Shown here: piece after piece, positions 1 through 64,000 of the stretch
How the letters are laid out: each line of letters begins with the position of its first letter
How positions within the stretch are numbered: position 1 is the first letter of the stretch
Sequence record: MT939241.1
Direction: 5' to 3' (one strand)
Length of the DNA: 64,000 bases
Source of the DNA: Enterococcus phage 9183
Made by a program: the position numbers and the translations under genes
The notes under the pieces: generated by a model
What the model saw: only the letters and a program-made list of their open reading frames with translations
Databases searched by the model: none
Told to the model about the DNA's origin: nothing

Positions 1-1
1 T

Positions 2-30
2 ATATTATTATTTATATTATTATTTATATT
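2..30. repeat. 12-bp AT tandem direct repeat (atattattattt x2.4)
   Basis: positions 2-13 and 14-25 are identical, followed by a partial third copy. Confidence 0.8.
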
Positions 31-58
31 GTATCAGTTTCCGTAGGAAACTGATACA
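30..58. repeat. Perfect palindrome: 13-bp arms tgtatcagtttcc / ggaaactgataca with a 3-nt spacer
   Basis: reverse-complement identity read directly from the sequence. Confidence 0.9.
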
Positions 59-61
59 CGC

Positions 62-84
62 GTTAGTTTCCTACGGAAACTAAC
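62..84. repeat. Perfect palindrome: 10-bp arms gttagtttcc / ggaaactaac with spacer tac; shares the agtttcc/ggaaact core with the neighbouring palindrome
   Basis: reverse-complement identity read directly. Confidence 0.9.
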
Positions 85-112
85 AGCGCTATTATAATAT
101 ATTAGTAACACT

Positions 113-270
113 AGTTACATAGTTGCTTTTACTATAAAGGTGGAGAGTATTATGTTACGATTATAAATAATTAATAAATAGAGTAGTATATGTTACATAG
201 TTCTAGTCCATTACAAATGTGGAGACAAAATTGTTACGTCTGATAGTTTACACAGTCGTATATGATTGAT
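113..270. repeat. Degenerate ~80-bp tandem direct repeat x2 (conserved blocks gttacatagtt, a[at]gtggaga, tgttacg)
   Basis: manual alignment of 113-190 against 193-270; conserved blocks keep their order and spacing. Confidence 0.6.
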
Positions 271-275
271 AAAAT
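247..275 (+). promoter_or_regulatory. Promoter variant (TTTACA, 17 nt spacer, TAAAAT) upstream of the first helicase gene
   Basis: matches the window-wide promoter consensus, with a weaker -10. Confidence 0.45.
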
Positions 276-312
276 AAACAAGTAATAAATAATTAGAAAG
301 AGGTAATTAAAA

Positions 313-1884
313 TTGAATAAAGGAAAAGTAAGATTACATTATATAGGTGGTGAACCCGGCACAGGTAAAAGTACTTATCTATTAAACTTGGCTCGTAAAT
401 TAAACAATGATATCATAACGATAACTCCAACACATGCTTCGGCAAATCGATTACGTAATGAGATAGATCGTTTGATCAAGTCAAAGAATAATTTTAATGA
501 AGTAAATAAATGGATGTCTTTAAAGAAAAAGATAAACGTTCAGCACGGATATAAAGATGAACCTATCGTATTCATTGATGAGTTTGGATATTTAACCGAA
601 ACGATATTCCAATCATTACTCGTTGACATTCATGATAGTCCGCATGCTTATGTAGACGTCTACGTGTTTGGAGATATTAAGCAGCTTCCTGCAATTAGAG
701 GTATATCACCACTTGAAAGACTGTTTCGTTATAATATGCAAGAATGGTCAGTTCCTTTTTATGAAGGAGTATTTACTAAATTATATGGATCATTAGATGA
801 AGGAGATATGGCTGTTCCTGGAAAATGGAAACATTTCATTCAGTCAATCGATTACAAAATATTACATGATAATTATAGATTAATGAATAATGATTATAAA
901 AGCTTCTCTTTTGATTTCATATATGATTTAATAAATAAATCTATCGTTGCTGAAGATTATTCTAATGATATCATTAGACTATTTAAAGATGATTTCATAT
1001 TCTTAACGCCTACGCATGAACGCGGACAAATTATTGATGAAGTAATCTTTAATGCATTAGATAATCCTAATGACATGCCATTCTTACGTATGGGTAAAGA
1101 GGTTTATTTGAATCCAAAGAACAAACGATTTGAAGATTATAAGAATATTTATCCTTCATTAAAGAGTACCTATGATTCTCAAATAAATATGCGAATGCTT
1201 ACTTACTCTGCCTATTTGACTGTTAATTATATGCAAGGTAGTGAATCAAATAATGTGGCATATTTCTTAGGTAATAAAGAGATACCAAAAAGTAGACGTT
1301 CTCATTATAGTATTAATAATTTCTACACAGCTATCACACGAGGTAGGAAACAGTTTCAATTAGTAGGAGATAAGAATATCTTTTATGAAATGTTAGAGAT
1401 TTATCCTGAGGAGCCCCAATCATATTTTCTCCCAAGTATTAAAAGAGATTCATATAAAGCTACAGCAGAAGGAATCATATTGAAAAAGATAGATCCTTAT
1501 AAAGCATATGAGGCCTATGTAGATATCTTTACGAATAAATTAAATGAAACATTTAATGAACGATTCATGTTAGATATGTTTAATGAAGACGAGTATCAAA
1601 AAATGTTTAAAAATTCATTAGGGAAAATAGATAAAGAACAAAGTGTCTACACAATATTGAAAAAAATGATTGCGAATGACGCTGAAGCTATTGTATTAAT
1701 AGAAAAACGTATTAGTGAATTACGTCGAAGACCTAAACGAGGTAAAATTAAAAACTTGGTTGCTTCAATGACTGAAGAGGAGAAGGATGCAGTAAGAAAA
1801 GATTTAGATCCCAAGGTCTTAACTAAGGTTCAATTCCACGAGAAGTATGGATTTCATAAACATAGAATTAAAGATTACTTATAA
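313..1884 (+). CDS. SF1 helicase, RecD/Dda-like
   Basis: Walker A GEPGTGKST; Walker B VFIDEFG; motif III VFGDIKQLPAI; motif VI YTAITRGRK; TTG start with RBS gaaagagg. Confidence 0.7.
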   Translation: MNKGKVRLHYIGGEPGTGKSTYLLNLARKLNNDIITITPTHASANRLRNEIDRLIKSKNNFNEVNKWMSLKKKINVQHGYKDEPIVFIDEFGYLTETIFQSLLVDIHDSPHAYVDVYVFGDIKQLPAIRGISPLERLFRYNMQEWSVPFYEGVFTKLYGSLDEGDMAVPGKWKHFIQSIDYKILHDNYRLMNNDYKSFSFDFIYDLINKSIVAEDYSNDIIRLFKDDFIFLTPTHERGQIIDEVIFNALDNPNDMPFLRMGKEVYLNPKNKRFEDYKNIYPSLKSTYDSQINMRMLTYSAYLTVNYMQGSESNNVAYFLGNKEIPKSRRSHYSINNFYTAITRGRKQFQLVGDKNIFYEMLEIYPEEPQSYFLPSIKRDSYKATAEGIILKKIDPYKAYEAYVDIFTNKLNETFNERFMLDMFNEDEYQKMFKNSLGKIDKEQSVYTILKKMIANDAEAIVLIEKRISELRRRPKRGKIKNLVASMTEEEKDAVRKDLDPKVLTKVQFHEKYGFHKHRIKDYL

Positions 1885-1919
1885 TAATAGTATGAGCCTC
1901 ATATTTTTTCTAATTTATG

Positions 1920-1947
1920 TTTACACATTAAAAGTCATTGATATAAT
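1920..1947 (+). promoter_or_regulatory. Consensus phage promoter: GTTTACA, 16 nt spacer, TGATATAAT
   Basis: -35 at 1920-1925; extended -10 at 1939-1947. Confidence 0.65.
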
Positions 1948-1981
1948 ATAAACATAAATTAATAGGAAAGAGGTAAATGAA

Positions 1982-3919
1982 TTGGAAGTTATGTTCTACT
2001 CACCACGAGAAAGTAAACAATATGCGGCTCACCTATGCTATAAGTTAGGAATTAAGTATACGATAGCAAAAAAGATAGCTGAAAATAGTACGGCAATGCA
2101 ATCATTATTCGATGCTTATCGTACAGGAGACGAAGCTGATTATGATGATGCTTGGAATAATTTGAAAGAGATCGATGGAATTGGCCCTAAACGTTCTACT
2201 CTTTATTTGGAAAAATATTTTGAAGACCCTTATCGTTCGATCAATTGGGAAATGTTCAATATCCTTCAAAAGTATCAACAAGTAACAGGTTGGACAGAAA
2301 ATAGAATGTATGATTTAGCTAGACGAATTGATGATCCTTCTAAAATTTGGTTAGTCTATCTTAACGATGAATCTATTACATTACCAATTGCTATTGAAAT
2401 TTATAAGATGACAACGAAAGATGAGCCTTATCTTCAGTCACAAACGATTCAATACTTTACGCAATACACAGATCTTAAAGCAAGTCAATTCCAACATAAT
2501 AATTTAACTTCACCCAAGTTCTTATTCAACAAAGATTTAAATGAACAATATAAATTATTTATGGAAATTGAAGATGTCGTAATGCTAAGAGAGACTGCGG
2601 AAGATTACGTTGCTATCTTAAAGTTTATGAGAGAAAATAAGAATGAAACTTTAGAACTTAGTCTTAATGATATTGATATTTCAGATTTTGGAGAAGATCA
2701 AGTCGTAGCTTTTGAAAAATTAAAAGATAAACGAGTAATGTTGCTTACAGGTTATGCAGGCACTGGTAAAACTTATATGCTTGATAAATATATATCTGCA
2801 TTGGCAGGACATAGAATTTATGCTTGTGCTTTAGCGGGTAAAGCTGTAAAGAACTTTGTTGATGCAATGTCAGTAGAGAGCATGAGAAAGATTAATCAAT
2901 CGACTATCGCAGGATTGCGTTACGTTCCAACTTATAAAGATTATTTTTCTAAATCGTCAGTCGTTATCGTCGATGAAGCAAGTATGATTTCAATGTCAGA
3001 CTTAGCTTATATTATTCGATTAATGAATGAAGATACGAAATTAATTTTGATCGGAGATATTAATCAATTGCCAGCGATTCAATTGGATGTTCTTAATTGG
3101 CTCGTTAGTGATAATGAATTAGAAAAGGTAACTCTTGATATTCCTAAACGACAAGCTGCAGACTCAGGTATCTTTAAGGATAGTATGTCTATCATTAATA
3201 AAGAGATCCCAGCTTTTGACACTGAAGAAAGTCAAGCTCGTATAGGACAAACATATGTTCAACAGATCATTGCTGAAAATATGGATGCAGATATTTTCTT
3301 GACGACAACGAATCAAGTTAAAGATACGATCAATAACATTAAAGCTGAAGAGGTTCGTCAAATTCCAAATCATGCTGTTTTTCAAAATAAGATTTATAAA
3401 GAGACAGTTGATTTTCATGAAGGCTATCAAATTATGATTGGAAAAAATAATGTTGACACAGGTTTAATGAACGGAGATATTTTCGTTATTAATTACGAAG
3501 GTCATTTAGTAGATCCTTATACTTTAGAAGCTGCAAAAGATTTAGATGGGAAAATCTTAAAGATTGGGGAAAATCGTGATTATCCTGATGCAGGCTTTGG
3601 AGGTAACACAAAAATATTGGATACGACTGCTCATAATGTTCAAATGGCATTTGCTATCACTACCCATAAGAGTCAAGGTAGTACAATGAATAAAGGTGTA
3701 ACTGTTATGGGTCCTGGACCATTAGCAACAAGAAATCTTTTATACACTGCAATCACTCGTTTTAAAGAGAAACATGTTTTATATTTACCTGATCGTGCAT
3801 TGTTGGAACAAATCTTACAAACTGGTGTTCAATATCAAAAATTAAGCAAAGATGAACAAGATATTTTGATCAAGAAAGTTGAACAAGAAAATGAAAAACA
3901 GGAGGAAGAAAATGAATAA
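1982..3919 (+). CDS. RecD2-like ATP-dependent helicase with N-terminal HhH region
   Basis: GYAGTGKT Walker A; VVIVDEASM; LILIGDINQLPAI; THKSQGST; LYTAITRFK. Confidence 0.75.
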   Translation: MEVMFYSPRESKQYAAHLCYKLGIKYTIAKKIAENSTAMQSLFDAYRTGDEADYDDAWNNLKEIDGIGPKRSTLYLEKYFEDPYRSINWEMFNILQKYQQVTGWTENRMYDLARRIDDPSKIWLVYLNDESITLPIAIEIYKMTTKDEPYLQSQTIQYFTQYTDLKASQFQHNNLTSPKFLFNKDLNEQYKLFMEIEDVVMLRETAEDYVAILKFMRENKNETLELSLNDIDISDFGEDQVVAFEKLKDKRVMLLTGYAGTGKTYMLDKYISALAGHRIYACALAGKAVKNFVDAMSVESMRKINQSTIAGLRYVPTYKDYFSKSSVVIVDEASMISMSDLAYIIRLMNEDTKLILIGDINQLPAIQLDVLNWLVSDNELEKVTLDIPKRQAADSGIFKDSMSIINKEIPAFDTEESQARIGQTYVQQIIAENMDADIFLTTTNQVKDTINNIKAEEVRQIPNHAVFQNKIYKETVDFHEGYQIMIGKNNVDTGLMNGDIFVINYEGHLVDPYTLEAAKDLDGKILKIGENRDYPDAGFGGNTKILDTTAHNVQMAFAITTHKSQGSTMNKGVTVMGPGPLATRNLLYTAITRFKEKHVLYLPDRALLEQILQTGVQYQKLSKDEQDILIKKVEQENEKQEEENE

Positions 3920-4460
3920 TTATTTTAGAATTGGAGACGTAGTAAAAATAATTGGACATGCAAATGATGAAAGCTATTATCATGTAGGCGCATTGCTTTA
4001 TAATTATGGTGAAATAATTGAACTTCACAAAAACGACGATTTTGCGAAGTTGAAGATGGAAAATGGAGAAGAAATAGTTTTAAATGTTCGTTGTCTTGAA
4101 AAAATGAATTTTCCAATGGTTGATGATAAACATAAAATTGCTTTTATCATGTATCCTGAAGAAGGAAAGAAAAATGAAGCTGGTGTGGCAATTAGTATGT
4201 CAATTTGCTATAAATTATTCAAAGTGAATAATACTTCACAACTTGATTTTATCGTTTCCAAAATAAAAGATAAATATTTAACAGGATCAAAATTATTATT
4301 TAACGTCTCATTACTTGACTCGGAGAAATCTGAAGACTTATTTTATTATGAAAATGGGTTTAAACCTACAGACGATCAATTGATCAGTTTTCTTGCTGAA
4401 AAAATAAAAGAGGAGCAAAAAGGTGTGGAAGATAAGATACGAAATAGAAGTTTTCATTGA
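3912..4460 (+). CDS. Hypothetical protein
   Basis: ORF with GGAGG RBS 7 nt upstream of the ATG; start chosen inside track ORF 3879..4460. Confidence 0.5.
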   Translation: MNNYFRIGDVVKIIGHANDESYYHVGALLYNYGEIIELHKNDDFAKLKMENGEEIVLNVRCLEKMNFPMVDDKHKIAFIMYPEEGKKNEAGVAISMSICYKLFKVNNTSQLDFIVSKIKDKYLTGSKLLFNVSLLDSEKSEDLFYYENGFKPTDDQLISFLAEKIKEEQKGVEDKIRNRSFH

Positions 4461-4525
4461 GACAATTTTTTGTATGATTGTTTTATTATTTGATGTAATT
4501 GCATATTATATAAAAAAGTTAAAGA

Positions 4526-4553
4526 GATAGGTTTACACTAACCTATCTTTTTT
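4526..4553 (+). terminator. Intrinsic terminator (8-bp stem gataggtt/aacctatc plus T-run) whose loop carries the -35 of the next promoter
   Basis: hairpin and TTTTTT read directly. Confidence 0.6.
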
Positions 4554-4560
4554 ATATAAT
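4532..4560 (+). promoter_or_regulatory. Consensus phage promoter
   Basis: TTTACA at 4532-4537, 17-nt spacer, TATAAT at 4555-4560. Confidence 0.65.
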
Positions 4561-4595
4561 ATAAACATAAAATTAAAGCAAAAGAGGTTAAGAAA

Positions 4596-4925
4596 ATGCA
4601 AATGAATTTATCAGTATACGAAAAACTAATTAAGAAGGACGATGTCGGAAAATACTTCTTAATTGATTCAGATAGATATAAAACTTGGATAAGCGGATGT
4701 TCTAGACTTGATGCTTATCGCATGCTAATCAACACAGGTTTCATTAATGAAAATCGTGCTTGGGTGTTTGGAATTGAAAATTACGTTGAGCTCGTTGATC
4801 GTATTTTAGATGGCAGCTTAGAGATTGGACGATTTCGTTTTTATCGTGTGTCAGAGTCAACTGAGACTCTTGAAGAACAATTAAGAATTGAAAGGAGAAA
4901 ATGTTGGGAGGTTAAAGAGAGATGA
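4596..4925 (+). CDS. Hypothetical protein
   Basis: ORF with RBS aagagg. Confidence 0.5.
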   Translation: MQMNLSVYEKLIKKDDVGKYFLIDSDRYKTWISGCSRLDAYRMLINTGFINENRAWVFGIENYVELVDRILDGSLEIGRFRFYRVSESTETLEEQLRIERRKCWEVKER

Positions 4926-5386
4926 AAACAGTTCGCGTTGGTTCATTAGATATAAATATTTCGGATCATAGCATTCAAAGGTATCGTGAAAGAATTATGT
5001 CTCATAGACACTGGAATGATGACGAACCCAAATCGGAAACAATGAAAAAAATTAGGAGAGAAATTGATCCTAGGAACGTTTTAAAGGTAGTAAATTATGG
5101 AGAGAAATATAAGTTCATTTTTACTAAAAAACATACGGAATTTCGTTTCGAAAGAAGTAATGATAGAACATGTTGGATTCTTGTTACATGTGTTCGTTTC
5201 GTTCGTTTAATGGAGTCTGAGGAACCTATTGATATTAGTCAGATTAAACGAGGTCATATTTATGGCATTCGCACTGCGATTAAAATTCGTGAAAAGAAAA
5301 AGTTAGAATATGAAAAAGGTTTGATCGGCCGAAAAGAAATTGAAGAAACTATCTTTGACGATGAATATAAGGAGGAAGATTTATAA
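4922..5386 (+). CDS. Hypothetical protein
   Basis: ORF; start overlaps the upstream stop (ATGA). Confidence 0.5.
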   Translation: MKTVRVGSLDINISDHSIQRYRERIMSHRHWNDDEPKSETMKKIRREIDPRNVLKVVNYGEKYKFIFTKKHTEFRFERSNDRTCWILVTCVRFVRLMESEEPIDISQIKRGHIYGIRTAIKIREKKKLEYEKGLIGRKEIEETIFDDEYKEEDL

Positions 5387-5790
5387 TGGCGAAAATGACT
5401 GTATGGGTAGGAGAACAAGATTTTTTAATTGGATCAAAAGTTGTTGCGATTAATAGTGATTTTAAAACTTTACAGGCAGGCAAAGAATATGACATAATTG
5501 ATATTGATGAAACAAATAATCAAATAGAACTTGAAGGTTTTGGTTGGATTAATGCAAAATATTTTATGCTTAGTAAAAACGATACTTCTCTTGAAAAAAT
5601 TAATGATGCTCGCGATAAGATGTTTGAATATGAAGATGAATATCTTAAATACTTAGCAAAGGTTGATATTTATCGCAATTTATTAAATGAAGCAAAAGCT
5701 AAAATGGATGATTTGCAAAATAAACATTTAAAAGCAAAAGAAGAATATTATGATATGATTAAAGAGGCTCAGGAGGCAATGATAAAATGA
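5386..5790 (+). CDS. Hypothetical protein (coiled-coil C-terminus)
   Basis: ORF, translationally coupled to its neighbours. Confidence 0.5.
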   Translation: MAKMTVWVGEQDFLIGSKVVAINSDFKTLQAGKEYDIIDIDETNNQIELEGFGWINAKYFMLSKNDTSLEKINDARDKMFEYEDEYLKYLAKVDIYRNLLNEAKAKMDDLQNKHLKAKEEYYDMIKEAQEAMIK

Positions 5791-7073
5791 AATGGTTTGA
5801 TATTTTAGAAGAGGTTGAAAATGCAAAAGGAAAAGAAAAAGTTGAAGTATTGAAAAAATATAGTAATGATTCATTGTTGCCTGATATTTTAAATTTCATT
5901 TATAATCCCCGTATCGTTACAGGAATTAGCAAAAAGAAAATGGGTAAAGAAATTGAAACATATGAAATTAAAATTGATCAAACCAACGAACGTGTATTAG
6001 CAATTATGGAATATTTAATTGAGCACAACACAGGAAAAGATGAAGACATTTCAACAGTAAAATCGCTTATTGAAAGCACAGACGATATGAAAGAACGTCA
6101 ATACTTAGAATCATTGGTAATTAAAGATATGCCAATAGGAATTAGTGCTACTTCAGTTAATAAAGTATGGAAGAAATTAATTCCTGTTTTTAAATTACAA
6201 AAAGGTCAATTATTCGAAGGTGAATTTGAAGGTGTTCAAGCTGTATCTCTTAAACTTGATGGAAATAGCGCAACTGTTTTTAATTTAGAAGATAAATCTT
6301 TTATGCTATCTCGTTCAGGAGCTATTATAGAAGGATTTGATCATATCTTAAAATATTATCGTGAAAATCTTCCAAAAGGCTTCGTTTATCAAGGGGAACT
6401 AATTGCGAAAAATTATCATAAAATGGGTCATGGTGAATTATTCCGTTATTCAAATGGAATCACAAATAGTAAGAAGGATGATGAAAAAGAAAATTTACAA
6501 CACATTATCTTTGATGTAATTGACGAGGTATCTTTTGAAAAAGGAAAATCATATATACCTTATATTGCACGACTTGATCAACTTAAAGATTATAATATTA
6601 AGACTTATGATCCATATGGAGATTCTTTTAATGAAGTTGAAATTGTTCCATTCTATGCATTCACAGATGACATTGATTTAATTATGTCTTTGGCAAAAGA
6701 GACAATCAATAATAATTTAGAAGGACTAATGATTTGTAAGGCAAGCTCAATTTATAAAAAAGGTAAACAAAAATGGCTGCAAAAAATCAAAGAATTTCAG
6801 ACATTAGATCTTGAAGTAATTGATCTAAAAGAACATGTTCGTGGTGGGAAAGTTGGATCATTGGTAGTAAATTATCATGGAGGAGAAGTCAATGTCGGAG
6901 GTATAAAAGATGAAGATCGTATCAAATGGTGGAACGAACCAAACACTATCATTGGAAAGATTGTTGAAGTTAAATTTTTCAGAGAGACAACTGACAAATT
7001 TGGAAACAAATCTCTTCGCTTCCCAACATTCGTTAGAGTCAGAGACGACAAATTTGAGGAGAGCTATGAATGA
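5787..7073 (+). CDS. ATP-dependent DNA (or RNA) ligase
   Basis: adenylation motif I SLKLDGNSA (KxDG); motif IV-like EGLMICK; motif V-like KWLQKIK. Confidence 0.65.
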   Translation: MKWFDILEEVENAKGKEKVEVLKKYSNDSLLPDILNFIYNPRIVTGISKKKMGKEIETYEIKIDQTNERVLAIMEYLIEHNTGKDEDISTVKSLIESTDDMKERQYLESLVIKDMPIGISATSVNKVWKKLIPVFKLQKGQLFEGEFEGVQAVSLKLDGNSATVFNLEDKSFMLSRSGAIIEGFDHILKYYRENLPKGFVYQGELIAKNYHKMGHGELFRYSNGITNSKKDDEKENLQHIIFDVIDEVSFEKGKSYIPYIARLDQLKDYNIKTYDPYGDSFNEVEIVPFYAFTDDIDLIMSLAKETINNNLEGLMICKASSIYKKGKQKWLQKIKEFQTLDLEVIDLKEHVRGGKVGSLVVNYHGGEVNVGGIKDEDRIKWWNEPNTIIGKIVEVKFFRETTDKFGNKSLRFPTFVRVRDDKFEESYE

Positions 7074-7258
7074 AAAATAAAAATGTTTACATTGTCGATG
7101 TAATGAATAAAGGATATAAATGGGAAAAATGGTGTGTCGTAACTTCTTATGGCACTGCCATTATGGTAAGAGATCATTTAAGGTCTCGTAACATTTATAA
7201 AGACGTTCGTATAGAAACTTTAGAGTTAGACAACACCCATTTAAAAATTAATGAATAA
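7070..7258 (+). CDS. Small hypothetical protein
   Basis: ORF coupled to the ligase stop. Confidence 0.4.
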   Translation: MKNKNVYIVDVMNKGYKWEKWCVVTSYGTAIMVRDHLRSRNIYKDVRIETLELDNTHLKINE

Positions 7259-7353
7259 CATAATATGTTTTTAACTCTCTTAAATGAGACCTTATGCAAC
7301 ATTCTTTGATGAAATAGAACAAAATATTCGTATAGAAAGAGAAGGTAAACTGT

Positions 7354-7545
7354 ATGAAAAATTTTAGTGCAGCCATGAAACGCGAATTTAATTATTTGAT
7401 GAAGAATAGCAAACTTAGTGATTGGGCAAATAATAATTTTACTCCTTGGCAAATTGAAAAATTATATGAGGCTCGTGAAGCAAAAATTGATGGAGAAAAG
7501 ACAGCAAGTGGAATGGAGGCTATTATTAAACATGGAAGAAAGTGA
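7354..7545 (+). CDS. Small hypothetical protein
   Basis: ORF with RBS gagaagg. Confidence 0.4.
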   Translation: MKNFSAAMKREFNYLMKNSKLSDWANNNFTPWQIEKLYEAREAKIDGEKTASGMEAIIKHGRK

Positions 7546-7747
7546 AATTGAATTAAAATATGGAGATCGTTTTTATATAAGCGAAGGCGAAGAAAATCTA
7601 ACAATTGAAATCACCGATGAAAGTGGTATTTACATTAGTAAAGGATATGTCACAGTTGAACAAGCAGAAGAAATGGTTAAAGCCTTACAAGAAAAAATTG
7701 ACCTATTAAAGAAAGGAAGACGAAAAGTTGGAAAAAGACGTAAGTAG
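7532..7747 (+). CDS. Small hypothetical protein
   Basis: ATG start chosen inside track ORF 7418..7747 to avoid a long overlap with 7354..7545. Confidence 0.35.
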   Translation: MEESEIELKYGDRFYISEGEENLTIEITDESGIYISKGYVTVEQAEEMVKALQEKIDLLKKGRRKVGKRRK

Positions 7748-7919
7748 ATTTAAGATTTTTTATCCTAATAATGAATGGGTTGCTGTAATGGCGACAAATG
7801 ACGAAATTTTTGATGCTTTTCAGAAAAAGGATGCAGTAATGCAATTTAAGAACGCTTTAAACGAAAATGTCTTTGTTGACTTCAGTAAAGTTCTTTTTAT
7901 CATTAATACGACCCGATAA
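7728..7919 (+). CDS. Small hypothetical protein
   Basis: ORF with TTG start and RBS aaggaag. Confidence 0.35.
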   Translation: MEKDVSRFKIFYPNNEWVAVMATNDEIFDAFQKKDAVMQFKNALNENVFVDFSKVLFIINTTR

Positions 7920-7993
7920 GGCCTCTAAATGAATCCTATCTAAAAGTAAGATATTTACAACGAATAAAATTCAGATTTTATTCTATAAATAAT

Positions 7994-8035
7994 GCATAAT
8001 ATGTAGATGAATCTATTTACATATTATGCTTTTTA
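7994..8035 (+). terminator. Intrinsic terminator (12-bp stem gcataatatgta/tacatattatgc plus TTTTT) embedding the -35 of the next promoter
   Basis: perfect inverted repeat followed by a T-run. Confidence 0.65.
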
Positions 8036-8044
8036 ATTTATAAT
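8016..8044 (+). promoter_or_regulatory. Consensus-like promoter (TTTACA, 17 nt spacer, TATAAT)
   Basis: read directly. Confidence 0.55.
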
Positions 8045-8087
8045 AAACCATATAATCAAACAACTAATAAAGAAAGAGGTTTATAAC

Positions 8088-8294
8088 ATGACAACATTAC
8101 AATCAAACAACGAATATTTCTTTCCACCAATTAAAAATCCTTTTAATACGGAGGAGGAATTTAGAGAGGAGAAAAGAAAAACTCAAGAGATATTTGATTC
8201 TCTAGATATTGAAGATAGCCTTCAATCAATTCAAAGCGATTATTACGGAGAAAAACTTACGTGGTTAGAACAATTAGAATATGAATATATTTAA
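8088..8294 (+). CDS. Small acidic hypothetical protein
   Basis: ORF with RBS aagagg. Confidence 0.5.
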   Translation: MTTLQSNNEYFFPPIKNPFNTEEEFREEKRKTQEIFDSLDIEDSLQSIQSDYYGEKLTWLEQLEYEYI

Positions 8295-8301
8295 ATTAAA
8301 A

Positions 8302-8335
8302 AATATCTATTACGAAAGTGATAGATATTTTTTTA
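8302..8335 (+). terminator. Intrinsic terminator (aatatctat/atagatatt stem plus T-run)
   Basis: read directly. Confidence 0.6.
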
Positions 8336-8374
8336 CAAACTTCTTCATTTATTTCACAAAATATAGAATAAAAT

Positions 8375-8403
8375 TGTTTACATATTGTGCTTTATTAGTT
8401 ATA
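8375..8403 (+). promoter_or_regulatory. Consensus phage promoter
   Basis: TTTACA, 17-nt spacer, TATAAT. Confidence 0.6.
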
Positions 8404-8445
8404 ATTAATATATAATAAATAAACAAATGAAAGAAGGAATTTAAA

Positions 8446-8703
8446 ATGACAAAAGAAAAAGAACTAATGAACGAATTGATTAAATTGGTAAAGGACAATG
8501 GTTTTTATCTTAGTGAAAAAGAAATTAATGAAGCTAAAAAATACGATGTAGAACTTTTTATTTGCCAAACACCTGAAAATGATGGAGGATGGACAAAAGA
8601 TGTTTCAGAAGTATTTTCACTTGAAGATTGTGAAAAATTTCATTCATTATGTAAAGAATTAAATATTTTAACCCCTTGGGTAGTTATTGTTGATGAATTA
8701 TAA
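8446..8703 (+). CDS. Small hypothetical protein
   Basis: ORF with RBS aaggaa. Confidence 0.5.
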   Translation: MTKEKELMNELIKLVKDNGFYLSEKEINEAKKYDVELFICQTPENDGGWTKDVSEVFSLEDCEKFHSLCKELNILTPWVVIVDEL

Positions 8704-8713
8704 AAATTATAAA

Positions 8714-8742
8714 ATAGGGATTTAATCCCTATTTTTTTTTTT
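8714..8742 (+). terminator. Intrinsic terminator (atagggat/atccctat stem plus T11)
   Basis: read directly. Confidence 0.7.
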
Positions 8743-8761
8743 GCTTATTTTACATAAAAAG

Positions 8762-8789
8762 TTTACATATTTTTATATGATGATATAAT
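8762..8789 (+). promoter_or_regulatory. Consensus phage promoter; near-identical copy at 40784..40811
   Basis: gtttacatatttttatatgatgatataat. Confidence 0.65.
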
Positions 8790-8824
8790 ATAAAGGAATT
8801 ATATAAAAGAAAGAGGTATTAGAA

Positions 8825-9364
8825 TTGAATATTGCTGTTTTTATGGGCTCAAGATTTGGAGATAAAGCTATCTATAAAAGAGTGGCTAAGGAGACAGGAC
8901 GTCTTATTGCTGAAAGTGGTAACACTCTCGTTTATGGTGGATCTGTTTCAGGTTTAATGGGCTCAGTCGCTAAAAGTACGAAAAAACATGGAGGAAAAGT
9001 TTTAGGCATTTATCCTAAAGATCATTTTGAAGATGAACTCCCATTATATGACGTTGATGAATTTATTGAGGTTGAAAACATGGATGAAAGAAAACGACTT
9101 TTGATTGATAAAGCCGATACTTATATCATTCTTCCTGGAGGCACAGGAACATTAGAGGAGTTCGCACAATTAGTATGTGAAATGGTAATAGGTCTTACAA
9201 CTTGGAAGACAATTTACATTATGAACACTGATGGATATTACGATGGATTAATTACGCAATTAGTAAGATTCATTGATGATGGCTTTTCTGATTTTGATCA
9301 CCTTAGTGATAACATTTTTGTCGCTGAAGATATTGAAGAAATCTTCAATGACTTGAAAAAATAA
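8825..9364 (+). CDS. LOG-family protein (nucleotide 5'-monophosphate N-glycosidase / 'lysine decarboxylase-like' fold)
   Basis: LOG signature ILPGGTGTLEEF; N-terminus matches the family pattern (VFMGS). Confidence 0.65.
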   Translation: MNIAVFMGSRFGDKAIYKRVAKETGRLIAESGNTLVYGGSVSGLMGSVAKSTKKHGGKVLGIYPKDHFEDELPLYDVDEFIEVENMDERKRLLIDKADTYIILPGGTGTLEEFAQLVCEMVIGLTTWKTIYIMNTDGYYDGLITQLVRFIDDGFSDFDHLSDNIFVAEDIEEIFNDLKK

Positions 9365-9378
9365 TAGGAGGAATTTGA

Positions 9379-10026
9379 ATGAAATTTAAAGAAAAAGATT
9401 TAGTGAGAGTGGATTTAGGTGGAGAAATTAAGCGCGTAGGTAGAATTGATGAATTTGATCCTGAAGATCAGCATTTTCCTTTTGCAATTGATTTTCCTAA
9501 ACGATTAGATGAAGATAATTATTCAAAAGATTGTGGTTGGTACAGTGAATGGGACATTGAAGAAATTAAAAATGAATTGAATGTTTATCTTGCAGGCCCT
9601 TTCTTCTCTGAAAAACAAGTTGAAATCGTTAAAGAATTACGTAAAGCCTTAGAAGAAAATGATACTATTGGCGAAGTTTTTGTTCCTATGGAGCATCAAA
9701 TGAACGATGGTGAATTAGAAGAATTTACTGCTCCTTGGGCACGTGAAGTTGCGAAAAATGATTACATTCATGTTCGTGAAGCTGATATTGTTGTCGCAAT
9801 CGTTGATTTTGATGGTGAAGATATGGATTCAGGAACAGCAGTTGAAATTGGATATGCATATGCATTAGGCAAACCCGTATTTCTATATCACCGAAACGAT
9901 CATAACATTATGGTGAATTTAATGGCGACTGAAGTTGCTCAAGCATATTTCACAGATGCACAACAGGTTAAAGAATATGATTTTAAAGAAATGAAACATA
10001 TTCCTTTTACTGGAAATTATCGTTAA
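9379..10026 (+). CDS. Nucleoside 2-deoxyribosyltransferase family protein (NDT / dNMP N-glycosidase fold) with ~65-aa N-terminal extension
   Basis: VYLAGPFF motif and catalytic-Glu motif GTAVEIGYAYALGKPV, matching the Lactobacillus NDT family. Confidence 0.65.
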   Translation: MKFKEKDLVRVDLGGEIKRVGRIDEFDPEDQHFPFAIDFPKRLDEDNYSKDCGWYSEWDIEEIKNELNVYLAGPFFSEKQVEIVKELRKALEENDTIGEVFVPMEHQMNDGELEEFTAPWAREVAKNDYIHVREADIVVAIVDFDGEDMDSGTAVEIGYAYALGKPVFLYHRNDHNIMVNLMATEVAQAYFTDAQQVKEYDFKEMKHIPFTGNYR

Positions 10027-10029
10027 TGT

Positions 10030-10055
10030 TAGGAGTCTTTTGACTCCTTTCTTTT
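10030..10055 (+). terminator. Intrinsic terminator (aggagtc/gactcct stem plus T-run)
   Basis: read directly. Confidence 0.6.
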
Positions 10056-10074
10056 AAAATAAATCATAATATCG

Positions 10075-10103
10075 TTTACACTAAGATGTGTACTTGATAT
10101 AAT
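10075..10103 (+). promoter_or_regulatory. Consensus phage promoter
   Basis: TTTACA, 17-nt spacer, TGATATAAT. Confidence 0.65.
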
Positions 10104-10142
10104 ATTAAAGTAAAAATTTATAAACGGAAGGAAATTCCAAAT

Positions 10143-10991
10143 ATGAGAGAAAAGGAGACTGGACCATTGATCACAATTGAAGCTCCAATTGGAGCAGGTA
10201 AGTCAACTCTTACCAAACTGTTATCAGATATCCTAGGTTCAACACCCGTCTACGAACCAATCGCAGACAATGAATTGCTTGACAAATTTTATGAAAGTAA
10301 GGAAAAATATGGATTCGTATTTCAAATTAGTATGATCTCCAAACGATTTGACCTTATCAAAAAAGGATTAGTACAACGCAATTCGGTGTTAGATCGATCA
10401 ATTTATGGAGATCGTGTATTCGTTGATCTTTTAGTAAAACGAGGAGAAATTGATCCAATTTCTGCTAAAGTTTATTATGATCTTTTAGATACAATGCTTG
10501 AAGAATTGGAATACATTCCTTCAAAAACACCTGACTTAATGGTGTACATTCATTTGCCACTAGAATTAGAATTAGAACGAATTGAAAAACGTGGGCGCGA
10601 TTTTGAGCAGCTTGACGCCGATCCAGGTTTGCTTGAATATTATACACAACACAATGAAATGTATAATGATTGGTTCATGAAATTTGACAAGTGTCCTAAA
10701 TTGGTGATTGATGCAACGAAATACGATTTCGCCAATAATGAAGAAGATGCTAAAGAAGTTCTAGCTTTAATTCTAGCGAAGCTCGTTGAGGTAGGAGCTT
10801 TATCATTTAAAGAATGCGTAATTGCTTTTTGTAAATTAAACGGAGGAAATCCGAAAGAAACAGCAATTAATGCATATAACGCAGTTCAAACACAAATGAA
10901 TGGTAATTTACCTTACCATGAATTATCGTCAATCTTTGACAATAAATTATTCACAATTGAAGAATTACAAAATTACATTGATCAAAAATAG
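10143..10991 (+). CDS. Deoxynucleoside kinase (dAK/dGK/dCK family)
   Basis: P-loop IEAPIGAGKST; DRS-type motif VLDRSIYGDRVF; lid arginine motif RIEKRGRDFE. Confidence 0.75.
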   Translation: MREKETGPLITIEAPIGAGKSTLTKLLSDILGSTPVYEPIADNELLDKFYESKEKYGFVFQISMISKRFDLIKKGLVQRNSVLDRSIYGDRVFVDLLVKRGEIDPISAKVYYDLLDTMLEELEYIPSKTPDLMVYIHLPLELELERIEKRGRDFEQLDADPGLLEYYTQHNEMYNDWFMKFDKCPKLVIDATKYDFANNEEDAKEVLALILAKLVEVGALSFKECVIAFCKLNGGNPKETAINAYNAVQTQMNGNLPYHELSSIFDNKLFTIEELQNYIDQK

Positions 10992-11014
10992 AAAGAAAGA
11001 AGGAATTTATTTAT

Positions 11015-11779
11015 ATGGAAGCTACAGGACTTAAAGGAATTACTCGTAAAGAGATCTTAGGAAATATTAAAGAATTATTCACCGTTTCTTATTACAAAGA
11101 AGGCTTATCGAATTGGATGCCAATTACTAAGGTAGCAGCTTTAATTGGTTTTGCAATTATCATTGGAACAGGCCTACCACATGGTTTCGCTATTACGAAT
11201 ATCATTTCGATCATTTCAGGCTTAATTGGTTACACGTGTGTTTTAGCTATCACAAATGGCAAACGAATTAATGGTTTACTTGGTTTCATTTCTGCAATTG
11301 GTATCGGAGGAATGGCAATTCATGCTGGAAACCCAGCTGATGCAGTGATGCAGCTTGCTTATCTTCTTGCTCTTGACATTCCTGTGATTGTCTTTGGTCA
11401 CCGTTGGACAAATGCAAAAATCAAGACGTTTGATAAAGGCGCATTAAAGATCATTTTAATCGTAGGCGTGATCGGTTTTGCGGCAATGTACTCAATGGAT
11501 GCATTCTGGCTACACACTCCGCGTCCTATCTTAGACGCTTTCGGAGCCACGATTGGTTTCATTGGATCTGCATTAATGCTAGGTAAATATTCTACACAAT
11601 ATTTCTTCTGGAATTTCCAAGGAATTATGAGTATTGCTCTATGGGGTATGACAGCAATGCAAGGCGACGCCAACTGGGTGTTATTCGCAACTTATATGAT
11701 GTACTTGATGAACTCAATGATCGGTGCATTCCATTCTCCTTGGTCTGAAGCACGTAAACAAAAACATTTAGAAAAATAA
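11015..11779 (+). CDS. pnuC: PnuC-family membrane transporter (nicotinamide riboside / deoxynucleoside-type)
   Basis: ~7 predicted TM helices; 254 aa; W-N-...-W block; sits in an operon with deoxynucleoside kinase and NDT. Confidence 0.5.
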   Translation: MEATGLKGITRKEILGNIKELFTVSYYKEGLSNWMPITKVAALIGFAIIIGTGLPHGFAITNIISIISGLIGYTCVLAITNGKRINGLLGFISAIGIGGMAIHAGNPADAVMQLAYLLALDIPVIVFGHRWTNAKIKTFDKGALKIILIVGVIGFAAMYSMDAFWLHTPRPILDAFGATIGFIGSALMLGKYSTQYFFWNFQGIMSIALWGMTAMQGDANWVLFATYMMYLMNSMIGAFHSPWSEARKQKHLEK

Positions 11780-11792
11780 AAAGATAAAATGA

Positions 11793-11815
11793 ACTCCACT
11801 TCGGTGGAGTTTTTA
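11793..11815 (+). terminator. Hairpin with UUCG loop (actccac-ttcg-gtggagt) plus TTTT
   Basis: read directly. Confidence 0.5.
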
Positions 11816-11831
11816 ATGAAAGGAAAGAGAC

Positions 11832-12071
11832 ATGAAAGTTATCATATATTCAAGGAATAAATGTATGCAATGTAAAATGATGAAAAACTACTTCACTGGA
11901 TTAAAAATACCTTTTCAAGAGGTAAATGTAGACGAGGATGAGGTAGGCATGAACGAATTAAAAATGTTAGGATTTCAATCAGTGCCTGTGACACATATAG
12001 TAAATGAAGAAGGTCACCATTGGATCAAAGGTTTTGCACCACATAAAGTTTCTAAATTATTGAAATTTTGA
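11832..12071 (+). CDS. nrdH: NrdH-like glutaredoxin (CxxC redoxin)
   Basis: N-terminal CMQC motif in an ~80-aa thioredoxin fold; C-terminal motif HxWxGF. Confidence 0.6.
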   Translation: MKVIIYSRNKCMQCKMMKNYFTGLKIPFQEVNVDEDEVGMNELKMLGFQSVPVTHIVNEEGHHWIKGFAPHKVSKLLKF

Positions 12072-12073
12072 GG

Positions 12074-12100
12074 CAGTAAGTTTACACTTACTGTCTTTTT
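12074..12100 (+). terminator. Terminator (cagtaag/cttactg stem) whose loop is the TTTACA -35 of the next promoter
   Basis: read directly; T-run tcttttttt. Confidence 0.6.
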
Positions 12101-12109
12101 TGATATAAT
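12081..12109 (+). promoter_or_regulatory. Consensus phage promoter
   Basis: TTTACA, 17-nt spacer, TGATATAAT. Confidence 0.65.
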
Positions 12110-12145
12110 ACTAAGGTAATTGAAGATTAAAAAGGAGAAATTGAT

Positions 12146-13189
12146 ATGGCATATGCTGGAAACTCTTTCTTCTTCGGAGAAATTGATGGAGTAACTTTAA
12201 AAGACTTAGGAAAATTAGATGCGTCCAAAACTTCTCTTGAAGATAGAAAGAAATGTTTGTCTGATCAATTAGACAGCACAAACTATTTCGTTGACTACTT
12301 AAGTCAATTTTATAAAGTAAATATTAATTCCAACGAAGCTCTTAGCGAAGACGTTGATATTTTTAAACGTTTGGAACAAATGGCTACATATTTATTGAAG
12401 TCAGACGAATCCAAGGCGATCGATCAAACAGAAAAGAAAGTTTATGTTTTTCATAATCGTCGTGAACGTTTTTCAAATTATATGAATCGTGAATCAGTTT
12501 CAATGAATCAAAATGGAAAAAGCATTAATATCGTCGATTCGGATAATATTGTTCATGCATTAATGGCGAAGAAGAAAAATAGTCGTAAACCAAAAATTCA
12601 AAAAATATTGCCTCAAGATTTAAAACGTAAAGATATTGTAGGAGAAGTTTTACGAGACTACCAAGTTTTTCTTGATTACATTGAACGAAAGCTGCATGAA
12701 GAACAAGATAAAAATTGGAGAAAATATTCTCGTCAACGCTATCTTGTTCAACAAGATATGATTGATGCAAAAAATATGTTAAGTGGAGTATGGGGTTTTA
12801 ACATTTCAGTTAGTGAAAGCCATGTACCCGACTTAAATATATTTGATTTCACTGATTACGACACTGTTCGCTACTTATTGGATTATCCTTGTCCTAGTGT
12901 AGATTTTGAAGAAGAAATGTGGATAGTTTGGCAAGATTTCATGGAAACTGTCAAGAAAGCAGGATTGACTAAAGAGGAAGCAAAAATCGTTTGTTGTCTC
13001 CAACAAAATTGGAGGATTCAAGAAATTAGTGATGAATTAGGAATTAAATATGCTTCTCTATATCAAACTGTCATTCCAAGGATCGTTAAGAAAATTATGA
13101 AAGTTGGAAACAAATACGATTGCTTTGACCCTAAAGTTGAGGAAAAAGTAAAACGTCGTAAAATTAATGCGGGAAAAATTAAAGAATAG
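12146..13189 (+). CDS. Hypothetical protein with C-terminal sigma-70 region-4-like HTH (putative transcription factor)
   Basis: C-terminus LTKEEAKIVCCLQQNWRIQEISDELGIKYASLYQTVIPRIVKKIMK resembles region 4.2. Confidence 0.35.
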   Translation: MAYAGNSFFFGEIDGVTLKDLGKLDASKTSLEDRKKCLSDQLDSTNYFVDYLSQFYKVNINSNEALSEDVDIFKRLEQMATYLLKSDESKAIDQTEKKVYVFHNRRERFSNYMNRESVSMNQNGKSINIVDSDNIVHALMAKKKNSRKPKIQKILPQDLKRKDIVGEVLRDYQVFLDYIERKLHEEQDKNWRKYSRQRYLVQQDMIDAKNMLSGVWGFNISVSESHVPDLNIFDFTDYDTVRYLLDYPCPSVDFEEEMWIVWQDFMETVKKAGLTKEEAKIVCCLQQNWRIQEISDELGIKYASLYQTVIPRIVKKIMKVGNKYDCFDPKVEEKVKRRKINAGKIKE

Positions 13190-13217
13190 TTTACATTTCA
13201 AATGTCAATGATATAAT
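13190..13217 (+). promoter_or_regulatory. Consensus phage promoter
   Basis: TTTACA, 16-nt spacer, TGATATAAT. Confidence 0.6.
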
Positions 13218-13232
13218 ATGAATATAAAAATT

Positions 13233-13255
13233 TAGCTCTAGTTTTTCTAGAGCTA
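13233..13255. other. Perfect 9-bp-stem hairpin (tagctctag/ctagagcta) in the 5' leader between promoter and CDS
   Basis: read directly; followed by TTTTA. Confidence 0.5.
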
Positions 13256-13277
13256 TTTTAAAGAAAGGAAATTGATT

Positions 13278-14126
13278 ATGGCTTTTAAGTATGAAACCTA
13301 TATCAATAGTAAAGAATGGTTGGAAAAAAGCGAACGATATTTGAAAGAATATCCAATTTGTGAAATTTGTCACAAGCATAAAGCCACGCAAGTACACCAC
13401 ACTAGCTATAAGAATATAGGAAAAGAAAAACGAAGAGATCTTTTAGGTGTTTGTGATCGTTGTCACACTCATTTACATTTACTTCCACCTAAAATCGAAG
13501 ACAAAGTTAGATTAGTAAAAGCTGAAAAATTGATCGAGACTTTCATTCAGTATCCCGCATTAAAAACTTTGGCCTTTAATGAACTAATGGAAAAGTATTA
13601 TCCAGGAGAAAATTACATGATCGATTTAGCTTCAAGAGTTTGTGACGACACAGCTTTCTTTATGCAAAACGTCATGGAAATGTTAGATGCTGACAGTGAA
13701 GAAAAAGGCACAGATTTAATTGAGGAATTATCTCGTATCGTTTACTTGCTTAAAATGAAAGCGGGTAAAAATAAAATGCTTCATGATAAAGAAAAAGCTG
13801 AACGCAAACGTAAGTATGAAAATGGTGATTATGATTACATGTTCACTACGACAACGACAGATAAGGTAAAACAAACTGTTGATGAAGTAATTAAAAACAG
13901 ACGTAAGAATTTTTGCTTAAGCGAACTTGCAAGTCGCCCAATTTTAGGTGAAGCAATGCGATGGGCAAATATAACTTTTTACGAAGGGCAAATGTTCTTT
14001 AAACGTTCAGGTATTGTTACTAGTGCTCAATTTTATCTTGAAGCCGTAAAGAAAGGTTTTGATCAAGATTTATTTGAACATTTAGGAGGTACACTTAACG
14101 ATTTAGTTGGTGATGTTGATGCTTGA
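13278..14126 (+). CDS. HNH endonuclease-domain protein
   Basis: CEICHK...HH...N...CDRCH zinc-finger/HNH motif at the N-terminus. Confidence 0.55.
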   Translation: MAFKYETYINSKEWLEKSERYLKEYPICEICHKHKATQVHHTSYKNIGKEKRRDLLGVCDRCHTHLHLLPPKIEDKVRLVKAEKLIETFIQYPALKTLAFNELMEKYYPGENYMIDLASRVCDDTAFFMQNVMEMLDADSEEKGTDLIEELSRIVYLLKMKAGKNKMLHDKEKAERKRKYENGDYDYMFTTTTTDKVKQTVDEVIKNRRKNFCLSELASRPILGEAMRWANITFYEGQMFFKRSGIVTSAQFYLEAVKKGFDQDLFEHLGGTLNDLVGDVDA

Positions 14127-14712
14127 AATAATTAAAGATTTTTTAAACTGGAGAAAAAGCAATAGGAGTAAAGAAAATGCCATGAATATTTTTAGAGATA
14201 TTCGTGGCACTGAACTCAAAGAATTGCAAGATACATTAGATGGAATTTATCCTGATATTTCAAATGTAATTAATAAGCAACTTGATTCAAAAATAGGATG
14301 TATAAACATTAATGTAAATGTTCCTATATATTCTCCTTTTAAAAAGGAAGAAAAAGATGTTCAATTAATGTTGCCTACTTACCCGCCAGAGAAAAAGATA
14401 GAAAAATTAATCGTTCAAGTATCTCTTGAGACTATTGAATATTATGACAAGAAAGCAAGAGATTTATATCCTTATAACGAAGATCAAAGATTATTATATT
14501 TTATAATGAAAATATTTCGTAAGCCTTTACCACCAGGATATGGCTTTGATATTCATTCTCTTGAGAAGAAAATTTCCGATCAGGTATTAGGTAGTGTTTT
14601 CTTTATGATTAATGTTGTTCCTTATGAGGAACAACAAGTAAGTTTTTATGAGGATGGAAAATTGAGAAGAACTTTCAATAAAGTACCCAAAGGAGTAATT
14701 GTTCACGAATGA
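14110..14712 (+). CDS. Hypothetical protein
   Basis: ORF. Confidence 0.4.
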   Translation: MMLMLEIIKDFLNWRKSNRSKENAMNIFRDIRGTELKELQDTLDGIYPDISNVINKQLDSKIGCININVNVPIYSPFKKEEKDVQLMLPTYPPEKKIEKLIVQVSLETIEYYDKKARDLYPYNEDQRLLYFIMKIFRKPLPPGYGFDIHSLEKKISDQVLGSVFFMINVVPYEEQQVSFYEDGKLRRTFNKVPKGVIVHE

Positions 14713-14725
14713 CAAGGAGGAAATT

Positions 14726-14926
14726 ATGCTAGATAATCAAAAAGGAATTGTTGAGGTAATGAGTGAAACAGGTTTAGAGGCTAAAGAAGCTGCAGAAAAG
14801 ATTAATGCTTCTTTACGTAAATTAGACAACGGAGAAATCGTTGTAGTAAAAAGAAAAAATAAAAAAGTCGTCTCTCGTGAGGAGAGAAAACTTAATAATA
14901 AAATTCGAAAAAAATTACGAAAGTAG
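14726..14926 (+). CDS. Small basic hypothetical protein
   Basis: ORF; AGGAGG 6-7 nt upstream of the ATG. Confidence 0.45.
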   Translation: MLDNQKGIVEVMSETGLEAKEAAEKINASLRKLDNGEIVVVKRKNKKVVSREERKLNNKIRKKLRK

Positions 14927-14955
14927 TTTACAGTGAATTTAGGCAATGATATAAT
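14927..14955 (+). promoter_or_regulatory. Consensus phage promoter
   Basis: TTTACA, 17-nt spacer, TGATATAAT. Confidence 0.65.
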
Positions 14956-14966
14956 ATAAACATAAT

Positions 14967-14984
14967 TAATGATTAATATCATTA
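14967..14984. promoter_or_regulatory. 7-4-7 palindrome TAATGAT-TAAT-ATCATTA at about +5..+23 of the SSB transcript (operator-like)
   Basis: read directly. Confidence 0.4.
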
Positions 14985-15019
14985 TTTAAAAATTAAAAAG
15001 AAGAAAGAGGTATTTATTT

Positions 15020-15982
15020 ATGGCAGCAAATTCATTACGTGAAGCAGATAATAACTTGGAGATCGTAGGAACAGTTAAGAAAATCGATCTTGAAGAAAAA
15101 GTTTCTAAAAAAGGTAAAGACATGATCATTGGATCAATCTTAATGGAAGTTAAAGAAGCTGATAAAGTTCATAACATTAAGGTTAAAGTATTTTCAATGA
15201 AAATGAACAAACAAGGAAATGTTTCTGCTTTATTCAAAGGATATAAAACAGTTAAAGATGAATGGAAACCAGGAGATCGTGCTCGTATCACAGGTTCATT
15301 AACGATTAATGAATATTACACACAAGCTGGTAGCTTAACTTCATTTAACGAACCAAAAGCATTATTCTGCAATCGTTTAGATGAAGATGATCAAACTCCC
15401 GATAAAGCAATTGCAACGATCGAACTTGTCGTTGAAGGAATTACTCCTCAGGTTGACGCTGAAGGTATTCCAACTAACTTCTTAGAAGTTGATGCTTTCA
15501 CTGTAGGATATAATTCACAAGTAATTCCATTGAATAACTTAATTATTAGTGGTGATTTAGGTCAACAGTTCCAAGGAATGTATACTCCAGGATCAACTGG
15601 TAAAATCACTATGAAAATTAATAATTATGCAAAAATTGAAAAACAAGAAGTTCAAGCTGCTCCAACTCATGGCTTTGGAACAACTGAAGCTGTTGAAAGT
15701 AATATCGTTAAAGATTATGAAAGTAATCTTGAAATCATTGGTGGAGATCTTCCATACACTGATGGTGTCAATAATTATTCTCCAGAAGATATTGAACAAG
15801 CACATAAGAATCGTGAATTGACACTTCAAGAATTGCAACAAAATGCTTCAGCTCCAGCACAACCAACAGCTAATGGCTTTGGAACGACAGGGCAAACAAC
15901 AGATCCAATGACAAATGCATTCACTAATGCTCCAAATAATGAAGATCCATTTTCTAATGGTAGTGATACACCAGCATTTTAA
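15020..15982 (+). CDS. ssb: Single-stranded DNA-binding protein
   Basis: N-terminal OB-fold-like region; Gly/Thr/Asn-rich linker; acidic C-terminal tip ...SDTPAF (cf. bacterial SSB DDDIPF tail). Confidence 0.55.
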   Translation: MAANSLREADNNLEIVGTVKKIDLEEKVSKKGKDMIIGSILMEVKEADKVHNIKVKVFSMKMNKQGNVSALFKGYKTVKDEWKPGDRARITGSLTINEYYTQAGSLTSFNEPKALFCNRLDEDDQTPDKAIATIELVVEGITPQVDAEGIPTNFLEVDAFTVGYNSQVIPLNNLIISGDLGQQFQGMYTPGSTGKITMKINNYAKIEKQEVQAAPTHGFGTTEAVESNIVKDYESNLEIIGGDLPYTDGVNNYSPEDIEQAHKNRELTLQELQQNASAPAQPTANGFGTTGQTTDPMTNAFTNAPNNEDPFSNGSDTPAF

Positions 15983-16012
15983 AGACGACACTTCGGTGAT
16001 CACGTCAATCTA

Positions 16013-16040
16013 GGAGAGATGCGTCTCTCCTAGTATTTTA
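16013..16040 (+). terminator. Hairpin ggagaga-tgcg-tctctcc plus a weak T-run
   Basis: read directly. Confidence 0.4.
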
Positions 16041-16055
16041 ATTGGAGGTAGGAAA

Positions 16056-16523
16056 ATGAGTGATGATTTGAAAAAGTTCGTTTCAGATATGAAAATTCAT
16101 TTGATCAAAGAAATTGAAAAAGAAAATGATCCTTTGAAGAAAATCTTAATTGCTGACGAACATATGAAACAAATCAGTGAAATAATTCGTTCTTATGAAA
16201 AAGTATTATTATTCATTGATGGAATTAAAAAAGAAGCTGTTCAAGAAGATCCAAAAGTTCTCGATAAAGTTGCATTTATTAATATGATTTCAATAGGCTT
16301 AAAGGTTAAGCCTGATAAAAATGATGAAAAAATGATCGTTGATTTTGAAAATTCCAAATTCTTTAAAGAGGTATTTCAAGAATTACCTGCAATCGAAAAA
16401 CCTTTATATAAACGAATTGCTAATAAATTCGTTGACGATTTAAATGATAAACTAGAATATAAGATTGAGTCTTATAACTTACAAAGAGATGTAATTAAAG
16501 ATTTAGGATGGGAGATTTTTTAA
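16056..16523 (+). CDS. Hypothetical protein
   Basis: ORF with RBS ggagg. Confidence 0.5.
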   Translation: MSDDLKKFVSDMKIHLIKEIEKENDPLKKILIADEHMKQISEIIRSYEKVLLFIDGIKKEAVQEDPKVLDKVAFINMISIGLKVKPDKNDEKMIVDFENSKFFKEVFQELPAIEKPLYKRIANKFVDDLNDKLEYKIESYNLQRDVIKDLGWEIF

Positions 16524-16524
16524 G

Positions 16525-16941
16525 ATGATGAGTAAAGAAAGTCAAAAAGAGTTGGCAGTACGCCTTTATAACGAAGCTGTAAACAAGGTAGAATATCTTA
16601 AAGTTTTAGAACAAGGAACGGAAAATGCGGATCCTATCTTAGGAAAAGATGATAGCGAAAATCGCACTTTGATGTCAACATTCAATACGCAACAATTAGT
16701 TTCAGCAAAATTTGAAGAAGCTTATCACCAAAAGCATGTAGCTGAAATTATGCTACGAGATATTTATAAGGATGAAATTGTAAAACTTGATCCTAAAGAA
16801 GAGGAATTTATGAGCGAACTAAATGAAATTTGTGAAGATATGATTAATGGTCAGGTTTCAGGTCCCGATTTCACTAAAGGATTTCTTAAAGGAATATTAG
16901 AAATTTCTCCTAAATATTTTCCTGAAAAATTTGGAAAGTAA
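16525..16941 (+). CDS. Hypothetical protein
   Basis: ORF. Confidence 0.5.
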   Translation: MMSKESQKELAVRLYNEAVNKVEYLKVLEQGTENADPILGKDDSENRTLMSTFNTQQLVSAKFEEAYHQKHVAEIMLRDIYKDEIVKLDPKEEEFMSELNEICEDMINGQVSGPDFTKGFLKGILEISPKYFPEKFGK

Positions 16942-16942
16942 G

Positions 16943-16970
16943 TTTACAATATCATTTTAGATGATATAAT
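16943..16970 (+). promoter_or_regulatory. Consensus phage promoter
   Basis: TTTACA, 16-nt spacer, TGATATAAT. Confidence 0.65.
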
Positions 16971-17015
16971 ATATAGGTAACAAATAAATAAAAAGAAAAG
17001 AAGAGGTAATTTATT

Positions 17016-18083
17016 ATGATCGACATTTTCAACGTAGAACCTGTGAAAGTTTCAGTGAATCCAGCTGACTATTCAACATTCATTTATGGAGTACCAAAAA
17101 TTGGTAAAACTACTTTAGCTTATGACTTATATGGAAAACGTGGTTTATTCTTAGCGACCGAAGATCGTCATAAAACTTTAGCTGGAGCAAACGTGATTCG
17201 TTTAACTTCATGGGTTGATTTTCTTACAGTTATGGGACAATTACGTCAGCCTCAAGCAAAAGAATTATATGATGTAATTATCGTTGACACAGTTGAAAAC
17301 TTATATAATATGTTAGAAAAATTTGTTGCTGCTAAACATAAAGAAAGCAAAGTTGGCGAACGTAAAGATATTTGGGGCGCTGACTGGACAGATTTGAAAA
17401 ATATGTGGAAAAATGGTTTGAATATGATCAGTGAAGCAGGATTCGTACCTTGCTTTATCGCACATGCAACTGAACAAATGGTTCAAATTCCAGCTTCAGG
17501 TGTTCTTCAATCTGAATTAGAAGGAGCAACTGTTGAGCTTAAAACAGTAAAAGGTGAAGATGGAAATACTTTAGAAGTATATGAGTTCCAAAAATACATG
17601 CCTGATTTGAAGGATAAAGTTTTTGCACCGATCAATCGTATGGTAGATAATATCTTATTTGCAAATACTACTTTGGATGTTTCAACTGGTCAAGAACAAC
17701 GTGTTCTTTACTTACGTGATACTTTGCAATGGTTGGCAGGATCAACATTTGAAGATATTGACCCAATTGTTCCACTTGACGCAAAAGCATATACAAAAGC
17801 TGTTGAAAAAGCTTTGGGTAAAGTTGATAAAGAACAAACTAAAGAAACTGAAGAACGTCATGCAAAACAAGAATTAGACTTTGATGCTATTAAAGCTGAA
17901 GTACTTGCTTATGGAAAAGCATTTAATGAAGCTAAAAAATTAGATGTTCTTAATAAAATTAGTGCAGATATCTTTGGTATTGGAAATAAAATGACTGATG
18001 CCACTGAAGATCAAGTAGAATTGCTTGCAGCTGCATTGACACAAATTAAGAATAAAGCACAACAATTAGGAATTAAATTATAA
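17016..18083 (+). CDS. AAA_24 / Sak4-like RecA-fold ATPase (recombination or annealing protein)
   Basis: N-terminal IYGVPKIGKTTLA P-loop; architecture typical of phage AAA_24 proteins. Confidence 0.55.
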   Translation: MIDIFNVEPVKVSVNPADYSTFIYGVPKIGKTTLAYDLYGKRGLFLATEDRHKTLAGANVIRLTSWVDFLTVMGQLRQPQAKELYDVIIVDTVENLYNMLEKFVAAKHKESKVGERKDIWGADWTDLKNMWKNGLNMISEAGFVPCFIAHATEQMVQIPASGVLQSELEGATVELKTVKGEDGNTLEVYEFQKYMPDLKDKVFAPINRMVDNILFANTTLDVSTGQEQRVLYLRDTLQWLAGSTFEDIDPIVPLDAKAYTKAVEKALGKVDKEQTKETEERHAKQELDFDAIKAEVLAYGKAFNEAKKLDVLNKISADIFGIGNKMTDATEDQVELLAAALTQIKNKAQQLGIKL

Positions 18084-18093
18084 GAAAATAATA

Positions 18094-18123
18094 AATAGAG
18101 GAATTAATTTTCCTCTATTTTTA
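18094..18123 (+). terminator. Intrinsic terminator (aatagagga/tcctctatt plus T-run)
   Basis: read directly. Confidence 0.65.
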
Positions 18124-18140
18124 TCTTGGAGGTAAAACAC

Positions 18141-18830
18141 ATGAAAGTAGAATTGAATCGAGTACAAGCAAATACTATTCTTAGTGCCTTATATCTTAAA
18201 AAGCAAGGATGCACGCCTAATACACCTTTTTATTATGAATTGGAACACGTGCTAAAAACGTTCGCTGAACAAACAAGAAAGAAACATATTCATTTGGTGG
18301 AAAATTATACGCGATCACAAGATTTATTCATAAGAATGAAAAATAAATGTGAAAGTATAAATGATAGTAAAACTTTACCAAAACAAATAAATAAGCAAAG
18401 TTTTTATGATCAACGTAATAATACTATTCATGTTTTCATCTCAATGAGTGGAGCAACGACAGATGGCCTAGTTGCTGATGAAGTCACTATTGAAACTGAA
18501 ACATTTAACGGAAGAAACACCGAAAAATTATTAGAGGCTATCAATATTAAAAAACAAATTGAAGTAAGAAACAATGCAATGAATGAAAAAGAAGTTGAGT
18601 CCGATAAATGCACTGAAGCTCCTAAAGATATAGCATTGAAAGAAAATCCTGAAACGAATTATGATCGCGCCCTTAAGAAAATTGAAAAAGCAAGTAAAGG
18701 TTTTAGTGGCGGAGAAATTATTCCTCCAAATATGAATGTTCCAAAAATTATGATTAATAATGAACCAATTGAAAAATATATTCGTAAAGAAATCAAAAAA
18801 GTATTAGGAGAAATGTTTAATGAAAAATAA
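18141..18830 (+). CDS. Hypothetical protein
   Basis: ORF; GGAGG 8 nt upstream of the ATG. Confidence 0.5.
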   Translation: MKVELNRVQANTILSALYLKKQGCTPNTPFYYELEHVLKTFAEQTRKKHIHLVENYTRSQDLFIRMKNKCESINDSKTLPKQINKQSFYDQRNNTIHVFISMSGATTDGLVADEVTIETETFNGRNTEKLLEAINIKKQIEVRNNAMNEKEVESDKCTEAPKDIALKENPETNYDRALKKIEKASKGFSGGEIIPPNMNVPKIMINNEPIEKYIRKEIKKVLGEMFNEK

Positions 18831-19020
18831 ATATGTTAAATTTTTGTTTTCTTTAGCTTGGGCTTTTATCATAATTGCTTTTCAAACTTGGTTCATTTCA
18901 ATGTGTTTTCAAGTAGGCTTTTCAGTGATGTTCAACATTGATTTAAATATTAAGGGAATTATGTCAATTGTGTTAGGCATTGCATTTTTTAAACGTTGGT
19001 TTGGAGAGGGTATTCAATGA
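18820..19020 (+). CDS. Small membrane protein
   Basis: two hydrophobic helices. Confidence 0.4.
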   Translation: MKNKYVKFLFSLAWAFIIIAFQTWFISMCFQVGFSVMFNIDLNIKGIMSIVLGIAFFKRWFGEGIQ

Positions 19021-19757
19021 TACTAACTGATTATAAATTACGAGGATTTAAAGCAACATTTAATGCACAAATTAGAGAAGACGTTGATGATAAGACAAAG
19101 TTTAAAATCTTTAAGACAGAGCTGTTTCAGTGGTTAAAGTCCTATGATGTAGATTTACATGTTTTTCCTGATTTGAAAATTGAGGTTGAAGGATACAGTT
19201 TAGTGATGTCTTACACTGAAACAACAGACACTACAATGACGATTCGTTTTATATGGCGAGTATCAAGAATGACTATCGTTGAAGTATTGGATTTTTGCTC
19301 ACAGTTCTGCCTAGAGTTAGGTGTTAAGGAGCCTACGATAAATGTAACTGATCAATTTACCTATAATAATTTAGGTTTATATTATCCTCAGGATAAAACG
19401 CTGGTAATCTCGGAGCATATTATTTTTCAGTTTAAACCTGAAACTGTCATTGCAATTTTGAAACATGAACTGCTTCACCATTATTGTAATGTAAAGAAAT
19501 TAGGAGCAAGAGATGTAGATTACGACTTTATAGAGCTGCTTATTAAATATGATGCATATATTTCTAAAGCGCCTGAAGCAAATCTTGCATATGAAACATT
19601 TGTTGCTAATTTGATGAAACATAATGATGGCCGATATGGTGAAGTCTTTTCTGACGCAAAAAGAGAAACTCTTGTTCGTCGCTGGTTGGCGAAAAGAAAA
19701 TTACATTCAAATGCATTCAGAATAAGCAATTCTTCAACTTACACGCTTGGTGCATAA
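19017..19757 (+). CDS. SprT-like zinc metalloprotease-domain protein
   Basis: HELLHH zinc motif; start overlaps the upstream stop (ATGA). Confidence 0.5.
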   Translation: MILTDYKLRGFKATFNAQIREDVDDKTKFKIFKTELFQWLKSYDVDLHVFPDLKIEVEGYSLVMSYTETTDTTMTIRFIWRVSRMTIVEVLDFCSQFCLELGVKEPTINVTDQFTYNNLGLYYPQDKTLVISEHIIFQFKPETVIAILKHELLHHYCNVKKLGARDVDYDFIELLIKYDAYISKAPEANLAYETFVANLMKHNDGRYGEVFSDAKRETLVRRWLAKRKLHSNAFRISNSSTYTLGA

Positions 19758-19836
19758 ATACTGGCTGATAGATCAACCTTTAGAACCACAATTTTAAAAT
19801 AAAAATTAAATTTTATTTATATGGAGGAGTATTCAC

Positions 19837-20013
19837 TTGGAAAAGAAATGTAAGAAATGTGGATCAATCATTGACTGCGAATGTATGACGTGTCATGAAT
19901 GCTATCCAGAGACGATATGTGAAACATGCGGTTTTTGTCACATTGATCATTGGGAAGCAATGCATTGTTGGTCTTTGGAAAATGATCCTGATTACGATCC
20001 AATGGATATATAG
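19837..20013 (+). CDS. Cys-rich 58-aa zinc-finger-like protein (11 Cys, 5 His); not in the ORF track because under 60 aa
   Basis: TTG start 9 nt after GGAGG; repeated CxxC pairs. Confidence 0.45.
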   Translation: MEKKCKKCGSIIDCECMTCHECYPETICETCGFCHIDHWEAMHCWSLENDPDYDPMDI

Positions 20014-20022
20014 GAGGAAAAT

Positions 20023-20259
20023 ATGACACACGAAGAATTTATTGAAGTATGTAGAAATCGTGTTGCTGTTAACGAACTTTGTTATACGGATGACGTTTTC
20101 GTCGTTTGGTCTTGTAAGACATTACAAAATAGTAAAGCAATTTTATCTGCAAAAAGTAAATGCGCTTACTTATATGAATTTACGATGAATGGAGATAAAG
20201 GCGTCATTTATATGGACGCTTATGAAAAAATTAATCACGAAGAATACATTATTAAGTAA
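20023..20259 (+). CDS. Small hypothetical protein
   Basis: ORF with RBS aggagg. Confidence 0.5.
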   Translation: MTHEEFIEVCRNRVAVNELCYTDDVFVVWSCKTLQNSKAILSAKSKCAYLYEFTMNGDKGVIYMDAYEKINHEEYIIK

Positions 20260-20285
20260 TGAAAAGGTTAAGCTGTTTTCCTAGT

Positions 20286-20310
20286 AAGGTTTACAGTTTA
20301 ACCTTTTCTT
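20286..20310 (+). terminator. Hairpin aaggtt/aacctt plus a T-run, overlapping the -35 of the next promoter
   Basis: read directly. Confidence 0.5.
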
Positions 20311-20318
20311 GATATAAT
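20290..20318 (+). promoter_or_regulatory. Consensus phage promoter
   Basis: TTTACA, 17-nt spacer, TGATATAAT. Confidence 0.65.
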
Positions 20319-20350
20319 ATTAAAGTAAAAAATTAAAAGGAGATGTATTT

Positions 20351-20854
20351 ATGGCACGTCTTTTGAAATGTTATGGAGAAGACTGCATTCAAACCGGAAA
20401 GAAATGGGAAAAAGATCAATTAGTAAAATATAAAAACAAAAATTTTTGCTTAAGCTGTGCTGCTAAAGAAAAGAAAAATGATGAAGATCGAACTCTTCTT
20501 TATAAGCTAATCAGTGAACTTTATGAAATTCCATTTCCAAATGGTTTAATGCTAAGACAAATAAAGCAATTTAATCAAGAAAGAAAATACACATATGAAA
20601 ATATTCGTAAAGCTTTACTTTATGGAAAACATGTAAGGAATATGTCATTTCACCCCAAATATGGTTTAGGAATTGTTCCATACATTATTGATGAAGCAGT
20701 TGCTTATCACGATGATCAAGTTAGAAAAGCAAAAGCTATGGAAGGAAAGACAGTTTCAAATGAAAGAAACGTCGTTAAGAAAAAATTCATAGCTGTTGAT
20801 CGCGATGCAAAAATTAAAGATAAAATGATTAATTTGGAGGATATTGAATTATGA
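20351..20854 (+). CDS. Zinc-ribbon protein (possible helicase-loader or primosome accessory)
   Basis: CYGEDC...CLSC motif; lies directly upstream of the DnaB-like helicase gene. Confidence 0.3.
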   Translation: MARLLKCYGEDCIQTGKKWEKDQLVKYKNKNFCLSCAAKEKKNDEDRTLLYKLISELYEIPFPNGLMLRQIKQFNQERKYTYENIRKALLYGKHVRNMSFHPKYGLGIVPYIIDEAVAYHDDQVRKAKAMEGKTVSNERNVVKKKFIAVDRDAKIKDKMINLEDIEL

Positions 20855-22431
20855 GCGCTGTCGATATGACTTTAAACCCAACACGTTCAATTTACAATTT
20901 ATTTGGTGCTATTTGCAGGCAACCTGAACTTTTAAGAGATCCAAACGTAATTTTAGGTGATCGTGATTTCGTTCAATCATTTCATAAAATTGTTTTTGCA
21001 GCAATGCATAATATCGTTTATAGTTCGGCAAGAGATGGATTGGAAAAAATTACACCGATTGATATTGACAATTATCTTGCGCAATATCCAACTTATTATA
21101 AAGTATGGGATGAAAACAATGGTGTTCAATATGTAAATGACGCAATGAATCAAACGAATACTCAATTAGTGACAAAAGATTATGAAATGATTAAAAAGTT
21201 TAGTCTTTTAAGAAATTATGTAGATAATGGAATTGATGTTTCAGATATTTACGAATACCAATCAAATGATTTAGGAAAGCTGACTGAATCAAATAAAGTA
21301 TTGGAAAATACGTCAATAAATGAAATCATTGAGCATTTCACTCAAAAAGCAATTGGAATTAGAAATGAATGGAATGTTGATGATGGTAAAGTGAAAGATT
21401 TTAAAGCAGGCGATGATTTAGATGGTTTACTTGATCGTTTGATGGAAAATCCTGATATGGGATTTCCATTCCAAAATTTAATGTATAACACATTATTTAG
21501 AGGTATGAGAAAATCAAAATTCATGCTTCGATCAGGTGCAACAGGAACAGGTAAAACGCGTCAGGCGATAAGAGATATGGTTTCAGTTGCTTGTGATAAG
21601 ATATGGGTAACAGGTTTAGGATGGCAAAGTTTAGGACCTTCTTTTCCAGCATTATTCATTTCAACTGAAATTGATCAAGAAGAATTGCAAACGATTATGT
21701 TAGCTTATCTTACAGGTATTCCAGACACTGACATTAAAAATGGAACTTATGATGCAGCTACAAGAAAAAGATTAGAAGAAGGAATTGAAATTTTAAAACG
21801 AGCTCCACTTTTCTTATCTTATATTGAAGATTTTTCGATCAGTGATATTGAAATGAAAATAGAGGAATATATCATTAAGGAAAACGTTCAATATGTAGCA
21901 TTTGACTACATTCAAATGACGCCTAAGTTAAGTAAAACAATGAATGATAACTTTGGAACAACATTACGTGAAGATCAAATCTTAGTTCATTTTTCGTCAG
22001 CAATGAAAACAATCGCGGGTCGTTATGATGTATTTCTTGAAAGTAGTACACAGTTGAATAGGGGTAGTAAAGAAGTAGAAAATCGTGACGCAAGTTCTCT
22101 TCGTGGAGGTTTGGCGACAGCTGATAAAGTTGATTACGGTATCTTAACATTTAAAACGACGAAAGCAGAAAAAGATGCATTAAAACATATCATTCAAAAA
22201 GGCTTCGGCGGCGCTGAAAAAATGACGCCTGATTTCAGCCATTGGGTTTACAAAAATCGGGCAGGTCTTGATCATTTAGTGATTTGGTCAAAAATGAATT
22301 TGGGCACAATGAGAGAGGAAGTTCTTTTTGTCACTGATTATGATTATAATTTGATAGAAATTGATGGAACAGAAATTGAGTTTGAAGATGTTGATGCAGT
22401 TGATGAAAATGAAGAAACTGTTTCATTTTAA
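20851..22431 (+). CDS. DnaB-family replicative helicase
   Basis: DnaB-like N-terminal domain (LFGAICRQPELLRDPN...FHKIVFAAM); RecA-fold Walker A GATGTGKT; Walker B-like FDYIQM. Confidence 0.65.
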   Translation: MSAVDMTLNPTRSIYNLFGAICRQPELLRDPNVILGDRDFVQSFHKIVFAAMHNIVYSSARDGLEKITPIDIDNYLAQYPTYYKVWDENNGVQYVNDAMNQTNTQLVTKDYEMIKKFSLLRNYVDNGIDVSDIYEYQSNDLGKLTESNKVLENTSINEIIEHFTQKAIGIRNEWNVDDGKVKDFKAGDDLDGLLDRLMENPDMGFPFQNLMYNTLFRGMRKSKFMLRSGATGTGKTRQAIRDMVSVACDKIWVTGLGWQSLGPSFPALFISTEIDQEELQTIMLAYLTGIPDTDIKNGTYDAATRKRLEEGIEILKRAPLFLSYIEDFSISDIEMKIEEYIIKENVQYVAFDYIQMTPKLSKTMNDNFGTTLREDQILVHFSSAMKTIAGRYDVFLESSTQLNRGSKEVENRDASSLRGGLATADKVDYGILTFKTTKAEKDALKHIIQKGFGGAEKMTPDFSHWVYKNRAGLDHLVIWSKMNLGTMREEVLFVTDYDYNLIEIDGTEIEFEDVDAVDENEETVSF

Positions 22432-22443
22432 GGAGTGAAATAA

Positions 22444-23493
22444 GTGGACGCAAGAAAAGTTGTAGGAATGTTGAGTGATAGAGACGTTTTTGATTTAATG
22501 GATGAACTTGATGCTCAACCAATTTCTAAGGGTAATACTTTTGAATGTAGGACAGTTTGCCATGATGGTCATAAACATAAGCTGATTTATTATAAAGATA
22601 GTAAGTCATTTTATTGTTACACAAATTGCGGACACTTATCAATTTTTGACATGTTAGGTAAAGCTCTTGATTTGGAATTTATTGATGCATTAAAATATAT
22701 CGTTAAGAAATATAACTTGCATGACTCTGATCATATTGAAGGATTTACATATGAAAAAGTAGTGAATCCAGGAGCTTTACTTAAACAAAAATTAGAGAAA
22801 GTAAAGGCACCAGCTTTCGAAAAATTAGATGAACACTTACTGCTTGACTTTTATCCATATTATCATAAATCATGGATTGATGAAGGTATTTCGATCAGTT
22901 CGATGATGAAGTATAATATAAGATATTCAATCGTTGATAATCAAATTATCATTCCACATTATGACGAATATGGAAATTTAATAGGTGTTAGAGGACGTAA
23001 TTTAAATAAAGATAAGGTTGATGAAGGTAAAAAATATATGCCAATCTTTTATGAAGGCAAAGTTCTTAAGCATTTAACAGGAGCAAACTTGTATGGCTTG
23101 GATAAAAATAAAGAGATGATTGAAAAACATAAAACGATGATCTTATTCGAGTCAGAAAAAAGCGTTCTTCAATTAGATAGTATGATGCCTGATCATTCAA
23201 TAGGAGTTTGTGTATCGGGATCGTCTTTAACACAATATCAATTGGAGCTGATCAAAAAATTACGTATTGATGAAGTAATAATTGGCGTTGATAAAGAATT
23301 TGAAAATATAGGTGATGACAAAGAAAAACGATATGCTGAAAAGATTATTAAAGTATTTCGTAATAAGTTAGCTCCCTATGTTAGAGTAAGCGTGTTATGG
23401 GACTTGAAAAATGAGCTTAATGAAAAGGATAGTCCAACTGATAGAGGTGTTAAAATCTTTAAAGATTTATATGAAAATAGAATTTATATATAG
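22444..23493 (+). CDS. DnaG-like DNA primase
   Basis: CHC2-type zinc finger CRTVCHDGHKHK...FYCYTNCGH; TOPRIM-like MILFESEKSVLQ; DxD-like GVDKEFENIGDD. Confidence 0.6.
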   Translation: MDARKVVGMLSDRDVFDLMDELDAQPISKGNTFECRTVCHDGHKHKLIYYKDSKSFYCYTNCGHLSIFDMLGKALDLEFIDALKYIVKKYNLHDSDHIEGFTYEKVVNPGALLKQKLEKVKAPAFEKLDEHLLLDFYPYYHKSWIDEGISISSMMKYNIRYSIVDNQIIIPHYDEYGNLIGVRGRNLNKDKVDEGKKYMPIFYEGKVLKHLTGANLYGLDKNKEMIEKHKTMILFESEKSVLQLDSMMPDHSIGVCVSGSSLTQYQLELIKKLRIDEVIIGVDKEFENIGDDKEKRYAEKIIKVFRNKLAPYVRVSVLWDLKNELNEKDSPTDRGVKIFKDLYENRIYI

Positions 23494-23504
23494 GGAGAGA
23501 TTTA

Positions 23505-25328
23505 ATGTTTAGTTTTGTAGAGAAAGAAAAATTTGAAGTAAGAAGTAACCATTTCGTCGAAGACATATTAAGTAACGCTGGTATAGAAAGCCCAGAAATG
23601 TTTTTAAACGGTAAACAATACAGTGATGAAATTGAAACGACACCAGAATGCTTATTTGGAATGACGGAAGCTGTCATTATGGTAAAGGATGCTATTAAGA
23701 ATTATCGGAGCATAGGAATTCTTGTTGACGATGATGCCGATGGTATGACTTCGTCTGCAATCATTTATAAGGCATTAAAACATTACAAAGCGAGATATTT
23801 AACAACGATATTTCACGATCAAAAAGGTCATGGTTTAAGTGGTGAAATTGATAAGATCAAAAAAGGTGATTATGACTTAATTATCGTTCCTGATGCAGGA
23901 TCAAATGATTTTTACGAACATGAAATGCTGCTTAAAGAAGGAAAACAGCTTATCATTCTTGATCACCATGAAATGGATAAACCTGAAAAAATGCTTGACT
24001 TGAAAGAAAAATATAAAGGTAATTATGTTTTAGTAAATAACCAATTGGAATATAATACTGAAACGAATAAGAATTTCGTAGGAGCGGGTATGGCATACAA
24101 GTTCGTTCAAGCTTACGATAATTATGAAGGTGATAACTTTGCGGAGCAAGTATTAGATTTGGTGGCTGTAGGTCAAACAGGGGATGCTTCGGATATCTCC
24201 GATTATGAAATTCAATATCTTGTTCGTTTAGGATTGGACAACATTAAAAATGGATTATTGAAGGAAGCTCTTAACAGTCGTATTGAAAAAGGGCAAAAAT
24301 TGGCACCAGTGAATTTATCGTTTGACATTATTCCCTTCATTAATGCTGTAACACGTGTGGGAACTTTGGAAGAAAAAGAAGAATTGATTAAAGGCTTAAT
24401 TGGTCATTATCCAACTGATGGTTTAATTGAAGTTGAAAAACGACGTAAAAATAAAGAAACAGGTAAATTTGAAAAACGCAAAGAGCTTTGGAGCCCATAT
24501 GCAATTTTAATGGATAGTCTATCAAAAATCAAAAATCGTCAAAATAAAGAAGTTGATAAAATTTTGAAGCTTATCAAAAATCCATTTTTAGATGGTGTCG
24601 TGATAGCAGAAATCAAGAAAGATGAAATTGCTTATCGTTCAATCACAGGTTTAATTGCGAATAAACTTGTTTCAAAATATAATATGCCTGCTTTAGTCTT
24701 AGTTGAAAATGAAGATGGAACATATAGTGGATCAGCTCGAGGATATGAAAAGAAATTTACTTCATTCCGTCAATGGTGTTTAGACACTGGTAAATTTGAT
24801 CTTGCGCAAGGACACGATAATGCGTTTGGTGTTATCATTAAAAATGAGAAATTAGAAGAATTAAAAAAATGGTTAACATGTTATGACTTACATGATGAAA
24901 ATATCGTTTATGAAGTAAATAAACTTTATGAAGGCGAAACCAATTTAGATGAAGTTCGTTTGATCAATGATCATGCTTGGATGTTTGGCGGAAGATTACA
25001 AACACCAAAATTTGGTTATAAAGATCTAATAATTACGCGTAACTGTGTTTCACAACGTGGTTCAGTCGTAACGTTCTTTAATCAAGGTTTGGAATTTATT
25101 ATGTACAAACAAGAACCTGGTATAATTGATGAATTTATGTCAACAATGGGATTCGAACAAGAGATCGTTGTAAATCTTGTAGGACGTCCTTCTCGTAGTG
25201 AGTGGACTGGAAGAATTAAAGAGCAAATCGTTCTTGATGATTTCTCTATGATGCCACTATCAAAAACGAACGTTCAAAAGAAACAAGAAAAGACTTGGAA
25301 AGACGAAGATGAAGAATTAGAATTTTAA
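23505..25328 (+). CDS. DHH-family phosphoesterase, RecJ-like exonuclease
   Basis: DHH motifs LVDDDADGMTSS, VPDAGS, LDHHE; DHHA1-like GHDNAFG. Confidence 0.6.
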   Translation: MFSFVEKEKFEVRSNHFVEDILSNAGIESPEMFLNGKQYSDEIETTPECLFGMTEAVIMVKDAIKNYRSIGILVDDDADGMTSSAIIYKALKHYKARYLTTIFHDQKGHGLSGEIDKIKKGDYDLIIVPDAGSNDFYEHEMLLKEGKQLIILDHHEMDKPEKMLDLKEKYKGNYVLVNNQLEYNTETNKNFVGAGMAYKFVQAYDNYEGDNFAEQVLDLVAVGQTGDASDISDYEIQYLVRLGLDNIKNGLLKEALNSRIEKGQKLAPVNLSFDIIPFINAVTRVGTLEEKEELIKGLIGHYPTDGLIEVEKRRKNKETGKFEKRKELWSPYAILMDSLSKIKNRQNKEVDKILKLIKNPFLDGVVIAEIKKDEIAYRSITGLIANKLVSKYNMPALVLVENEDGTYSGSARGYEKKFTSFRQWCLDTGKFDLAQGHDNAFGVIIKNEKLEELKKWLTCYDLHDENIVYEVNKLYEGETNLDEVRLINDHAWMFGGRLQTPKFGYKDLIITRNCVSQRGSVVTFFNQGLEFIMYKQEPGIIDEFMSTMGFEQEIVVNLVGRPSRSEWTGRIKEQIVLDDFSMMPLSKTNVQKKQEKTWKDEDEELEF

Positions 25329-25346
25329 AAAATATGAGAGGATTGG

Positions 25347-25375
25347 TTTACAGTTCTCTCATATCTTAATATAAT
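25347..25375 (+). promoter_or_regulatory. Consensus-like promoter inside the loop of hairpin 25333..25363
   Basis: TTTACA, 17-nt spacer, TAATATAAT; 8-bp stem tatgagag/ctctcata. Confidence 0.55.
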
Positions 25376-25412
25376 ATATAAGTAATAAATAAAAAGAAAA
25401 GAGGAAATTATT

Positions 25413-25988
25413 ATGGTAAAAGTAAAATATTCAAAATATGATGTATATGATTTTTTAACGGAGAAAAGAAACGCAACATTAAAAGCAAAACTTGAGCCTA
25501 TAAACAATCTTAAAGAAGAGATGCGCGAACAAATTAAACATGCACGTTTAACAGGTATTGACTTAAATGATTTTCATGAAAAAATTAATGATCTTCTTAA
25601 GGTGACTGTTGAATTGCAATCACGTATGAATTATTCATATGGAGAATTATATCGTTTAAATTCCGCCTTAGATGATTTATGTACGAAAGAAAATATTGAT
25701 AATGCAATTGATTATCAAATTGACTATAAAGATAATGTAGACTATGATCGTTTACTTGATGAAGCAAGTAACCTACGAAGAGAAATTAATGATGAATTTG
25801 ATAAATTAGAAAAAATGGTTAAAGCATGTTCTGATGGTGCACAAGCTGTTCGTAACTTAAAAAATATTGGGTTTGATGTTTCTTCAATTCCTACGACAAA
25901 AACAAGAGAAATGATGATCATTGATGCTTCAAATGTAAACACTGATCTTTTAGGTTTACCTGAGGAGAATACAAGTGAAAAATCTTAA
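25413..25988 (+). CDS. Hypothetical coiled-coil protein
   Basis: ORF with RBS agagg. Confidence 0.5.
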   Translation: MVKVKYSKYDVYDFLTEKRNATLKAKLEPINNLKEEMREQIKHARLTGIDLNDFHEKINDLLKVTVELQSRMNYSYGELYRLNSALDDLCTKENIDNAIDYQIDYKDNVDYDRLLDEASNLRREINDEFDKLEKMVKACSDGAQAVRNLKNIGFDVSSIPTTKTREMMIIDASNVNTDLLGLPEENTSEKS

Positions 25989-26175
25989 GTATATTATTAT
26001 TAGTATTATTATGTTATTAATAGTGCTTGCAGCCTATTTAATAACGACAATTTTACAAAAGTATATTTAACAAGAATTATGCAGTATATTATTAGGCTCG
26101 TTGATGATGATACTTATTTTTATATTGCTTATATGTATAGAATAATAAATGTAAACATGATTGGAGGAAAAATCA

Positions 26176-26355
26176 TTGAGTTTAAAGAATAAGATAGGTC
26201 TTGCTATCATTGCAATTATCGTCACAATTTACCTAATCTTTGCTTTTGCATATGTTTATATTTCAATTGGATTAGTACCATTTTTGTTTACAATTGTTGT
26301 GTGTTTATTATTGGTGATAGGTGGAATACTTTTAACATCGGAGGATGACAAATGA
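26176..26355 (+). CDS. Small membrane protein
   Basis: two TM helices; TTG start 8 nt after GGAGG. Confidence 0.4.
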   Translation: MSLKNKIGLAIIAIIVTIYLIFAFAYVYISIGLVPFLFTIVVCLLLVIGGILLTSEDDK

Positions 26356-26690
26356 ATAAAGATCAAATTTTAGAAGAAATTGAAGGTCTCCTAATAGTAG
26401 GAGAAATTGGTAAAGACAGTCAGGTTTGGTTTGAAGATGAAAAAGATGTTTTTCCAGTAGTTTCAATGGAAATTGATGAAGATAATGATTTAATCATTAA
26501 TGTTGAAGATTATGAACAAGGAGCAAATATCACAAGTTTTCATAATAATTTTGATAAGATGACGAGCGAACGCGGTGTAAATGAAGTATATGTTTACGTC
26601 AAAGAGGAGGATGAATTTTATCACATTGACGAAGTTTTTGGAGATGATGACAACGATCTTATCTTACTGTCAAAAGAAGGAGAAGTTTAA
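26352..26690 (+). CDS. Highly acidic small protein (DNA-mimic-like composition)
   Basis: 112 aa, about one third Asp/Glu. Confidence 0.5.
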   Translation: MNKDQILEEIEGLLIVGEIGKDSQVWFEDEKDVFPVVSMEIDEDNDLIINVEDYEQGANITSFHNNFDKMTSERGVNEVYVYVKEEDEFYHIDEVFGDDDNDLILLSKEGEV

Positions 26691-26691
26691 T

Positions 26692-27207
26692 GTGGTGTGG
26701 TATGATTTTGAAAGAGTAGGATCAAGAGCAATACTTGATGAAAGTAAATTTCGTCACCCGATTTATAATAGAACATTCATTGATGATGATTGTGAAAAAA
26801 TTATTGATCATGTTGATGTCTATCGTGAAAGAGAAAAAATTCATATAATTCAAAAAGATTTACAGGAACAAAGTAAAAATATAAAATTCATTTATGATTG
26901 TCGTGATGAAACATATTATGTCATTAGGTATGATTTTGAAAATCCTAAAAACACTTTTTATTGTCCAATTAAAGCTTTCTTCATTGAAGAAGAAATTATT
27001 GATCGAGGCTTCACAAGAAATTATCAAACAGCACAACGAGGCTGTTTCATGCTTCTTGGTTATCATGAGGAAAATGAAGACATAGGATTAACGTCAATTT
27101 CATGCGTTAAAATAATAGAACATAATAAGAAAATATATTCTTTCGTTGATCAATATGACAATGAAAATCGTATTTACGAATTTAATTATAAAGAAGAAAT
27201 TTTATGA
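26692..27207 (+). CDS. Hypothetical protein
   Basis: GTG start 9 nt after AAGGAG; trimmed from track ORF 26581..27207 to remove the overlap. Confidence 0.45.
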   Translation: MVWYDFERVGSRAILDESKFRHPIYNRTFIDDDCEKIIDHVDVYREREKIHIIQKDLQEQSKNIKFIYDCRDETYYVIRYDFENPKNTFYCPIKAFFIEEEIIDRGFTRNYQTAQRGCFMLLGYHEENEDIGLTSISCVKIIEHNKKIYSFVDQYDNENRIYEFNYKEEIL

Positions 27208-27400
27208 AGAAGTGCTCAAAGTTTATTTACTTTGAGCGCTTTTTATGATAAAATTAATTTATCAAATAAATATAGAAAGGAAATACATTATGAAAGACGA
27301 TAAGTATTTCTTTGAACTTCTTCGTAATATAGAACTTGAAGAAATTAAGTCCATTATCGAAAATAATGGAAAAATAATTGGTAAAAGCTTATAAAAATTG

Positions 27401-27429
27401 TTTACATTTTCTTCATTGCCAGTTATAAT
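27401..27429 (+). promoter_or_regulatory. Consensus promoter, part of the duplicated promoter-leader cassette (copy A)
   Basis: TTTACA, 17-nt spacer, AGTTATAAT; about 90% identical to 52141..52169 together with its leader. Confidence 0.6.
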
Positions 27430-27465
27430 ATATATATAATCAATAAACAAACAATAAAGGAGATT

Positions 27466-27702
27466 ATGAAAATGAAAGAAAAATTATTTGAACTATATGA
27501 AGAAATCACAGGAATGAAAAATAATAATGTACACATTAGTCAACGTGCTATTCATTTCAACGGAAGATTAAACGCAATTGAAAATGAAATTAAAGAAAAA
27601 CATAGTTTAGGTATTTTAAACGATAAAGAAATTAAAGATCTAAATGGTTTAATTAAAGGACTCTGTGAAGTTTGTTCACAAGAATATTCATACAACAAAT
27701 AA
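27466..27702 (+). CDS. Small hypothetical protein
   Basis: ORF with RBS aaggag. Confidence 0.5.
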   Translation: MKMKEKLFELYEEITGMKNNNVHISQRAIHFNGRLNAIENEIKEKHSLGILNDKEIKDLNGLIKGLCEVCSQEYSYNK

Positions 27703-27881
27703 AAAAATATATTGGAGGAAATTAAAATGAAAAAATATCAAACTAAAGAACAAGAAATGTTAAACAAGGTGAAAACTGTATCAAAATTGGAGAGTTTATC
27801 TCCAAAAGAAAAGGTTGCTATCATGAAATTTTATGAAAATAAACATTTAAACATGACAACCAATTTTTAATCGTTTTTATT

Positions 27882-27912
27882 AAGGTACTCAATTGAGTAC
27901 CTTATTTTTTTT
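27882..27912 (+). terminator. Intrinsic terminator (aaggtactcaattgagtacctt plus T9)
   Basis: read directly. Confidence 0.7.
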
Positions 27913-27944
27913 ACATAAATAAACGAAATAAAGCTCCTAATATG

Positions 27945-27973
27945 TTTACAATGTCGACTTAGCTTGATATAAT
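27945..27973 (+). promoter_or_regulatory. Consensus phage promoter heading the nucleotide-modification operon
   Basis: TTTACA, 17-nt spacer, TGATATAAT. Confidence 0.65.
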
Positions 27974-28003
27974 ATGATCGTAAATAAATAAAGGAGGAAA
28001 CAA

Positions 28004-28522
28004 ATGAGTATTAATATTGTTTTAGATGGTCCTAAAGCATGTGGAAAAAGCACAATTGCGAATATGATCATTAATGAATTAGGAAATTGGAAATATATTC
28101 ATTCGGATTCACAAACGAAAAATGATTTAGAATATCATTTAGATCTTTTAAATCAAGGTGAAAATACGGTATTAGATCGTTTTTCATTCGGTGAGGTAAT
28201 TTATTCGAAAGTATATGATCGTAAATGTAAACTTACGCCTAGTGAATTTTTGAAGACAGTGACTAGAGAAAATACGATTTACGTCGTTCTTTACTCAAGC
28301 TCAATGATTCTTTTAGAAGAAAGAATAGTAAGGCGTGGAAGAAAAACTGAAGACGAAGAATTAAGTCTCGTTTCGTCTAGCAACAGTTTATTCATTAGGT
28401 GTGCTACTTGGATGCAAGATCAACCTTACTCAGTAAGAAAAAGATACTTAACTTTTGACGTAGCAAAATACACCGCTGAAGAAATCTTTGAAAAGATAAA
28501 AGAAAAAATGGAGGAATTTTAA
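28004..28522 (+). CDS. dNMP kinase, thymidylate-kinase-like P-loop
   Basis: VLDGPKACGKST P-loop; VLDRF motif; ~170 aa. Confidence 0.6.
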   Translation: MSINIVLDGPKACGKSTIANMIINELGNWKYIHSDSQTKNDLEYHLDLLNQGENTVLDRFSFGEVIYSKVYDRKCKLTPSEFLKTVTRENTIYVVLYSSSMILLEERIVRRGRKTEDEELSLVSSSNSLFIRCATWMQDQPYSVRKRYLTFDVAKYTAEEIFEKIKEKMEEF

Positions 28523-29356
28523 ATGCAATCATTTGATAATTTAAATGCAGCTTGGGCATGGTTCGCAACAAAAGCTTTAACAGGAAAAAGAGTTGCGGGC
28601 ACAACCGAATTAAATAATGTATCTTTCACGCTTGAAAATATTAATGAAAATTTACTTACAATTCGTGAAAACTTTTCATTATCATATTATTTAGGAGAAG
28701 GAATTTGGTATGGAGCAGGCTCAAATTCTATGGAGTTCATTTCAAGATTTGGAAAAATTTGGGAAAAATTAAGTGATGATGGTGTTACAAATGAAAGTGC
28801 CTATGGATATATTCTAAAGAAAAAATATGGCTTTGATCAAATTGAAAAAATGGTTGAACTTTTAAGTAAAGATCCAAACAGTCGTCGCGCAGTGATGAAC
28901 ATTAATTTCGCTCGTAAAAATGTAATTGAAACGAATGATGAACAATGCACTATTGCTTTGCAGCTTTTGCTTCGTGATGGTGAGTTAAATATGACAGGAA
29001 TTATGCGTTCAAATGATTTATGGACGGGAACACCGTATGATATTTTCTACTTCACGGAAATTCAAAAATATATCGCTAATCGTTTAGGTGTTCAATATGG
29101 AACTTATACTCATTTCGTTACTTCATTGCATATTTATGATCGTGATAAAACGAAAGTAAGTAAATCGATTTTGAATTACTTAAATGATGAAAAAGTTGAT
29201 GTTACTATTGATGGTCAACTTTTATTAGAAAGCGCACCTGACTTATATAAGATAATAGGTAAGATTATAGATCCTAAAGAAGCCAAGAAAAAAGCAATTG
29301 AATTAGCAAAAATAAGAAATATCGTTGGAGGTAAAGACATTGAAAATCAAAATTAA
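28523..29356 (+). CDS. Thymidylate-synthase-fold pyrimidine hydroxymethylase / methylase homolog (dCMP- or dUMP-hydroxymethylase-like)
   Basis: RRAVMN; nucleophile block EQCTIALQLL; MRSND; SLHIYDRD; Asp in PYDIF where ThyA has Asn (PFNIA). Confidence 0.65.
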   Translation: MQSFDNLNAAWAWFATKALTGKRVAGTTELNNVSFTLENINENLLTIRENFSLSYYLGEGIWYGAGSNSMEFISRFGKIWEKLSDDGVTNESAYGYILKKKYGFDQIEKMVELLSKDPNSRRAVMNINFARKNVIETNDEQCTIALQLLLRDGELNMTGIMRSNDLWTGTPYDIFYFTEIQKYIANRLGVQYGTYTHFVTSLHIYDRDKTKVSKSILNYLNDEKVDVTIDGQLLLESAPDLYKIIGKIIDPKEAKKKAIELAKIRNIVGGKDIENQN

Positions 29357-29756
29357 AATGTTTGAGGATGATCCATTATTTAAACCAAAAAGAGCACATT
29401 ACAATGATGCAGGAGCTGATGTTCGATCAACTGTAGATGCTGTTATCTTACCAGGTCAAACTGTAAAAATTCCATTAGGATTTGGATTGGAATTACCCGA
29501 TGGTTACATGGGTGTAATGATGAGTCGATCAGGCCTCGCCTCTAAAGGTCTTGTTTCACAAAATGCTCCTGTTGACTCAGGTTATAAAGGTCAAGTACAC
29601 GCTATCTTGACAAATACGACAAATTTATCTATTACAATCGATCGCTTTACTCGTGTTGCACAATTAGTGATCGTTCCAATTATGGTGGCAGATTTCGTTG
29701 AAGAATTTGGAAATGAAAGAACTTCCGACGGTTTTGGAAGCACAGGTATTAAATAA
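29334..29756 (+). CDS. dut: dUTPase-family protein (canonical length)
   Basis: motifs AGADV, RSGLASKG, VDSGYKGQV, SDGFGSTG. Confidence 0.75.
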   Translation, partial: KTLKIKIKMFEDDPLFKPKRAHYNDAGADVRSTVDAVILPGQTVKIPLGFGLELPDGYMGVMMSRSGLASKGLVSQNAPVDSGYKGQVHAILTNTTNLSITIDRFTRVAQLVIVPIMVADFVEEFGNERTSDGFGSTGIK

Positions 29757-30100
29757 TGATACTTGTCTTTGATTTAGATGGAACGATTTGTGAGGAGAAA
29801 CCGAAAGGTACTCCTTACGCCGCTTATGCGGACGTTCAACCAAAAAGAAAAATGATTGAAAAGATTAAAGAATATCATGATGCAGGTCATAAAATCATTA
29901 TTTATACTGCTCGTCATATGGTTTCTACCAATGGTGATTTAAAAATGATTGAGGAACGTGTTGGTAAAATCACTCGCAATTGGTTAGAAAAAAATAATGT
30001 TCCTTATGATGAATTAATTTTTGGTAAACCATATGGGGATATGTACATTGATGATAAAGCAATGCAGCTTGATCAATTCTTATTGGAGGAAATGCTATGA
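29756..30100 (+). CDS. Small HAD-superfamily phosphatase
   Basis: DLDGT motif I; T/S motif II; GKPYGDMYIDDKA motifs III/IV. Confidence 0.6.
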   Translation: MILVFDLDGTICEEKPKGTPYAAYADVQPKRKMIEKIKEYHDAGHKIIIYTARHMVSTNGDLKMIEERVGKITRNWLEKNNVPYDELIFGKPYGDMYIDDKAMQLDQFLLEEML

Positions 30101-31731
30101 TTAATAATATCGCTCTTATTCCTGCAGCAGGTAGAGGAACGCGGATGAAATCAGTCACGGATAAATATCCAAAGGCAATGATTCCACATTTAGGAAAACC
30201 AATTATAGGCCACCAAATTGAATATTTGATAAAAGAAGGCTTTGATAAGGTAGTTATCGTTGTAGGTTATCAGAAAGACATTCTAATGCAATACGTGATT
30301 AAAAATTATGCGGATAAAATTCGTATTTTATTCGCAAATCAAGACGAATTAGATGGACTTGCGACAGCGATTCTTGAAGGAATCAACGCCTTAAACGAAA
30401 AAGACTTATTATTATCAAATCTCACAATTATTCTAGGAGACATTTTACCTCAAGAAGAAATGCCTTATTTTAATGGAGAAAGTTTCATTTGCTATAAAGA
30501 GGTTGATGACTGGCAACGTTGGTGCATGGTTAAAGAACTTTATTCAGGTCGTTTATGTTTTTATGATAAACCAATTGATAAGCCAAACACCAATAAAGCT
30601 TTAATGGGAATTTACATGTTTAATGATATCGATCTATTAAAAGAAAGCATCGAACATATCAAAGAAAAAAATATTCGAATCAATGGGGAATTTCAATTAA
30701 GCTCTGCAATGAATATCTATAATGAACATGTTAACATTAATTTGAAAAAATATGAAAAATTCATTGACTTCGGTCAAGCTGAAGACATTAGTGCCGCAAG
30801 AAAAAATGCTGCTCGTTACTTCAATGATATTTTAATTGAAGATGAGGTAGTAACAAAAAGAAGCACTGATAAAAGTAAAATGTACGACGAATCAATGTGG
30901 TACCAATTAGCCAAAAATTACTTAGGTGATTATTTACCTGAATGTTATGGCATGACAAAAGAAAATGATGGATATAAAATGAGTCGCATTAAGCTGCCTT
31001 CTCTCCAAGAACAATTCGTCTTTGGAACATTAAGTAGAGTAGAAGCTTACCAATTGATGATTGACTTAATGAATTATTTCAAAGACACGAAAAAATACGG
31101 GACTAAGCGCCCAAATTTGATTAAAGCAAATCAAGATATGTTTATTAATAAGACAAGAGAACGTATTGAAAAAATCAAAAATATGTTCGATGAAAAATAT
31201 TATGTAATTAATGGAGAAATTAAAGAAAATCCAATTTTTATATTTGAAGAAAAAATCGTTCCTCGTTTAGAGGAAATTATTGCCGATGATAATTATGCCG
31301 CAATGATTCACGGTGATTTATTCTTTGGAAATATGATGTACGATCCAAAAGGAGAAGATGGGCAACGTTTGAAAATCATTGATCCTCGTGGCAAATATGG
31401 AGAAGATAATCGTCTTATGGGTGATATGCGATATGATTATGCTAAATTAAATCATTCAATTTCAGGATATTATGATTTCATTATTAATGGGCTTTATTAT
31501 TTGGAAGATAATGGAACTGTGATCAATTATAACTTTTACGATAGTGAAAAGCAGGTAGAAGTACAAGGTTTATTTGAAGATTTACTTTCATTGTCTCATA
31601 TGAAAAAGAAAGATATTGATATGATCACGGGTATCTTGTTCCTATCGATGATTCCGCTTCACAAAGAGAATAAAAATAATCAAATCATTCAATTTGCACA
31701 AGCAATTAAATTTTTAGAATTAGGAGCATGA
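30097..31731 (+). CDS. Bifunctional sugar-phosphate nucleotidyltransferase (N-terminal) / APH-ChoK-fold small-molecule kinase (C-terminal)
   Basis: N-terminus LIPAAGRGTRMKS...GKP (GlmU/RmlA/LicC-type NTase); C-terminus IHGDLFFGNMMYD...IIDPRG (HGDxxxxN catalytic loop plus D-x-R/G). Confidence 0.6.
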   Translation: MINNIALIPAAGRGTRMKSVTDKYPKAMIPHLGKPIIGHQIEYLIKEGFDKVVIVVGYQKDILMQYVIKNYADKIRILFANQDELDGLATAILEGINALNEKDLLLSNLTIILGDILPQEEMPYFNGESFICYKEVDDWQRWCMVKELYSGRLCFYDKPIDKPNTNKALMGIYMFNDIDLLKESIEHIKEKNIRINGEFQLSSAMNIYNEHVNINLKKYEKFIDFGQAEDISAARKNAARYFNDILIEDEVVTKRSTDKSKMYDESMWYQLAKNYLGDYLPECYGMTKENDGYKMSRIKLPSLQEQFVFGTLSRVEAYQLMIDLMNYFKDTKKYGTKRPNLIKANQDMFINKTRERIEKIKNMFDEKYYVINGEIKENPIFIFEEKIVPRLEEIIADDNYAAMIHGDLFFGNMMYDPKGEDGQRLKIIDPRGKYGEDNRLMGDMRYDYAKLNHSISGYYDFIINGLYYLEDNGTVINYNFYDSEKQVEVQGLFEDLLSLSHMKKKDIDMITGILFLSMIPLHKENKNNQIIQFAQAIKFLELGA

Positions 31732-31735
31732 TAAA

Positions 31736-32956
31736 ATGGGTAAAACAATCGTTTTTGGAAAATTAGGAAGAACTATACGATTCAACCGCAAGAATTGGAA
31801 ATCAGGTGCTGGCAATAATGAGCCGGCAACATTGCTTTCAGCTTTAGCTAATGCAAATCCTCAAAATAAATATATTATCATTGGTAGAAGTGATTTCTCT
31901 CGTTGTGATGAAGAAACGATAAACTATTGGTTTAAATATGATAATGTTGAAGATGCTTGGGCAGACTATGACAAGAAAAAACATGATCTTTATAATTTCC
32001 TTTATGAAAAATATAAAGATACTCATATTGATTATGGGATTATCAATGGAGGTATCACAGGTAACACAAACTCTCCAGGCTGCTTTATTAAATATGATAA
32101 AGATGGAAATTCAACTGGAGAAAAATTACGTGTGTTAGATGCTATGGCTATTTACGTTGGCCCAATCATTTGCTTATTTAACAAACGAAAAATAAAATGG
32201 GTAAACTTCCATGCAGATGCTCGTCAGTTTCCTATTAAAGGTAAAGATGTTTTCCAACAGCCTGAACTTACAATTGGGACAAGAAATATTGATCGAGTGA
32301 AAATGACATATAAAGATTATGATGATCAAACTGATATTCCTAGAGAAATGAGTATGAGATATGGAATGACTGAAGCTCTCCTTTTACTTGACCCTGAATA
32401 TAAAGATTTTCCTAAAGTTGAAAAAGATATTAAAGTAGGATTCTTCTTCCATAATTATGAAAAAATCAAAAATCGTACTCATGAATTACTTAATTATATT
32501 GATCAGTTTGGAGAAGATGAAATTTCAGTTTATGGCAAATGGAAAGGTTTTGAGGATCAACCTAAATTTAAAGGTGAATGTACCTTTGATGAGATGCAAG
32601 AAATTTTACCTCGGATCAAATATACACTTTGCTATCCTATCGTTAAAGGTGATATTAGTGCAAAATGGATTGAAGCTGTAAGAGCTGGTATTATTCCTTT
32701 CTTCGATGAAAAATATGATGAAAATCGTTTGCTCGTTGATATTCACAACGTTCCTTCATTCTTATATGTATCTTCACCTGAAGATATGAAAGAAAAAATT
32801 AACCTGCTTGAAAAAGATCCTCACATTTACAAATCTATTCTTGATTTATTGACTGATCGTTTAGAATATCTTAAAGAAAATGTTCTTTCAATTTATGAAT
32901 GTGAAATTGAGGATGCCATTGAAGGCGGCGTTGAAAGATACGATAAAATTTATTAA
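31736..32956 (+). CDS. Putative GT-B glycosyltransferase, T4 beta-glucosyltransferase-like C-terminal motif
   Basis: KWIEAVRAGIIPFFDEKYD resembles the GT-B EAxAxGxP(V/I) motif and the T4 BGT block RVWETMASDAVMLIDEEFD (recalled from memory); ~400 aa. Confidence 0.4.
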   Translation: MGKTIVFGKLGRTIRFNRKNWKSGAGNNEPATLLSALANANPQNKYIIIGRSDFSRCDEETINYWFKYDNVEDAWADYDKKKHDLYNFLYEKYKDTHIDYGIINGGITGNTNSPGCFIKYDKDGNSTGEKLRVLDAMAIYVGPIICLFNKRKIKWVNFHADARQFPIKGKDVFQQPELTIGTRNIDRVKMTYKDYDDQTDIPREMSMRYGMTEALLLLDPEYKDFPKVEKDIKVGFFFHNYEKIKNRTHELLNYIDQFGEDEISVYGKWKGFEDQPKFKGECTFDEMQEILPRIKYTLCYPIVKGDISAKWIEAVRAGIIPFFDEKYDENRLLVDIHNVPSFLYVSSPEDMKEKINLLEKDPHIYKSILDLLTDRLEYLKENVLSIYECEIEDAIEGGVERYDKIY

Positions 32957-32966
32957 AAATAAAAAT

Positions 32967-32997
32967 CACGGGCGAATAAGTTTACTATTTGCCCGTG
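32967..32997 (+). other. 7-bp-stem hairpin (cacgggc/gcccgtg) with the next promoter's -35 (TTTACT) in its 17-nt loop; no T-run
   Basis: read directly. Confidence 0.5.
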
Positions 32998-33009
32998 TAA
33001 TGATATAAT
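32981..33009 (+). promoter_or_regulatory. Promoter variant (TTTACT, 17 nt spacer, TGATATAAT)
   Basis: read directly. Confidence 0.55.
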
Positions 33010-33042
33010 ATAAAAGTAAAAATTATAAAGGATGGTATTTAT

Positions 33043-33567
33043 ATGAGTACGACTTTTAAAGTTAAAAAACACGAAGATAATATCATTCACCTTTATTCTG
33101 ATGGAGGCTGTCGTTCAACGGCAAAGAAAGGTGAAAAAATTAAAGACACCGATAAATGTGCTTACGCTTTCTTCTTAAAACAAGGAGGACACGAAAAACT
33201 TGATGGATTTGCTTCTTATGGAAAGACAAATAATAATCAAGAAATAATGGGATTGCTCATGGGGCTAAGAGCAATTAAACGTCCTGAGTTTCCAGTTATT
33301 GCTTATCTTGATAGCGCTTACGTTGTTAACTGTCTTCAAGCAGGTTGGTGGCGTAAGTGGGAGCAAAATGGGTGGACGAAGAAAGGTGGCCTTGCAAATG
33401 CTGAAGAATGGAAAGCATTAATTAAAGAACTTAAAAGATTTCCATTTTTCTCCATTGAAAAGGTGAAAGGTCATTCAGGTAATGCTGATTATAATGATCT
33501 AGTCGACAAGCATTTAAACAAATTAATGGATGAACTTGAGGAGAAAGGTAAAGGTAATGTATTATGA
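33043..33567 (+). CDS. rnhA: Ribonuclease H
   Basis: RNase HI fold motifs LYSDGG, NQEIMG, YLDSAYV. Confidence 0.65.
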   Translation: MSTTFKVKKHEDNIIHLYSDGGCRSTAKKGEKIKDTDKCAYAFFLKQGGHEKLDGFASYGKTNNNQEIMGLLMGLRAIKRPEFPVIAYLDSAYVVNCLQAGWWRKWEQNGWTKKGGLANAEEWKALIKELKRFPFFSIEKVKGHSGNADYNDLVDKHLNKLMDELEEKGKGNVL

Positions 33568-34535
33568 TTTATTTTGGTAAAACTCGTATTAACCTATTTT
33601 CATATGACGCGTCAGCAAAGCCAAGATTAGATACTGAAGAAATATTAAAAGGAATGGGTTTCACACCTTTAATTGTGTCAGCTTTTGAAGAGGTAAAAGA
33701 TGTAAAATTACGCGTCGAACAAGAACTGGCAAACATAAAAGAAAATGATATCATAATCGTTCAATATCCTTCTTTTAGTTGGAGAGAATACGAAATAGCT
33801 TTTAATGAACAAGCACATAAACAAGGAGCTAAAGTGTTTGCTATCGTTCACGATCTGGAGACATTAAGATGGCCTGGTGATACGTCAGACTTTGAAGTAT
33901 TAAATACTTTTGATGCTATTTCATTGCCTTCATATAAAGCTGCAAGCTTTTTAATGAAGAAAGGTTTGAAAACGCCTTTTTACTTCCAGTTCTTTTGGGA
34001 TTATTTATGTGAAAACAATGGGCAAATGTTAGACTTGAATGCCGATATTGTGTATGCAGGAAATATCATTGAACGTAAAACAGAATTTCTTAATGATGTA
34101 AAATTTCCAATACGCCTTTATGGTGATAATATCGAAAATAGAACATTTAGGGAAAATATCACATATGAAGGTAGACGAACGAATGAGGAATTAGTTTTGG
34201 AAATAGGAGGAAATATTGGCTTATCATGGGATAGTAATAATTATTTAGAATATGCAAAATATAATCTTTCATATAAGCCTGCTATGTATTTAGCCGCAAA
34301 CTGTCCTATTATCGTTCATAATAAAACGAACATAGCAAGAATAGTTGAAGCTTATAATTTAGGTAAAGTTATAGGTGATTTAAAATATGATACAGTTTTA
34401 AAAGCTGTCGTTGATATTAAGAAAGAACGTGAAAGATATGCAGAAGCAACTCTTGCATTTGGACAAAATTTAAGAGATGGAAGATGTTTGAAAAATTTAA
34501 TAGAAAGGATGTTGACTTCACAAGATGCATATTGA
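33564..34535 (+). CDS. Hypothetical protein, possible second GT-B-like glycosyltransferase
   Basis: weak GT-B-like C-terminal block YLAANCPIIVHN...EAYNLGKVI; ~320 aa. Confidence 0.3.
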   Translation: MIYFGKTRINLFSYDASAKPRLDTEEILKGMGFTPLIVSAFEEVKDVKLRVEQELANIKENDIIIVQYPSFSWREYEIAFNEQAHKQGAKVFAIVHDLETLRWPGDTSDFEVLNTFDAISLPSYKAASFLMKKGLKTPFYFQFFWDYLCENNGQMLDLNADIVYAGNIIERKTEFLNDVKFPIRLYGDNIENRTFRENITYEGRRTNEELVLEIGGNIGLSWDSNNYLEYAKYNLSYKPAMYLAANCPIIVHNKTNIARIVEAYNLGKVIGDLKYDTVLKAVVDIKKERERYAEATLAFGQNLRDGRCLKNLIERMLTSQDAY

Positions 34536-34779
34536 AATGTATATTTTTGATCAATGTTTCGTCGATCATGCAAATTATTTAGAGACAAGAGTTGGAGAAG
34601 GTTATAAGGTTTATCAATTCCAACAGTCAGGTGGAAATCCTCCATTTAGTCCTATTTATTCTATTAAATTTAGAAAGTTGCTTAAATATAAATGGTACAA
34701 TAATTTTCATGGTTGGTTATTTAAATATAGGAGAAAACGTTTTGTTGAAAAAGAATTAGGGAGGAAATACGTTGGCTAA
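34525..34779 (+). CDS. Small hypothetical protein
   Basis: ORF fills the gap, coupled to its neighbours. Confidence 0.4.
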   Translation: MHIEMYIFDQCFVDHANYLETRVGEGYKVYQFQQSGGNPPFSPIYSIKFRKLLKYKWYNNFHGWLFKYRRKRFVEKELGRKYVG

Positions 34780-35380
34780 ATTAATCTTCTTTTATGGGGC
34801 AATGAAAAGTGGTAAAAGCATGGAAATTGCTAAGACATATACGAACTACAAAATTAAAGGACAAGATCCAATGGTTTTTAAACCTTCGATCGACACTCGT
34901 GATAAAAACATTAAGTCAAGATTAGGTATTGAAATTCCTTGTGAAGTTATAAAACCTGATGAAGATTTAAATAGGAAAATTTTTATTGATCGATTTTCAC
35001 AAAAATTGCCTCCTGTCGTTTTAATTGACGAGGCGCAATTTTTAAGTGACAAACAGGTTCGTGAATTGGGAGTAATTGTTGATGTAGGCAATATTGACAT
35101 AATTTGCTTTGGTTTAAAAAATGATTTTAAAGGCAAACTATTTGAAGGATCAAAGGCATTAATTGAGGAAGCTGATAAGTTAGTTGAAGTTAAGACATTA
35201 TGTGCTTTTTGTAACCGTAAAGCAACTCATAATCTTTTAACTGAAATTCATGATGATGGAAAAAGATATGCAGTTGACACTTCAGTTGAAGGAAACTTAA
35301 GGATCGGCGACGAAGATTTCTTTCAGTGTTGCCGAAAACATTATTATCAATATTCAACACGCACGCGTGAAATTAAATAG
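34772..35380 (+). CDS. tdk: Thymidine kinase
   Basis: FFYGAMKSGKS P-loop; VLIDEAQF; C-terminal zinc ribbon CAFCN...CCRKH. Confidence 0.8.
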   Translation: MAKLIFFYGAMKSGKSMEIAKTYTNYKIKGQDPMVFKPSIDTRDKNIKSRLGIEIPCEVIKPDEDLNRKIFIDRFSQKLPPVVLIDEAQFLSDKQVRELGVIVDVGNIDIICFGLKNDFKGKLFEGSKALIEEADKLVEVKTLCAFCNRKATHNLLTEIHDDGKRYAVDTSVEGNLRIGDEDFFQCCRKHYYQYSTRTREIK

Positions 35381-35391
35381 GATTTTTAATG

Positions 35392-35420
35392 AAGGTTCGT
35401 TTACATAGCGAACCTTTTTT
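35392..35420 (+). terminator. Intrinsic terminator (aaggttcg/cgaacctt plus T6) whose 9-nt loop is the -35 TTTACA of the next promoter
   Basis: read directly. Confidence 0.7.
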
Positions 35421-35428
35421 GATATAAT
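35400..35428 (+). promoter_or_regulatory. Consensus phage promoter
   Basis: TTTACA, 17-nt spacer, TGATATAAT. Confidence 0.65.
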
Positions 35429-35459
35429 AATATTGTAAGTAAAATAAAGGAGGAAATAA

Positions 35460-38400
35460 ATGAGTTGGTTTAGTATTCATAATCATAGTTATTATTCAAA
35501 CTTTCGTCTTCGTGATGCGACGAATGCACCTGAAGATATCATTGATAAAGCGATAGAGTTAGGCTTAACAGGTATCGTTTTGTCTGATCATGAAACTATA
35601 GCGGGAGCACCAAAATTTCTTGATTATGCAAAGAAATTAGAGAAAGAAAATAAATTGCCTGAAGGTTTTAAAGTAGGTGTTGGTAATGAAGCTTACTTAA
35701 TTGATCGAAAATATGAACAAGCAATGATTGATCAAGAAAAAGTTAAGTATTATCATTTTATCATGCTTGCAAAAAATCAAAGAGGATTTGAGTTTTTGAA
35801 AAAGCAAACAGCTTTAGCTTGGTCACACCGCATTTATTCAAGAGGTATGGAACGTGTACCAACATATAAGCAAGATTTGGTTGAATTAATGAAAGAATAT
35901 AAAGGTGACGTTGTTGCTTCAACAGCTTGTATAGGAGGAGAACTACCTCAACTTATTCTTAAATTGGAGGAAGCTACTTTAAATGGAAACGACAACGAAG
36001 TTAAAGAAATCAAACAAGAAATTCACAACTTTATTCATTTTTTGGTTAACACTTTCGGTCATGAAAATGTATTCTTTGAGTTACAACCTTCGTACCAAGA
36101 AGAACAAAAAATCGTAAATAAATGGTTGCCAACGATTGCTGAAGCTTATAAGATTAAATGCATTGTGACAACTGATGCTCATTATCTTACTTTAGCACAA
36201 CAAGAATTTCATAAACAATATCTTCAAGCGTCAGAAGGAGAGCGTGAAGTTGAACAATTTTATGCAACTACTTACATTTTTTCTTATGATGAATTACTTG
36301 AATATTTTGATCAGGAATTGCTTGATGTTTTAGTTGAAAATACAAATATCATTAAAGATATGATAGAGGAAATTAATTATAAACATGAAACCGTTATTCC
36401 AAACAGTCATATTCCTTCGTTTAAACCTAATATGGAAATTATGAAAAAAATCGACGAAGAAAAATATCCAAACATTTATAAGATGATGAACTCAAAAGTT
36501 TTGGAAGATCGTTATTATCATCACAGGGTTATGCAAGGTTTCATTGATAAGAAACAAGAATTTAATGATGAAAATCTTTCAAGAATTGATTTGGAATATA
36601 GTGAACTTGAAGAAATCAGTGAACAGCTTGGACAACCAATGACGTCATATTTCTTAGCCATGACAGAGTTCGTTGATATTATGTGGGAGCATTCGCTTGT
36701 TGGAGTAGGTCGTGGATCAGCTGTATGTTATTACACGAATTACTTATTGGATATCGTTCAATTAAACCCAATTAAATATGATTTACCATATTGGCGATTC
36801 TTATCACGTGAATATGTTGGAGAGTTTCCTGATATTGACGTTGATGCACAAGGATCACAACGAGCTTCAATCATTGAAGGCGTTAAAGAAAGATTTGGTC
36901 ATGAAAATGTATTAAACATTGGAACATACACAACTGAAGGAGCACGAGCTGCATCGCTTACTGCTTGTCGCGCGTTAGGACTTGATCCTGACACAGCACA
37001 AAACATTACAAATATGATTCCATCGGATAAAGGTAATCCATGGCCATTACATGATGCATTCTTTGGTAATGAAGAAGAAAATCGTAAACCTGATAAAGCA
37101 TTCATTAATGAAGTAAATAATTATGAAGGTTTACAAGAATTGATGCTTCAATCACAAGGATTAGTATCAGGTCGAGGACAACACGCAAGTGGAGTTGTTG
37201 TCTTTCCAAATGGATATACGTCAATGAACACAATGATGAAAACAAGTAATGGTTTACCTATTACACAATGGGATGCAGGTACTACTGAAGCTGCAGGCGG
37301 TATTAAGTATGATTTCTTATCAATTAATGCTCTTGATCGAATTAAAAGTGCGATGGATATGTTATTGAAAGATGGAAAAATTGAATGGCAAGGATCATTA
37401 AGAGATACATTTAATAAATATTTCCATCCTGACGTACTTGAAATGGATGCAGATAAAATGTATGATATGTTATTCGATGGTGAAATCATTTCAGCATTTC
37501 AGTTTGAAGCAAAAACGGGTCGTCAAGCATTAGAAAAAATTAATGCACGAAACTTTAATCAATTAGTCGCAGCAAATTCATTGATGCGCTTATCATGCGA
37601 AGGTGAACAGCCAATTGATAAATTCATTCGTTATAAAAATGATTTAAGTAATTGGGATAAAGACATGGATGAATATGGTTTGACTGAAGATGAAAAGAAA
37701 GTGATGCATGAATTGCTTGATGCAAGATATGGGGTTTGTGAAACACAGGAAGCAATTATGCAAATTGCAATGCATGAAAAAGTAGCAAAATATAATTTAA
37801 GAGAAGCAAAGGGGTTACGTAAAGCATCAGCTAAGAAGAAACCTGAAATTCAAGAAAAACAAAAGAAACTGTTCTTTGAAAAAGGAACAGCGAATGGTAC
37901 GTCAACAAACTTACTAAATTATATTTGGAATGAATGTTACGTTCCAACTTTTGGTTATTCTTTTAGTGCGCCTCACGTTGCAGCTTACACAATGATCTTG
38001 ATGATTGAAATGAACATTGCTTATCGTTATGGAGTTCATTATTGGAAGGCAGCTTGCTTAAATGTTGATGCAGGTATTTTAGATGGTGAAGTAGAAGGCG
38101 GAACAAGATATGGTAAAATTGCTAAAGCTTTATCAGGTTTTCGTGAAGATGTTGTTCCTCCGTCAGTCAATAAAAGTGATATTGGGTTTACACCCGATTC
38201 AAAAACGGGTAAAATTATGTATGGTTTAAAGCCAATCGTCGGTATGAATGGAAAACTCGCAAGACAAATCATTGAAAATCGACCTTATTCGAACATTAAA
38301 GATTTCATTGAAAAGAATCTTGAAAATGGTGATTTGACAAAAGGTAAAATGGTTAACTTAATTAAGAGTGGAATTTTTGATGAACTTTACGCAAATCGTA

Positions 38401-39314
38401 GAGAATTAATGATTAAGTTTGTTGAATACGTTGAACCTCTTAAAGAAAAATTGACGACCGCGGTTATTCCAAAAATAATTGATCGCGTGCCTGAAACTTA
38501 TAAAGAAGGCGTAACTGCTTACATGTTTCTTAAGGAAGTAAAAGGTAAGAAAAATCATACACAATATTCGGATCATTTCTTTGATAATTATGAAAAATTA
38601 TGTAAAGAAAAAGTAACGAAAAAATATCCAAATTCATATTATTATGATGATAATGGTGAATTAGTAATTGAAGTAAAAGTACTTGAAAAAGTAGTAAAAG
38701 ATAAGATGGAACCAATTAAAGAATGGCTTAAGACTGAAGAGGCTTTACGTGCTGAAGCTGCATTAAGACGAACAGCGTTTTGGAATAAGTATTGTCAAGG
38801 AACGATTTCTCATTGGGAAATGGAATCAATTACGTTCTACATTTCAAATCACGAACTTAATGAATATCCACTTGATTCATACTTTAACATTGCGTCATTT
38901 AAAGATATGCCAAGAGAACCTGAAATTATTGGTTGGTCAAATGGGAGAGGAAGAAAATGGCCTCAATTAAAAACGGAGGTCATTGCGGGAACCGTCATTG
39001 ATACTTTACCTAAGAAGGGTATCGTCACAATTATTACACAAACTGGAGTCGTCGATGTTCGTGTAGGAAAAGGAAAGTATCAACATTATAATAAGAAAAT
39101 AATGGTTGGCGAAGGTAAAGAACGAGTAAACATTGATGATACTTGGTGGAAACGTGGAAATATGATTGTCGTCGTTGGTTATCGTCGTGAAAATGATTTT
39201 TATGCTAATGCAAGAAATAGTTCATATCAACATTCAGTGATGCTGATCAAAGGTCACGATGGTAAGAAAGTATTCGTTCAACAGGAAAAGAAAAAAATAG
39301 GAGAAGATTATTAA
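35460..39314 (+). CDS. dnaE: DNA polymerase III alpha subunit (DnaE-type) with N-terminal PHP domain
   Basis: PHP motif SIHNHSYYS...VLSDHETIAG; 1284 aa; polymerase core region conserved. Confidence 0.75.
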   Translation: MSWFSIHNHSYYSNFRLRDATNAPEDIIDKAIELGLTGIVLSDHETIAGAPKFLDYAKKLEKENKLPEGFKVGVGNEAYLIDRKYEQAMIDQEKVKYYHFIMLAKNQRGFEFLKKQTALAWSHRIYSRGMERVPTYKQDLVELMKEYKGDVVASTACIGGELPQLILKLEEATLNGNDNEVKEIKQEIHNFIHFLVNTFGHENVFFELQPSYQEEQKIVNKWLPTIAEAYKIKCIVTTDAHYLTLAQQEFHKQYLQASEGEREVEQFYATTYIFSYDELLEYFDQELLDVLVENTNIIKDMIEEINYKHETVIPNSHIPSFKPNMEIMKKIDEEKYPNIYKMMNSKVLEDRYYHHRVMQGFIDKKQEFNDENLSRIDLEYSELEEISEQLGQPMTSYFLAMTEFVDIMWEHSLVGVGRGSAVCYYTNYLLDIVQLNPIKYDLPYWRFLSREYVGEFPDIDVDAQGSQRASIIEGVKERFGHENVLNIGTYTTEGARAASLTACRALGLDPDTAQNITNMIPSDKGNPWPLHDAFFGNEEENRKPDKAFINEVNNYEGLQELMLQSQGLVSGRGQHASGVVVFPNGYTSMNTMMKTSNGLPITQWDAGTTEAAGGIKYDFLSINALDRIKSAMDMLLKDGKIEWQGSLRDTFNKYFHPDVLEMDADKMYDMLFDGEIISAFQFEAKTGRQALEKINARNFNQLVAANSLMRLSCEGEQPIDKFIRYKNDLSNWDKDMDEYGLTEDEKKVMHELLDARYGVCETQEAIMQIAMHEKVAKYNLREAKGLRKASAKKKPEIQEKQKKLFFEKGTANGTSTNLLNYIWNECYVPTFGYSFSAPHVAAYTMILMIEMNIAYRYGVHYWKAACLNVDAGILDGEVEGGTRYGKIAKALSGFREDVVPPSVNKSDIGFTPDSKTGKIMYGLKPIVGMNGKLARQIIENRPYSNIKDFIEKNLENGDLTKGKMVNLIKSGIFDELYANRRELMIKFVEYVEPLKEKLTTAVIPKIIDRVPETYKEGVTAYMFLKEVKGKKNHTQYSDHFFDNYEKLCKEKVTKKYPNSYYYDDNGELVIEVKVLEKVVKDKMEPIKEWLKTEEALRAEAALRRTAFWNKYCQGTISHWEMESITFYISNHELNEYPLDSYFNIASFKDMPREPEIIGWSNGRGRKWPQLKTEVIAGTVIDTLPKKGIVTIITQTGVVDVRVGKGKYQHYNKKIMVGEGKERVNIDDTWWKRGNMIVVVGYRRENDFYANARNSSYQHSVMLIKGHDGKKVFVQQEKKKIGEDY

Positions 39315-39316
39315 GG

Positions 39317-39342
39317 CTGTGTTTACACAGTCTTTTCTTCTT
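39317..39342 (+). terminator. Hairpin gctgtg-ttta-cacagtc plus T-rich tract, carrying the next -35
   Basis: read directly. Confidence 0.55.
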
Positions 39343-39350
39343 GATATAAT
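39322..39350 (+). promoter_or_regulatory. Consensus phage promoter
   Basis: TTTACA, 17-nt spacer, TGATATAAT. Confidence 0.65.
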
Positions 39351-39380
39351 ATTATCGTAAATAAAAATTGGAGGAATGTT

Positions 39381-39644
39381 ATGAAACAGACAGAAGAAAA
39401 AGCTGAACGCAACAAAGAATTGCTTAGTCATATTTCAGAGGCACAAGCTCAAGTAAATACGCAAATCGAGCGCAAAGAAAATTTAGCCAATCAAGAGGTC
39501 GACATTGAGGCAAAAATTGGTGTACTCCAAAATAAATTACACACAATTAAAATTAAGCAAAAATATAATGAGAAAGATCTTCAAGATGCAACGAGACAAC
39601 TTAATTATATGAAAGAAAAATTCTGGGAGGAAAATTTGGTATGA
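39381..39644 (+). CDS. Small coiled-coil protein
   Basis: ORF with RBS ggagga. Confidence 0.5.
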   Translation: MKQTEEKAERNKELLSHISEAQAQVNTQIERKENLANQEVDIEAKIGVLQNKLHTIKIKQKYNEKDLQDATRQLNYMKEKFWEENLV

Positions 39645-39919
39645 GTATGAAAAATGCATTTATGTTTATGAAATTGGAAAATAAGTTAAAGAAAAGCGAA
39701 ATCTTTATTTTAGGATATATTTTTGGTTCGCGTGACTCAGCTTTGCAGCTTGCACAAAATACTCATAAGCTGACTGACGAACAAATCAATGAATTGGATG
39801 AAGATGTATTTACGCCTGAAGCTCTTGAAGACGCTTGGAATCGTATTGCGGCTGAAATGCAAATCACTGATGCGCGATCATATTTTGATGTAATGGAAAT
39901 TTTAGAAAAAGCGAAATAA
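39641..39919 (+). CDS. Small hypothetical protein
   Basis: ORF. Confidence 0.5.
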   Translation: MSMKNAFMFMKLENKLKKSEIFILGYIFGSRDSALQLAQNTHKLTDEQINELDEDVFTPEALEDAWNRIAAEMQITDARSYFDVMEILEKAK

Positions 39920-39920
39920 A

Positions 39921-39948
39921 TATGGGGATTTTACCCCATATTTTTTTA
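39921..39948 (+). terminator. Intrinsic terminator (tatgggg/ccccata plus T7)
   Basis: read directly. Confidence 0.7.
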
Positions 39949-39990
39949 CATATTAATTTGATAAAATTAGTTAAAATATGCATTCTTATG

Positions 39991-40019
39991 TTTACACATA
40001 CTTTTTCCTATGATATAAT
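39991..40019 (+). promoter_or_regulatory. Consensus phage promoter driving an ORF-less transcript
   Basis: TTTACA, 17-nt spacer, TGATATAAT. Confidence 0.65.
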
Positions 40020-40026
40020 ACTAAAG

Positions 40027-40195
40027 TAGATAAATAGATATACATATTTGTCTGAGGGACTTCGTTAGAAGTTCCGAAGGGCATCAGCTTCGCTGATGTA
40101 TTGCCAAGGTTGTACATATTTTATGTGGTTCCTTACCGAACGAGATAGAACGAAATAGGTAAAAAAAAAAATAGAGGATTTCTCCTCTATTTTAA
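40027..40195 (+). ncRNA. Candidate structured small RNA (~170 nt) between a consensus promoter and a bidirectional terminator; no ORF
   Basis: hairpins GGGACUUC-GUUA-GAAGUUCC (40056-75) and CAUCAGC-UUCG-GCUGAUG (40082-98); terminator at 40161-40200; longest ORF 20 aa with no RBS. Confidence 0.5.
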
Positions 40196-40200
40196 TTTAT
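40161..40200. terminator. Bidirectional terminator: A11, atagagga-tttc-tcctctat, T-run
   Basis: read directly. Confidence 0.7.
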
Positions 40201-40610
40201 TTTTTATGGAAATTTACTTCTTCAAAGAATCGATCAAGAGGATAAAAATCATCAATTTCAGGATCTTCAATCATGCGATAAATTTCTTCATTTTGAATTT
40301 TATCAAAGATTGGAAAATATTCATTAGCTCTATACTTATATGATCGTGCAACTTCCTCTTTAACACTTGCATCTAGGTTCGTTGAATTTAATTGTCCTCT
40401 TACATGATCAATGATAAAATCAATGAATTCATTTTTATTAACGTAAAGATCTTGGAAAAATTCTTTTTCTCTTGAGGCAAAATCTTCAAGTTCGTCGATC
40501 ATTGATTCGTATTGTTGATAAAGATCTTCATTATAATGAGGAATCTCCATTAGCAAATATTGACTTTCTTTAGTTTTCTTTAATAATTCTTGGTATTTTG
40601 TGTTTTTCAT
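40197..40610 (-). CDS. Acidic hypothetical protein; the only minus-strand gene inside the plus-strand early region
   Basis: ORF with minus-strand RBS aggagtga; own terminator; Glu/Asp-rich. Confidence 0.55.
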   Translation of the reverse strand: MKNTKYQELLKKTKESQYLLMEIPHYNEDLYQQYESMIDELEDFASREKEFFQDLYVNKNEFIDFIIDHVRGQLNSTNLDASVKEEVARSYKYRANEYFPIFDKIQNEEIYRMIEDPEIDDFYPLDRFFEEVNFHKK

Positions 40611-40698
40611 TATAATTCACTCCTAAAATTTTTGTTATAGTTATTGTTTAACTATAATTATATTATAACCTGTAATGAAGCAGATGTATATAGTAAAT

Positions 40699-40739
40699 TG
40701 ACGAAATATGACGAAATTATCACAAAATATGACGAAAAT
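40699..40739. repeat. Three direct repeats A(A)ATATGACGAAA(A/T)T phased at 10 and 21 bp (iteron/operator-like)
   Basis: TGACGAAAT at 40699, 40709 and TGACGAAAA at 40730. Confidence 0.6.
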
Positions 40740-40783
40740 ATGCATATTTTTAGAATAAAATTTTGATTTTATTTCGATCAATG

Positions 40784-40811
40784 TTTACATATTTTTATAC
40801 GATGATATAAT
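40784..40811 (+). promoter_or_regulatory. Consensus promoter, near-identical duplicate of 8762..8789
   Basis: gtttacatatttttatacgatgatataat. Confidence 0.65.
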
Positions 40812-40849
40812 ATATAAGTAATAAATAAATAAACGAAAGAGGTAGTTTT

Positions 40850-41422
40850 ATGATTGAAAACGAAGCTCTAGGAATTGAAAGAACTTTTGTTCTTAGAAAA
40901 GCCTACGAAGAAATTAATCGAGGTGTTGTAGGGGAACCTATCTTAGTAGCATTTAAAGATAATATGACAAAAAAATTTAATAAAGACAATTTATACCTAT
41001 ATGCATATGATGCTTTTGGTTTACCCCACTTAACACCTGGTGATCTTGTGTTAGTTCCTGCTATTAAACATGATAATTATGAGGTAGTTAAAGTAATTGC
41101 TACTTACACTGATATGCTTAATGATGAACGCCTTTTCAACAAAGCGCTTTATTCAATGGAAAAAACAAAAGAAAAAGGTTTGACGGTACGACCTGTTATT
41201 ACTAATATTCAACAATCAATTAGTGATTATCATCGACGTCTTCAAATCACAAAAGAAAAATTGATCAAAATTGAATCATTGAAACGCGAAATTGAAAAAA
41301 CTATCACTTTAGATAAAGTAAAACATTTCGCCAATTACAATCCTAATATAAAAGAAATTATGGATGAATTTAATGAAGATGAATTATTTAATCTTTTAGG
41401 AGGAGACATTGATGTTAAATAA
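40850..41422 (+). CDS. Hypothetical protein
   Basis: ORF with RBS aagagg. Confidence 0.5.
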   Translation: MIENEALGIERTFVLRKAYEEINRGVVGEPILVAFKDNMTKKFNKDNLYLYAYDAFGLPHLTPGDLVLVPAIKHDNYEVVKVIATYTDMLNDERLFNKALYSMEKTKEKGLTVRPVITNIQQSISDYHRRLQITKEKLIKIESLKREIEKTITLDKVKHFANYNPNIKEIMDEFNEDELFNLLGGDIDVK

Positions 41423-41699
41423 AGGCGAAGTTTATGTAGGTAAAGTAGGTACGTCACAAATTTTATTCGAGGTTGCTTTTGCCTACGATAACGATACTTA
41501 TAGCGCAGCACACGCTATTAGACTTGACAACGAAATCAATAATGAAAGCGTCGTTGTCTTTAATCATTCAAACGATGTTGTGATTTCATTATTTGACGAA
41601 GGAAAAGTTCGTGAGGCTACAACTAGAGAAATAATGATTTATGCTGAAGCTGTAAAACTTTACGATAAATTTTATAATGAAACGAGTTTACGAAAGTAA
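41409..41699 (+). CDS. Hypothetical protein
   Basis: ORF. Confidence 0.5.
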   Translation: MMLNKGEVYVGKVGTSQILFEVAFAYDNDTYSAAHAIRLDNEINNESVVVFNHSNDVVISLFDEGKVREATTREIMIYAEAVKLYDKFYNETSLRK

Positions 41700-41715
41700 C
41701 TCGTTTTGATATAAT
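41681..41715 (+). promoter_or_regulatory. Hairpin (aacgagtt/aactcgtt) overlapping the upstream stop codon, plus promoter variant (TTTACG, 18 nt spacer, TGATATAAT)
   Basis: read directly. Confidence 0.5.
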
Positions 41716-41743
41716 ATAAAAAGATTTAAGAAGGAGAGATTTG

Positions 41744-41962
41744 ATGAATTTTAGTCAAGCTTTTGATACCGTCAGTCAACGAGAAGGAACGTTTATGCGT
41801 TTGCCTCAATGGAAAGAGGACGTAAAAATTCGTGCTCAATTTCCTGATGAATACAGTAAAATGAGTCATCCTTACCTATATGTGGAATCGCGTTTTGGTA
41901 ATGTACCTTGGATTCCAACACAGGTTGAAATGTTTTCAAATAAATGGGAGGTAGGAATTTAA
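41744..41962 (+). CDS. Small hypothetical protein
   Basis: ORF with RBS aggaga. Confidence 0.45.
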   Translation: MNFSQAFDTVSQREGTFMRLPQWKEDVKIRAQFPDEYSKMSHPYLYVESRFGNVPWIPTQVEMFSNKWEVGI

Positions 41963-42705
41963 TGAGAAAATTTGAAGTAGTAAGTGCCTATAAGGACAAA
42001 GAAATTAATTTGCCAATGCGAGCAACTCCTCATTCAGCAGGTTATGATTTTGAGGCTGCAGAAGATATTGAAATCCCTTCATTCTTCGTGGGTGTTCGTC
42101 AGTTGATGACATATATTGAGGATAGAATCGATCAATCAAATAATCATCCAATGGATGAACGAACATACGAAAGGTTGATGAGATATGAAGAAGAAACTGA
42201 TGAAATATCTAGACACCTATCTGAATATGAACAGCTTCCTGTTGCATATGTTAAAGAGCTTTTATCGTTAATCGATGATATTCTCGACGATGATGAAACT
42301 TCATGCTTAGAAGCTGTTGAAGATTTCCGTAAAAAATTAAAACCTACGTTAGTTCCTACAGGAATTAAAGCTTGCATGCATAAAGATGAATTTTTAGGAT
42401 TATACAATCGTTCTTCAAATCCATTAAAACGAATGCTCGTATTGGCAAATGGCGTTGGAGTTATTGATAGTGACTATTACGATAATGAAGACAACGAAGG
42501 CCATATCATGTTCCAATTTATTAATCTAGGATTCCTTCCTGTAAAGATTAAGAAAGGCGAACGAATTGGGCAAGGTATCTTCCAAAAATTCTTAACAGTT
42601 GAGACAGTTGAAGAAACGCGTGAAGATACAAGAAGCGGTGGTTTTGGTTCAACAGGTGTTGACGACACTATTCCTGGAGAAATGTTTGAAAAAGAGGTGC
42701 TTTAA
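41962..42705 (+). CDS. dUTPase / dCTP-deaminase-family paralog with a ~130-aa insertion between motifs 2 and 3
   Basis: motifs SAGYDF, GVIDSDYYD, RSGGFGSTG; large insert ~70..200. Confidence 0.6.
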   Translation: MRKFEVVSAYKDKEINLPMRATPHSAGYDFEAAEDIEIPSFFVGVRQLMTYIEDRIDQSNNHPMDERTYERLMRYEEETDEISRHLSEYEQLPVAYVKELLSLIDDILDDDETSCLEAVEDFRKKLKPTLVPTGIKACMHKDEFLGLYNRSSNPLKRMLVLANGVGVIDSDYYDNEDNEGHIMFQFINLGFLPVKIKKGERIGQGIFQKFLTVETVEETREDTRSGGFGSTGVDDTIPGEMFEKEVL

Positions 42706-43005
42706 TTGGAAAAATTTGTTGTTCATATTTTCTATAATAAAGAATTAATCAAGAAAGATTTAGTATTAGGTATCGCTGATCAAATTTCTAATATAAAAGT
42801 CAAAGACATTGAGCTCGTTCCTAATGTAATGGATATCACTGAAGATGAAGTAATGCGTGAAGCTTATGGAATCTCTCGTGAATTGAAGCGCATTACTGCT
42901 ATCGTTCTTGATGTAAAAAATAATGAATTATTTAGGGCTGAAGGAAATAATTCTACTTCAATTCTTACAACAATTCAAATGGGGTTAAATAATTATGAAA
43001 GATAA
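42706..43005 (+). CDS. Hypothetical protein
   Basis: ORF with RBS agagg. Confidence 0.5.
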   Translation: MEKFVVHIFYNKELIKKDLVLGIADQISNIKVKDIELVPNVMDITEDEVMREAYGISRELKRITAIVLDVKNNELFRAEGNNSTSILTTIQMGLNNYER

Positions 43006-43594
43006 TATTTGCTTTGTTCTTGCGGGAAAAACACTTTCTGGCAAGACAACTTTACTAAAATATCTTGAAGAGAAAAAAGGTATTAAGCGTTTCATTACGA
43101 CAACGACAAGACCTCCTCGTCCAGGTGAAATAAATGGGGTTGACTATTTCTTCATTAGTGATGAAAAATTTAATTCATTGATGAAAAAAGATTTAATCGT
43201 TGCTCCTAATTTTTACCAACCTGCTGAAGAAACAGGCAGCTCAATTTGGTCTTATGGGCTAGATGCAAATCTTCTTAAAAATAAAGGAAGAACTTTAGTT
43301 GTCACTGAAATCAAAGGAATTATTGACTTGCAAGATTACTTTGGTAAAAAGAACGTATATGCAATTTATCTTGATGTTTCTCGAGAAAAACAGTTAGAAC
43401 GTTCACAATTACGTAATGAAAAATTCACTGAAGAAAAAATGCGTCGTATCTTAGCTGATGATGAAGCATTTGATAATATCTTCCAATACGCTGACCTCGT
43501 ATTGAATGCCGATGATTCAATAGAAGTAAATGCTGAAAGAATCGCTTCTTATATTGAATACGTCGAAAATTATTATAGGAAATTTCGCAACTAA
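42995..43594 (+). CDS. gmk: Guanylate kinase-like nucleoside monophosphate kinase
   Basis: P-loop GKTLSGKTT; TTTRPPRPGEINGVDYFF guanylate-kinase signature. Confidence 0.7.
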   Translation: MKDNICFVLAGKTLSGKTTLLKYLEEKKGIKRFITTTTRPPRPGEINGVDYFFISDEKFNSLMKKDLIVAPNFYQPAEETGSSIWSYGLDANLLKNKGRTLVVTEIKGIIDLQDYFGKKNVYAIYLDVSREKQLERSQLRNEKFTEEKMRRILADDEAFDNIFQYADLVLNADDSIEVNAERIASYIEYVENYYRKFRN

Positions 43595-43603
43595 GTGAAA
43601 CAA

Positions 43604-44179
43604 ATGAAAATTGTTCTGCCAATCCCTCCTTCTGTAAATGGATATCTTTACCCTAAAATGATAAGAATGGGCGGAAGAATGATAGGAAGATTGGCAGAAA
43701 CAGTTGAGTCAAAAGAATATAAGGCTCATATCATTCCAATTATTAAGAAAAGAATAAAAGAAGAAAATTGGAAGCAGCCTGAACCTGGAACATTCGTTGA
43801 CGTTAAAATTGATTATTTTTTTCCTCGTAAACGAATGGATCCTTCCAATTATCTTAAGGTACCATATGATGCTTTTACCGCTGCAGGAGTATGGGGTGAC
43901 GATGATATGGCTAAACCTCAAACAGGTTTAGTGATAATTGATAAATTTGATCCTCGCATTGAGATAACTGTTTCAGTTTCTGATCAAAAAGGAATCTTCA
44001 ATAATAAAAAAGATCGTGATAGATTTATAACTAAGTATATGAACATGATCCCTAAACGATCATTTGATGCACTCCTTCGTAAACTTGATGAAGGTCGAGT
44101 CACTGAAAAGGTATATTTGACGGATAAAAACAAAGTGGAGGTAAGAGATGAATTTCTTAAGGGAATCAAAAATAAGTGA
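43604..44179 (+). CDS. rusA: RusA-family Holliday-junction resolvase
   Basis: IVLPIPPSVNGYLY N-terminal signature; catalytic Asp cluster DPSNYLK..DA..GVWGDDD. Confidence 0.6.
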   Translation: MKIVLPIPPSVNGYLYPKMIRMGGRMIGRLAETVESKEYKAHIIPIIKKRIKEENWKQPEPGTFVDVKIDYFFPRKRMDPSNYLKVPYDAFTAAGVWGDDDMAKPQTGLVIIDKFDPRIEITVSVSDQKGIFNNKKDRDRFITKYMNMIPKRSFDALLRKLDEGRVTEKVYLTDKNKVEVRDEFLKGIKNK

Positions 44180-44531
44180 TTACTTTGCGTTTTTTGCCGC
44201 CATATTCATTACAGCTGCCCTATTGTCTTTTGGTTTCTATAAGCAAAATATAGATGAAAAGATTAAGCAGCTTGAAGACGACAAGACGACTCTTATCTAT
44301 GAAAATAAAGAACTTAAAAAGAAAGATAATTATTTAAGTGACACATATGATGATTGGAAAGAGTCTGCTGGAGAAAAATTAGGATATGGTTCTATCTTTC
44401 AGCTTGAAGGAATTGATAGTGTAAAAGATACGACAATTCTTACAGTTAAAGACACAAAATATGGTGGCGAATATATTATAATAACAAACAGCGATCGTTC
44501 GTTTATGCAAATAACAGAGAGAAAAAAATAG
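44148..44531 (+). CDS. Membrane-anchored hypothetical protein
   Basis: N-terminal TM helix. Confidence 0.45.
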   Translation: MNFLRESKISDYFAFFAAIFITAALLSFGFYKQNIDEKIKQLEDDKTTLIYENKELKKKDNYLSDTYDDWKESAGEKLGYGSIFQLEGIDSVKDTTILTVKDTKYGGEYIIITNSDRSFMQITERKK

Positions 44532-44553
44532 AGGGATTACCCCTCTATTTTTA
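44528..44553 (+). terminator. Intrinsic terminator (tagaggg/ccctcta plus T-run)
   Basis: read directly. Confidence 0.65.
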
Positions 44554-44585
44554 TACATATTTTAGTAAAAATGTACAAAATTTTG

Positions 44586-44614
44586 TTTACAAGTCACTCA
44601 TTGATTGATATAAT
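44586..44614 (+). promoter_or_regulatory. Consensus phage promoter driving an ORF-less ~290-nt leader
   Basis: TTTACA, 17-nt spacer, TGATATAAT. Confidence 0.6.
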
Positions 44615-44620
44615 TATTAA

Positions 44621-44908
44621 GTGGTCAAAATTAATAAAGAAATTAAAGATCCTCGGAACTTTATCCTTCCTACTTAAACAACATTTGATCGCTTTCATAC
44701 AATTCATTTAAGGTTTTAAAATCAACCATTTTAAGTATAAACTTTTCAATTAAAAAACATTAATAAAAGAAAATTTTCTATATACATTGTTCTTAATAAG
44801 GTTTATAATTAATATGTTGGTTAAAAACACAACAAAGCATTACATAAAGAATCAGTCTTGAAAACCTAGCTTTTAAAGAAGAAAGCCAGATTCAGGTGGC
44901 TATTTTTT
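44621..44908 (+). ncRNA. AT-rich ~290-nt non-coding transcript/leader ending in an intrinsic terminator (agcca-gattcagg-tggct plus T6), directly upstream of the sigma-factor gene
   Basis: no ORF over 15 aa with an RBS; terminator at 44884..44908. Confidence 0.45.
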
Positions 44909-44945
44909 ATGCACAAAAATACTATATTAAAGGTGGAAAAATAAC

Positions 44946-45575
44946 ATGACAAAAACATTCTTAATGACAACGAAAACAGGTGCAGTGCAAAAAGATTTTA
45001 CATTTGAAGAATTATACACCCAGTTCTTTAAGATGATTCAAAAAGAAACTTGGTCAATGGTTAAAGTTTATGGAAACATTATGAAACGAGAAGAAATAGA
45101 ACAACAATTCACGATTGAACTTTGGAACTCATATGAAAAATATGACATCAGCCACGGAACTTGCATTTCAACTTACATCTATAATCGTTTCCAAAAAGCA
45201 AAAAGAGATCTTCTTTATCCACTTATTGGTTCAAGTAAAAGCAAATGGGAAAAGAAAAACACAACTTCATTATCAGCAAAACATAATGAAGATGATCGTA
45301 ATGATCAGTCTAATAAGATGTTTACAAACGATAAGACATATAACCAAATAGTTAGCGCAGAAAATCTTCTTGTGAGTCAAGATTTAATTGAAGCAATCAT
45401 AAGCGTTTATAATAGAGAAGAAGATCTTGATCTTATTTTAATCTTGATTGATAAGAAGACTTATTCAGTCGCAAATTATGCAGAAAAATGGGGAATTTCA
45501 CGTGTAGCAGCCAATAATAGATTAAGAAAAATTAAGAAAGAATTGGTTAATGTGTTGGAAGATTTCAAGAATTAA
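44946..45575 (+). CDS. Phage sigma-70-family (ECF/SPO1 gp28/gp34-like) sigma factor
   Basis: region 2 block FTIELWNSYEKYD...STYIYNRFQKAKRDLL; region 4 HTH YAEKWGISRVAANNRLRKIKKEL. Confidence 0.6.
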   Translation: MTKTFLMTTKTGAVQKDFTFEELYTQFFKMIQKETWSMVKVYGNIMKREEIEQQFTIELWNSYEKYDISHGTCISTYIYNRFQKAKRDLLYPLIGSSKSKWEKKNTTSLSAKHNEDDRNDQSNKMFTNDKTYNQIVSAENLLVSQDLIEAIISVYNREEDLDLILILIDKKTYSVANYAEKWGISRVAANNRLRKIKKELVNVLEDFKN

Positions 45576-45601
45576 AATTTTCATATTAAAAATAGACGAA
45601 A

Positions 45602-45634
45602 TAAGCCTGGTAGTTTACACACTACTAGGCTTAT
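45602..45634 (+). other. 12-bp-stem hairpin (taagcctggtag/ctactaggctta, one G-U pair) with the next promoter's -35 as its loop; no T-run
   Basis: read directly. Confidence 0.5.
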
Positions 45635-45642
45635 GATATAAT
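45614..45642 (+). promoter_or_regulatory. Consensus phage promoter
   Basis: TTTACA, 17-nt spacer, TGATATAAT. Confidence 0.65.
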
Positions 45643-45676
45643 AAAAATGTAAATATTAAATGAAGGTGGAATATGA

Positions 45677-47614
45677 ATGTCTGACAAAATTAGAAAATTA
45701 GATGATAGAGCACAAGCACGTGAGAAATTAAGTATTTGGTACGGATCACGTGATAACTTCTATCATGGTATTAAAGAGCTTATCGCGAATGCCGCCGATG
45801 AATTACGAAATCATGCGACAGATCCGGGTAAAATTGAAGTTACACTTTATGAAGGAAATCGTCAAATTATGGTTAGTGATAACGGACGAGGAATTCGTAT
45901 AGGTGGTGAAACTGATGGTGAAAAGAATTATGATCTTTTATTTAGAACATTGTTCGCAGGTACAAAATATGACGTCACTGAATCGGTTACGACAGGAACG
46001 AATGGTGTAGGAACGACTGTCTTAAACTTTACATCGAAGCTGTTCGCAGTAATGTCTCATTACGATGGTTTCGTTCATAAAGTTCGCTTCAAAAATGGTG
46101 GTGAATTAGATGGGGAATACACCGAAATGAAATTAGAAAAAGGTATGAAAGATGTTCATGGTTCAACTTTTGTCGTTGAATTAGATGAAACTATTTATCC
46201 TCATGTCGAATTTTCTCCTGATAAAGTAAAAGAAATCGTTCAACATTTTGCAGCTGCTACATTAGGCGTAGAATTTACATTTAATTATCTTGATCAAAAA
46301 GAAGTATTTAAATATGAAGACATTCGTGAACGTTTCGAAGAAATGATTGGATCAACATCAACTTCAGCGATCTTTACATTGGGTGAAATTGAAAATGTAA
46401 CATCAGTTGAAATCGTTGATGGAGATAAAGATGTTGAAGAAAAAAATAGTTACAATATTATGTTAACATCAACTCCTGACGTTTACCAAGAATCATACTT
46501 AAATATGACTTGGCTTGAAAATGGTGGAGCTATTAATGAAGGTATTCTTGATGGTGTTCGTTTATTCATGAATAAGTATTGCCGCACCAATAAATTATTT
46601 CCAGGAAAGATCACCGCATTTTCAAAGGATGATGTTGAATCATCAATTTCTTTCTTAGCTTTCACTGAATCAAATATCGTCGAATTTTCTAACCAAACTA
46701 AGTTAAGTACAAATAAGAAAAAATATAGAGACGAAGCAAAAGATTATGTAATGAATTTGCTCACAGCTGTTTCAATGCAACAACCTAAAGATTTCAAAAA
46801 GCTCGTTGATCATCTTCTTATGGTTCAAAAAGCAAATGGAGCTAACGAACGTGCTCGTCAAAAATTAAAGAAACAGTTAACTGAAAAAGTTTCAGGAATT
46901 GGTAATAAAATTGAAAAACTGATCGACAGTGAAAAACATGGATTAGATGCAGAACTCTTCTTAACAGAAGGTGACTCAGCCAATGGGTCGATCGTTGATT
47001 CTCGCAACGATGAGTTCCAAGCTGCATTTCCTTTACGAGGTAAAGTTCTTAACGTTCTTAAAGCACCACTTGAAAAGATCTTTAAAAATGCGGAAATTGT
47101 GAATATGGTAAAAATCATTGGAACAGGTATCACTGATGGAAAGAAAAATGATTTTGACATTAATAATTTACGCTTTGGAAAAATCATTATCACAACTGAC
47201 GCGGATGCGGATGGTGGACACATTGCTTCATTATTGATCGCGTTCATCTATCGTTTCATGAGACCTTTACTTGAAAATGGCCATGTTTACGTAGCACAAA
47301 CGCCTTTATATGAATTGAAGTTTCCTGATGATTCAGTTGTTTACTTTTTAACTGAAGATGAAAAAGAAAAGAACATTGGTAAATATGAAGGACAAAAATA
47401 TGTTATCCAACGTCTTAAAGGATTGGGAGAAGTTGATGCTGAAACAATGGAAGCAACAACGATGAATCCTAAGACGCGAAATCTATTACAATTGACGGTC
47501 GCCGATGGAGAAGCAAATTATGCGATGATAAATAATTGGATGGGTGACGATGTAAATCCTCGTAAGAAATTAATTGAAGAGCAACTTCATAATTACATTA
47601 ACGATATTGATTAA
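45677..47614 (+). CDS. Type II topoisomerase ATPase/TOPRIM subunit (GyrB / T4 gp39-like)
   Basis: GHKL N-box ELIANAADE; TOPRIM LTEGDSA; PLRGKVLNV. Confidence 0.7.
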   Translation: MSDKIRKLDDRAQAREKLSIWYGSRDNFYHGIKELIANAADELRNHATDPGKIEVTLYEGNRQIMVSDNGRGIRIGGETDGEKNYDLLFRTLFAGTKYDVTESVTTGTNGVGTTVLNFTSKLFAVMSHYDGFVHKVRFKNGGELDGEYTEMKLEKGMKDVHGSTFVVELDETIYPHVEFSPDKVKEIVQHFAAATLGVEFTFNYLDQKEVFKYEDIRERFEEMIGSTSTSAIFTLGEIENVTSVEIVDGDKDVEEKNSYNIMLTSTPDVYQESYLNMTWLENGGAINEGILDGVRLFMNKYCRTNKLFPGKITAFSKDDVESSISFLAFTESNIVEFSNQTKLSTNKKKYRDEAKDYVMNLLTAVSMQQPKDFKKLVDHLLMVQKANGANERARQKLKKQLTEKVSGIGNKIEKLIDSEKHGLDAELFLTEGDSANGSIVDSRNDEFQAAFPLRGKVLNVLKAPLEKIFKNAEIVNMVKIIGTGITDGKKNDFDINNLRFGKIIITTDADADGGHIASLLIAFIYRFMRPLLENGHVYVAQTPLYELKFPDDSVVYFLTEDEKEKNIGKYEGQKYVIQRLKGLGEVDAETMEATTMNPKTRNLLQLTVADGEANYAMINNWMGDDVNPRKKLIEEQLHNYINDID

Positions 47615-47640
47615 GATGGGTTAAAACCCGTCTTTTTCTT
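47614..47640 (+). terminator. Intrinsic terminator (agatggg/cccgtct plus T-run)
   Basis: read directly. Confidence 0.55.
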
Positions 47641-47647
47641 TCCAATG

Positions 47648-47676
47648 TTTACACTTACTCATTTTAATGATATAAT
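47648..47676 (+). promoter_or_regulatory. Consensus phage promoter
   Basis: TTTACA, 17-nt spacer, TGATATAAT. Confidence 0.65.
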
Positions 47677-47708
47677 AAGATAGTAATAAATATAAAGGAG
47701 ATTATGAA

Positions 47709-47966
47709 ATGTATTTTGAATCAAAAGAATTGTCTTTAAAACAAAAGACACGACGAGTAATTGAAATGAGCAATGAGATTAATTCAACATTGGACGTTTA
47801 TCGTTCAATCATGGTGAAATATGAATTAAATAAGAAATTGGAAAAAGAAGATCTCGCTCTTCTTGAAGAAACAATTGAACGATTTGATCGTTCACAATTA
47901 AAATTAGAAGATGTTCTCTTCGGCGTATTAGAACAACATCGATTTTTAGGAGGCAACAATGATTAA
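47709..47966 (+). CDS. Small hypothetical protein
   Basis: ORF with RBS aaggag. Confidence 0.5.
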   Translation: MYFESKELSLKQKTRRVIEMSNEINSTLDVYRSIMVKYELNKKLEKEDLALLEETIERFDRSQLKLEDVLFGVLEQHRFLGGNND

Positions 47967-49962
47967 TAAAATTGAAGTAGGATCACATTTAAATAGCGCT
48001 ATGATGGGTATGTCTGCTTATGCATTACTACAACGGGCAATTCCCGATTATCGTGATGGCTTTAAACCTGTTCATCGACGAATCATTACTTCAATGGTTC
48101 AAAATAAAACATTAAACTTCACTAAGTCAGCCACAGTGGAAGGAAGAATCATGCAGCTGCATCCACATGGAGGATCATATGGATCAATTGTTGGTCTTGT
48201 TCAAAAAGATAGAAATAATTTACCTTTCTTAATAGGTAAAGGATCTTGGGGACAAAATACATCTAACGATCATACTCCTGCTGCAGCTCGTTACACCGAG
48301 GTAAAATTGGGCGATAATGCTTTAGAAATCACTAAAGAATTAAAAGAAAATAGTGTTGATTATGTACCTAATTATGATGGGACAATCATGGTACCTGAAG
48401 TCTTACCTGTCACATATCCTTCTATTTTAACACAATCACAAAGCGGGATGGCTATTGGTTTTGCATCATCAACATTGTCTTATAACATTCATGAATTATA
48501 TGATGCTATTGAAGATGTACTCATGATGAGACCAATGAAAACAATTTATCCTGATTTTCCAACAGGTGCATCAATCATTGAAGATGATGAAGCTGCAAAA
48601 GAAATCATTCGCACCGGTCGAGGATCTTTAAGAATGAGAGCGAAAATAGAAGTAGAAGGAAATAAAATTATCGTTCATGAAATTCCTTATGGTGCTAAAC
48701 GAGAAGCTATCATCAATAAGATCATTGATTTAAACAAGCAAGGAAAATTGAAAGAGGTAACTGACGTTCGTGATGGAACATCATTTAAAGGAATGAAGAT
48801 TGTCGTCACTGTTCGTAAGAATGCGGACATCAAAGAGGTAATCGCAAAGCTTTATAAATGGACAGCTTTACAAAGTTCAGTTTCATCCAACTTAAACGTT
48901 TTGATTGATGGGAAACCTCAAGTCGTCGGCGTAGAAGAATTATTAATTAAATGGCTTGGATGGAGAATGAAAGTAATTCGTCGAGGTATGCAAAATAAGA
49001 TCGATAAAATGATGAAAGAATTAAACGTTTTGATCGGACTTCGAAAAATTACGTCAGTCGATGAAGCAATTAAAATCATTCGTTTTTCAAAAGATAATGA
49101 AGTTGAAGAAAAGCTAATGAAAACATTTGACTTGAATTATGAACAAGCTGAATACATTGGTAAAATGACTTTACGTTCATTAAATGAAGAACGTATTCAA
49201 AAGAAAATTCAAGCGATCGACGAATTGGAAAAAGAAATTGATCAGTTGAAGAAAAACGAAAAAAATGACGGATATATCAAGGAAGAAATTAAACGTCGTA
49301 TGAAAGAAACGATTGAAAAAATTAATGCACCTAAACGTCGTACGAACGTAATCACGATCTCTGAAAAAGAAGAGAAAATCGTTAAGAAAGTTGCTAAACA
49401 AGAAAAAATTGGTAGTGATCACGATGTGACTGTCACAGTTACAAAAAATGGATGGGCATACAAAACAGATCGCTCAGGAAAAGAAAGATTCAAGATTCTT
49501 GCGGGTGACGAAATTCGTTATCAAGTACAAATGAAAAACAATGAAAAATTTACTACATTATTAAATGATGCTCTAGCAGGTTTAATTTGTGTAAATGATA
49601 TTGATGAAACTATTGGAATATTCTTGCCGACGTATTTTGAAAAAGAAGATTATATTGCTTGCATTTTTCCAGGACAAGAAACAAACGAATTACTTTTAGG
49701 ATATAATGATGGGCATATTGTTCGTGTACCTATTGAACAATACTCTGAAGCGTCAAGACGGATTTTAAAAAATGCTTACTGGAAAGACGAACCTTTAGTG
49801 TTAGTCCATCAAATTCGATCAAAAGATTCATCTATCGTCATCGAGTATGATGGAAAGGTTAAAAATATTGACATTGACAAAATAAATGTTAAACAATGGA
49901 GAGCTTCAAGAGGTCAATCTATTGTGAAAGTAAAAGAAAAAGTTGTAATGAATGTAGAATAA
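47959..49962 (+). CDS. Type II topoisomerase DNA-cleavage subunit (GyrA / T4 gp52-like)
   Basis: DGFKPVHRRI; HPHGGSYGS; active-site Tyr block AAARYTE. Confidence 0.7.
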   Translation: MINKIEVGSHLNSAMMGMSAYALLQRAIPDYRDGFKPVHRRIITSMVQNKTLNFTKSATVEGRIMQLHPHGGSYGSIVGLVQKDRNNLPFLIGKGSWGQNTSNDHTPAAARYTEVKLGDNALEITKELKENSVDYVPNYDGTIMVPEVLPVTYPSILTQSQSGMAIGFASSTLSYNIHELYDAIEDVLMMRPMKTIYPDFPTGASIIEDDEAAKEIIRTGRGSLRMRAKIEVEGNKIIVHEIPYGAKREAIINKIIDLNKQGKLKEVTDVRDGTSFKGMKIVVTVRKNADIKEVIAKLYKWTALQSSVSSNLNVLIDGKPQVVGVEELLIKWLGWRMKVIRRGMQNKIDKMMKELNVLIGLRKITSVDEAIKIIRFSKDNEVEEKLMKTFDLNYEQAEYIGKMTLRSLNEERIQKKIQAIDELEKEIDQLKKNEKNDGYIKEEIKRRMKETIEKINAPKRRTNVITISEKEEKIVKKVAKQEKIGSDHDVTVTVTKNGWAYKTDRSGKERFKILAGDEIRYQVQMKNNEKFTTLLNDALAGLICVNDIDETIGIFLPTYFEKEDYIACIFPGQETNELLLGYNDGHIVRVPIEQYSEASRRILKNAYWKDEPLVLVHQIRSKDSSIVIEYDGKVKNIDIDKINVKQWRASRGQSIVKVKEKVVMNVE

Positions 49963-49972
49963 GGACATTCTG

Positions 49973-50032
49973 GGATCATGTTTATTTCATAATAATATAA
50001 TTATACGAACATGATCCTAAACTTATTTTTTT
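49973..50032 (+). terminator. 10-bp stem (ggatcatgtt/aacatgatcc) with a 25-nt loop, then a T-run
   Basis: read directly. Confidence 0.5.
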
Positions 50033-50037
50033 AATTG

Positions 50038-50067
50038 TTGTAATTTTAATGTCAATCATGATATAAT
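50038..50067 (+). promoter_or_regulatory. Promoter variant (TTGTAA, 18 nt spacer, TGATATAAT)
   Basis: read directly. Confidence 0.45.
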
Positions 50068-50113
50068 ATAATAAAGGTAGCAATACCTATTAAATAATTG
50101 GAGTGATCATTTT

Positions 50114-50290
50114 ATGGTACAAGTAAAACGAGTAGCAGGTTACCAACAAGAACAAGAAACACCTCTAGGAGTTTCCGAACATAACCTAGGAAAACAAGTA
50201 TTCACTGAAGAAGTAATTGGAAAAGGTGCAAAAGCTGATCAAGAAGCATTACATCCTACAACAACAACTACTTCAACAGTGGGAGCTTAA
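50114..50290 (+). CDS. Small 58-aa hypothetical protein (Thr-rich C-terminus); not in the ORF track
   Basis: ATG with RBS ttggag; followed by terminator 50298..50322. Confidence 0.4.
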   Translation: MVQVKRVAGYQQEQETPLGVSEHNLGKQVFTEEVIGKGAKADQEALHPTTTTTSTVGA

Positions 50291-50297
50291 TAATTAA

Positions 50298-50322
50298 ATA
50301 GAGCTTCGGCTCTATTTTTTTC
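50298..50322 (+). terminator. Intrinsic terminator with a C(UUCG)G tetraloop (tagagc-ttcg-gctcta plus T7)
   Basis: read directly. Confidence 0.7.
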
Positions 50323-50331
50323 ATAAAAATA

Positions 50332-50360
50332 TTTACATCCTATATATTAATAGTTATAAT
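50332..50360 (+). promoter_or_regulatory. Consensus-like promoter (TTTACA, 17 nt spacer, AGTTATAAT)
   Basis: read directly. Confidence 0.55.
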
Positions 50361-50392
50361 TAAATAGTAATCAATTAAATGGTGGTGAATCA

Positions 50393-50623
50393 ATGAATAA
50401 GAAACAGTTTGATTCGTTAAGTCAAGATGGACGAAAAAGATTTTTAAATAATCTTCCTGAAGGACTTACGGAACATGAAAGAACACTATATTTTAAGGAA
50501 AAAAATGTAGTGAAAATTTTATATATACAAGCCTCCGGATATACATCTGAGACGTCATATAATTTAAATGGATTACTTATAGGCCATGAGTTCGGAGGAC
50601 AACCACGAACATCTAATATGTAA
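50393..50623 (+). CDS. Small hypothetical protein
   Basis: ORF with RBS ggtggtg. Confidence 0.45.
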   Translation: MNKKQFDSLSQDGRKRFLNNLPEGLTEHERTLYFKEKNVVKILYIQASGYTSETSYNLNGLLIGHEFGGQPRTSNM

Positions 50624-50636
50624 TTATGTAAAAATA

Positions 50637-50649
50637 GACGAATTTCGTC
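50637..50649. repeat. Palindrome GACGAA-T-TTCGTC (inverted version of the TGACGAAA iteron at 40699..40739)
   Basis: read directly. Confidence 0.6.
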
Positions 50650-50688
50650 GAATAAAAATCGAATTTTATTTATAAAGGAGAATATAAA

Positions 50689-50709
50689 ATGCATAAGAAA
50701 ATGAAATAA
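50689..50709 (+). other. Mini-ORF MHKKMK with a perfect RBS (AAGGAG, 8 nt spacing)
   Basis: read directly. Confidence 0.3.
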
Positions 50710-50763
50710 GAAACGTATAATAGAGGAAATTCATCTATTTTTTCATATAAAATATGTAAACAG

Positions 50764-50792
50764 TTTACACTTTCTCCTCCTTCGTATATAAT
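50764..50792 (+). promoter_or_regulatory. Consensus promoter with -35 inside the palindrome GTAAACaGTTTAC
   Basis: TTTACA, 17-nt spacer, TATATAAT. Confidence 0.55.
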
Positions 50793-50819
50793 ATAAACAT
50801 ATATGAAGGAGGAATTTTT

Positions 50820-51230
50820 ATGTATATTTTATTAAAAGATTTATTGAAAAACGCTGAAGGGAATTTCTTATATCTAACACTTGATAATAGTGTATGTGTA
50901 TTCTCTTCAAAAGATGAAGCTATTATGAAATATGGAGATAAAGAAGTTATAAATATTGATACGTGTGTAAATAATTTTGGTGCTAGTTTGGTCGTTAAAG
51001 TTAAGACTCATAATGATGTTGAACTTGAACGTAAAATGACTAAAAGAATTGAAAGTCAAGTTGAGCTTTTGGAAGGGTGGCGTAGCGTCACTTCTGATGT
51101 CATGTTTAAATTATTGGTTAACAATTATATTGAAGGATTCACAGATGCGCTTTATATTTTAGGACTCGACTATTCTAATTTACTTAAAGATGTTGAGAAA
51201 ATAAAGAAAGGTGATATCATTGAGAAATAA
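50820..51230 (+). CDS. Hypothetical protein
   Basis: ORF with RBS aaggagg. Confidence 0.5.
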   Translation: MYILLKDLLKNAEGNFLYLTLDNSVCVFSSKDEAIMKYGDKEVINIDTCVNNFGASLVVKVKTHNDVELERKMTKRIESQVELLEGWRSVTSDVMFKLLVNNYIEGFTDALYILGLDYSNLLKDVEKIKKGDIIEK

Positions 51231-51531
51231 AATGTATGATACAGTTGATAAAATATGGTCATGGATTGTGGTAGGTGTTGAGGTTTTATGGGAAGCGGCT
51301 TTAAACATTGCCGAGGTGTTAATTCCATTTCTTCTAGCTATAGGACTAGGATCATTACTAATATTATTTCTATCAGTCATTCCTAAAATTTTTAGTGATG
51401 TAATAATGAAGATATTCGTTTTATCATTAATCTCATTGTGGATATTTTTTATATTGAAATCATTTATTGATCGATGTAAAATTGTCAAAAAGCAACATGA
51501 AATAAGAAAGGATTTGGAAAATAAAAAATGA
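51211..51531 (+). CDS. Membrane protein (2-3 TM helices)
   Basis: hydropathy judged from the sequence. Confidence 0.45.
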   Translation: MISLRNKMYDTVDKIWSWIVVGVEVLWEAALNIAEVLIPFLLAIGLGSLLILFLSVIPKIFSDVIMKIFVLSLISLWIFFILKSFIDRCKIVKKQHEIRKDLENKK

Positions 51532-52100
51532 AAAAGTTTATATTGATTATCTTAGCTATAATTGGAGTGCTATTCATAGGAGGAAAAGATCAAAGAGCCT
51601 ATGCGATGGTTCATTCTTCGTTTCATTCTTCATCGCATTCATCTTTTCATTCATCATCGAAAGTAGGTCGATCAACATTTAAGTCGCCCAGTCGATCAGG
51701 ATCTTCTATTAAAAGTGGATCAACTTACAAAGGTTCGGTTAAAACTCCTAAGGTGTCAGTTCCTAAGACAAATAAATCATCTTCATCTAAAGTGAAAAGC
51801 AATTCCAATTTTAAAGGTAAACCTATTAAAAATGCTGACATTCCTACGAAAGTTAAGCCTCATTCATCAAGATCATTAGGCTTTAATGAAACGAATTATC
51901 GTCCATCTTATGAATCATCTTTTTCTTCACCGAGATTTTGGATGTGGTACTGGATGTTCAATCATCATGATTATAAAGACTCCAAAGGCGTAATTCATAA
52001 GTCATCAAAAATTAATTGGTTGAGAACTATTATGATGTTCATACTTGGAGCTTCATTATTAATCTTAATATTCCTAATAATATGGGCAATACTTCTATAA
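51528..52100 (+). CDS. Membrane protein with N- and C-terminal TM helices and a Ser/His/Lys-rich low-complexity core
   Basis: HSSFHSSSHSSFHSSS repeat; signal/anchor MKKFILIILAIIGVLFIG. Confidence 0.5.
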   Translation: MKKFILIILAIIGVLFIGGKDQRAYAMVHSSFHSSSHSSFHSSSKVGRSTFKSPSRSGSSIKSGSTYKGSVKTPKVSVPKTNKSSSSKVKSNSNFKGKPIKNADIPTKVKPHSSRSLGFNETNYRPSYESSFSSPRFWMWYWMFNHHDYKDSKGVIHKSSKINWLRTIMMFILGASLLILIFLIIWAILL

Positions 52101-52140
52101 AAATAAATAGAAAAATATGAAGAAATGTGAGTAAAAATTG

Positions 52141-52169
52141 TTTACATTTCTTCATTCTCCGATTATAAT
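52141..52169 (+). promoter_or_regulatory. Consensus promoter, duplicated promoter-leader cassette (copy B)
   Basis: about 90% identical over ~80 bp to 27390..27470. Confidence 0.6.
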
Positions 52170-52216
52170 ATATATATAATCAATAAACAAATAATAAATG
52201 AAACGAGGAATATGAA

Positions 52217-52405
52217 ATGAAAAAAGGTCAACGCATTATGTTATTAGTAGATGTTAAAACAATGATGGCAAAATTTTCAAAAGGCGAAGAATTATTAATC
52301 ACTAAAGTTTCAATGGCCAACGGAAGAAAATCAATCACAGCGAGAAATGGTTTTGGATCAACTGTCGCTTTAAGAGAAGAACAGTTTAAAGTTTTAAGTA
52401 AATAA
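52217..52405 (+). CDS. Small hypothetical protein
   Basis: ORF with RBS gaggaa. Confidence 0.5.
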   Translation: MKKGQRIMLLVDVKTMMAKFSKGEELLITKVSMANGRKSITARNGFGSTVALREEQFKVLSK

Positions 52406-52430
52406 AAATTAATGAAAAGAGGGAATTAAA

Positions 52431-52904
52431 ATGAAAAAATTAAACGAAATGACAGCAAAAGAACTTAAGGAAATGGCGAAAGAACAAAACATCAAAAATT
52501 GGTGGAAAATGAATAAGGAGCAACTTATCGTTGCTCTTTCTCAAGGAGACAAAGTTGAAGAAACTAAAGAGGAAAATACTAAGGAGGAAACACAAATGAA
52601 TAAAGAAGAAAACATCTCAATCATCGAAAAAGTTTACCAAATGTTAGAAAATGAAAGTGATGAAGTTAAACGACAAATCGCAAATAAACTTCTTAAAGAT
52701 ACTAAGAAGAAAAAAGAAAAAATTGAAATCGTCGTTGATGATGAAACATTCACTTTCGAGTCATTACGACAAGCACACATCACTCTTAGCGAGAAATATG
52801 GTTTTACTTACTATGGTATTAAAGCTTTACTTGAAGGTAATGAAAATCATAAAGGTTACAAAGCAATGATGAAAGATCATAAAGTAACAGGAAAATTCTT
52901 ATAA
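52431..52904 (+). CDS. Rho-N/SAP-like domain protein
   Basis: N-terminus MTAKELKEMAKEQNIKNWWKMNKEQLIVAL resembles the Rho termination factor N-terminal (SAP/HhH) motif. Confidence 0.4.
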   Translation: MKKLNEMTAKELKEMAKEQNIKNWWKMNKEQLIVALSQGDKVEETKEENTKEETQMNKEENISIIEKVYQMLENESDEVKRQIANKLLKDTKKKKEKIEIVVDDETFTFESLRQAHITLSEKYGFTYYGIKALLEGNENHKGYKAMMKDHKVTGKFL

Positions 52905-52920
52905 GAGAGGAAAGAGGAAG

Positions 52921-53103
52921 ATGTATAAATTCTTAGGTTTATTATTCATATTATTAATTGAGGTTGTAGCGATGCATCTTGTCGCTACGCCTTGGTACGG
53001 ATTAAATGTTTTTATCATAGGACTTATCACAATATTTTTAGGAACAATCGCTATAGGAATTATCGTTTATGATGAAGATGTAGATGAAAGAGTTCATAAT
53101 TAA
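52921..53103 (+). CDS. Small membrane protein
   Basis: two TM helices; RBS gaggaag. Confidence 0.45.
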   Translation: MYKFLGLLFILLIEVVAMHLVATPWYGLNVFIIGLITIFLGTIAIGIIVYDEDVDERVHN

Positions 53104-53106
53104 AAT

Positions 53107-53141
53107 AAAAAAAAAATGAGGAGCTAAATGCTCCTCTTTTA
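53107..53141. terminator. Bidirectional terminator between convergent plus-strand early and minus-strand late blocks (A10, gaggagc-taaat-gctcctc, T4)
   Basis: read directly. Confidence 0.7.
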
Positions 53142-54116
53142 TATACCAAAAGCTTCAAATAGAATTTCATCGCTGCGATCCATTAGATATGATTCTGTTG
53201 TAGATACATCCTCATGATGAGCGATTAATTTCAACACTTTCAGGTCTAATGATTCTTTCCCTAATTCTTTCAACACATGATGTGTTCCATTTGAATAGTT
53301 GTCCAATGACGAATGTCGGAAACAGTGAGGATTAATGTCTAATTGAACGCCTGTTTTCTCCTCAAGAATTGTCCTAAATGTTAAACAAAATGAGTACAAT
53401 GATTCATAAGAACGAGCTCGTTTGTTTTCTCCTTTGCCCGCTACCCACAACGATTCAATATCATCTTCTCCTCGTTGATCAAACCATTTCTTTGCAATTT
53501 CACGTGTACGATCAAAGTATAATAATTGGAATTTCTTTCCACGTTTACCAACTACTTCATTAGTCATCTTACCTTCTAAGAAACCTTTCTTATTTACCTG
53601 TAAGATTTCATTTCTCCTTGCAGCAGAATCGTATGATAATGAAAGGTAAAGAGCCATTTCATATCGTTCTTCCGCCAATAATTGATCAAGGATCACATTA
53701 ATTTGATCATCTGTTAAGAACACAATATCACGTACTTTTTCTCCTTGCACGCCCTTGATCGAACGCATTACATTTTTATCATAATCATATTCGTCCTCAT
53801 CATCTTCAGCGAATGTTAAGAGGTTACGAATTGAGCTTTGGAATCGATTAATGCGTGCTGCACTAGTCCCATTATCTTGAAGCTGTAAGAAGAAAGTTCG
53901 GAACATTCTTTTCTTTAGGTCTAATATAGATTTGTTTCCTGCATTATCATGAATCCAACAAAAGAAAGCACGAATGTCTGCCACATACTGATAAATCGTT
54001 TTCTCTGCTCGTCCTTTACTTTTAAGCTCTAGAACATAATCTTCTAAAAGCATTTTGTTTTCAGTGTTGACAGTCTCCCAAGTCTTTTCATTAAATAAGT
54101 TATTACGTTTGCCCAT
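53139..54116 (-). CDS. Tyrosine recombinase / integrase (XerD-like)
   Basis: C-terminal catalytic motifs HCFRHS...AHHEDVSTTESY; SAM-like N-terminal domain. Confidence 0.7.
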   Translation of the reverse strand: MGKRNNLFNEKTWETVNTENKMLLEDYVLELKSKGRAEKTIYQYVADIRAFFCWIHDNAGNKSILDLKKRMFRTFFLQLQDNGTSAARINRFQSSIRNLLTFAEDDEDEYDYDKNVMRSIKGVQGEKVRDIVFLTDDQINVILDQLLAEERYEMALYLSLSYDSAARRNEILQVNKKGFLEGKMTNEVVGKRGKKFQLLYFDRTREIAKKWFDQRGEDDIESLWVAGKGENKRARSYESLYSFCLTFRTILEEKTGVQLDINPHCFRHSSLDNYSNGTHHVLKELGKESLDLKVLKLIAHHEDVSTTESYLMDRSDEILFEAFGI

Positions 54117-54175
54117 ATTATTATCTCCTTACTTTATATATGTAAAAGGAGAGGAATGAACCTCTCCTAAATTAA

Positions 54176-55339
54176 TTAATAGAAAGAACCATGTGCGATC
54201 CCAGTATTAGCATTACGAACTGCTACCCAACGATCTTGTCCTGAATATGATACGTAATGTGCCCAAATATATCCATCAGCCTTTACATATCCATCGTAAT
54301 GGAATGATTGTCCTGTATAATATTGTCCTACGACTCCAGCGTTCACTGAAGGATTTGAACGAATGTTCACAGTTGTTCCAGCAACGAACGTTCCGTTTTC
54401 TTGATGGAATGTTGGAGTTGGAGCTACATTTTGTGTTTCAGTTACCAATGCGCCTGATACCCAACCAGCGCCATTTACTTCAAACCAAGTTGTGTAACCA
54501 TTTACTGATTCACCATTACGAGTGATACGTGTTGCTGTAAAACGATCGCCAGCTTTTAATTGACCAATAATTTTTGCTTTGGTGTTTTGGGCTGCTCGAA
54601 TATTCACAGTTGTGTCGGCTACTTGAGGTTTGTTCCAAGCTGCGATATTGTAAGGAGAAGTTGGTGTAGGATTTGGATTTGGTTTTGGATTAGGATTTGG
54701 TGTAGGAGCGACAGGATCTTGTGAATCTCCAGCGACGCCATATTTCAAATCATTAGCCAGTTTTTGTTTGCTTACGCCCATTTCAGCTAAATATCCATAA
54801 GGATCAGTGTGATCGCCCCAGATATTTTGTGTTACCCACAAATGAGACTTAATACCAGGTGTTCCTGCGCCACCTTCATCTAACGTCAAAGGAATGCCAT
54901 AAGCTTTAGCAGCAGCACGAGCCAATTCTACATAAGCATTATAGTTTTTCTTAAATAATGCTGGGTCAGATGTGTGCTGCAACTCAATTTGCACAGGTGC
55001 ATAAGGATTAGCATTTCCGGCTCCCCATGACACGTAACCCCATTGACCTACACGATAGTCAATTCCACCGTCACCGATGATGTCAGTCGTATAAGCACTT
55101 TGCCAGTTGTTTCTCATATACGTAGCTTCATTGCGGCCCGTTGCTCTAGGATTGGCTGTTTCATGCAAGATGATGTATTTATTTTGAGCAATACGACCAT
55201 CTCCAGCTCCGGCAGGTAAATTAAATTCATTGTTCACTGTATAAAGAGCGGCTGCATCAGCTTTATCTCCTGCGAACAAACCTCCTACGCCTAAAGCGAC
55301 TGTTGCGGCAACGATAGCGATAATTTTCTTAATTTTCAT
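54176..55339 (-). CDS. Endolysin: signal peptide, N-acetylmuramoyl-L-alanine amidase (amidase_2/PGRP-like), two SH3b-like wall-binding repeats
   Basis: MKIKKIIAIVAATVALGVGGLFAGDKADA signal peptide; amidase block YIILHETANP...QIELQHT; Pro/Asn linker; repeats GYTTWFEV / GYIWAHYV. Confidence 0.65.
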   Translation of the reverse strand: MKIKKIIAIVAATVALGVGGLFAGDKADAAALYTVNNEFNLPAGAGDGRIAQNKYIILHETANPRATGRNEATYMRNNWQSAYTTDIIGDGGIDYRVGQWGYVSWGAGNANPYAPVQIELQHTSDPALFKKNYNAYVELARAAAKAYGIPLTLDEGGAGTPGIKSHLWVTQNIWGDHTDPYGYLAEMGVSKQKLANDLKYGVAGDSQDPVAPTPNPNPKPNPNPTPTSPYNIAAWNKPQVADTTVNIRAAQNTKAKIIGQLKAGDRFTATRITRNGESVNGYTTWFEVNGAGWVSGALVTETQNVAPTPTFHQENGTFVAGTTVNIRSNPSVNAGVVGQYYTGQSFHYDGYVKADGYIWAHYVSYSGQDRWVAVRNANTGIAHGSFY

Positions 55340-55379
55340 AAATTAAGTACCTCATTCTTTCTTTATTTTGTTTTTATAT

Positions 55380-55442
55380 GTATAATCTATTGTCAGTAAA
55401 ACGAACATGTCATTAGAATGTCCTTCTGACAATAGATTATAC
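55380..55442. repeat. Perfect 17-bp inverted repeat (gtataatctattgtcag / ctgacaatagattatac) with a 29-nt spacer between the holin and endolysin genes
   Basis: read directly. Confidence 0.85.
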
Positions 55443-55450
55443 TTTACATT

Positions 55451-55810
55451 TTATTTGTCTTTGTTGCTACCATTTAATTTTCCGTCATCTAAGATATCTC
55501 CTACACTATTCCAGTCTTTGATCTTACCCGTGAATAAAGCAACAATTAAAGTAAGTAAATCTTTACCTCCAGCTGCGATAAGACCAGCAATTACACCATC
55601 ATAAATTCCTAAAGCGATTGATTGATCAGTTGCCCAAGTAGCAAAAACTCCAATTACGACCCCAACTCCACATGCAATTAAAGGTAAAAATCGATTGTCT
55701 ACTTTTTCAACATTTTTAAGAATGTACGTTACTAGAAAGACTCCTAAACCAATCATTAGGATGTAATTATTGTGAAGCATATTCATAGCATTTACGATTG
55801 TATCAATCAT
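55451..55810 (-). CDS. Holin-like membrane protein
   Basis: three predicted TM segments; charged C-terminus; directly upstream of the endolysin. Confidence 0.5.
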   Translation of the reverse strand: MIDTIVNAMNMLHNNYILMIGLGVFLVTYILKNVEKVDNRFLPLIACGVGVVIGVFATWATDQSIALGIYDGVIAGLIAAGGKDLLTLIVALFTGKIKDWNSVGDILDDGKLNGSNKDK

Positions 55811-56181
55811 TAAAAGTTCCTCCCATTAATTTTATTTCTTTCTTTTTCTCTTAAGGCTCTAGATAACTCTACGATTTGTTGTTCTTTTTCCTCTAGGAGT
55901 GCATTCATTTCTTTTTCTTTTAGTTCCAGCTTATCTAATAATTCTTGTGATTGTGCAAGCTGTAACCGAAGTTTTTCAGCCAAATCTTCCAATCGTGAAA
56001 TTTCCAAATCCTTTTCTCGATTTTGTTCCTTTAGTTCTTGAATGATATTACGAATCTCAGTTGTGTAAATTCCAGCGGCATCGGATTTGCTTTTCCTAGC
56101 AACTCCAAGGTAGGTCATTAGTCCGCCAAAGATGGCCGTGACTAGACCAATAAAAACTTCATTCGTGAGCATTTCTTTCAT
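55810..56181 (-). CDS. N-terminal TM plus coiled-coil protein (lysis accessory / XhlA-like candidate)
   Basis: TM followed by a heptad-rich region. Confidence 0.35.
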   Translation of the reverse strand: MKEMLTNEVFIGLVTAIFGGLMTYLGVARKSKSDAAGIYTTEIRNIIQELKEQNREKDLEISRLEDLAEKLRLQLAQSQELLDKLELKEKEMNALLEEKEQQIVELSRALREKERNKINGRNF

Positions 56182-56560
56182 AAAGCCATCTATCTCCTTT
56201 GTATCTTATTGAGAAAATTAGTAAGAAGAAAAGAGTGAATAAAAGAATCCATGTAATGTTATGGTATCCACTTACTGATCTTACCAAATAAATCGTCCCC
56301 AATGAAAAATACAAAGCTCCTAATAATACTATACAAATTTTCTGCAGCTTGGTTTTAATTCGCCAAAAAGAGTAAGCTAAAACCAATGAGAAAACTATGA
56401 TGATAGCACCAGTGATGTTGTCATCTATCCATTGAAAACTTTTTGGTAAAGTTAGAACTCCTCTTTGAACCAAATAGTCATCGTTGACTATTTGGAACAA
56501 TCCGAGGACGAAGGTTGAGATGACTAACGTATAAGCGTATTGCTTTTTGATAATCATCAA
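56159..56560 (-). CDS. Polytopic membrane protein
   Basis: four hydrophobic helices. Confidence 0.45.
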   Translation of the reverse strand: MMIIKKQYAYTLVISTFVLGLFQIVNDDYLVQRGVLTLPKSFQWIDDNITGAIIIVFSLVLAYSFWRIKTKLQKICIVLLGALYFSLGTIYLVRSVSGYHNITWILLFTLFFLLIFSIRYKGDRWLYERNAHE

Positions 56561-56563
56561 TTT

Positions 56564-56698
56564 TTATACCTCCTTGGCACCTTCAATAATTTCTCTAACT
56601 TGATCTTCAGTGATAGACTCTGGTACGAACATGTAAAGCTCTTCTTCCTTCAAGAATCCAACATTATACATATCTTTAATCAAATCAAATTCATACAT
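56564..56698 (-). CDS. 44-aa acidic small protein (not in the ORF track)
   Basis: minus-strand ATG with RBS aaggaga; fills the gap between genes. Confidence 0.3.
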   Translation of the reverse strand: MYEFDLIKDMYNVGFLKEEELYMFVPESITEDQVREIIEGAKEV

Positions 56699-56700
56699 AC

Positions 56701-57186
56701 TTATTCATCTCCTTTAAGAGTTGTCGTTGTCGTAAAAGGTAATGTTCCATTTTCAACTGTTGTTGATGTAGTTGTCGTAGGTTCAACAGTCGTAGATGTT
56801 GTCGTTGTTGCGGCTTTAGTGGTTGTCGTTGTCGTTAATCCATCAAGTAAAGGTTTTACTTTTCTTTCAAGATTAATTGTTGCTAACATTGCTTTTGATG
56901 ATGCCGATCCAGCAATAGCTAATTTTGCTTGATTTTCCGACAATTCTTGATTTGCTTGCGCTAAATCATTTTCTAATCCTTCATAGCGAGCACGAAGATT
57001 ATCAAATTCATCCTTCAAAGCTAAGTCTCCAATGAATACCCATTTCCCTTCAGTTGGAACAAACGTTTGTTGTCCCAAAGGATAATCTTCTAAAGGAGCT
57101 ACGTCAGTGAATGGAAACATCACTGGATATCCTTCACTGACTTCAAATTCTTGTCCGCCTACTTCTTCAAATTTCCAAATTTTCAT
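56701..57186 (-). CDS. Tail-associated protein with Thr-rich C-terminal low-complexity region
   Basis: TTTTTKAATTTTSTT repeats; located after the tail fibre genes. Confidence 0.4.
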   Translation of the reverse strand: MKIWKFEEVGGQEFEVSEGYPVMFPFTDVAPLEDYPLGQQTFVPTEGKWVFIGDLALKDEFDNLRARYEGLENDLAQANQELSENQAKLAIAGSASSKAMLATINLERKVKPLLDGLTTTTTTKAATTTTSTTVEPTTTTSTTVENGTLPFTTTTTLKGDE

Positions 57187-57206
57187 AATATGATCTCCTT
57201 TTATAT

Positions 57207-60089
57207 TTAAACTTCTTCGTTTATTTCTGGTAATGTAGGTGTATCAATTTCTGTAACGTGAACATTTATTAATTGACCTTGTACGTATTTTCCTGATGCC
57301 ATTTCCCAACCAAAACTTAAATTATCGCCTTTCTTACCATTAATTAAAAATGTATGATTAATAGAATTACGATATTGAATATCGCTAGTTGCTAATCCCA
57401 TACCATTACTTTCACGCCATTGAATTGTTTGTTCTGTATCTTTCCAGGCACACAGGTAAACATATCTTCCTGTCGTGGCAGCCAGCCCATTTGCTTTAGC
57501 TGTGACTTCAACTAATAATGTTGCATCACGATTAAATGTTTGATTCCATCGCCCACTATTGAAATCAAGCGGACAAGGTTTCATCTTAACACCTAATCTT
57601 TGACCAATTGTTCCAATTTCATTACCCCATCCCATGCGACCTTTATTTGGCATGTTTGATGTGTGATTTGTTCCAAGATAGAAGTGACCTTCATAAGGAT
57701 ATAACTTTTCTTCCAAAATAGTGATACGTTTTAATGCGTCTTGTAATGAAGCCATGTCTGCTACTTCCACCCAAGGTTTTGCCACATTAGGTGATACACG
57801 ACGAAATGCCATTCTTTGTTGAATTGAATCATTAGCTACGTTCGTATATAATATTTGAACGGAGCTGCCTGTGTCAATATCAGGAGTATTTTGTAGGATG
57901 TAACCAACTGTGTTAGCTTTCATCGATTCAGGAATATTTGCGTAATCCGTCATCGCTTGCATCTCTGCGCCGGTCAAATATACATATCCTTTTCTTAATC
58001 TTAGATCAGCCAAGGATGCTTTTGCTGATGTGATTTGTGCAAGTAAAAATGCATTTCCATCATCATTGGTTAATTTTGCTTTTTGCCACAAAACTGTAAG
58101 ATTATCAAAATCTGCTCTCCTAAACGTTTCATTCCATCCTGTAGCTGATCCGCCATATATGCGACGAAATGCAATTCGTAGGTTCGTAGCAGCATAAGCC
58201 ATTGCATAAACGAATTGAATTGTTCGATCTGGAGAAACGTCAGGAACATTATGAACGACGTAGCCTGAAATTTGAGATGCATCACCACTAGGAGTTCTTA
58301 ATGTTGAAGGCAATGTGTTGTAATCGGTCATTGCTTGAGCTTCAGCTTGTGATAGCATAATATATTTCTTATGAATTTTCAAATCAGCAAAAGAGGCTTT
58401 TGCTCCTTCAATATTTACTAAAGGAACAGCGTCACCATCATCCATCGTCATTGGATAATTTTGAACATTGTTTTCAAGATATTGTCTACTTAAATTCCAA
58501 ACATAGTCTTTAGGACTATCACTGTCTTGGAAACCAACACCTTGATATTTTAACATGTCTACATTAGGAGAACGTGTATCACCTTTTTCAATCTTAAGCC
58601 ATTCAATTTGACAAGCGCCTACTGTTGATTGCGGATACTGAAAAATACGCAATTCTTTAGGTACGTTTGAAGAAACATGATTTGGTGTAAATGTTAAAGA
58701 CCACACATCAGTTAATCCTTCTACTGGTTTTAAGTTTCCATAATTAGTAGTTCCTGATCCATCGTTATACACCATAAATGTTTGACCTGAGGGTTTTGTT
58801 CCTTTAAGCGTGATAGTATATGTTTGACCTACTATAAACTCTTTTTCCATGTTAGCTTTATATATTAAGTACTCACTAGAATTAATTGGAAATTTAACAT
58901 CTTTATTTGCAAGATTTTTTCCAATTTCTCTTTTACTTAAATTCCAAGGCTCACCTAATAAATTAGGCTGATATGGTGTGGCTGTTGAGCCTTCTTCAAT
59001 CTTAATATCACTGACAATCACACTACCGTTTATTTTAGCGCCTACTTCTGTGTCAATAGTTAAATAGAATCTTAATAAATCTGTGATTTCATAATTAACT
59101 ATTCCTGTACCCTTGATTGTTATTTCTTTTCCTACTACTGCATCTATAGTTGTAGCATACAATAAAATAGTACCACCGTTGGTTTTACGATAAGATACTC
59201 TCAACTTATCAATATTTCCAGTTGTACCTTCCTCTATTTTAACTTTTGCGCTTATAGTATACGTTTTACCACTAACTAAACTAGGTATGTTATTTGAAGT
59301 AAACGCACTAAGGCGGTTGACCCCCTGAGAAGTTAAACGTATGCTGTTATATCCTACATCTAAGACTGAGACGTCACTCTCTTTATTAAAATCAGAAGCT
59401 TTAATTACATGCATTAGATTGGAATTTCCACTATAATCATAGTCCCCGAAGTCTAATGAATTAGAATACATTACATGCAAATTTCCTAATGCTTCAATTG
59501 CCTTACGAATTTCTTCTGATTTTTGAGCTAAAGAATTATAACTTGTATTTAATGTATTTAACTTACTTTCCAAAGTTCCAATCTTCGTTTTCAGATCAGC
59601 TAACATTGCGTCTCCTGCTTTAGTGTAATTTGCTAAAGCGTCGTTGTAGGCTTTATTCAATTTATCGATCAGCTTATTGTATTCTGTGATAATTGTTTCA
59701 GCTTCATCTGCTGTAATGTCGGCATTATCAAGAACGATAACTTGGAAGTTTGAAGTTGTACTTCTTTGTTTAGTTGTGATGTTCGTTAATGAGAAATAAG
59801 CTCGTTCATATTCTCCTGGAACGCCAAAAGCCATATTAGGAAATGTATAATCAAATTTTCCTTGATTTGCTACGATTCCTGATACTCCTTCTGTGTCAAG
59901 AACGACCGTCTTATTTCCACTTGTGTTTCCTTCAAATGTAATTGTGTAACCCGTCAAATCAATTGGTTCGTCGTTGGCTGTAAGGTAGACGGTAACTTTT
60001 TGAACGCTACCGTCTCCAACACGACCATAGATTATAGGAGTTAAACGTGGCTGTTTGAAAATATCAAAACGCATTTCTCTATTTGCCAA
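57207..60089 (-). CDS. Tail fibre / receptor-binding protein (960 aa) with internal ~100-aa tandem duplication
   Basis: N-terminal domain paralogous to the next gene; repeated blocks ASFADLKIHKKY.. / ASLADLRLRKGY..; TTG start with RBS aaggaga. Confidence 0.55.
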   Translation of the reverse strand: MANREMRFDIFKQPRLTPIIYGRVGDGSVQKVTVYLTANDEPIDLTGYTITFEGNTSGNKTVVLDTEGVSGIVANQGKFDYTFPNMAFGVPGEYERAYFSLTNITTKQRSTTSNFQVIVLDNADITADEAETIITEYNKLIDKLNKAYNDALANYTKAGDAMLADLKTKIGTLESKLNTLNTSYNSLAQKSEEIRKAIEALGNLHVMYSNSLDFGDYDYSGNSNLMHVIKASDFNKESDVSVLDVGYNSIRLTSQGVNRLSAFTSNNIPSLVSGKTYTISAKVKIEEGTTGNIDKLRVSYRKTNGGTILLYATTIDAVVGKEITIKGTGIVNYEITDLLRFYLTIDTEVGAKINGSVIVSDIKIEEGSTATPYQPNLLGEPWNLSKREIGKNLANKDVKFPINSSEYLIYKANMEKEFIVGQTYTITLKGTKPSGQTFMVYNDGSGTTNYGNLKPVEGLTDVWSLTFTPNHVSSNVPKELRIFQYPQSTVGACQIEWLKIEKGDTRSPNVDMLKYQGVGFQDSDSPKDYVWNLSRQYLENNVQNYPMTMDDGDAVPLVNIEGAKASFADLKIHKKYIMLSQAEAQAMTDYNTLPSTLRTPSGDASQISGYVVHNVPDVSPDRTIQFVYAMAYAATNLRIAFRRIYGGSATGWNETFRRADFDNLTVLWQKAKLTNDDGNAFLLAQITSAKASLADLRLRKGYVYLTGAEMQAMTDYANIPESMKANTVGYILQNTPDIDTGSSVQILYTNVANDSIQQRMAFRRVSPNVAKPWVEVADMASLQDALKRITILEEKLYPYEGHFYLGTNHTSNMPNKGRMGWGNEIGTIGQRLGVKMKPCPLDFNSGRWNQTFNRDATLLVEVTAKANGLAATTGRYVYLCAWKDTEQTIQWRESNGMGLATSDIQYRNSINHTFLINGKKGDNLSFGWEMASGKYVQGQLINVHVTEIDTPTLPEINEEV

Positions 60090-60102
60090 ATTTATCGTCT
60101 CC

Positions 60103-63100
60103 TTATAAAAAATCTAAATTAGGATATAGTTGATCAGTTTCGATCATAGGAACACGCATTAATCTACATGTTTCATAATCAGCTTCAGTCTGAACACCAT
60201 AAACCTGATAATAAACACCTGATGCTTGAATGTCTCTCATAGATGTATCATCATTTAAGACAGCCATAGGAATTGAAAGGAGTGCTCCTCCATGTTTTCC
60301 ATATGCATAAATTTCATTTACTGTTCCAGCAGCTCTAGATCCTGGGCTATTCCAAAGCCATGAAACAGGATATTGAGGATAAAGCTTATGAAAAGCATCT
60401 CGTTGTGTTTTATTATTGATAACGAAGAATACTCGTTTTTCTAAACCATAACTTACAATCATATCATGAATCATTTTTGCAGTTGATGCAACGCTTAAGT
60501 CAATTTTACTTCCATCGAAATTAATTGTTAAATCTGTTCCTCTCAATGCTAAAAGAACAGATGATAATGAAGGAACTTTAAGTGTTTGACCAACAAGGTT
60601 AGGATATTTTACTGGATCGATTTTAATATTTAACGCTTTAACTTGAGCTTCTGTTAAATCGGCAAAATTGCCTGTTCCATTAGTTGTTCGATCAACAGTG
60701 TCATCATGCATTAAATATAATTTTCCATCGCTAGTTAAACGAGGATCCAATTCTACTCCGCCATAACCTAAGTCAATCGCAGCTTTAAATGCCTCAAGAG
60801 TATTTTCAGGATATGACACCGTAGCTCCTCGATGAGCCATCATTCGCTCAGTTACTTCATCAGTAAAACTTGTTGGGTAAGGATCAGATGTTTCCCATTC
60901 TCCATACCAATAAGTATTTCCTGTGTAAGTTGCTGTACCAATTTTAATATTGTTTGTACCCAGTCGTTCAACGAAACCTTTATAATTAATGCGTTCTGGA
61001 GCATTAAATTGAACACATGTTAAAGGAACATTCCAATAAGTATATTTTGCTGCATTGCTTAAGCGAAAACCAGTAGGAACTTGCGCAAAAGTAGCAACAT
61101 CTGTTCCTGTGGCACTAGTAAATTTAATTCTGGCAAAGAATTGTACTTTCCGTCCTTTTCTAATGAATTGATAATTAGTGATGTCAGCATCTGTTGTTGA
61201 GTTCGTTTGAATGTATTGCTTAAATCCTTCGTCAATATCATTCGCTGATCCTTCACCCGTTCCAAACCAACCAAATGTTTTCATCCAAGGTAAACGTCTT
61301 TGCATAACTCTCATTGAGCGTGCTGTCATAACTTTAGTAAAATCACCAGCGAAGTTAAAATCTGATGGGCGCATTGCTTCATCAGTAAGAGCATACATTA
61401 AAGCATCATTTTTTCTTGGATCACTGAAATTTTTTGTTCCTACAACATTTTGATTTCCAATAGTTTTTACGAATGTATTTTCTTGTGTTTTTGGAATGTA
61501 TTTTGAATCGACTTCAGTTTTCGTATACGTTTCAGTTTTCGTATATGAATCACCTTTTTTGGCAACTTCTACTCCGCTGCTTTGGAGCGTACCTGTAAAG
61601 TTTTTAAGGCCGGTAATATTTTGATTACCTGAAGTTTTCACTACATTCTTATCAATTTCATCAATTTTTGCTTCATTTGAAGCTGCATTTTTTTCAATGA
61701 AATCTACATTTTCGGGAGCACTGTTCCAATTATAATCTTTAGGATTAGATGACTTAGTAAAACCAATTCCTTTATATTTAAAAGGGGCATTTAAATTAGG
61801 AGTTCGTGTGTCACCTTTTTCGATTTTGAGCCAGTCAATTTGGCATGCACCAACACTTGACGCTGGAGATTGGTAAATGTACACAGCATTTTTCTTTTCT
61901 CCTAAAATATCTATTTTTAGGGTAGCCGTCCATGTATTATGCAGACCCTCAACCGGTTTGAATATGGTGTGATTTTTTAACGCTAAATATACTCCAAAAG
62001 ATTGAGCGGAAGGTTTTGTTGCACCTATGGTCACAGTGTACGTCTCCCCTTCAACGAAATCTTCAGGAGTTCTACCTGAGTATAACGTTTCAACACTTGA
62101 TGTTATAGGAAACTTCACTGCAGGGTCAATAAGATTCTCACCCCACACCGCCTTACTCAAATAATATGGCTCATCTAGTAAATTAGGCTGATAAGGCGTT
62201 GCTGTCGAACCTTCTTCGACTTTGATATTTTCGATTAAAACAGTTCCGACAAAAGGCTCTGTTGATGTTGTATTGATCGTGAAATACATTCTATCGAAAA
62301 TCGATGGATCGGTTGCCGAACTCGAATTTGCCGTGATGAATATTTTCGTCTTCTTTCCGACTTGCGCATCTTTAGCCGTCAATGGCAATATGATTGTCCC
62401 GTTAGGGCTTTTTCTATATCCTAACCTTAAATTTTCTAACTTCCCAGAATAACCTTCCGTAACCGTAACATCTGCACTTAACGTGTATTGTTTGTTAGGA
62501 AGTAAAGCTGGAACACTCTTCATAGTTTCTAAAAAAGTAGCACCATCAGTTTTTGTGAAAGTTACTTTTAATGCATTTCCTATATCTTCTATAGTACCAC
62601 CAGTAACTTTATAAAAATCACTAGCTTTTAGAGGAGTCATTAAGTTAGCATTTCCTGAATAATCATAATTGCCAAAATCCAATGAGTTAGAATATAATGA
62701 ATGTTCAGTGAATGCTTCATTCATTTCATCCTTAGTGTAATACTTACTTAAGTCAGGCTTAGGAATTAGGTCGTTAATGTTTAAATTTAAAGTTATTTCA
62801 CAAACGAAATAATCTAAATTAGTTCTTAACATTTTTGTTCCATCTGATGGGGTAGGTACGCCCATAATAAAAGCCATTACACCATTTTGATCCATTATTG
62901 TGTCAACGGATCCAACACCTGCTGTTACAGGATCGGGTTTGGAAGAACTGTGACTATTATTATCAATGCCCCAACCAGTCCAACCTTGCCAAGTCGTTCC
63001 AGTTGTCGTCCAGTTAGATCGGCCAATTGTATATTTATATACATCTCCTACTGATCCGAAGCCATAAGCAGTTGCACTAACAAAAGTAGCTTTCTTTATT

Positions 63101-64000
63101 AATTGTTCTTTTTGTTGTGAACGAGTAGTCGCTCCTACATTGATGAATAAGTTTGGAAAACGACGACTTATTTCTGACACTGCATCAATTCTTGCTAAAT
63201 GAAAAGTGACTTGACCATTTAGCGTTTGTTGTGCTTGAGCAAGTTTTCCATCTAATGCAGAAACATTTTTATAGTTCTTCCACATTGTTGCTGCTACATC
63301 ATCAGAAATTAATTCCGTTCCATCGTTCACTGTTCCTACAGAGTTTATATTCGCTGCGGGTATTGTGCCAAACTTCATTACGTTAGGATTTTCTGCAGTT
63401 GAACCTGAAATTTTTCCAGCGAAATCGATAGGAACCTTAATTTTAACATTTTTACCAGCTAAAAATGAAAGCACATCTTCCATTTTTAGTAACCCATCAT
63501 TCACTAAATCGTTCATTCTTTCTTCTAGATCAGTGAGTTTTGCGTTAGTTTTCTCGTAATTACTGTTTAAAATATCGATTTTATTCTGAGCCGCATTAAT
63601 CTTATTCGTAAGATCAGTAATGTAGTTATTGTACCTCGTATCGTAATTTTTCTTGAACTCATCGAAGTCTTGTTGTAATTCAGTTTGTGCTTCCAAGAAA
63701 ATACGATTTAATTCATCAACCAATTCTTCATATTCTGTAATGACTGTATGAGCTTCCTCAACAGTGATGTCTGCATTTTCGAATACTTGAATGTTAAAGT
63801 CTGAAGTCGATTCTCTTTGATCTCCTTTCACAAATGAAAAATATGCTCGTTCATATTTTCCAGCTGTTGAAAAAGCGATCAGTGGAAATGTGTAAGTAAA
63901 ATGACCTTTTGTGCGATCAACCATAACGATTCCTTCAAGATCTTTTACATATGTTCGGTTCCCACTTGTGTTACCTTCAAAGTTAATGACCCAACCTGTT
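60103..64000 (-). CDS. Tail fibre / baseplate protein, 5'-partial (N-terminus beyond the window), with C-terminal glycerophosphodiester phosphodiesterase (GDPD) domain
   Basis: GDPD motifs HRGATVSYPENT...ELDPRLTSDG...MHDDT; reading frame stays open through 63925..64000. Confidence 0.65.
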   Translation of the reverse strand, partial: TGWVINFEGNTSGNRTYVKDLEGIVMVDRTKGHFTYTFPLIAFSTAGKYERAYFSFVKGDQRESTSDFNIQVFENADITVEEAHTVITEYEELVDELNRIFLEAQTELQQDFDEFKKNYDTRYNNYITDLTNKINAAQNKIDILNSNYEKTNAKLTDLEERMNDLVNDGLLKMEDVLSFLAGKNVKIKVPIDFAGKISGSTAENPNVMKFGTIPAANINSVGTVNDGTELISDDVAATMWKNYKNVSALDGKLAQAQQTLNGQVTFHLARIDAVSEISRRFPNLFINVGATTRSQQKEQLIKKATFVSATAYGFGSVGDVYKYTIGRSNWTTTGTTWQGWTGWGIDNNSHSSSKPDPVTAGVGSVDTIMDQNGVMAFIMGVPTPSDGTKMLRTNLDYFVCEITLNLNINDLIPKPDLSKYYTKDEMNEAFTEHSLYSNSLDFGNYDYSGNANLMTPLKASDFYKVTGGTIEDIGNALKVTFTKTDGATFLETMKSVPALLPNKQYTLSADVTVTEGYSGKLENLRLGYRKSPNGTIILPLTAKDAQVGKKTKIFITANSSSATDPSIFDRMYFTINTTSTEPFVGTVLIENIKVEEGSTATPYQPNLLDEPYYLSKAVWGENLIDPAVKFPITSSVETLYSGRTPEDFVEGETYTVTIGATKPSAQSFGVYLALKNHTIFKPVEGLHNTWTATLKIDILGEKKNAVYIYQSPASSVGACQIDWLKIEKGDTRTPNLNAPFKYKGIGFTKSSNPKDYNWNSAPENVDFIEKNAASNEAKIDEIDKNVVKTSGNQNITGLKNFTGTLQSSGVEVAKKGDSYTKTETYTKTEVDSKYIPKTQENTFVKTIGNQNVVGTKNFSDPRKNDALMYALTDEAMRPSDFNFAGDFTKVMTARSMRVMQRRLPWMKTFGWFGTGEGSANDIDEGFKQYIQTNSTTDADITNYQFIRKGRKVQFFARIKFTSATGTDVATFAQVPTGFRLSNAAKYTYWNVPLTCVQFNAPERINYKGFVERLGTNNIKIGTATYTGNTYWYGEWETSDPYPTSFTDEVTERMMAHRGATVSYPENTLEAFKAAIDLGYGGVELDPRLTSDGKLYLMHDDTVDRTTNGTGNFADLTEAQVKALNIKIDPVKYPNLVGQTLKVPSLSSVLLALRGTDLTINFDGSKIDLSVASTAKMIHDMIVSYGLEKRVFFVINNKTQRDAFHKLYPQYPVSWLWNSPGSRAAGTVNEIYAYGKHGGALLSIPMAVLNDDTSMRDIQASGVYYQVYGVQTEADYETCRLMRVPMIETDQLYPNLDFL

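Follow-up and report, generated by a model that had tools for sequence, protein, structure and literature searches.

Putative sigma-A early promoters overlapped by predicted terminator hairpins in a VPE25-like Enterococcus phage

The closest known systems to the one described here are the early promoters of T4, the composite promoter-terminator cassettes (PeSLs) of T4-like phages and the terminator-promoter overlaps between Salmonella operons. T4 early promoters combine a GTTTAC -35 element with TGn-TATAAT (PMC1524935, PMC2988021). PeSLs and terminator-promoter overlaps have likewise been described (PMC2839356, PMC4122927, PMC6735719); the promoter and terminator activities of PeSLs were demonstrated with reporters, and the Salmonella overlaps come with regulatory coupling. 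In E. faecalis, the sigma-A consensus is TTGACA with GnTATAAT, and mapped 5' ends fall 5-9 bp past the end of the -10 (PMC4408782). For phage VPE25, expression of 78 genes for nucleotide metabolism and replication is seen as early as 10 min, the first time point (PMC7064774).

The DNA analyzed here, called the window, is a stretch of 64,000 nucleotides from Enterococcus phage 9183 (MT939241.1), a VPE25-like siphophage to which Planchet (genus Denvervirus) is 95% identical. Its promoters share GTTTAC and TGnTATAAT with those of T4, differ from the E. faecalis sigma-A consensus at one -35 position, and are in places fused to hairpins much as in PeSL cassettes. An earlier note on this DNA called the grammar unusually rigid; for a lytic phage it is not, given these precedents. 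The promoter-terminator layout is real and conserved, yet it is a variant of arrangements known from T4 relatives and Salmonella. Most likely the sites are early promoters that host sigma-A recognizes and intrinsic terminators overlap; they would split the early genes into short units, a reading we hold with good confidence.

The early-strand promoter motif

A search for TTTACA-N14-19-TATAAT found 24 exact sites; every one is on the + strand, between 1920 and 52169, and spaced by N16 or N17. Shuffled sequences lead one to expect 0.44, with a maximum of 3. Sites with one mismatch add four, at 32981 (TTTACT), 41687 (TTTACG), 44781 (TATACA) and 247 (-10 TAAAAT). The total of 28 intergenic promoter-like sites, 27 of them inside 1920-52169 and the one at 247 outside, agrees with the roughly 28 near-identical promoters first noticed. 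TTTACA is exact in 25 of the 28 and TATAAT in 27, and a G precedes the -35 hexamer in 25; TTGACA-N16-18-TATAAT was found on neither strand of the window, and the description of the -35 as almost always GTTTACA holds. An extended -10, TGATATAAT, had been ascribed to the whole set. Its TGA is present at 19 of the 28 sites, about two thirds, and TGn is absent from the remaining nine. Spacers measure 17 bp at 23 sites and 16 bp at five. Most sites (25/28) have a start codon 19-58 nt downstream; the preceding ORF's stop codon, where assignable, falls 0-96 nt before the -35. The promoters are accompanied by ribosome-binding sites and keep to the early-gene strand; the late strand of the window has no sites of this motif, and its genes carry a different candidate motif. 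An early promoter would consist of the G-TTTACA -35, a 16-17 bp spacer, the -10 with its frequent TGA extension and an AT-rich discriminator (ATAAA), and the predicted start of transcription is a purine-TAA, conserved and placed exactly 7 nt past the -10.

Separate intrinsic terminators, all on the + strand like the promoters, precede the class I promoters 8762-8789 (terminator 8711-8735, 11 bp plus T-run, 27 nt before the -35), 10075-10103 (10031-10048), 27945-27973 (27881-27904), 39991-40019 (39918-39943) and 47648-47676 (47613-47634). The VPE25 orthologues of 10075 and 47648 have a fused hairpin instead. A fused hairpin is also present at the orthologue of the class I promoter 13190-13217, where the upstream ORF's stop codon abuts the -35, as it does at 14927-14955 (class I). 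Just upstream of 1920-1947 (class I, G-TTTACA-16-TGATATAAT) lies a weak separate hairpin with a T-run, at about 1892-1909. The class I promoter 44586-44614, 325 nt upstream of the sigma-like gene 44946-45575, follows a terminator-like hairpin (44524-44552) that the scan calls on the - strand only, its + strand copy, stem and T-run, being read from the sequence. Further class I promoters lie at 16943-16970 and 40784-40811, both with 16-bp spacers, and a class I variant at 247-275 (TTTACA-17-TGATAAAAT) stands upstream of ORF 313-1884. The promoter at 39991-40019 has no ORF downstream, and its transcript would be a candidate non-coding RNA some 170 nt long.

Three to five of the nine TGn-less sites form a second class (class II), sharing a conserved downstream box and preceding unrelated small ORFs. 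Class II promoters lie at 8377-8405 (AAAATTG-TTTACA-17-TATAAT, with a second TATAAT 11 bp downstream, then AATAAACAAA), 27401-27429 and 52141-52169, and class II-like ones at 8016-8044 and 50332-50360, the latter behind a separate terminator at 50296-50317. The other sites without TGn are 4532-4560, 25347-25375, 50764-50792 and the weaker promoter-like 44781-44809 (TATACA-17-TATAAT). Class II numbers vary by clade, with about 13 in VPE25 against the three to five of the window.

Hairpins around the -35 element

At eleven promoters a stable hairpin encloses or includes the -35. Ten promoter segments fold at -8 kcal/mol or below, against a mean of 1.06 (maximum 5 in 300) when upstream arms and spacers are re-paired among promoters, and the mean MFE is -6.2 against a permuted -3.2 +/- 0.33. 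The same test gives 19 versus 4.9 in VPE25 and 6 versus 0.6 in SEP9. All ten hairpins reported earlier to overlap a -35 were recovered within a few bases. The coordinates stood for eight, 20286-20310 became 20261-20308 and 41681-41715 became 41679-41707, and an eleventh, 52117-52155, had escaped the list. Terminator and promoter do physically overlap, as had been proposed: at about ten sites the preceding hairpin has the -35 in its loop or 3' arm, and relatives conserve this architecture.

T-runs follow seven of the eleven, all on the + strand. The hairpin at 4521-4552 (13 bp, loop 6, -14.1 kcal/mol) holds the -35 of 4532-4560 in its loop, its T-run being the promoter spacer, and the one at 7994-8029 (-16.8 kcal/mol, tail TTTTTAATTT) holds that of 8016-8044 in its 3' arm. 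The -35 of the class I promoter 12081-12109, upstream of the sigma-factor-like gene 12146-13189, is in the loop of 12070-12097 (12 bp, loop 4, -14.3 kcal/mol, tail TTTTGA), and the -35 of 20290-20318 (class I) is part internal loop and part 3' arm of 20261-20308 (16 outer bp, -24.1 kcal/mol, 3' end TTTTCTT). Upstream of the DNA polymerase gene, the class I promoter 35400-35428 has its -35 in the loop of 35387-35421, whose core 35391-35417 is followed by TTTTTT. The -35 of 39322-39350 (class I) takes up loop and stem of 39313-39334 (9 bp, UUUA loop closed by G-C, tail TTCTTCTT), and the TTTACG of 41687-41715 (class I) lies inside 41679-41707 (12 bp, -11.2 kcal/mol, 3' arm ending GTTTT). An independent terminator scan calls four fused hairpins, among them 7994-8029 and 35387-35421; several stems are A-U rich and fail the strict scan. 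Most fused hairpins begin 7-30 nt past a stop codon; the one at 12070 shares two bases with the stop codon of ORF 11832-12071, where it begins, and the one at 39313 overlaps the last two stop-codon bases of the polymerase gene (35460-39314).

Four hairpins, also on the + strand, have no U-tract: their stems, 12-15 bp, are perfect, and the 8 nt that follow contain no more than 4 T. The lack had been noticed at three of them and extends to the unlisted 52117-52155 (-15.3 kcal/mol), whose 3' arm contains the -35 of 52141-52169. The other three hold the -35 in the loop: 25332-25364 (14 bp, -17.8 kcal/mol) for 25347-25375; 32967-32997 (12 bp with 6 G-C pairs, -17.2 kcal/mol) for the class I promoter 32981-33009, with its TTTACT; and 45601-45634 (14 bp, -19.3 kcal/mol) for the class I promoter 45614-45642, upstream of the topoisomerase subunit B gene. 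The VPE25 orthologue of the last has no hairpin. After the stem, the VPE25-clade orthologue of 25332-25364 has TTTTTA and the VPE25 orthologue of 32967-32997 has TTTTTTTA; with such T-tracts in their orthologues, these two look like weakened terminators rather than a class apart.

The relatives VPE25, vB_EfaS_140 and vB_EfKM29, about 72% identical in DNA, carry 32, 26 and 26 early-strand TTTACA sites, mostly at orthologous gene boundaries; TTGACA occurs among the three at a single site, on the early strand of vB_EfaS_140. At 12081, 25347, 32981, 35400 and 39322 the orthologous hairpins keep their architecture with unrelated stem sequences, a sign that selection acts on RNA structure rather than on a site for protein binding. 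Fused hairpins are missing from the TTTACG promoters of the Geobacillus relative GR1.

Recognition and possible roles

Could a phage-encoded sigma-like protein read these promoters? That would account for the consistent departure of the -35 from TTGACA, and the window encodes a match to the PHROG family 'sigma factor' (12146-13189, E = 4.9e-45) as well as the sigma-like gene at 44946-45575, annotated as a sigma factor in Planchet. GR1, with its TTTAC-type -35, has homologues of both, and SEP9, with TTGACA, only of the first. However, the early promoter type also precedes both of these genes, which means that they, at least, must be read by host polymerase. The motif matches the sigma-A consensus at 11 of 12 positions with a typical TGn, VPE25 genes are expressed by 10 min (PMC7064774), and the different motif of the late-strand genes would fit phage sigma factors that serve late genes. 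All this makes a phage reader very unlikely. Still less probable is that the inverted repeats act as DNA, whether as cruciforms that open or close the promoter or as operators bound by a dimeric regulator from phage or host. They are centered on a polymerase-contact element, a frequent repressor site, and four lack U-tracts, but their stems have no common sequence across promoters or orthologues and hence offer no common protein site, so that the modulation of promoter access once suggested for them is unlikely to work through a protein. The T-runs and scan calls, the position of most hairpins shortly after stop codons, and a compensatory change in 32967-32997 (one G-C pair is A-T in Planchet) also speak for RNA.

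The U-tract-less hairpins might instead be processing or stabilizing elements in read-through transcripts and not terminators, a possible though less favored account. Their long perfect stems would suit it, and 3'-end hairpins are established barriers to 3'-5' exonucleases. Yet for RNase III 12-15 bp is short, poor U-tracts are tolerated by NusA/NusG-dependent terminators of Firmicutes, and the T-tracts of the VPE25-clade orthologues make the ancestral role at two positions look like termination. Most likely these hairpins are weak terminators or 3'-end stabilizers that permit readthrough. It is doubtful that the cassettes persist mainly as recombination substrates for shuffling gene modules, as proposed for PeSLs, with transcription secondary. 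The conserved core of 30-50 bp, the unrelated small ORFs behind the clade-variable class II cassettes and the PeSL-mediated mini-circles documented in RB49/phi1 favor the idea, but the window and Planchet differ by just two indels (7254; 14157-14716), each hundreds of bases from any cassette, and most cassettes are found where core replication genes have conserved boundaries.

Under the preferred sigma-A reading, host RNA polymerase with its primary sigma factor would read the promoters on DNA entry, and these would partition 52 kb of co-oriented genes for nucleotide metabolism and replication into roughly 28 short units, some two thirds of them predicted to end at an intrinsic terminator directly before the next promoter. 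At the eleven overlaps, the stem arms of the putative terminator would flank or include the -35 hexamer and its U-tract would be the T-rich promoter spacer, about -24 to -16, so upstream transcripts are predicted to end just before the next unit's -10. The overlap may save intergenic space and prevent polymerases that arrive from upstream from passing across the next promoter. Judging by the analogous Salmonella tufB-secE overlap, it probably also couples adjacent units, because a terminating polymerase would transiently occupy the -35 and spacer. Later in infection, the two phage sigma-like proteins could let a modified polymerase read part of the promoter set.

The third -35 position is invariably T, a mismatch to the host consensus that plain sigma-A recognition leaves unexplained. 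This T coincides with glycosylated hydroxymethylcytosine DNA in the phage of the window and, among T4-like phages, with a hydroxymethylase gene; a Staphylococcus relative without the corresponding enzymes uses TTGACA.

A near-identical set of early promoters

The window derives from a Denvervirus-type siphophage of Enterococcus: it is AT-rich (31% G+C), and its positions 20000-28000 share 95.3% identity with the virulent 86-kb Enterococcus siphophage Planchet (Andrewesvirinae, Denvervirus). The next relatives, at ~72% DNA identity, are VPE25, VFW, nattely, vipetofem, vB_EfaS_140 and vB_EfKM29, and farther out lie Staphylococcus Sextaecvirus phages (e.g. SEP9) and Geobacillus phage GR1. VPE25-type phages are under study as possible therapeutics against Enterococcus; searches of the literature turned up neither a promoter nor a terminator map for them, and the Planchet record annotates coding sequences alone. 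Genes for nucleotide metabolism, DNA modification and replication are co-oriented on the + strand from 1 to ~53100, lysis and structural genes occupy the - strand from 53139 on, and GC skew switches sign near 52 kb. Two bidirectional terminators carry T-runs on both strands, one at 40168-40193 and the other (53118-53136) where the convergent early and late regions meet. No known RNA families or tRNAs were found in the intergenic regions of the window. A stretch of ~560 bp (14157-14716), which contains most of ORF 14107-14712, is missing from Planchet and has no promoter cassettes at its edges.

The sequence TTTACA-N14-19-TATAAT has 24 exact matches in the window, 24/24 on the + strand, against 0.44 expected and at most 3 in dinucleotide-preserving shuffles. 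Intergenic one-mismatch variants at 247, 32981, 41687 and 44781 (sites are named by the first base of the -35 hexamer) bring the set to 28, in agreement with the earlier note, which had claimed about 28 near-identical promoters; further near-matches within ORFs, at 5469, 26859 and 38187, are probably chance. The shuffles and the complete strand bias rule out chance or base composition as the source of the motif, which is real and far beyond random expectation. Aligned on the -10, the logo reads G-TTTACA, a T-rich distal spacer, TGA, TATAAT, ATAAA, one variable base and GTAA, with only weak A-richness upstream of -36. G occupies -36 at 25/28 sites and TTTACA is exact at 25/28, while TATAAT is exact at 27/28; 23 sites have a 17-bp spacer and 5 a 16-bp one, and the seventh base after the -10 is a purine in 27/28 (G in 18, A in 9), followed by TAA in 21/28. 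The extension preceding the -10 is present in 19/28 sites and is then always TGA; the nine without it include a second promoter class. Predicted starts lie 19-58 nt ahead of a start codon at 25/28 sites, and the preceding stop codon, where assignable, is 0-96 nt from the -35, which it abuts at 13190 and 14927 and from which it is separated by a single base at 16943.

What polymerase reads these promoters? The 28 sites agree with the primary-sigma (sigma-70/sigma-A) consensus TTGACA/TATAAT in 10-11 of 12 bases. In E. faecalis the sigma-A consensus is TTGACAA and GnTATAAT, with the -10 ending 5-9 bp before mapped starts (PMC4408782), and the phage motif is one base off it. The canonical form TTGACA-N16-18-TATAAT has no match on either strand of the window. 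Generic sigma-70 scans are unenriched in total (124 vs 103 expected, 122 vs 105, 96 vs 95), and nearly all of their 11/12 matches are TTTACA sites, so that this class alone stands out. The corresponding 78 genes of VPE25 are expressed already at 10 min and the structural genes later (PMC7064774). Two sigma-like genes, 12146-13189 (PHROG 'sigma factor') and 44946-45575 (sigma factor in the Planchet annotation), lie behind the same promoters, and a scan of the late strand of the window found no TTTACA promoter motif. The near-consensus motif, the 10-min expression in VPE25, the position of the sigma-like genes and the late strand free of the motif together argue for early promoters, which would be read by host polymerase.

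The set is conserved. On the early strand there are 32 TTTACA and 0 TTGACA sites in the whole VPE25 genome, 26 and 1 in a 50-kb stretch of vB_EfaS_140, and 26 and 0 in a 50-kb stretch of vB_EfKM29, and most promoters mark orthologous gene boundaries across clades, as judged by the flanking coding sequence. Such grammar is usual in the early regions of lytic phages, and it has close precedents. T4 early promoters carry GTTTAC at -36 to -31 and TGnTATAAT, as 'uber' UP/-35/TGn/-10 promoters, and are transcribed immediately upon infection by host polymerase with its primary sigma, still unmodified (PMC1524935; PMC2988021). T4 early promoters are also boosted by Alt, an ADP-ribosyltransferase injected with the DNA, and by phased A-rich UP elements. 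They share with the window the GTTTAC(A) -35 with T rather than G at the third hexamer position, the extended -10, and the deployment of dozens of near-identical copies on early genes. Unlike T4, the window comes from an unrelated siphovirus of a Gram-positive host, and its initial transcribed region (purine-TAA) and second promoter class are particular to its lineage.

Hairpins around the -35

Folding of the 75 nt upstream of each -10, and then of local segments, recovered all ten of the hairpins that the earlier note had described as fused to a promoter, i.e. enclosing or including the -35 of the next unit. The extents given in the note hold to within a few bases for eight; the other two are better placed at 20261-20308 (site 20290) and 41679-41707 (site 41687). 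An eleventh, at 52117-52155, was absent from that list. The eleven have 12-16 bp and -11 to -24 kcal/mol, and most begin 0-30 nt past the upstream stop codon. The -35 sits in the loop at 4532, 12081, 25347, 32981, 35400, 39322 and 45614, within a small bulged apical stem-loop at 41687, and in or beside the 3' arm at 8016, 20290 and 52141. A U-rich tract follows the stem in 7/11 (4532, 8016, 12081, 20290, 35400, 39322 and 41687). Terminator structure and promoter overlap physically, with the -35 in the loop or 3' arm and the T-tract in the spacer of the next unit's promoter. The remaining 4/11 have no T-run: 25347, 32981 and 45614, for which the note had already reported this, and 52141.

Permutation shows that this folding exceeds chance. 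When the 18 nt upstream of each -35 were re-paired with another promoter's spacer (300 permutations), segments at -8 kcal/mol or better averaged 1.06 (max 5), against 10 observed, and the mean MFE was -3.2 +/- 0.33, against -6.2 observed. The energy threshold replaced a count of base pairs enclosing the -35 (5 or more), which did not discriminate the window from its permutations (16 vs 16.4). An independent terminator scan calls four of the fused hairpins (7994-8029, 12070-12097, 35391-35417 and 39313-39334) and, on the + strand, separate terminators just upstream of 8762, 10075, 27945, 39991, 47648 and 50332; the terminator before 44586 is called on the - strand only, and its + strand copy, a stem and then a T-run, was read from the sequence. 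The resulting map of predicted transcription units, with 28 promoters, 11 fused terminators and 7 separate ones, is useful for engineering.

Comparison between clades separates structure from sequence. At 12081, 25347, 32981, 35400 and 39322 a hairpin surrounds the -35 in both the window's clade and that of VPE25, with unrelated stem sequences that also differ in length and register: 12081 reads GGCAGTAAG-TTTACA-CTTACTGTC-TTTTTT in the window, and its VPE25 orthologue reads GAGACG-TTTACATAA-CGTCTC-TTTTTT. Between the window and Planchet, the 32981 stem shows one compensatory G-C to A-T change, and other differences convert wobble pairs to Watson-Crick pairs. No sequence is common to the stems, which excludes a shared protein-binding site and points to selection on pairing. 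Enrichment recurs in VPE25 (19 segments at -8 kcal/mol or better vs 4.9 permuted, max 9) and in SEP9 (hairpins around 6/19 -35 elements vs 0.6 expected, max 4); the same permutation test found no enrichment and no fused hairpins in GR1. This conservation of structure without conservation of sequence supports the reading of fused terminator-promoters.

The fused module also turns over between clades. VPE25 has fused hairpins at 1920, 10075 and 47648, where the window has separate terminators, and at 13190, where the window has no terminator; at 27945 the VPE25 hairpin holds the -35 in its 3' arm and has no T-run, and the window has a separate terminator. Conversely, 4532, 20290, 41687 and 45614 are fused in the window and have no hairpin in VPE25. 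The module is found in related phages of three clades, two from Enterococcus and one from Staphylococcus, and its stems turn over freely, which makes these phages a good natural system for studying the coexistence of overlapping termination and initiation signals.

We infer that the fused elements act as terminator and promoter at once in the window. The U-tract would fall at about -24 to -16 of the next promoter, so upstream transcripts would end just before the next unit's -10, and the overlap would shield the promoter from incoming polymerases and cut stop-to-start distances to about 65-80 nt. In Salmonella, intrinsic terminators overlap the -35/-10 of the next operon, and upstream transcription lowers downstream initiation experimentally; by analogy with tufB-secE, coupling of neighboring units in the phage is plausible (PMC6735719). 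The terminator structure overlaps the next promoter physically in both systems, but the Salmonella overlaps are four isolated chromosomal cases, as against 11 in the window and 19 segments at -8 kcal/mol or better in VPE25. Fused modules may reveal the sign of such coupling, negative (occlusion) or positive (polymerase recycling). For the four hairpins that lack a U-tract, the best reading is a weakened terminator or a 3' stabilizer; the VPE25 orthologues of two of them, 25347 and 32981, have T-runs. That these four are instead RNase processing sites is a possible alternative.

Could the cassettes simply be the PeSLs (promoter-early stem-loops) of T4-like myoviruses? PeSLs have demonstrated promoter and terminator activity, with the promoter TTTACW-N17-TAYWAT in T4 and PST (PMC2839356, PMC4122927), and they too are small repeated intergenic cassettes that combine a strong sigma-70-type early promoter, a stem-loop terminating upstream transcription, a Shine-Dalgarno sequence and a start codon (PMC4122927). 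Their stem-loop, however, lies just upstream of the promoter, whereas in the window the -35 is inside the loop or 3' arm and the U-tract serves as spacer. PeSLs also cluster in hyperplastic regions and flank indels, while most window cassettes flank core replication genes, and PeSL carriers are myoviruses rather than siphophages. PeSL-type shuffling between the window and Planchet was rejected, as the breakpoints lie away from cassettes: in this one genome pair, two indels are 234-793 nt from the nearest -10. Another parallel is SEP9 (Staphylococcus phage vB_SepS_SEP9, Sextaecvirus), which has the same gene order and co-oriented early genes, an enrichment of hairpins around the -35, and a GenBank record that annotates one overlapping and one abutting promoter-terminator pair; it differs in using the canonical TTGACA -35 at 15/20 sites. 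Compared with T4 and the PeSLs, the window represents a different phage family and has a tighter overlap, in which the hairpin contains the -35 instead of preceding it.

The T at the third -35 position

Recognition by plain sigma-A leaves the T at -33 unexplained. The invariant T (TTTACA, not TTGACA) might be an adaptation to hypermodified cytosine, an idea we put forward tentatively and consider rather unlikely. With a G at -33, the template strand would carry glycosylated hydroxymethylcytosine exactly at the point that sigma region 4.2 reads in the major groove. Cytosine is glycosylated in VPE25 and VFW DNA (PMC4999554), and T4 DNA, too, contains glycosylated hydroxymethylcytosine. The thymidylate-synthase-like hydroxymethylase of the window is orthologous to that of VPE25 (55% identity), and its best solved-structure match is the cytosine-specific CMP hydroxymethylase MilA (E = 3.5e-28). 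Asn177 of thymidylate synthase sets the preference for uracil or cytosine, and the window enzyme has, in its motif RSNDLWTGTPYDI, an Asp at what we take to be this position, the register having been set by hand against the E. coli enzyme. SEP9, which uses TTGACA, lacks these enzymes: no homologue of the hydroxymethylase or glycosyltransferase was found in its genome.

Of the T4-like phages, the T-evens, RB69 and 44RR carry gene 42 and RB49, RB43, Aeh1 and KVP40 do not (PMC2993671), and the published consensus at -33 is T in T4 and PST and G in RB49/phi1, RB43, Aeh1 and nt-1/KVP40 (PMC1524935, PMC4122927). The gene 42 carriers with a published consensus, T4/PST, thus use TTTAC, and phages without gene 42 use G; RB69 and 44RR, not singled out as exceptions in PMC1524935, presumably have T as well. 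The match of the -35 T with cytosine modification is suggestive, and it rests on two independent lineages. Against the idea, the motif retains a C at -31. GR1 (locus L007) has seven TTTACG-N16/17-TATAAT promoters and zero TTGACA, and no recognizable cytosine hydroxymethylase was found in it, its last 29 kb having been checked by annotation alone. It does encode a glycosyltransferase, ThyX and an amidoligase, so GR1 may be a counter-example or may carry a different modification. If adaptation to modified cytosine is nonetheless the explanation, the same solution arose independently in Gram-negative myovirus and Gram-positive siphovirus lineages, and the GTTTAC -35 common to T4 and window-type phages, both with glycosylated hydroxymethylcytosine DNA, would offer a testable account of a T4 feature for which no explanation was found in the literature.

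A motif scan of viral contigs returned multi-copy matches in known relatives, in T4-like contigs with gene-42-like hydroxymethylase genes (L058, L106) and in other phages (L057, L071, L075); these loci were chosen by the motif itself and hence are no test of the modification idea. The multi-copy G-TTTACA...TGATATAAT grammar with zero TTGACA is present on unrelated IMG/VR contigs (L057, L071, L075, L022, L087, L058 and L106), of which L071, a 135-kb contig from the human gut, matches only uncultured faecal phages and Enterocloster phages, and these weakly (~66% identity across a quarter of the query). The DNA-modification module of the window (28523-34535; Planchet locus L001, 6755-7921) differs from that of VPE25, the hydroxymethylase being common to both. 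In place of the T4-like beta-glucosyltransferase of VPE25, the window has a nucleotidyltransferase-kinase fusion (30097-31731) along with other glycosyltransferases, a gene content which suggests that window DNA carries a different sugar from VPE25 DNA. Planchet has an extra beta-glucosyltransferase-like gene, missing from the window, at an indel at window 7254.

A second promoter class, leaders and the late strand

The second promoter class occurs at 8377-8440, 27401-27465 and 52141-52215, in degenerate form at 8016 and 50332, and in ~13 copies in VPE25 (loci L002/L003). It reads AAAA(T/C)TG-TTTACA-N17-TATAAT without TGn, with another perfect TATAAT following exactly 11 bp further on (predicted -1 to +5) and then AATAAACAAA, a downstream box that is nearly invariant in both clades. 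The cassettes sit before unrelated small ORFs, and paralogy of these ORFs as the cause of the similarity was rejected, as their proteins show no significant similarity. The second -10-like element has the same location as the sigma-dependent promoter-proximal pause elements of lambdoid PR', and it could also be an operator or a leader element.

A consensus promoter (39991-40019) with no ORF behind it would drive a candidate non-coding RNA of ~170 nt (40026-40200, + strand), predicted to terminate at the bidirectional terminator 40168-40193. Its predicted fold has -56.3 kcal/mol (z = -6.15 vs shuffles), and it has no Rfam match. It converges on 40197-40610, the sole minus-strand gene inside the early region, with the terminator between them, and is present in Planchet and was not found in the VPE25 clade. 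A terminator-like hairpin, TAGCTCTAG-TTTTT-CTAGAGCTA-TTTT (13233-13255), which may be an attenuator, lies in the leader (13224-13271) of an HNH endonuclease gene (13272-14126), directly past the predicted start of promoter 13190. At 44586-44945, 325 nt without an ORF separate a consensus promoter from the sigma-like gene 44946-45575; this interval holds the weaker promoter-like site 44781 and a hairpin (44884-44901), and may be the regulatory leader of a putative late sigma factor.

Late-strand intergenic regions, both in the window (54117-54175 and 55340-55450, - strand) and in VPE25, are without the TTTACA promoter. They share an AT-rich motif, ACTTATATATAATATA in VPE25 and TACATATATAA in the window, which often follows a hairpin and is a candidate late promoter for phage sigma factors.

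Follow-up and report, generated by a model that had tools for sequence, protein, structure and literature searches.

Enterococcus phage 9183 is a siphophage of Denvervirus (Andrewesvirinae), and the window analyzed here, 64,000 nt of sequence record MT939241.1, is 91% identical to phage Planchet. Five consecutive open reading frames (ORFs) on the plus strand encode a LOG/TIGR00730-family protein (8825-9364; 179 aa, TTG start), a nucleoside 2-deoxyribosyltransferase (NDT; 9379-10026; 215 aa), a deoxynucleoside kinase of the non-TK1 dAK/dGK/dCK family (dNK; 10143-10991; 282 aa), a Pnu-family (PnuC-like) membrane facilitator (11015-11779; 254 aa), and an NrdH-like redoxin with a glutaredoxin fold (11832-12071; 79 aa). 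A preceding sequence-only reading had placed the ORFs at exactly these positions, and its five family assignments are borne out by profile scores far above chance. The motifs it quoted, PGGTGTLEE, YLAGPFF, and VEIGYA, are present in the translations.

That reading had a single promoter driving all five genes. However, a second promoter copy and a terminator-like hairpin split the region into two predicted transcription units, LOG-NDT and dNK-PnuC-NrdH, rather than one operon. All signals lie on the plus strand. A terminator-like hairpin at 8711-8735 (11-bp stem, then 11 T; -11.4 kcal/mol, z -4.05) closes the upstream unit, and promoter P1 (8762-8789; TTTACA-16-TGATATAAT), a strong promoter-like site at which the region of the sequence-only reading begins, lies 5' of the LOG gene. 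The LOG-NDT unit ends in a terminator-like hairpin at 10031-10048 (-11.9 kcal/mol, z -4.5), which is followed by UUCUUUU and is identical in sequence in Planchet. Downstream of it, inside the 116-nt gap between NDT and dNK, is promoter P2 (10075-10103; TTTACA-17-TGATATAAT), as good as P1 and 5' of the dNK gene. Both promoters are kept in Planchet and also in nattely, a distant phage of a second genus in which this layout is conserved, and the cassette boundary coincides with a terminator and two conserved promoters. The window holds 24 copies of the promoter motif, all of them on the plus strand, where 0.1 would be expected. Between the PnuC-like and NrdH-like genes, a GC-rich hairpin with a UUCG loop and a weak T-tail (11792-11811; -12.8 kcal/mol, z -3.4) could serve as a partial terminator or stabilizer, and the second unit is closed by a terminator at 12070-12097 (12-bp stem, then six T; -14.8 kcal/mol, z -5.4), whose loop includes the -35 hexamer belonging to the promoter that follows (12081-12109). 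The orthologs in phage VPE25 (orf_15, 17, 18, 19, and 21) are transcribed, with a peak mostly at 10 min in expression z-scores that are noisy across replicates.

The LOG protein exceeds the cut-offs of PF03641 (1.1e-28; 100.5 bits versus 27) and TIGR00730 (146.7 bits versus 96.35), and its top PDB match is B. subtilis YvdD (1t35; 1.5e-30). YGGSVSGLMG (aa 37-46) represents the GGxxGxMG nucleotide-binding loop, MDERK (aa 86-90) the MxxRK segment with the catalytic Arg, and PGGTGTLEE spans aa 104-112, the key residues being invariant in the alignment. We predict from these features a nucleoside 5'-monophosphate N-glycosidase (phosphoribohydrolase). The equivalog model describing cytokinin riboside 5'-monophosphate phosphoribohydrolase (NF058542) gave 104 bits versus a cut-off of 300, so that cytokinin-activating enzyme would be the wrong name. 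In the Planchet record, the LOG protein is named "DprA-like."

The NDT has a phage-specific beta domain of five strands (residues 1-65) followed by the NDT domain proper (residues 66-215), which matches PF05014 (3.8e-26; 92 bits versus a cut-off of 28.8). A Foldseek comparison of its AF2 model (pLDDT 85.7) with 6evs yields a target TM of 0.89, an rmsd of 1.8 Å, and 37% identity, well ahead of DNPH1 (E-value 4e-5) and BcmB. Residues Y70, D128, D150, E156, and N180 correspond to Y7, D72, D92, E98, and N123 of L. leichmannii NDT. Among 34 homologs, the catalytic nucleophile E156, Y70, and D128 are invariant; D150 is also invariant, N180 is kept in at least 90% of sequences, and P103 is listed with the transferase-type active-site residues. 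The Asp/Asn pair (D92 and N123) binds the free 5'-OH and thereby selects nucleosides over nucleotides, and these residues are replaced in dNMP hydrolases of the DNPH1/DmtZ type (PMC12884076). DmtZ, DNPH1/Rcl, MilB, and BcmB have the superfamily, fold, and catalytic Glu/Tyr in common with the phage protein, but in them Asp/Asn is replaced to admit a 5'-phosphate. A hydrolase-type phosphate pocket, with small uncharged residues for Asp/Asn, was considered for the phage NDT and rejected, as the pair is retained. Scores to the nucleotide N-glycosidases, in structure and sequence, are much weaker than those to true transferases (1e-3 to 1e-4 for MilB/BcmB versus 1e-21 for a true NDT). Because the catalytic Glu/Tyr/Asp and the 5'-OH-binding Asp/Asn are retained, the phage NDT looks like a nucleoside transferase and not a dNMP hydrolase. 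The suggestion that the locus might destroy canonical dNMPs is disfavored by D150 and N180 and by the model lying nearest to transferases.

The dNK matches PF01712 over profile positions 1-202 of 203 (3.7e-42; 144.8 bits) and resembles 8puu (1.5e-21) and 2jaq (4e-16), with both of which its P-loop GAGKST, LDRS, FVFQ (base-binding Gln), and lid RIEKRGRDFE align. A C-terminal tail of ~65 aa is common only to phage dNKs; the protein aligns over aa 9-279 with the dNK of phage KSY1, whereas with bacterial dNKs the alignment covers only aa 2-217. As the phage has a separate TK1-type thymidine kinase (34772-35380, plus strand; PF00265, 5.6e-33), the dNK presumably has purine/dC specificity.

The PnuC-like protein is recognized by PF04973 (8e-21; 75.2 bits versus a cut-off of 27.3), TIGR01528 (74.9 bits versus 42.45), and PHROG 1880 (2.5e-53). 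Existing annotations name it a nicotinamide riboside (NR)/NMN transporter. PnuN is a predicted deoxynucleoside subtype of Pnu transporters, tied in bacteria to the NrdR regulon (PMC7749635), and deoxynucleosides (PnuN type) are the likely substrate here. The phage protein differs from Pnu facilitators and PnuN in two respects: an NrdR box is absent, in the phage as well as 5' of three bacterial homologs, and similarity to the NR transporter 4qtn, the only solved homolog, is weak (3.5e-6), with QYFFWNFQG aligned to the 4qtn segment QWALWIVVN. The closest bacterial homologs, from Fructobacillus and Weissella (47-50% identity), are encoded by genes that stand alone, with uninformative neighbors.

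The redoxin has a CMQC active site and matches Glutaredoxin PF00462 (1.4e-12) and E. coli NrdH (1h75; 4e-6). It scores 75.9 bits with the NrdH model TIGR02194, just under the cut-off of 85.75, so NrdH-like is the defensible name. CMQC fits C-[VM]-Q-C, while the counterpart of WSGFRP, W-IK-GFAP, has a one-residue insertion and Ala for Arg. A class Ib ribonucleotide reductase (RNR) had been anticipated elsewhere in the genome as its partner; we recognize no RNR in the window, in which every ORF of >300 aa is a counterpart of a non-RNR Planchet protein, and Planchet, an 86-kb relative, has neither an RNR nor an enzyme of NAD salvage among its annotations. Ten ORFs lacking a functional annotation in Planchet gave no match in a Pfam search, and no NAD-salvage gene is recognized in the window. 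The phage thus appears to lack an RNR of its own, and with no class Ib reductase in the window or the Planchet annotation, the NrdH-like protein would depend on the host enzyme.

Other nucleotide enzymes are encoded outside the module on the plus strand. A (d)NMP-kinase-like small P-loop protein (28004-28522) directly precedes a dCMP hydroxymethylase of the thymidylate-synthase family (28523-29356), which lies 18 kb from the module in a T4-like cluster of its own with the kinase and a dUTPase-like enzyme. With Arg, Ser, and Asp at the positions of MilA K133, A176, and D186, the hydroxymethylase is predicted to be of the deoxy and cytosine type. The phage genome has 32% GC, and DNA of the relatives VPE25 and VFW contains glycosylated hydroxymethylcytosine.

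The module is ordinary and not peculiar to phage 9183, and relatives have carried identical annotations since 2016. The five genes recur in unchanged order in VPE25, VFW, nattely, vipetofem, and Planchet (all Andrewesvirinae), and the three promoter positions are shared as well. Amino acid identity to phage 9183 is ~90-94% for Planchet (measured for LOG, NDT, and the PnuC-like protein) and 38-87% for Vipetofemvirus (nattely and vipetofem), where two additional small ORFs lie within the module. Both halves also have clear counterparts outside phage 9183. A chromosomal LOG-NDT-dNK operon in the phage order is found in Enterococcus sp. DIV0660C, in ZJ1622, and on a mislabelled 11-kb contig, while Lactococcus has the order dNK-LOG-NDT beside a Bmp nucleoside-binding lipoprotein. 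In these operons the genes are adjacent or overlapping and share 41-48% amino acid identity with the phage; the N-terminal domain of the phage NDT and the tail of its dNK are missing from them, and PnuC-like and NrdH genes are absent within 6 kb. We found no publication describing such an operon. Of the 80 best bacterial NDT loci, only 6 have a LOG gene next to NDT, so their coupling is limited to few lineages. The dNK-PnuC(-NrdH) cassette is found in at least five unrelated lineages of Lactobacillales phages. A dNK gene is followed directly by a PnuC-like gene in Andrewesvirinae, Schiekvirus vB_OCPT_Ben (NrdD-dNK-PnuC-NrdH, ordered as in phage 9183), Chopinvirus KSY1, and phage 9181; a fifth lineage, Lb338-1, has dGK-NDT-endonuclease-PnuC, and a sixth has PnuC..Trx-NDT. 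In six phage lineages, the PnuC-like gene has dNK, NDT, NrdH, or NrdD as a neighbor.

The core idea of the sequence-only reading, a deoxynucleoside salvage module for import, base exchange, and phosphorylation, is supported by family matches and active-site conservation. What the sequences show directly is which genes are present, the families they belong to, the active-site residues they keep, the signals that bound the transcription units, and the conservation of gene neighborhoods; from these we infer all substrates and all fluxes in what follows. We consider it reasonably probable that the locus is an early-expressed, two-cassette module that supplies dNMPs by salvage, independently of RNR. 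In the P2 cassette, the Pnu-type facilitator would let deoxynucleosides diffuse into the cell and the adjacent dNK would trap them as dNMPs, a logic of facilitated diffusion and kinase trapping known from PnuC/NadR and PnuT; the phage facilitator gene lies directly 3' of the gene for a kinase of the presumed substrate. The NrdH-like redoxin would probably pass electrons to a host class Ib reductase. In the P1 cassette, the NDT would shift deoxyribose from an available deoxynucleoside to another free base. By the chemistry of LOG/PpnN (PMC6717881), the LOG enzyme would most likely hydrolyze ribonucleoside monophosphates to base and ribose 5-phosphate, releasing free acceptor bases, though it could have other substrates. 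Working alongside the thymidine kinase, guanylate kinase, and small NMP kinase of the phage, the module would adapt deoxynucleosides, whether imported or host-derived, to what the AT-rich genome requires, including dCMP for the hydroxymethylase, with the TK1-type enzyme complementing dNK in nucleoside phosphorylation.

The PnuC-like gene could instead serve NAD+ salvage, for example against NAD-depleting defenses, by importing NR that the neighboring P-loop kinase traps as NMN. The protein exceeds the cut-off of TIGR01528, "nicotinamide riboside transporter PnuC," its sole solved homolog is an NR transporter, papers on L. plantarum phages give PnuC-like genes that role, and Schiekvirus phages with the same cassette encode NadR 2 kb away. 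We nevertheless regard this as unlikely: the adjacent kinase is a full-length member of the dNK family and not of the NadR/Nrk type, Planchet has no annotated NMN adenylyltransferase, NadR, or Nampt, the similarity to 4qtn is weak and its QWALWIVVN segment is substituted, and the recurring partners of PnuC-like genes in phages are dNK, NDT, NrdH, and NrdD. Less probable still is that the same enzymology serves counter-defense rather than routine supply, refilling dNTP pools emptied by immunity of the dCTP deaminase or dGTPase type. Early expression, independence from RNR, and horizontal spread of the cassette among unrelated Lactobacillales phages lend such a role indirect support, as does the conservation of the PnuC-like protein between genera (87% versus 38-61% for its neighbors), but the bacterial LOG-NDT-dNK operons are in housekeeping contexts, and no defense or anti-defense signature was found, PADLOC giving no match for LOG, NDT, PnuC, or NrdH.

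The hydroxymethylcytosine-type DNA of this phage family speaks for a third proposal, in which the LOG and NDT enzymes act as N-glycosidases in DNA hypermodification, either clearing canonical (d)NMPs or building the modified nucleotide via a free base (hmCMP to 5-hydroxymethylcytosine by LOG, as with MilB, then to the deoxynucleoside by NDT and to hm-dCMP by dNK). The thymidylate-synthase-like enzyme is closest to MilA (3.5e-28), whose partner MilB is an N-glycosidase of the NDT family, and the phage NDT-family enzyme DmtZ hydrolyzes dAMP and transfers deoxyribose 5-phosphate (PMC12884076). Yet Arg and Ser at the MilA ribo-preference positions point to a dCMP-type hydroxymethylase, for which the free-base detour would be unneeded, and its gene is remote from the module. 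The NDT, moreover, retains the Asp/Asn pair absent from DmtZ and DNPH1 and scores far better with true NDT than with MilB/BcmB, and the LOG-NDT-dNK set also resides on bacterial chromosomes, where we would expect no DNA hypermodification. We therefore hold this proposal to be very improbable.

The salvage reading has its nearest known parallel in the Lactobacillus-type route of NDT with dAK/dGK/dCK. The two share the NDT catalytic set and fold, the dNK family, and the logic of base exchange followed by phosphorylation. The set in phage 9183 differs in being phage encoded, in the added NDT N-terminal beta domain and dNK C-terminal tail, and in having further partners, namely a LOG-family enzyme, a Pnu-type transporter, and a redoxin.

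The five genes of the module lie consecutively on the + strand exactly where the sequence-only reading had placed them (LOG, 8825-9364; NDT, 9379-10026; dNK, 10143-10991; PnuC-like, 11015-11779; NrdH-like, 11832-12071), and all five family assignments are upheld in Pfam, PHROGs, and NCBIfam, with the NrdH model itself just below its cut-off. Enterococcus phage Planchet (Andrewesvirinae, Denvervirus; 86.5 kb) aligns to the entire region 8700-12100 at 91% identity, and in the sister genus (nattely, vB_EfaS_140) the transporter gene is the sole module gene recognizable at the DNA level. A LOG search of IMG/VR viral contigs shows the full five-gene set to be confined to Andrewesvirinae, the five other viral LOG matches having no NDT, dNK, PnuC, or NrdH close by. 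Gene order in the window is that of Planchet throughout, with one exception, a 1.08-kb glycosyltransferase gene (PLANC_101) that separates the ligase from the salvage module in Planchet and is missing from the window at about 7250. This difference is a clean indel, the flanking DNA being otherwise 92-94% identical (window about 7250 versus Planchet locus 3472-4550).

Of the claim that one promoter drives the five genes, the promoter itself is borne out but the single unit is not. This promoter, P1 (8762-8789, + strand), is one of 24 exact copies of TTTACA-N16/17-TATAAT in the window (1920-52169), where chance would give 0.1; every copy is on the + strand, and the phage-wide motif often reads TGATATAAT. 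However, another copy, P2 (10075-10103, + strand), lies in the NDT-dNK gap, 27 nt past a stable hairpin followed by UUCUUUU (10031-10048, + strand; -11.9 kcal/mol, z -4.5), and makes a second unit. A terminator at 8711-8735 (+ strand) precedes the region, and a strong one at 12070-12097 (+ strand) closes it. Three promoter positions are kept in Planchet and in nattely, although the nattely proteins are just 38-87% identical. Together, the two internal signals and the conserved promoter positions define two predicted transcription units, LOG-NDT and dNK-PnuC-NrdH. In some terminator hairpins, the loop contains the -35 hexamer of the promoter that follows and the T-run acts as spacer (for example, 12070-12109), giving compact terminator-promoter units.

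The division at P2 coincides with an apparent boundary in ancestry. NDT loci were collected by a genome scan with one genome per species, seeded with a 7-sequence NDT alignment, and the best 80 of 508 loci were then searched with the five phage proteins. Among these 80, adjacent LOG-NDT-dNK genes in the phage order are found in Enterococcus sp. DIV0660C and ZJ1622, a LOG-NDT pair in E. hermanniensis, and a dNK-LOG-NDT arrangement in three genomes of Lactococcus, in one of which LOG is split; NDT stands alone at the roughly 70 remaining loci, and PnuC or NrdH is near NDT at none (0/80). The phage NDT has its highest similarity to the Lactococcus proteins of the dNK-LOG-NDT loci (47-48%), whereas the phage dNK scores 281 bits against the dNK of phage KSY1 and about 190 bits against the operon dNKs. 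The two cassettes therefore seem to be of separate origin: by sequence affinity, LOG-NDT resembles a fragment captured from a host-type operon and dNK-PnuC-NrdH a mobile phage cassette. No paper tying LOG to NDT was found, and we came across no published description of the recurrent LOG-NDT-dNK operon, the two-cassette architecture, or the phage-only extensions of NDT and dNK described below.

Several of these bacterial loci have features of their own. A Bmp nucleoside-binding lipoprotein gene adjoins the L. lactis dNK-LOG-NDT locus. In the dairy strain Lactococcus cremoris HP, the match to the operon's LOG gene is broken in two (5438-5575 and 5580-5975), and the gene is probably a frameshifted pseudogene. 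Outside the scan, the phage collection holds OR846875.1 ("Listeria phage LM 4-11-1," 11.4 kb), a record without annotation that has an overlapping LOG-NDT-dNK operon at 7173-8905 and also encodes a Rex-like regulator, PTS components, a class II aldolase, and a LacI-type regulator; it is evidently bacterial chromosome mislabelled as phage.

The NDT protein matches its profile, PF05014, at 3.8e-26. Its closest solved structure is a type II transferase from Bacillus psychrosaccharolyticus (6evs, 1.3e-21), and Lactobacillus NDT and PDT enzymes rank next, while the nucleotide hydrolases MilB and BcmB match only at 1e-3 to 1e-4. By alignment, Y70, D128, D150, E156, and N180 correspond to Y7, D72, D92, E98, and N123 of the L. 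leichmannii enzyme and show little or no variation across 34 homologues; P103, which aligns with the "transferase proline," is also kept. It had been proposed that the protein could instead destroy canonical dNMPs, and DmtZ, described in a 2026 study, is indeed a phage NDT-family dAMP hydrolase/transferase (PMC12884076). Hydrolases, however, are without the Asp/Asn pair that holds the 5'-OH in transferases (PMC12884076), and the phage NDT, unlike the DmtZ-type hydrolases, retains both residues. With this pair kept and the matches to MilB, BcmB, and DNPH1 far weaker than those to transferases, dNMP destruction is unlikely. The AlphaFold model (pLDDT 85.7, pTM 0.87) superposes on 6evs with a target TM of 0.89 and an rmsd of 1.8 A, DNPH1 and BcmB being far lower in the ranking. 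Active-site residues and model superposition thus point to a probable nucleoside transferase.

The LOG protein exceeds the LOG/TIGR00730 cut-off (146.7 versus 96.35 bits), is nearest to B. subtilis YvdD (1t35, 1.5e-30), and has all of the PGGxGTxxE, MxxRK, and GGxxGxMG elements; its score against the cytokinin-specific equivalog model is 104 bits versus the 300 called for. The Planchet record labels this protein "DprA-like," a name that traces to a weak PHROG match (2.3e-06) and gives way to the LOG match. LOG-family chemistry, as in PpnN, converts nucleoside 5'-monophosphates to base and ribose 5-phosphate (PMC6717881). The kinase matches PF01712 over its full length (3.7e-42) and aligns to solved dNKs across the P-loop, DRS motif, and lid, so that its identity as a dNK is very probable. 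Of the specific models, NrdH fits the glutaredoxin-fold protein best, its 75.9 bits falling slightly short of the 85.75 cut-off, and the NrdH-type CMQC site is present with a degenerate WSGFRP motif.

Both NDT and dNK carry extensions. NDT residues 1-65 (9379-9575) are confidently predicted in the AlphaFold model to form a five-strand beta domain, which is restricted to Andrewesvirinae proteins (P0001-P0035); a Foldseek search with the full model returned NDT-superfamily matches alone, and none for this domain. The C-terminal 65 or so residues of dNK (aa 215-282; 10785-10991) form a tail that aligns to phage dNKs alone, being common to phages KSY1, 9181, and vB_OCPT_Ben and absent from bacterial dNKs. 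The KSY1 dNK aligns over aa 9-279 with 49% identity, whereas bacterial dNKs end at residue 217. Protein-protein docking is among the possible roles of these extensions.

The transporter is, by profile, a bona fide Pnu-family protein (PF04973, 8e-21; TIGR01528 cut-off passed), distant from the solved nicotinamide riboside (NR) transporter (3.5e-6). Pnu proteins are facilitators that need a cytoplasmic kinase to trap their substrate, as established for PnuC/NadR and PnuT, and the pairing of dNK with Pnu fits deoxynucleoside uptake. Among 107 phage records with the PnuC-like gene, nearly all with Lactobacillales hosts, it lies directly downstream of dNK in Andrewesvirinae, Schiekvirus, Chopinvirus KSY1, and phage 9181. 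Schiekvirus has NrdD-dNK-PnuC-NrdH, the order seen in phage 9183, and the gene is close to dGK-NDT in Lb338-1 and to Trx-NDT in ATCC 8014-B2; in two further phage lineages it occurs alone. The transporter may instead carry NR, an alternative kept alive by a NadR gene 2 kb away in Schiekvirus. By gene association, we consider deoxynucleosides a plausible substrate, with the balance about even. A deoxynucleoside subfamily, PnuN, was predicted by Rodionov and Gelfand (2005, as cited in PMC7749635); our literature searches found no experimental demonstration of PnuN-type function, and nothing on PnuC-like proteins, phages, and deoxynucleosides together. Around the bacterial PnuC-like genes nearest to it (Weissella, Fructobacillus, Companilactobacillus), the neighbouring genes are uninformative, and the associations seen in phages carry more weight. 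The NrdR consensus ACACWATATATWGTGT was sought upstream of both phage promoters and three bacterial PnuC-like homologues, with no site reaching 11-12/16 at a relevant place, and the "NrdR-regulated" label of database annotations is therefore unsupported here. The PnuC-like protein is 87% identical between Denvervirus and Vipetofemvirus, versus 38-61% for its four module neighbours, and its gene has a GC content of 0.39 versus 0.31-0.34, which suggests recent exchange of a single gene or much stronger constraint.

A class Ib ribonucleotide reductase (RNR) partner, which the sequence-only reading had proposed to compare with the NrdH-like protein, was not recognized among the large ORFs of the window and is not annotated in Planchet, whose record also has no other RNR, NadR, or NMNAT. 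Every large window ORF maps to a function other than these three, and ten ORFs are unannotated in Planchet and without a Pfam match. The window does encode a TK1 thymidine kinase, a guanylate kinase (42995-43594), two dUTPase-like proteins, a small P-loop kinase, and a thymidylate-synthase homologue. The best solved relative of the last is MilA (3.5e-28), and Arg, Ser, and Asp occupy its positions equivalent to MilA K133, A176, and D186, a set that marks deoxy- and cytosine-specific enzymes (PMC5175136); these residues identify it as a predicted dCMP hydroxymethylase. A free-base route to hydroxymethylcytosine, with a MilA-like enzyme and LOG as MilB, was rejected, as the hydroxymethylase has the deoxy-type Arg/Ser. 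PADLOC searches for defence and anti-defence systems gave no match for LOG, NDT, PnuC, or NrdH and weak P-loop matches for the kinase.

The genes have been named essentially alike in VPE25 since 2016, every component is a known family, and phage NDT and dNK have already been discussed as nucleotide recycling; as it stands, the module consists of ordinary auxiliary metabolic genes, soundly and usefully annotated, and is of moderate-to-low surprise and no discovery. In the proposed mechanism, deoxynucleosides would be imported by the Pnu facilitator or released as host DNA is broken down, NDT would redistribute deoxyribose among bases, and dNK and TK would commit the products to the dNMP pool, with phage and host NMP kinases continuing and dCMP feeding the hydroxymethylase. 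The NrdH-like protein might stimulate a host class Ib reductase, a role that we rate as about evenly poised. That LOG supplies free acceptor bases from NMPs is a tentative proposal. We think it rather unlikely, if conceivable, that LOG-NDT-dNK makes up a three-enzyme "base-swap" salvage pathway, so far undescribed, of some lactic acid bacteria, captured by phages and joined to a Pnu deoxynucleoside importer. LOG nucleosidase would then free bases from abundant ribonucleotides, NDT would load them with deoxyribose from any deoxynucleoside, and dNK would commit them, the phage re-composing its dNTP pools without a reductase of its own. If the salvage model as a whole holds, it would explain how 86-kb Enterococcus phages without an annotated RNR feed replication of an AT-rich, hydroxymethylcytosine-containing genome, in a group that includes VPE25, a widely used model and therapy candidate. 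It would also give bacterial LOG proteins a housekeeping role outside cytokinin biology and make dNK plus PnuC-like a compact genetic system in which to test whether one Pnu subfamily is specific for deoxynucleosides, as has long been predicted. The GC content of the window (32%) is lower than that of the host (roughly 37-38%), and a means of rebalancing bases would therefore be useful; comparable reasoning has been applied to L. plantarum phages (PMC6669764). The five orthologues are transcribed in VPE25, most of their peak values falling at 10 min (PMC7064774, Table S2A).

The DNA of VPE25 and VFW is resistant to bisulfite and MspI and sensitive to PvuRts1I, which has been interpreted as glucosyl-hydroxymethylcytosine (PMC4999554). 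The second dUTPase-family protein (41944-42705, 253 aa), near the guanylate kinase gene, is extended at its N-terminus by about 130 aa that have no Pfam match. A DNA hypermodification cluster at 28004-34535 encodes the small P-loop kinase, the dCMP hydroxymethylase, a dUTPase-like protein, and a HAD phosphatase, together with a 544-aa sugar-nucleotidyltransferase and kinase fusion and two glycosyltransferase-like proteins. At the matching place, VPE25 has a T4-like beta-glucosyltransferase, and Denvervirus may therefore carry a different sugar on hydroxymethylcytosine.

Follow-up and report, generated by a model that had tools for sequence, protein, structure and literature searches.

Phage T4 makes 5-hydroxymethyl-dCMP before replication and glycosylates its DNA afterwards, using the gp42 dCMP hydroxymethylase, the gp1 kinase, the gp56 dCTPase and alpha- and beta-glucosyltransferases (BGT for the latter). 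The sugar donor is host UDP-glucose and no sugar-activation enzymes are encoded. DNA glycosylation is also known in phages of Gram-positive bacteria through the glycosylated cytosines of VPE25 and VFW (E. faecalis, Andrewesvirinae; Duerkop et al. 2016, PMC4999554), whose DNA is a substrate of PvuRts1I and resistant to bisulfite conversion and to digestion by EcoRI and MspI (PMC4999554). These phages have a single T4-type b-gt gene (42% identity to the one of T4) and lack sugar-activation genes; they must therefore use host UDP-glucose. A phage-made NDP-sugar is found in the arabinosyl-5-hydroxycytosine pathway (Afh genes) of RB69, DLP3 and HY126, in which HY126 AfhF and AfhE, orthologues of the RB69 and Lazarus HAD phosphatase and fusion protein, make UDP-arabinose (PMC13326640).

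The window analysed here is the whole stretch of 64,000 nucleotides from Enterococcus phage 9183 (MT939241.1), a siphophage of the genus Denvervirus with 94.6% identity to phage Planchet. Its unit at 27945-35417 probably codes a DNA cytosine hypermodification pathway acting in two stages around replication, in which 5-hydroxymethylcytosine (5hmC) would be made first and a phage-activated sugar added later. This reading is built on directly established gene content, diagnostic residues, folds, homologies, synteny and co-occurrence.

Organization of the unit

The nine ORFs listed by the sequence-only reading are all present, on the + strand, and their domain calls hold in matches to Pfam, PHROG and NCBIfam (Table 1). 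A small ORF preceding the thymidine kinase gene (34525-34779) had been overlooked. Genes are tightly packed, abutting or overlapping by 1-17 nt, except for 4 nt before the gene of the first glycosyltransferase (GT1) and 86 nt at 32957-33042. The gene for PolIII alpha follows directly, as had been noted for the DNA polymerase.

Table 1. Features of the unit and of a related gene remnant in the phage 9183 window
Feature	Coordinates	Strand	Length	Remarks
3' remnant of T4-BGT-type glucosyltransferase gene	7257..7367	+		Intact in Planchet, deleted in 9183
Terminator-like hairpin + T-run	27881..27904	+		Closes upstream unit
Sigma-70-type promoter, TTTACA-17-tgTATAAT, extended -10	27945..27973	+		11/12 positions match
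P-loop nucleotide kinase	28004..28522	+	172 aa	phrog_761 'thymidylate kinase' 1.3e-13
ThyA-fold protein, predicted dCMP 5-hydroxymethylase	28523..29356	+	277 aa	Pfam Thymidylat_synt 2e-23
Trimeric dUTPase-family enzyme	29340..29756	+	138 aa	Pfam dUTPase 8e-21; ORF open from 29325
Small HAD phosphatase, AfhF / EcbF-BcbF type	29756..30100	+	114 aa	TIGR01689 4.6e-21
Bifunctional nucleotidyltransferase/kinase fusion, AfhE type	30097..31731	+	544 aa	Pfam
GT1, GT-B glycosyltransferase, T4-BGT-like fold	31736..32956	+	406 aa	Sub-threshold Glyco_trans_1_2 match only
Weaker internal promoter-like site	32981..33009	+		10/12 positions, TG present; within sole sizeable intergenic gap
RNase H	33043..33567	+		Pfam 5e-17; replication gene embedded in unit; VPE25 position identical
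GT2, Gtf3/Nss-family glycosyltransferase	33564..34535	+	323 aa	No Pfam match
Small ORF	34525..34779	+	84 aa	No family match; conserved in Planchet (PLANC_58)
Thymidine kinase (TK)	34772..35380	+		Pfam TK 6e-33
Terminator-like hairpin, unit end	35391..35417	+		Overlaps PolIII alpha gene promoter
PolIII alpha	35460-39314

Promoters, hairpins and operon structure were defined by consensus scans only. The unit is bounded by terminator-like hairpins on both sides and its promoter, of a type seen again between genes at 35400 and 39322, lies directly downstream of the 27881-27904 hairpin. The single consensus promoter proposed to drive all genes is present. A single operon is plausible but not proven because this AT-rich window holds no excess of promoter-like matches in general (80 found versus 72 expected).

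VPE25 belongs to the same subfamily and shares with 9183 the order kinase, ThyA homologue, dUTPase, (glycosyltransferase), RNase H, GT2, TK, PolIII alpha. Orthologues in VPE25 and VFW are 47-87% identical and a common purpose, protection from restriction, is expected. The HAD, fusion and GT1 genes of 9183 occupy the position of the VPE25 T4-type b-gt gene, a cassette swap. The Afh clusters are alike in combining a Tmk-like kinase, a ThyA homologue, a HAD phosphatase, a nucleotidyltransferase/kinase fusion and GT-B transferases beside the DNA polymerase, and their HAD and fusion are true homologues of the 9183 proteins. They differ in the base (N169, flavin-dependent 5-hydroxycytosine (5hoC) synthase there; D169, 5hmC type in 9183) and in their transferases, which are GT4-like and unrelated in sequence to the BGT-fold GT1 and Gtf3-like GT2; in addition, the host of 9183 is Gram-positive. 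Pseudoalteromonas phage vB_Psh_XG4 (PP712099.1, unannotated) has an identically ordered core of the same four genes, for a gp42-type hydroxymethylase, HAD (40% identity), fusion (29%) and a homologue of GT1 (27%). After this core come the genes of a second putative glycosyltransferase, unlike GT2, and of a C5-cytosine methyltransferase. XG4 differs in its Gram-negative marine host and 158 kb genome, and its hydroxymethylase has 50% identity to T4 gp42, versus 23% for the 9183 ThyA homologue. No characterization of XG4 was found in the literature searched.

Sugar activation and sugar transfer

The earlier calls of a dUTPase-family enzyme and of a small HAD phosphatase are sustained by their Pfam and TIGR01689 matches (Table 1). 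The HAD protein scores 75 bits against TIGR01689, far under the 162-bit cut-off, matches PDB 1xpj (2.7e-18) and 9iqw (3.1e-9), and is 35% identical to RB69 gp51 and Lazarus gp77. It is predicted to be a sugar-bisphosphate phosphatase. The fusion protein, described before as a sugar-1-kinase/nucleotidyltransferase, has both domains in the opposite order: residues 6-237 are an NTP_transferase domain (6e-18) and residues ~308-438 match weakly an APH/EcKL-like kinase. Full-length relatives with about 25-26% identity occur in 245 Straboviridae-type phage records, among them RB69 ORF052c/053c (gp52:53), Lazarus gp78 and Serratia 92A1. HAD and fusion genes are adjacent in all related loci (12/12) and the GT1 gene follows them in 9 of the 12. 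Their homology to phage enzymes that make UDP-arabinose supports the proposal that the phage activates its own sugar (PMC13326640).

A different reading of the sugar's identity, and of that only, is that the cassette makes UDP-D-arabinofuranose as AfhE/AfhF do, from host arabinose-5-phosphate, to yield arabinosyl-5hmC. The only characterized homologues of the fusion and HAD produce UDP-arabinose, the fusion homology is full-length, the gene pair is conserved, and the module is also found in XG4, whose host is expected to produce arabinose-5-phosphate. This Gram-negative bacterium would make it for KDO synthesis. To our knowledge enterococci make no KDO and arabinose-5-phosphate is, therefore, not an expected metabolite in them. 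Furthermore, arabinose-5-phosphate isomerase accompanies AfhE/AfhF in every described arabinosylating phage, although their hosts make arabinose-5-phosphate, while neither the window nor the complete genome of Planchet has it, nor does any related locus, XG4 included. Identity of the fusion and HAD to the characterized enzymes is just 25-35%. Arabinose is, on this evidence, an unlikely sugar.

GT1 falls below the threshold of every curated family and shows no similarity to the b-gt product of VPE25 in pairwise comparison. The resemblance to T4 BGT that had been seen in this ~400-aa protein is borne out by its structure prediction: the model is confident (pLDDT 91.6) and its nearest solved fold is T4 BGT, the invariant K310 and E313 of GT1 being aligned to R269 and E272 of the T4 enzyme. 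Identity in the structural alignment is 13% and the sequence link is weak (hhalign probability 53%). The GT-B motif EAxxAGxP reported earlier is real, E313, R316, A317, G318 and P321 of EAVRAGIIP being conserved across 23 homologues. GT1 is predicted to be a DNA 5hmC glycosyltransferase that uses the NDP-sugar of the cassette.

The second GT-B-like protein, GT2, is a bona fide glycosyltransferase. Its description as BGT-like does not stand, with T4 BGT ranked just 40th in the fold search and similarity to Gtf3/Nss instead. Streptococcal Gtf3/Nss (PDB 3qkw, 3rhz) is the second-step glucosyltransferase of serine-rich-repeat adhesin glycosylation; GT2 is ~20% identical to it and, instead of a glycoprotein, presumably uses a DNA-borne sugar as acceptor. 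GT2, which is 48% identical to its VPE25 counterpart, is predicted to add a second sugar.

GT1 could alternatively be a further glucosyltransferase working on host UDP-glucose, with the HAD and fusion serving GT2 or a non-DNA target. Its closest fold is indeed a UDP-glucose enzyme, and both Planchet and L016 have GT1 together with a BGT-type gene, comparable to the alpha- and beta-glucosyltransferases of T4. This is made quite improbable by the occurrence of GT1 only beside the HAD-fusion pair (9 loci, at least 3 phage lineages), by the presence of GT2 without the cassette in VPE25 and of the cassette without GT2 in L011, L012 and L016, and by the deletion of the BGT-type gene in 9183 while GT1 was retained.

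Still more doubtful is that the cassette and glycosyltransferases have as their target not DNA but a protein or an envelope polymer (teichoic acid or Epa), for instance to block superinfection. Gtf3 enzymes act on serine-rich adhesins, EcbF-BcbF phosphatases are members of capsule loci, and the fusion protein shows LicC-like and choline-kinase-like similarities. However, these genes lie inside a nucleotide-metabolism/replication operon, at the DNA b-gt position of the sister phages, and the top fold match of GT1 is a DNA glucosyltransferase. Other phages combine the cassette with gp42 or with a DNA enzyme of the AGT family, as in phage L019 (HAD and fusion with a T4 AGT-family protein; Pfam AGT 3e-32). 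Moreover, the phage is lytic and has a latent period of ~10 min, so that a remodelled envelope would have little time to take effect.

The ThyA homologue and nucleotide metabolism

The closest solved relative of the ThyA homologue is the CMP hydroxymethylase MilA (3.5e-28), ordinary thymidylate synthases matching at ~1e-12. The protein is 55% identical to its VPE25 counterpart. Alignment with T4 gp42, RB69 gp48 and Lazarus gp76 identifies the catalytic Cys142, an Asp three residues upstream (E. coli L143D), PYD (N177D), and MRSND (D169), which is common to T4 gp42 and replaced by MRSQN in the RB69 and Lazarus 5hoC synthases. Residues of the 143/169/177 type are published discriminators of ThyA-fold enzymes, and every tested 5hoC synthase has Asn at position 169 (PMC13326640). 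The earlier assignment as a hydroxymethylase agrees with these signature residues and with the MilA match, and the base can now be assigned: the protein is most likely of the dCMP-hydroxymethylase type and the modified base cytosine, as judged from the alignment. That it is a plain thymidylate synthase or an RB69 gp48-like 5-hydroxy-dCMP synthase, the sugar being attached otherwise or not on hmC, has minimal probability, as its matches to thymidylate synthase families and its 25-28% identity to RB69 gp48 and Lazarus gp76 are countered by L143D and N177D, which argue against a dUMP-methylating enzyme, by the retention of D169, by NCBIfam thymidylate synthase scores all far under cut-off, and by sister-phage DNA (VPE25, VFW) that behaves as glycosyl-5hmC DNA.

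The P-loop kinase has weak Pfam kinase matches only. Its gene is always directly upstream of that of the ThyA homologue (VPE25, L011, L012, L014, L020), and it is predicted to be a 5hm-dCMP kinase, a functional analogue but not a homologue of T4 gp1. The predicted dUTPase (NCBIfam dut 100.3 bits, slightly below the cut-off of 103) has a TTG start at 29340 preceded by GGAGG 7 nt upstream. No dCTPase, which is required for complete replacement of C, was identified; the dUTPase might possibly act also as one, and this candidate has the trimeric dUTPase fold and is not of the gp56 type. The polymerase likewise differs from that of T4, being PolIII alpha and not family B.

Proposed pathway and its meaning

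We infer all catalytic steps, that GT1 and GT2 act on DNA, and which sugar is added first, as follows. Before replication the ThyA homologue would convert dCMP to 5-hydroxymethyl-dCMP, which the P-loop kinase and host NDP kinase would bring to the triphosphate. The dUTPase-family enzyme would exclude dUTP, and possibly dCTP, from the pool, and phage PolIII alpha would incorporate 5hmC into DNA. In parallel, the kinase domain of the fusion would place a phosphate on C1 of a sugar phosphate from the host, the HAD phosphatase would remove the other phosphate, and the amino terminus domain of the fusion would join the sugar-1-phosphate and an NTP into an NDP-sugar not supplied by the host. Once the DNA is replicated, this sugar would be transferred by GT1, which is distantly related to T4 BGT in structure, to the hydroxymethyl of 5hmC in duplex DNA, and the Gtf3-type GT2 would probably add a second sugar on top of the first. 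The T-even logic recognized earlier, of a hydroxymethyl nucleotide followed by DNA glycosylation, finds support in the ThyA signature, the HAD/fusion homology, the GT1 fold and the GT2 family.

To call a self-contained pathway in a Gram-positive phage undescribed was an overstatement in view of the glycosylated cytosines of VPE25/VFW, the phage-made NDP-sugar of RB69/DLP3/HY126 and the XG4 module. The Planchet paper makes no mention of DNA modification, and it is the combination of predicted 5hmC DNA and a predicted phage-activated sugar that is undescribed in the literature searched. If the proposed pathway is true, sugar-modified DNA would protect the phage from host restriction, and 9183 would join two known phage anti-restriction tricks, hydroxymethylcytosine replacement and a self-activated sugar.

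Gene organization of the locus

The ORFs of the locus lie where the sequence-only reading had placed them, every coordinate being confirmed and all of them on the + strand (see table). Its domain calls other than the glycosyltransferases were upheld by domain searches with one refinement, which concerns the order of domains in the 544-aa fusion protein. The kinase and ThyA homologue genes abut, overlaps of 1-17 nt join ThyA/dUTPase, dUTPase/HAD, HAD/fusion, RNase H/GT2, GT2/small ORF and small ORF/TK, and the sole real gap of the unit is found at 32957-33042. The claimed promoter is likewise present upstream of the kinase gene. Note that this AT-rich DNA shows no enrichment of promoter-like matches overall (80 seen versus 72 expected); the statement that the unit is a single operon, checked by consensus scans, is plausible but unproven.

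Features of the window
Feature	Coordinates	Strand	Remark
BGT-type remnant	7257-7367		last ~36 codons
Terminator-like hairpin	27881-27904		directly before promoter
Promoter	27945-27973		TTTACA-17-tgTATAAT
P-loop kinase gene	28004-28522	+	
ThyA homologue gene	28523-29356	+	
dUTPase gene	29340-29756	+	
HAD gene	29756-30100	+	
Fusion gene	30097-31731	+	nucleotidyltransferase/kinase
GT1 gene	31736-32956	+	406 aa
Weaker promoter-like site	32981-33009		
RNase H gene	33043-33567	+	
GT2 gene	33564-34535	+	323 aa
Small ORF	34525-34779	+	
TK gene	34772-35380	+	
Terminator-like hairpin	35391-35417		overlaps equivalent promoter of PolIII alpha gene
Second dUTPase-family gene	41944-42705		253 aa; motifs split by ~90-residue insertion; 97% identical to Planchet PLANC_49

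Over its entire length, region 27945-35380 has 94.6% identity with Enterococcus phage Planchet (OX422066.1; Andrewesvirinae, genus Denvervirus), a lytic siphophage of 86 kb that infects vancomycin-resistant E. faecium, and the window aligns with the Planchet genome nearly from one end to the other. The Planchet authors labeled the products of the same genes as nucleotide kinase, "thymidylate synthase/pyrimidine hydroxymethylase", dUTPase, "polynucleotide kinase", three "glycosyltransferases", RNase H-like protein and thymidine kinase. A nucleotide-salvage block at 8825-11779, labeled in Planchet as coding for DprA-like/LOG-like, nucleoside 2-deoxyribosyltransferase, nucleoside/nucleotide kinase and PnuC-type nicotinamide mononucleotide transporter proteins, is an uncommon feature in a phage and may play into the supply of precursors.

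The proposed sugar-activation cassette

The fusion carries an NTP_transferase domain first (residues 6-237, 6e-18), followed by an APH-like kinase domain with weak matches to both EcKL and fructosamine kinase (~308-438). This is the architecture of AfhE, an N-terminal NTP_transferase and a C-terminal APH-like kinase in one polypeptide, and the homology to Straboviridae enzymes extends over the full length of the protein. Relatives with at least 80% coverage and ~25% identity were found in 245 phage records, nearly all from T4-like phages of Escherichia, Acinetobacter, Klebsiella and Serratia, among them RB69 ORF052c/053c, Lazarus gp78 (E 5e-19; RB69 p052, 4e-12) and Serratia phage 92A1. The companion HAD protein, whose motif I (DxDGT) reads FDLDGT, shares 35% identity with RB69 gp51 and with Lazarus gp77. 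It matches TIGR01689, "capsule biosynthesis phosphatase", at 4.6e-21 with 75 bits versus a cut-off of 162 bits, so that by sequence it is a putative relative of the AfhF or EcbF-BcbF type, not certified as an equivalog. Its matches among solved structures include 1xpj (2.7e-18) and 9iqw (3.1e-9), the latter presumably the HY126 phosphatase to judge from its entry series. Small HADs of this family, including PHROG phrog_1238, RB69p051, Lazarus gp77 and PLANC_63, are widely labeled "phosphoheptose isomerase" or "polynucleotide kinase", labels that appear to be propagated misannotation.

The RB69-type HAD and fusion have been equated with AfhF and AfhE of phage HY126, which act in the synthesis of arabinosyl-5-hydroxycytosine (PMC13326640). 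AfhE is first an arabinose-5-phosphate 1-kinase and later a UDP-arabinose pyrophosphorylase, while AfhF is the 1,5-bisphosphate 5-phosphatase acting between these two steps (PMC13326640). The homology to this characterized pathway therefore supports the idea of the sequence-only reading that the phage activates its own sugar. The sub-case in which that sugar is arabinose, drawn from host arabinose-5-phosphate, follows the known activity of the homologs and is nevertheless unlikely: an arabinose-5-phosphate isomerase gene adjoins the AfhE/AfhF-type genes in every described arabinosylating phage, and tblastn with the RB69 and Lazarus enzymes detected no SIS-isomerase homologue at E < 1 in the window, the whole of Planchet, the 12 related loci or Pseudoalteromonas phage vB_Psh_XG4. 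Family matches bearing on the type of sugar and nucleotide are scattered among GDP-mannose, dTDP-glucose, UDP-glucose, GlmU and MurU enzymes.

Glycosyltransferases and their distribution in related phages

VPE25 and VFW, E. faecalis phages of the same subfamily, have the gene order kinase, ThyA homologue (55% identity), dUTPase (77%), "b-gt", RNase HI (87%), "nucleotide sugar synthetase-like protein" (48%, corresponding to GT2), TK and PolIII alpha. They differ from the window in carrying a single b-gt gene, whose product is 42% identical to T4 beta-glucosyltransferase, in the place of the three genes coding HAD, fusion and GT1. For both phages, Duerkop et al. (2016, PMC4999554) showed that the DNA withstands bisulfite conversion as well as digestion by EcoRI and MspI and that PvuRts1I cleaves it, from which they inferred glycosylation of the cytosines. 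Glycosylation of Gram-positive phage DNA is therefore already described in this subfamily, contrary to the novelty statement of the sequence-only reading, which knew of no Gram-positive phage described with a self-contained pathway of this kind. The third glycosyltransferase of Planchet, PLANC_101 (388 aa, coded next to the ligase gene), is a full-length homologue of T4 BGT (29% identity, E 4e-34). In the window a clean ~1.08-kb deletion relative to Planchet (7070-7367) removes its equivalent, leaving only the remnant listed in the table, and also clips the end of the upstream small ORF. The window phage is thus a natural BGT-minus variant.

GT1 has only a sub-threshold Pfam match (Glyco_trans_1_2) and GT2 has none, so that the glycosyltransferase calls of the sequence-only reading needed independent testing. 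No family membership was found for GT1 in Pfam or NCBIfam, its BLASTP comparison with b-gt was not significant (T4, E 0.09; VPE25, E 1.4) and a profile search of solved structures returned nothing. Its predicted fold is, among GT-B enzymes, closest to BGT. The sequence link to the BGT family is limited to the C-terminal domain (PLANC_101, 2e-7; hhalign E 1.4e-4, probability 53%), where hhalign pairs T4 R269/E272 with K310/E313, residues that are identical throughout the GT1 family. GT1 as an orthologue of VPE25/T4 b-gt was rejected because pairwise similarity is not significant, the link being made by structure prediction and profile-profile comparison only; on its modeled fold GT1 is predicted to work like BGT and is not filed as a sequence member of that family. 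GT2 belongs by both sequence and fold to the Gtf3/Nss family. Of the two BGT-like enzymes first proposed, GT1 thus keeps that likeness in fold, though it fails BGT membership by sequence, and GT2 is of another kind. The GT2 model was built on a shallow alignment because word-indexed searches gave only 2, then 7 homologues, and it reaches a pLDDT of 86 in spite of this. Gtf3 adds a further sugar to one that is already attached, an analogy that hints at, without proving, a disaccharide as the product of GT2.

In each of the 12 related loci the HAD gene adjoins the fusion gene, and the GT1 gene comes after this pair in nine of the loci (the window, Planchet, L007, L009, L011, L012, L014, L015 and L016) and likewise in XG4. 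VPE25 has GT2 and no cassette, and L011, L012 and L016 have the cassette with GT1 and no GT2; it is therefore GT1 that the cassette is paired with. This partnership argues against the reading that GT1 uses host UDP-glucose, as its BGT-like fold would allow, while the cassette serves another purpose, which is quite improbable. The order kinase, ThyA homologue, dUTPase, HAD and fusion is repeated in four metagenomic phages (L011, L012, L014 and L020). VPE25 has BGT and GT2, Planchet has BGT, GT1 and GT2, and the window phage has GT1 and GT2, a series that fits GT1 and BGT being alternative enzymes for addition of the first sugar to 5hmC.

The unannotated genome of XG4 (PP712099.1; L021:103-6577) codes for a gp42-type dCMP hydroxymethylase with 50% identity to T4 gp42 and the D169/D177 signature, directly after it for HAD, fusion and a GT1 homologue, and then for another putative glycosyltransferase and a DNA methyltransferase of the C5-cytosine type. 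This Gram-negative marine phage has the same core module, which ties the cassette to DNA glycosylation. In the 120-kb metagenomic phage L019 (IMGVR_UViG_3300030037_000008) a member of the T4 DNA alpha-glucosyltransferase family (12044-13255; Pfam AGT, 3e-32) is coded two genes past the HAD-fusion pair, and the cassette, again tied to DNA glycosylation, is therefore joined there to another type of DNA glycosyltransferase. A cell-envelope polymer or a protein as target instead of DNA, to which the capsule-type match of the HAD could point, is in view of such neighbors highly improbable.

Other relatives have different surroundings. Three ~100-kb PolIII-alpha phages (L007:5758-11200, L009:5602-11215 and L015) code for HAD, fusion, a 219-230-aa protein with weak HipA_C-like kinase matches and GT1, preceded by a 483-519-aa protein that has no family match. 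No ThyA homologue was found within 10 kb in these phages, whose modified base may differ. In L017 (5063-6058, - strand) a fusion of a thymidylate-kinase-like P-loop domain with a domain of the uracil-DNA-glycosylase superfamily is coded beside a HAD-fusion pair that is without GT1.

The predicted modified base and the proposed pathway

The ThyA homologue has the thymidylate synthase fold (Pfam Thymidylat_synt, 2e-23). Its top solved relative is the CMP 5-hydroxymethylase MilA (3.5e-28), ahead of ordinary thymidylate synthases (~1e-12) and T4 gp42 (3e-7). It was aligned with T4 gp42, RB69 gp48, Lazarus gp76, the VPE25 enzyme and two metagenomic orthologues, among which the catalytic Cys142 (E. 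coli C146) is invariant. Three positions are diagnostic (E. coli ThyA numbering): N177D sets dCMP as the substrate, L143D/E accompanies non-methyl products, and D169N is characteristic of the flavin-dependent 5-hydroxy-dCMP synthases found in RB69-like phages (PMC13326640). An acidic residue replacing Leu143 admits water, leading to a hydroxymethyl product instead of a methyl one. The window protein has Asp at the N177 position (GTPYD, opposite GFRND in T4 gp42, the MilA motif, and PFN in thymidylate synthases) and an acidic residue at the Leu143 position (N-D-E-Q-C, with Asp three residues ahead of Cys), while D169 is retained (MRSND versus MRSQN in RB69 and Lazarus). T4 gp42 likewise has Asp at the N177 position, Asp three residues ahead of Cys (S-D-F-M-C), the catalytic Cys and D169. 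The hydroxymethylase call of the sequence-only reading agrees with this signature, and the plain thymidylate synthase that it had named as the finding that would overturn it was checked by the same alignment, which gives the residues of a cytosine hydroxymethylase. The catalytic Cys, upstream Asp, MRSND and GTPYD argue that the protein is neither a thymidylate synthase, whose fold it shares, nor the 5hoC synthase that was considered on account of its Afh-like neighbors and ruled out by the retained D169, so that either identity is scarcely credible. The hydroxymethylated base can be named, on these residues, as cytosine, and the enzyme is by signature a cytosine hydroxymethylase predicted to convert dCMP and methylene-THF to 5hm-dCMP. 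Indirect support comes from VPE25/VFW, which carry the 55% identical orthologue and whose DNA behaves as glycosyl-5hmC DNA.

From gene content, residues, folds and synteny we infer a pathway leading to 5hmC DNA that carries a phage-activated sugar, which is probable as a whole. The ThyA homologue would convert dCMP to 5hm-dCMP, which the P-loop kinase and host enzymes would bring to the triphosphate. The dUTPase-family enzyme would clean the nucleotide pool; a dCTPase role is speculative, and the missing dCTPase might be either of the two dUTPase-fold proteins of the window. The polymerase would then place 5hmC in DNA. The fusion and HAD, by homology, would make an NDP-sugar from a host sugar phosphate, GT1 would transfer its sugar to 5hmC in DNA, as fold, synteny and co-occurrence suggest, and GT2 may lengthen the glycan in the manner of its family.

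No part is of a new kind, and the concept itself has precedents in T4, VPE25/VFW, RB69, DLP3 and HY126. The searchable literature yielded no case of a 5hmC-type synthase combined with an isomerase-less AfhE/AfhF-like pair and a BGT-fold transferase, nor of its occurrence in Gram-positive phages, of a cassette-like exchange with b-gt or of the natural allelic series. Neither the Planchet paper nor full-text literature searches gave a statement on DNA modification in denverviruses, and Gram-positive phages with the HAD-fusion cassette are not discussed in two papers on glycosylated phage DNA. The study of enterococcal type IV restriction by Bullen et al. (2024) was set aside as evidence of modified DNA, its phage phi47 being unmodified. 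A narrower reading, put forward tentatively, is that the base is an undescribed one, 5hmC O-linked to a sugar other than glucose or arabinose, made by a second AfhE/AfhF-like branch. A sugar of this kind might be ribofuranose or some other pentose or hexose that arises from a common sugar phosphate of the host, and a hetero-disaccharide may result from its extension by the Gtf3-type enzyme. If so, the AfhE/AfhF-like pair would define a second, isomerase-independent branch of phage nucleotide-sugar synthesis, coupled to 5hmC and not to 5hoC, and the cassette would move among phages of Gram-positive and Gram-negative bacteria, joining the DNA glycosyltransferase that is available (BGT-fold here, AGT-type in L019).

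Denverviruses such as Planchet are under development in cocktails against vancomycin-resistant E. faecium, and their DNA chemistry sets which restriction, type IV and CRISPR defenses they escape or trigger, as well as the ease of sequencing and engineering them. The system may also be a source of possible tools for 5hmC labeling, namely a nucleotide sugar and a DNA glycosyltransferase that are both new. Phage DNA glycosylation would be modular, with the base step (5hmC or 5hoC), the sugar-activating cassette and the transferase recombinable, and VPE25, Planchet and the window phage provide a natural allelic series for testing the value of each sugar against enterococcal defenses.
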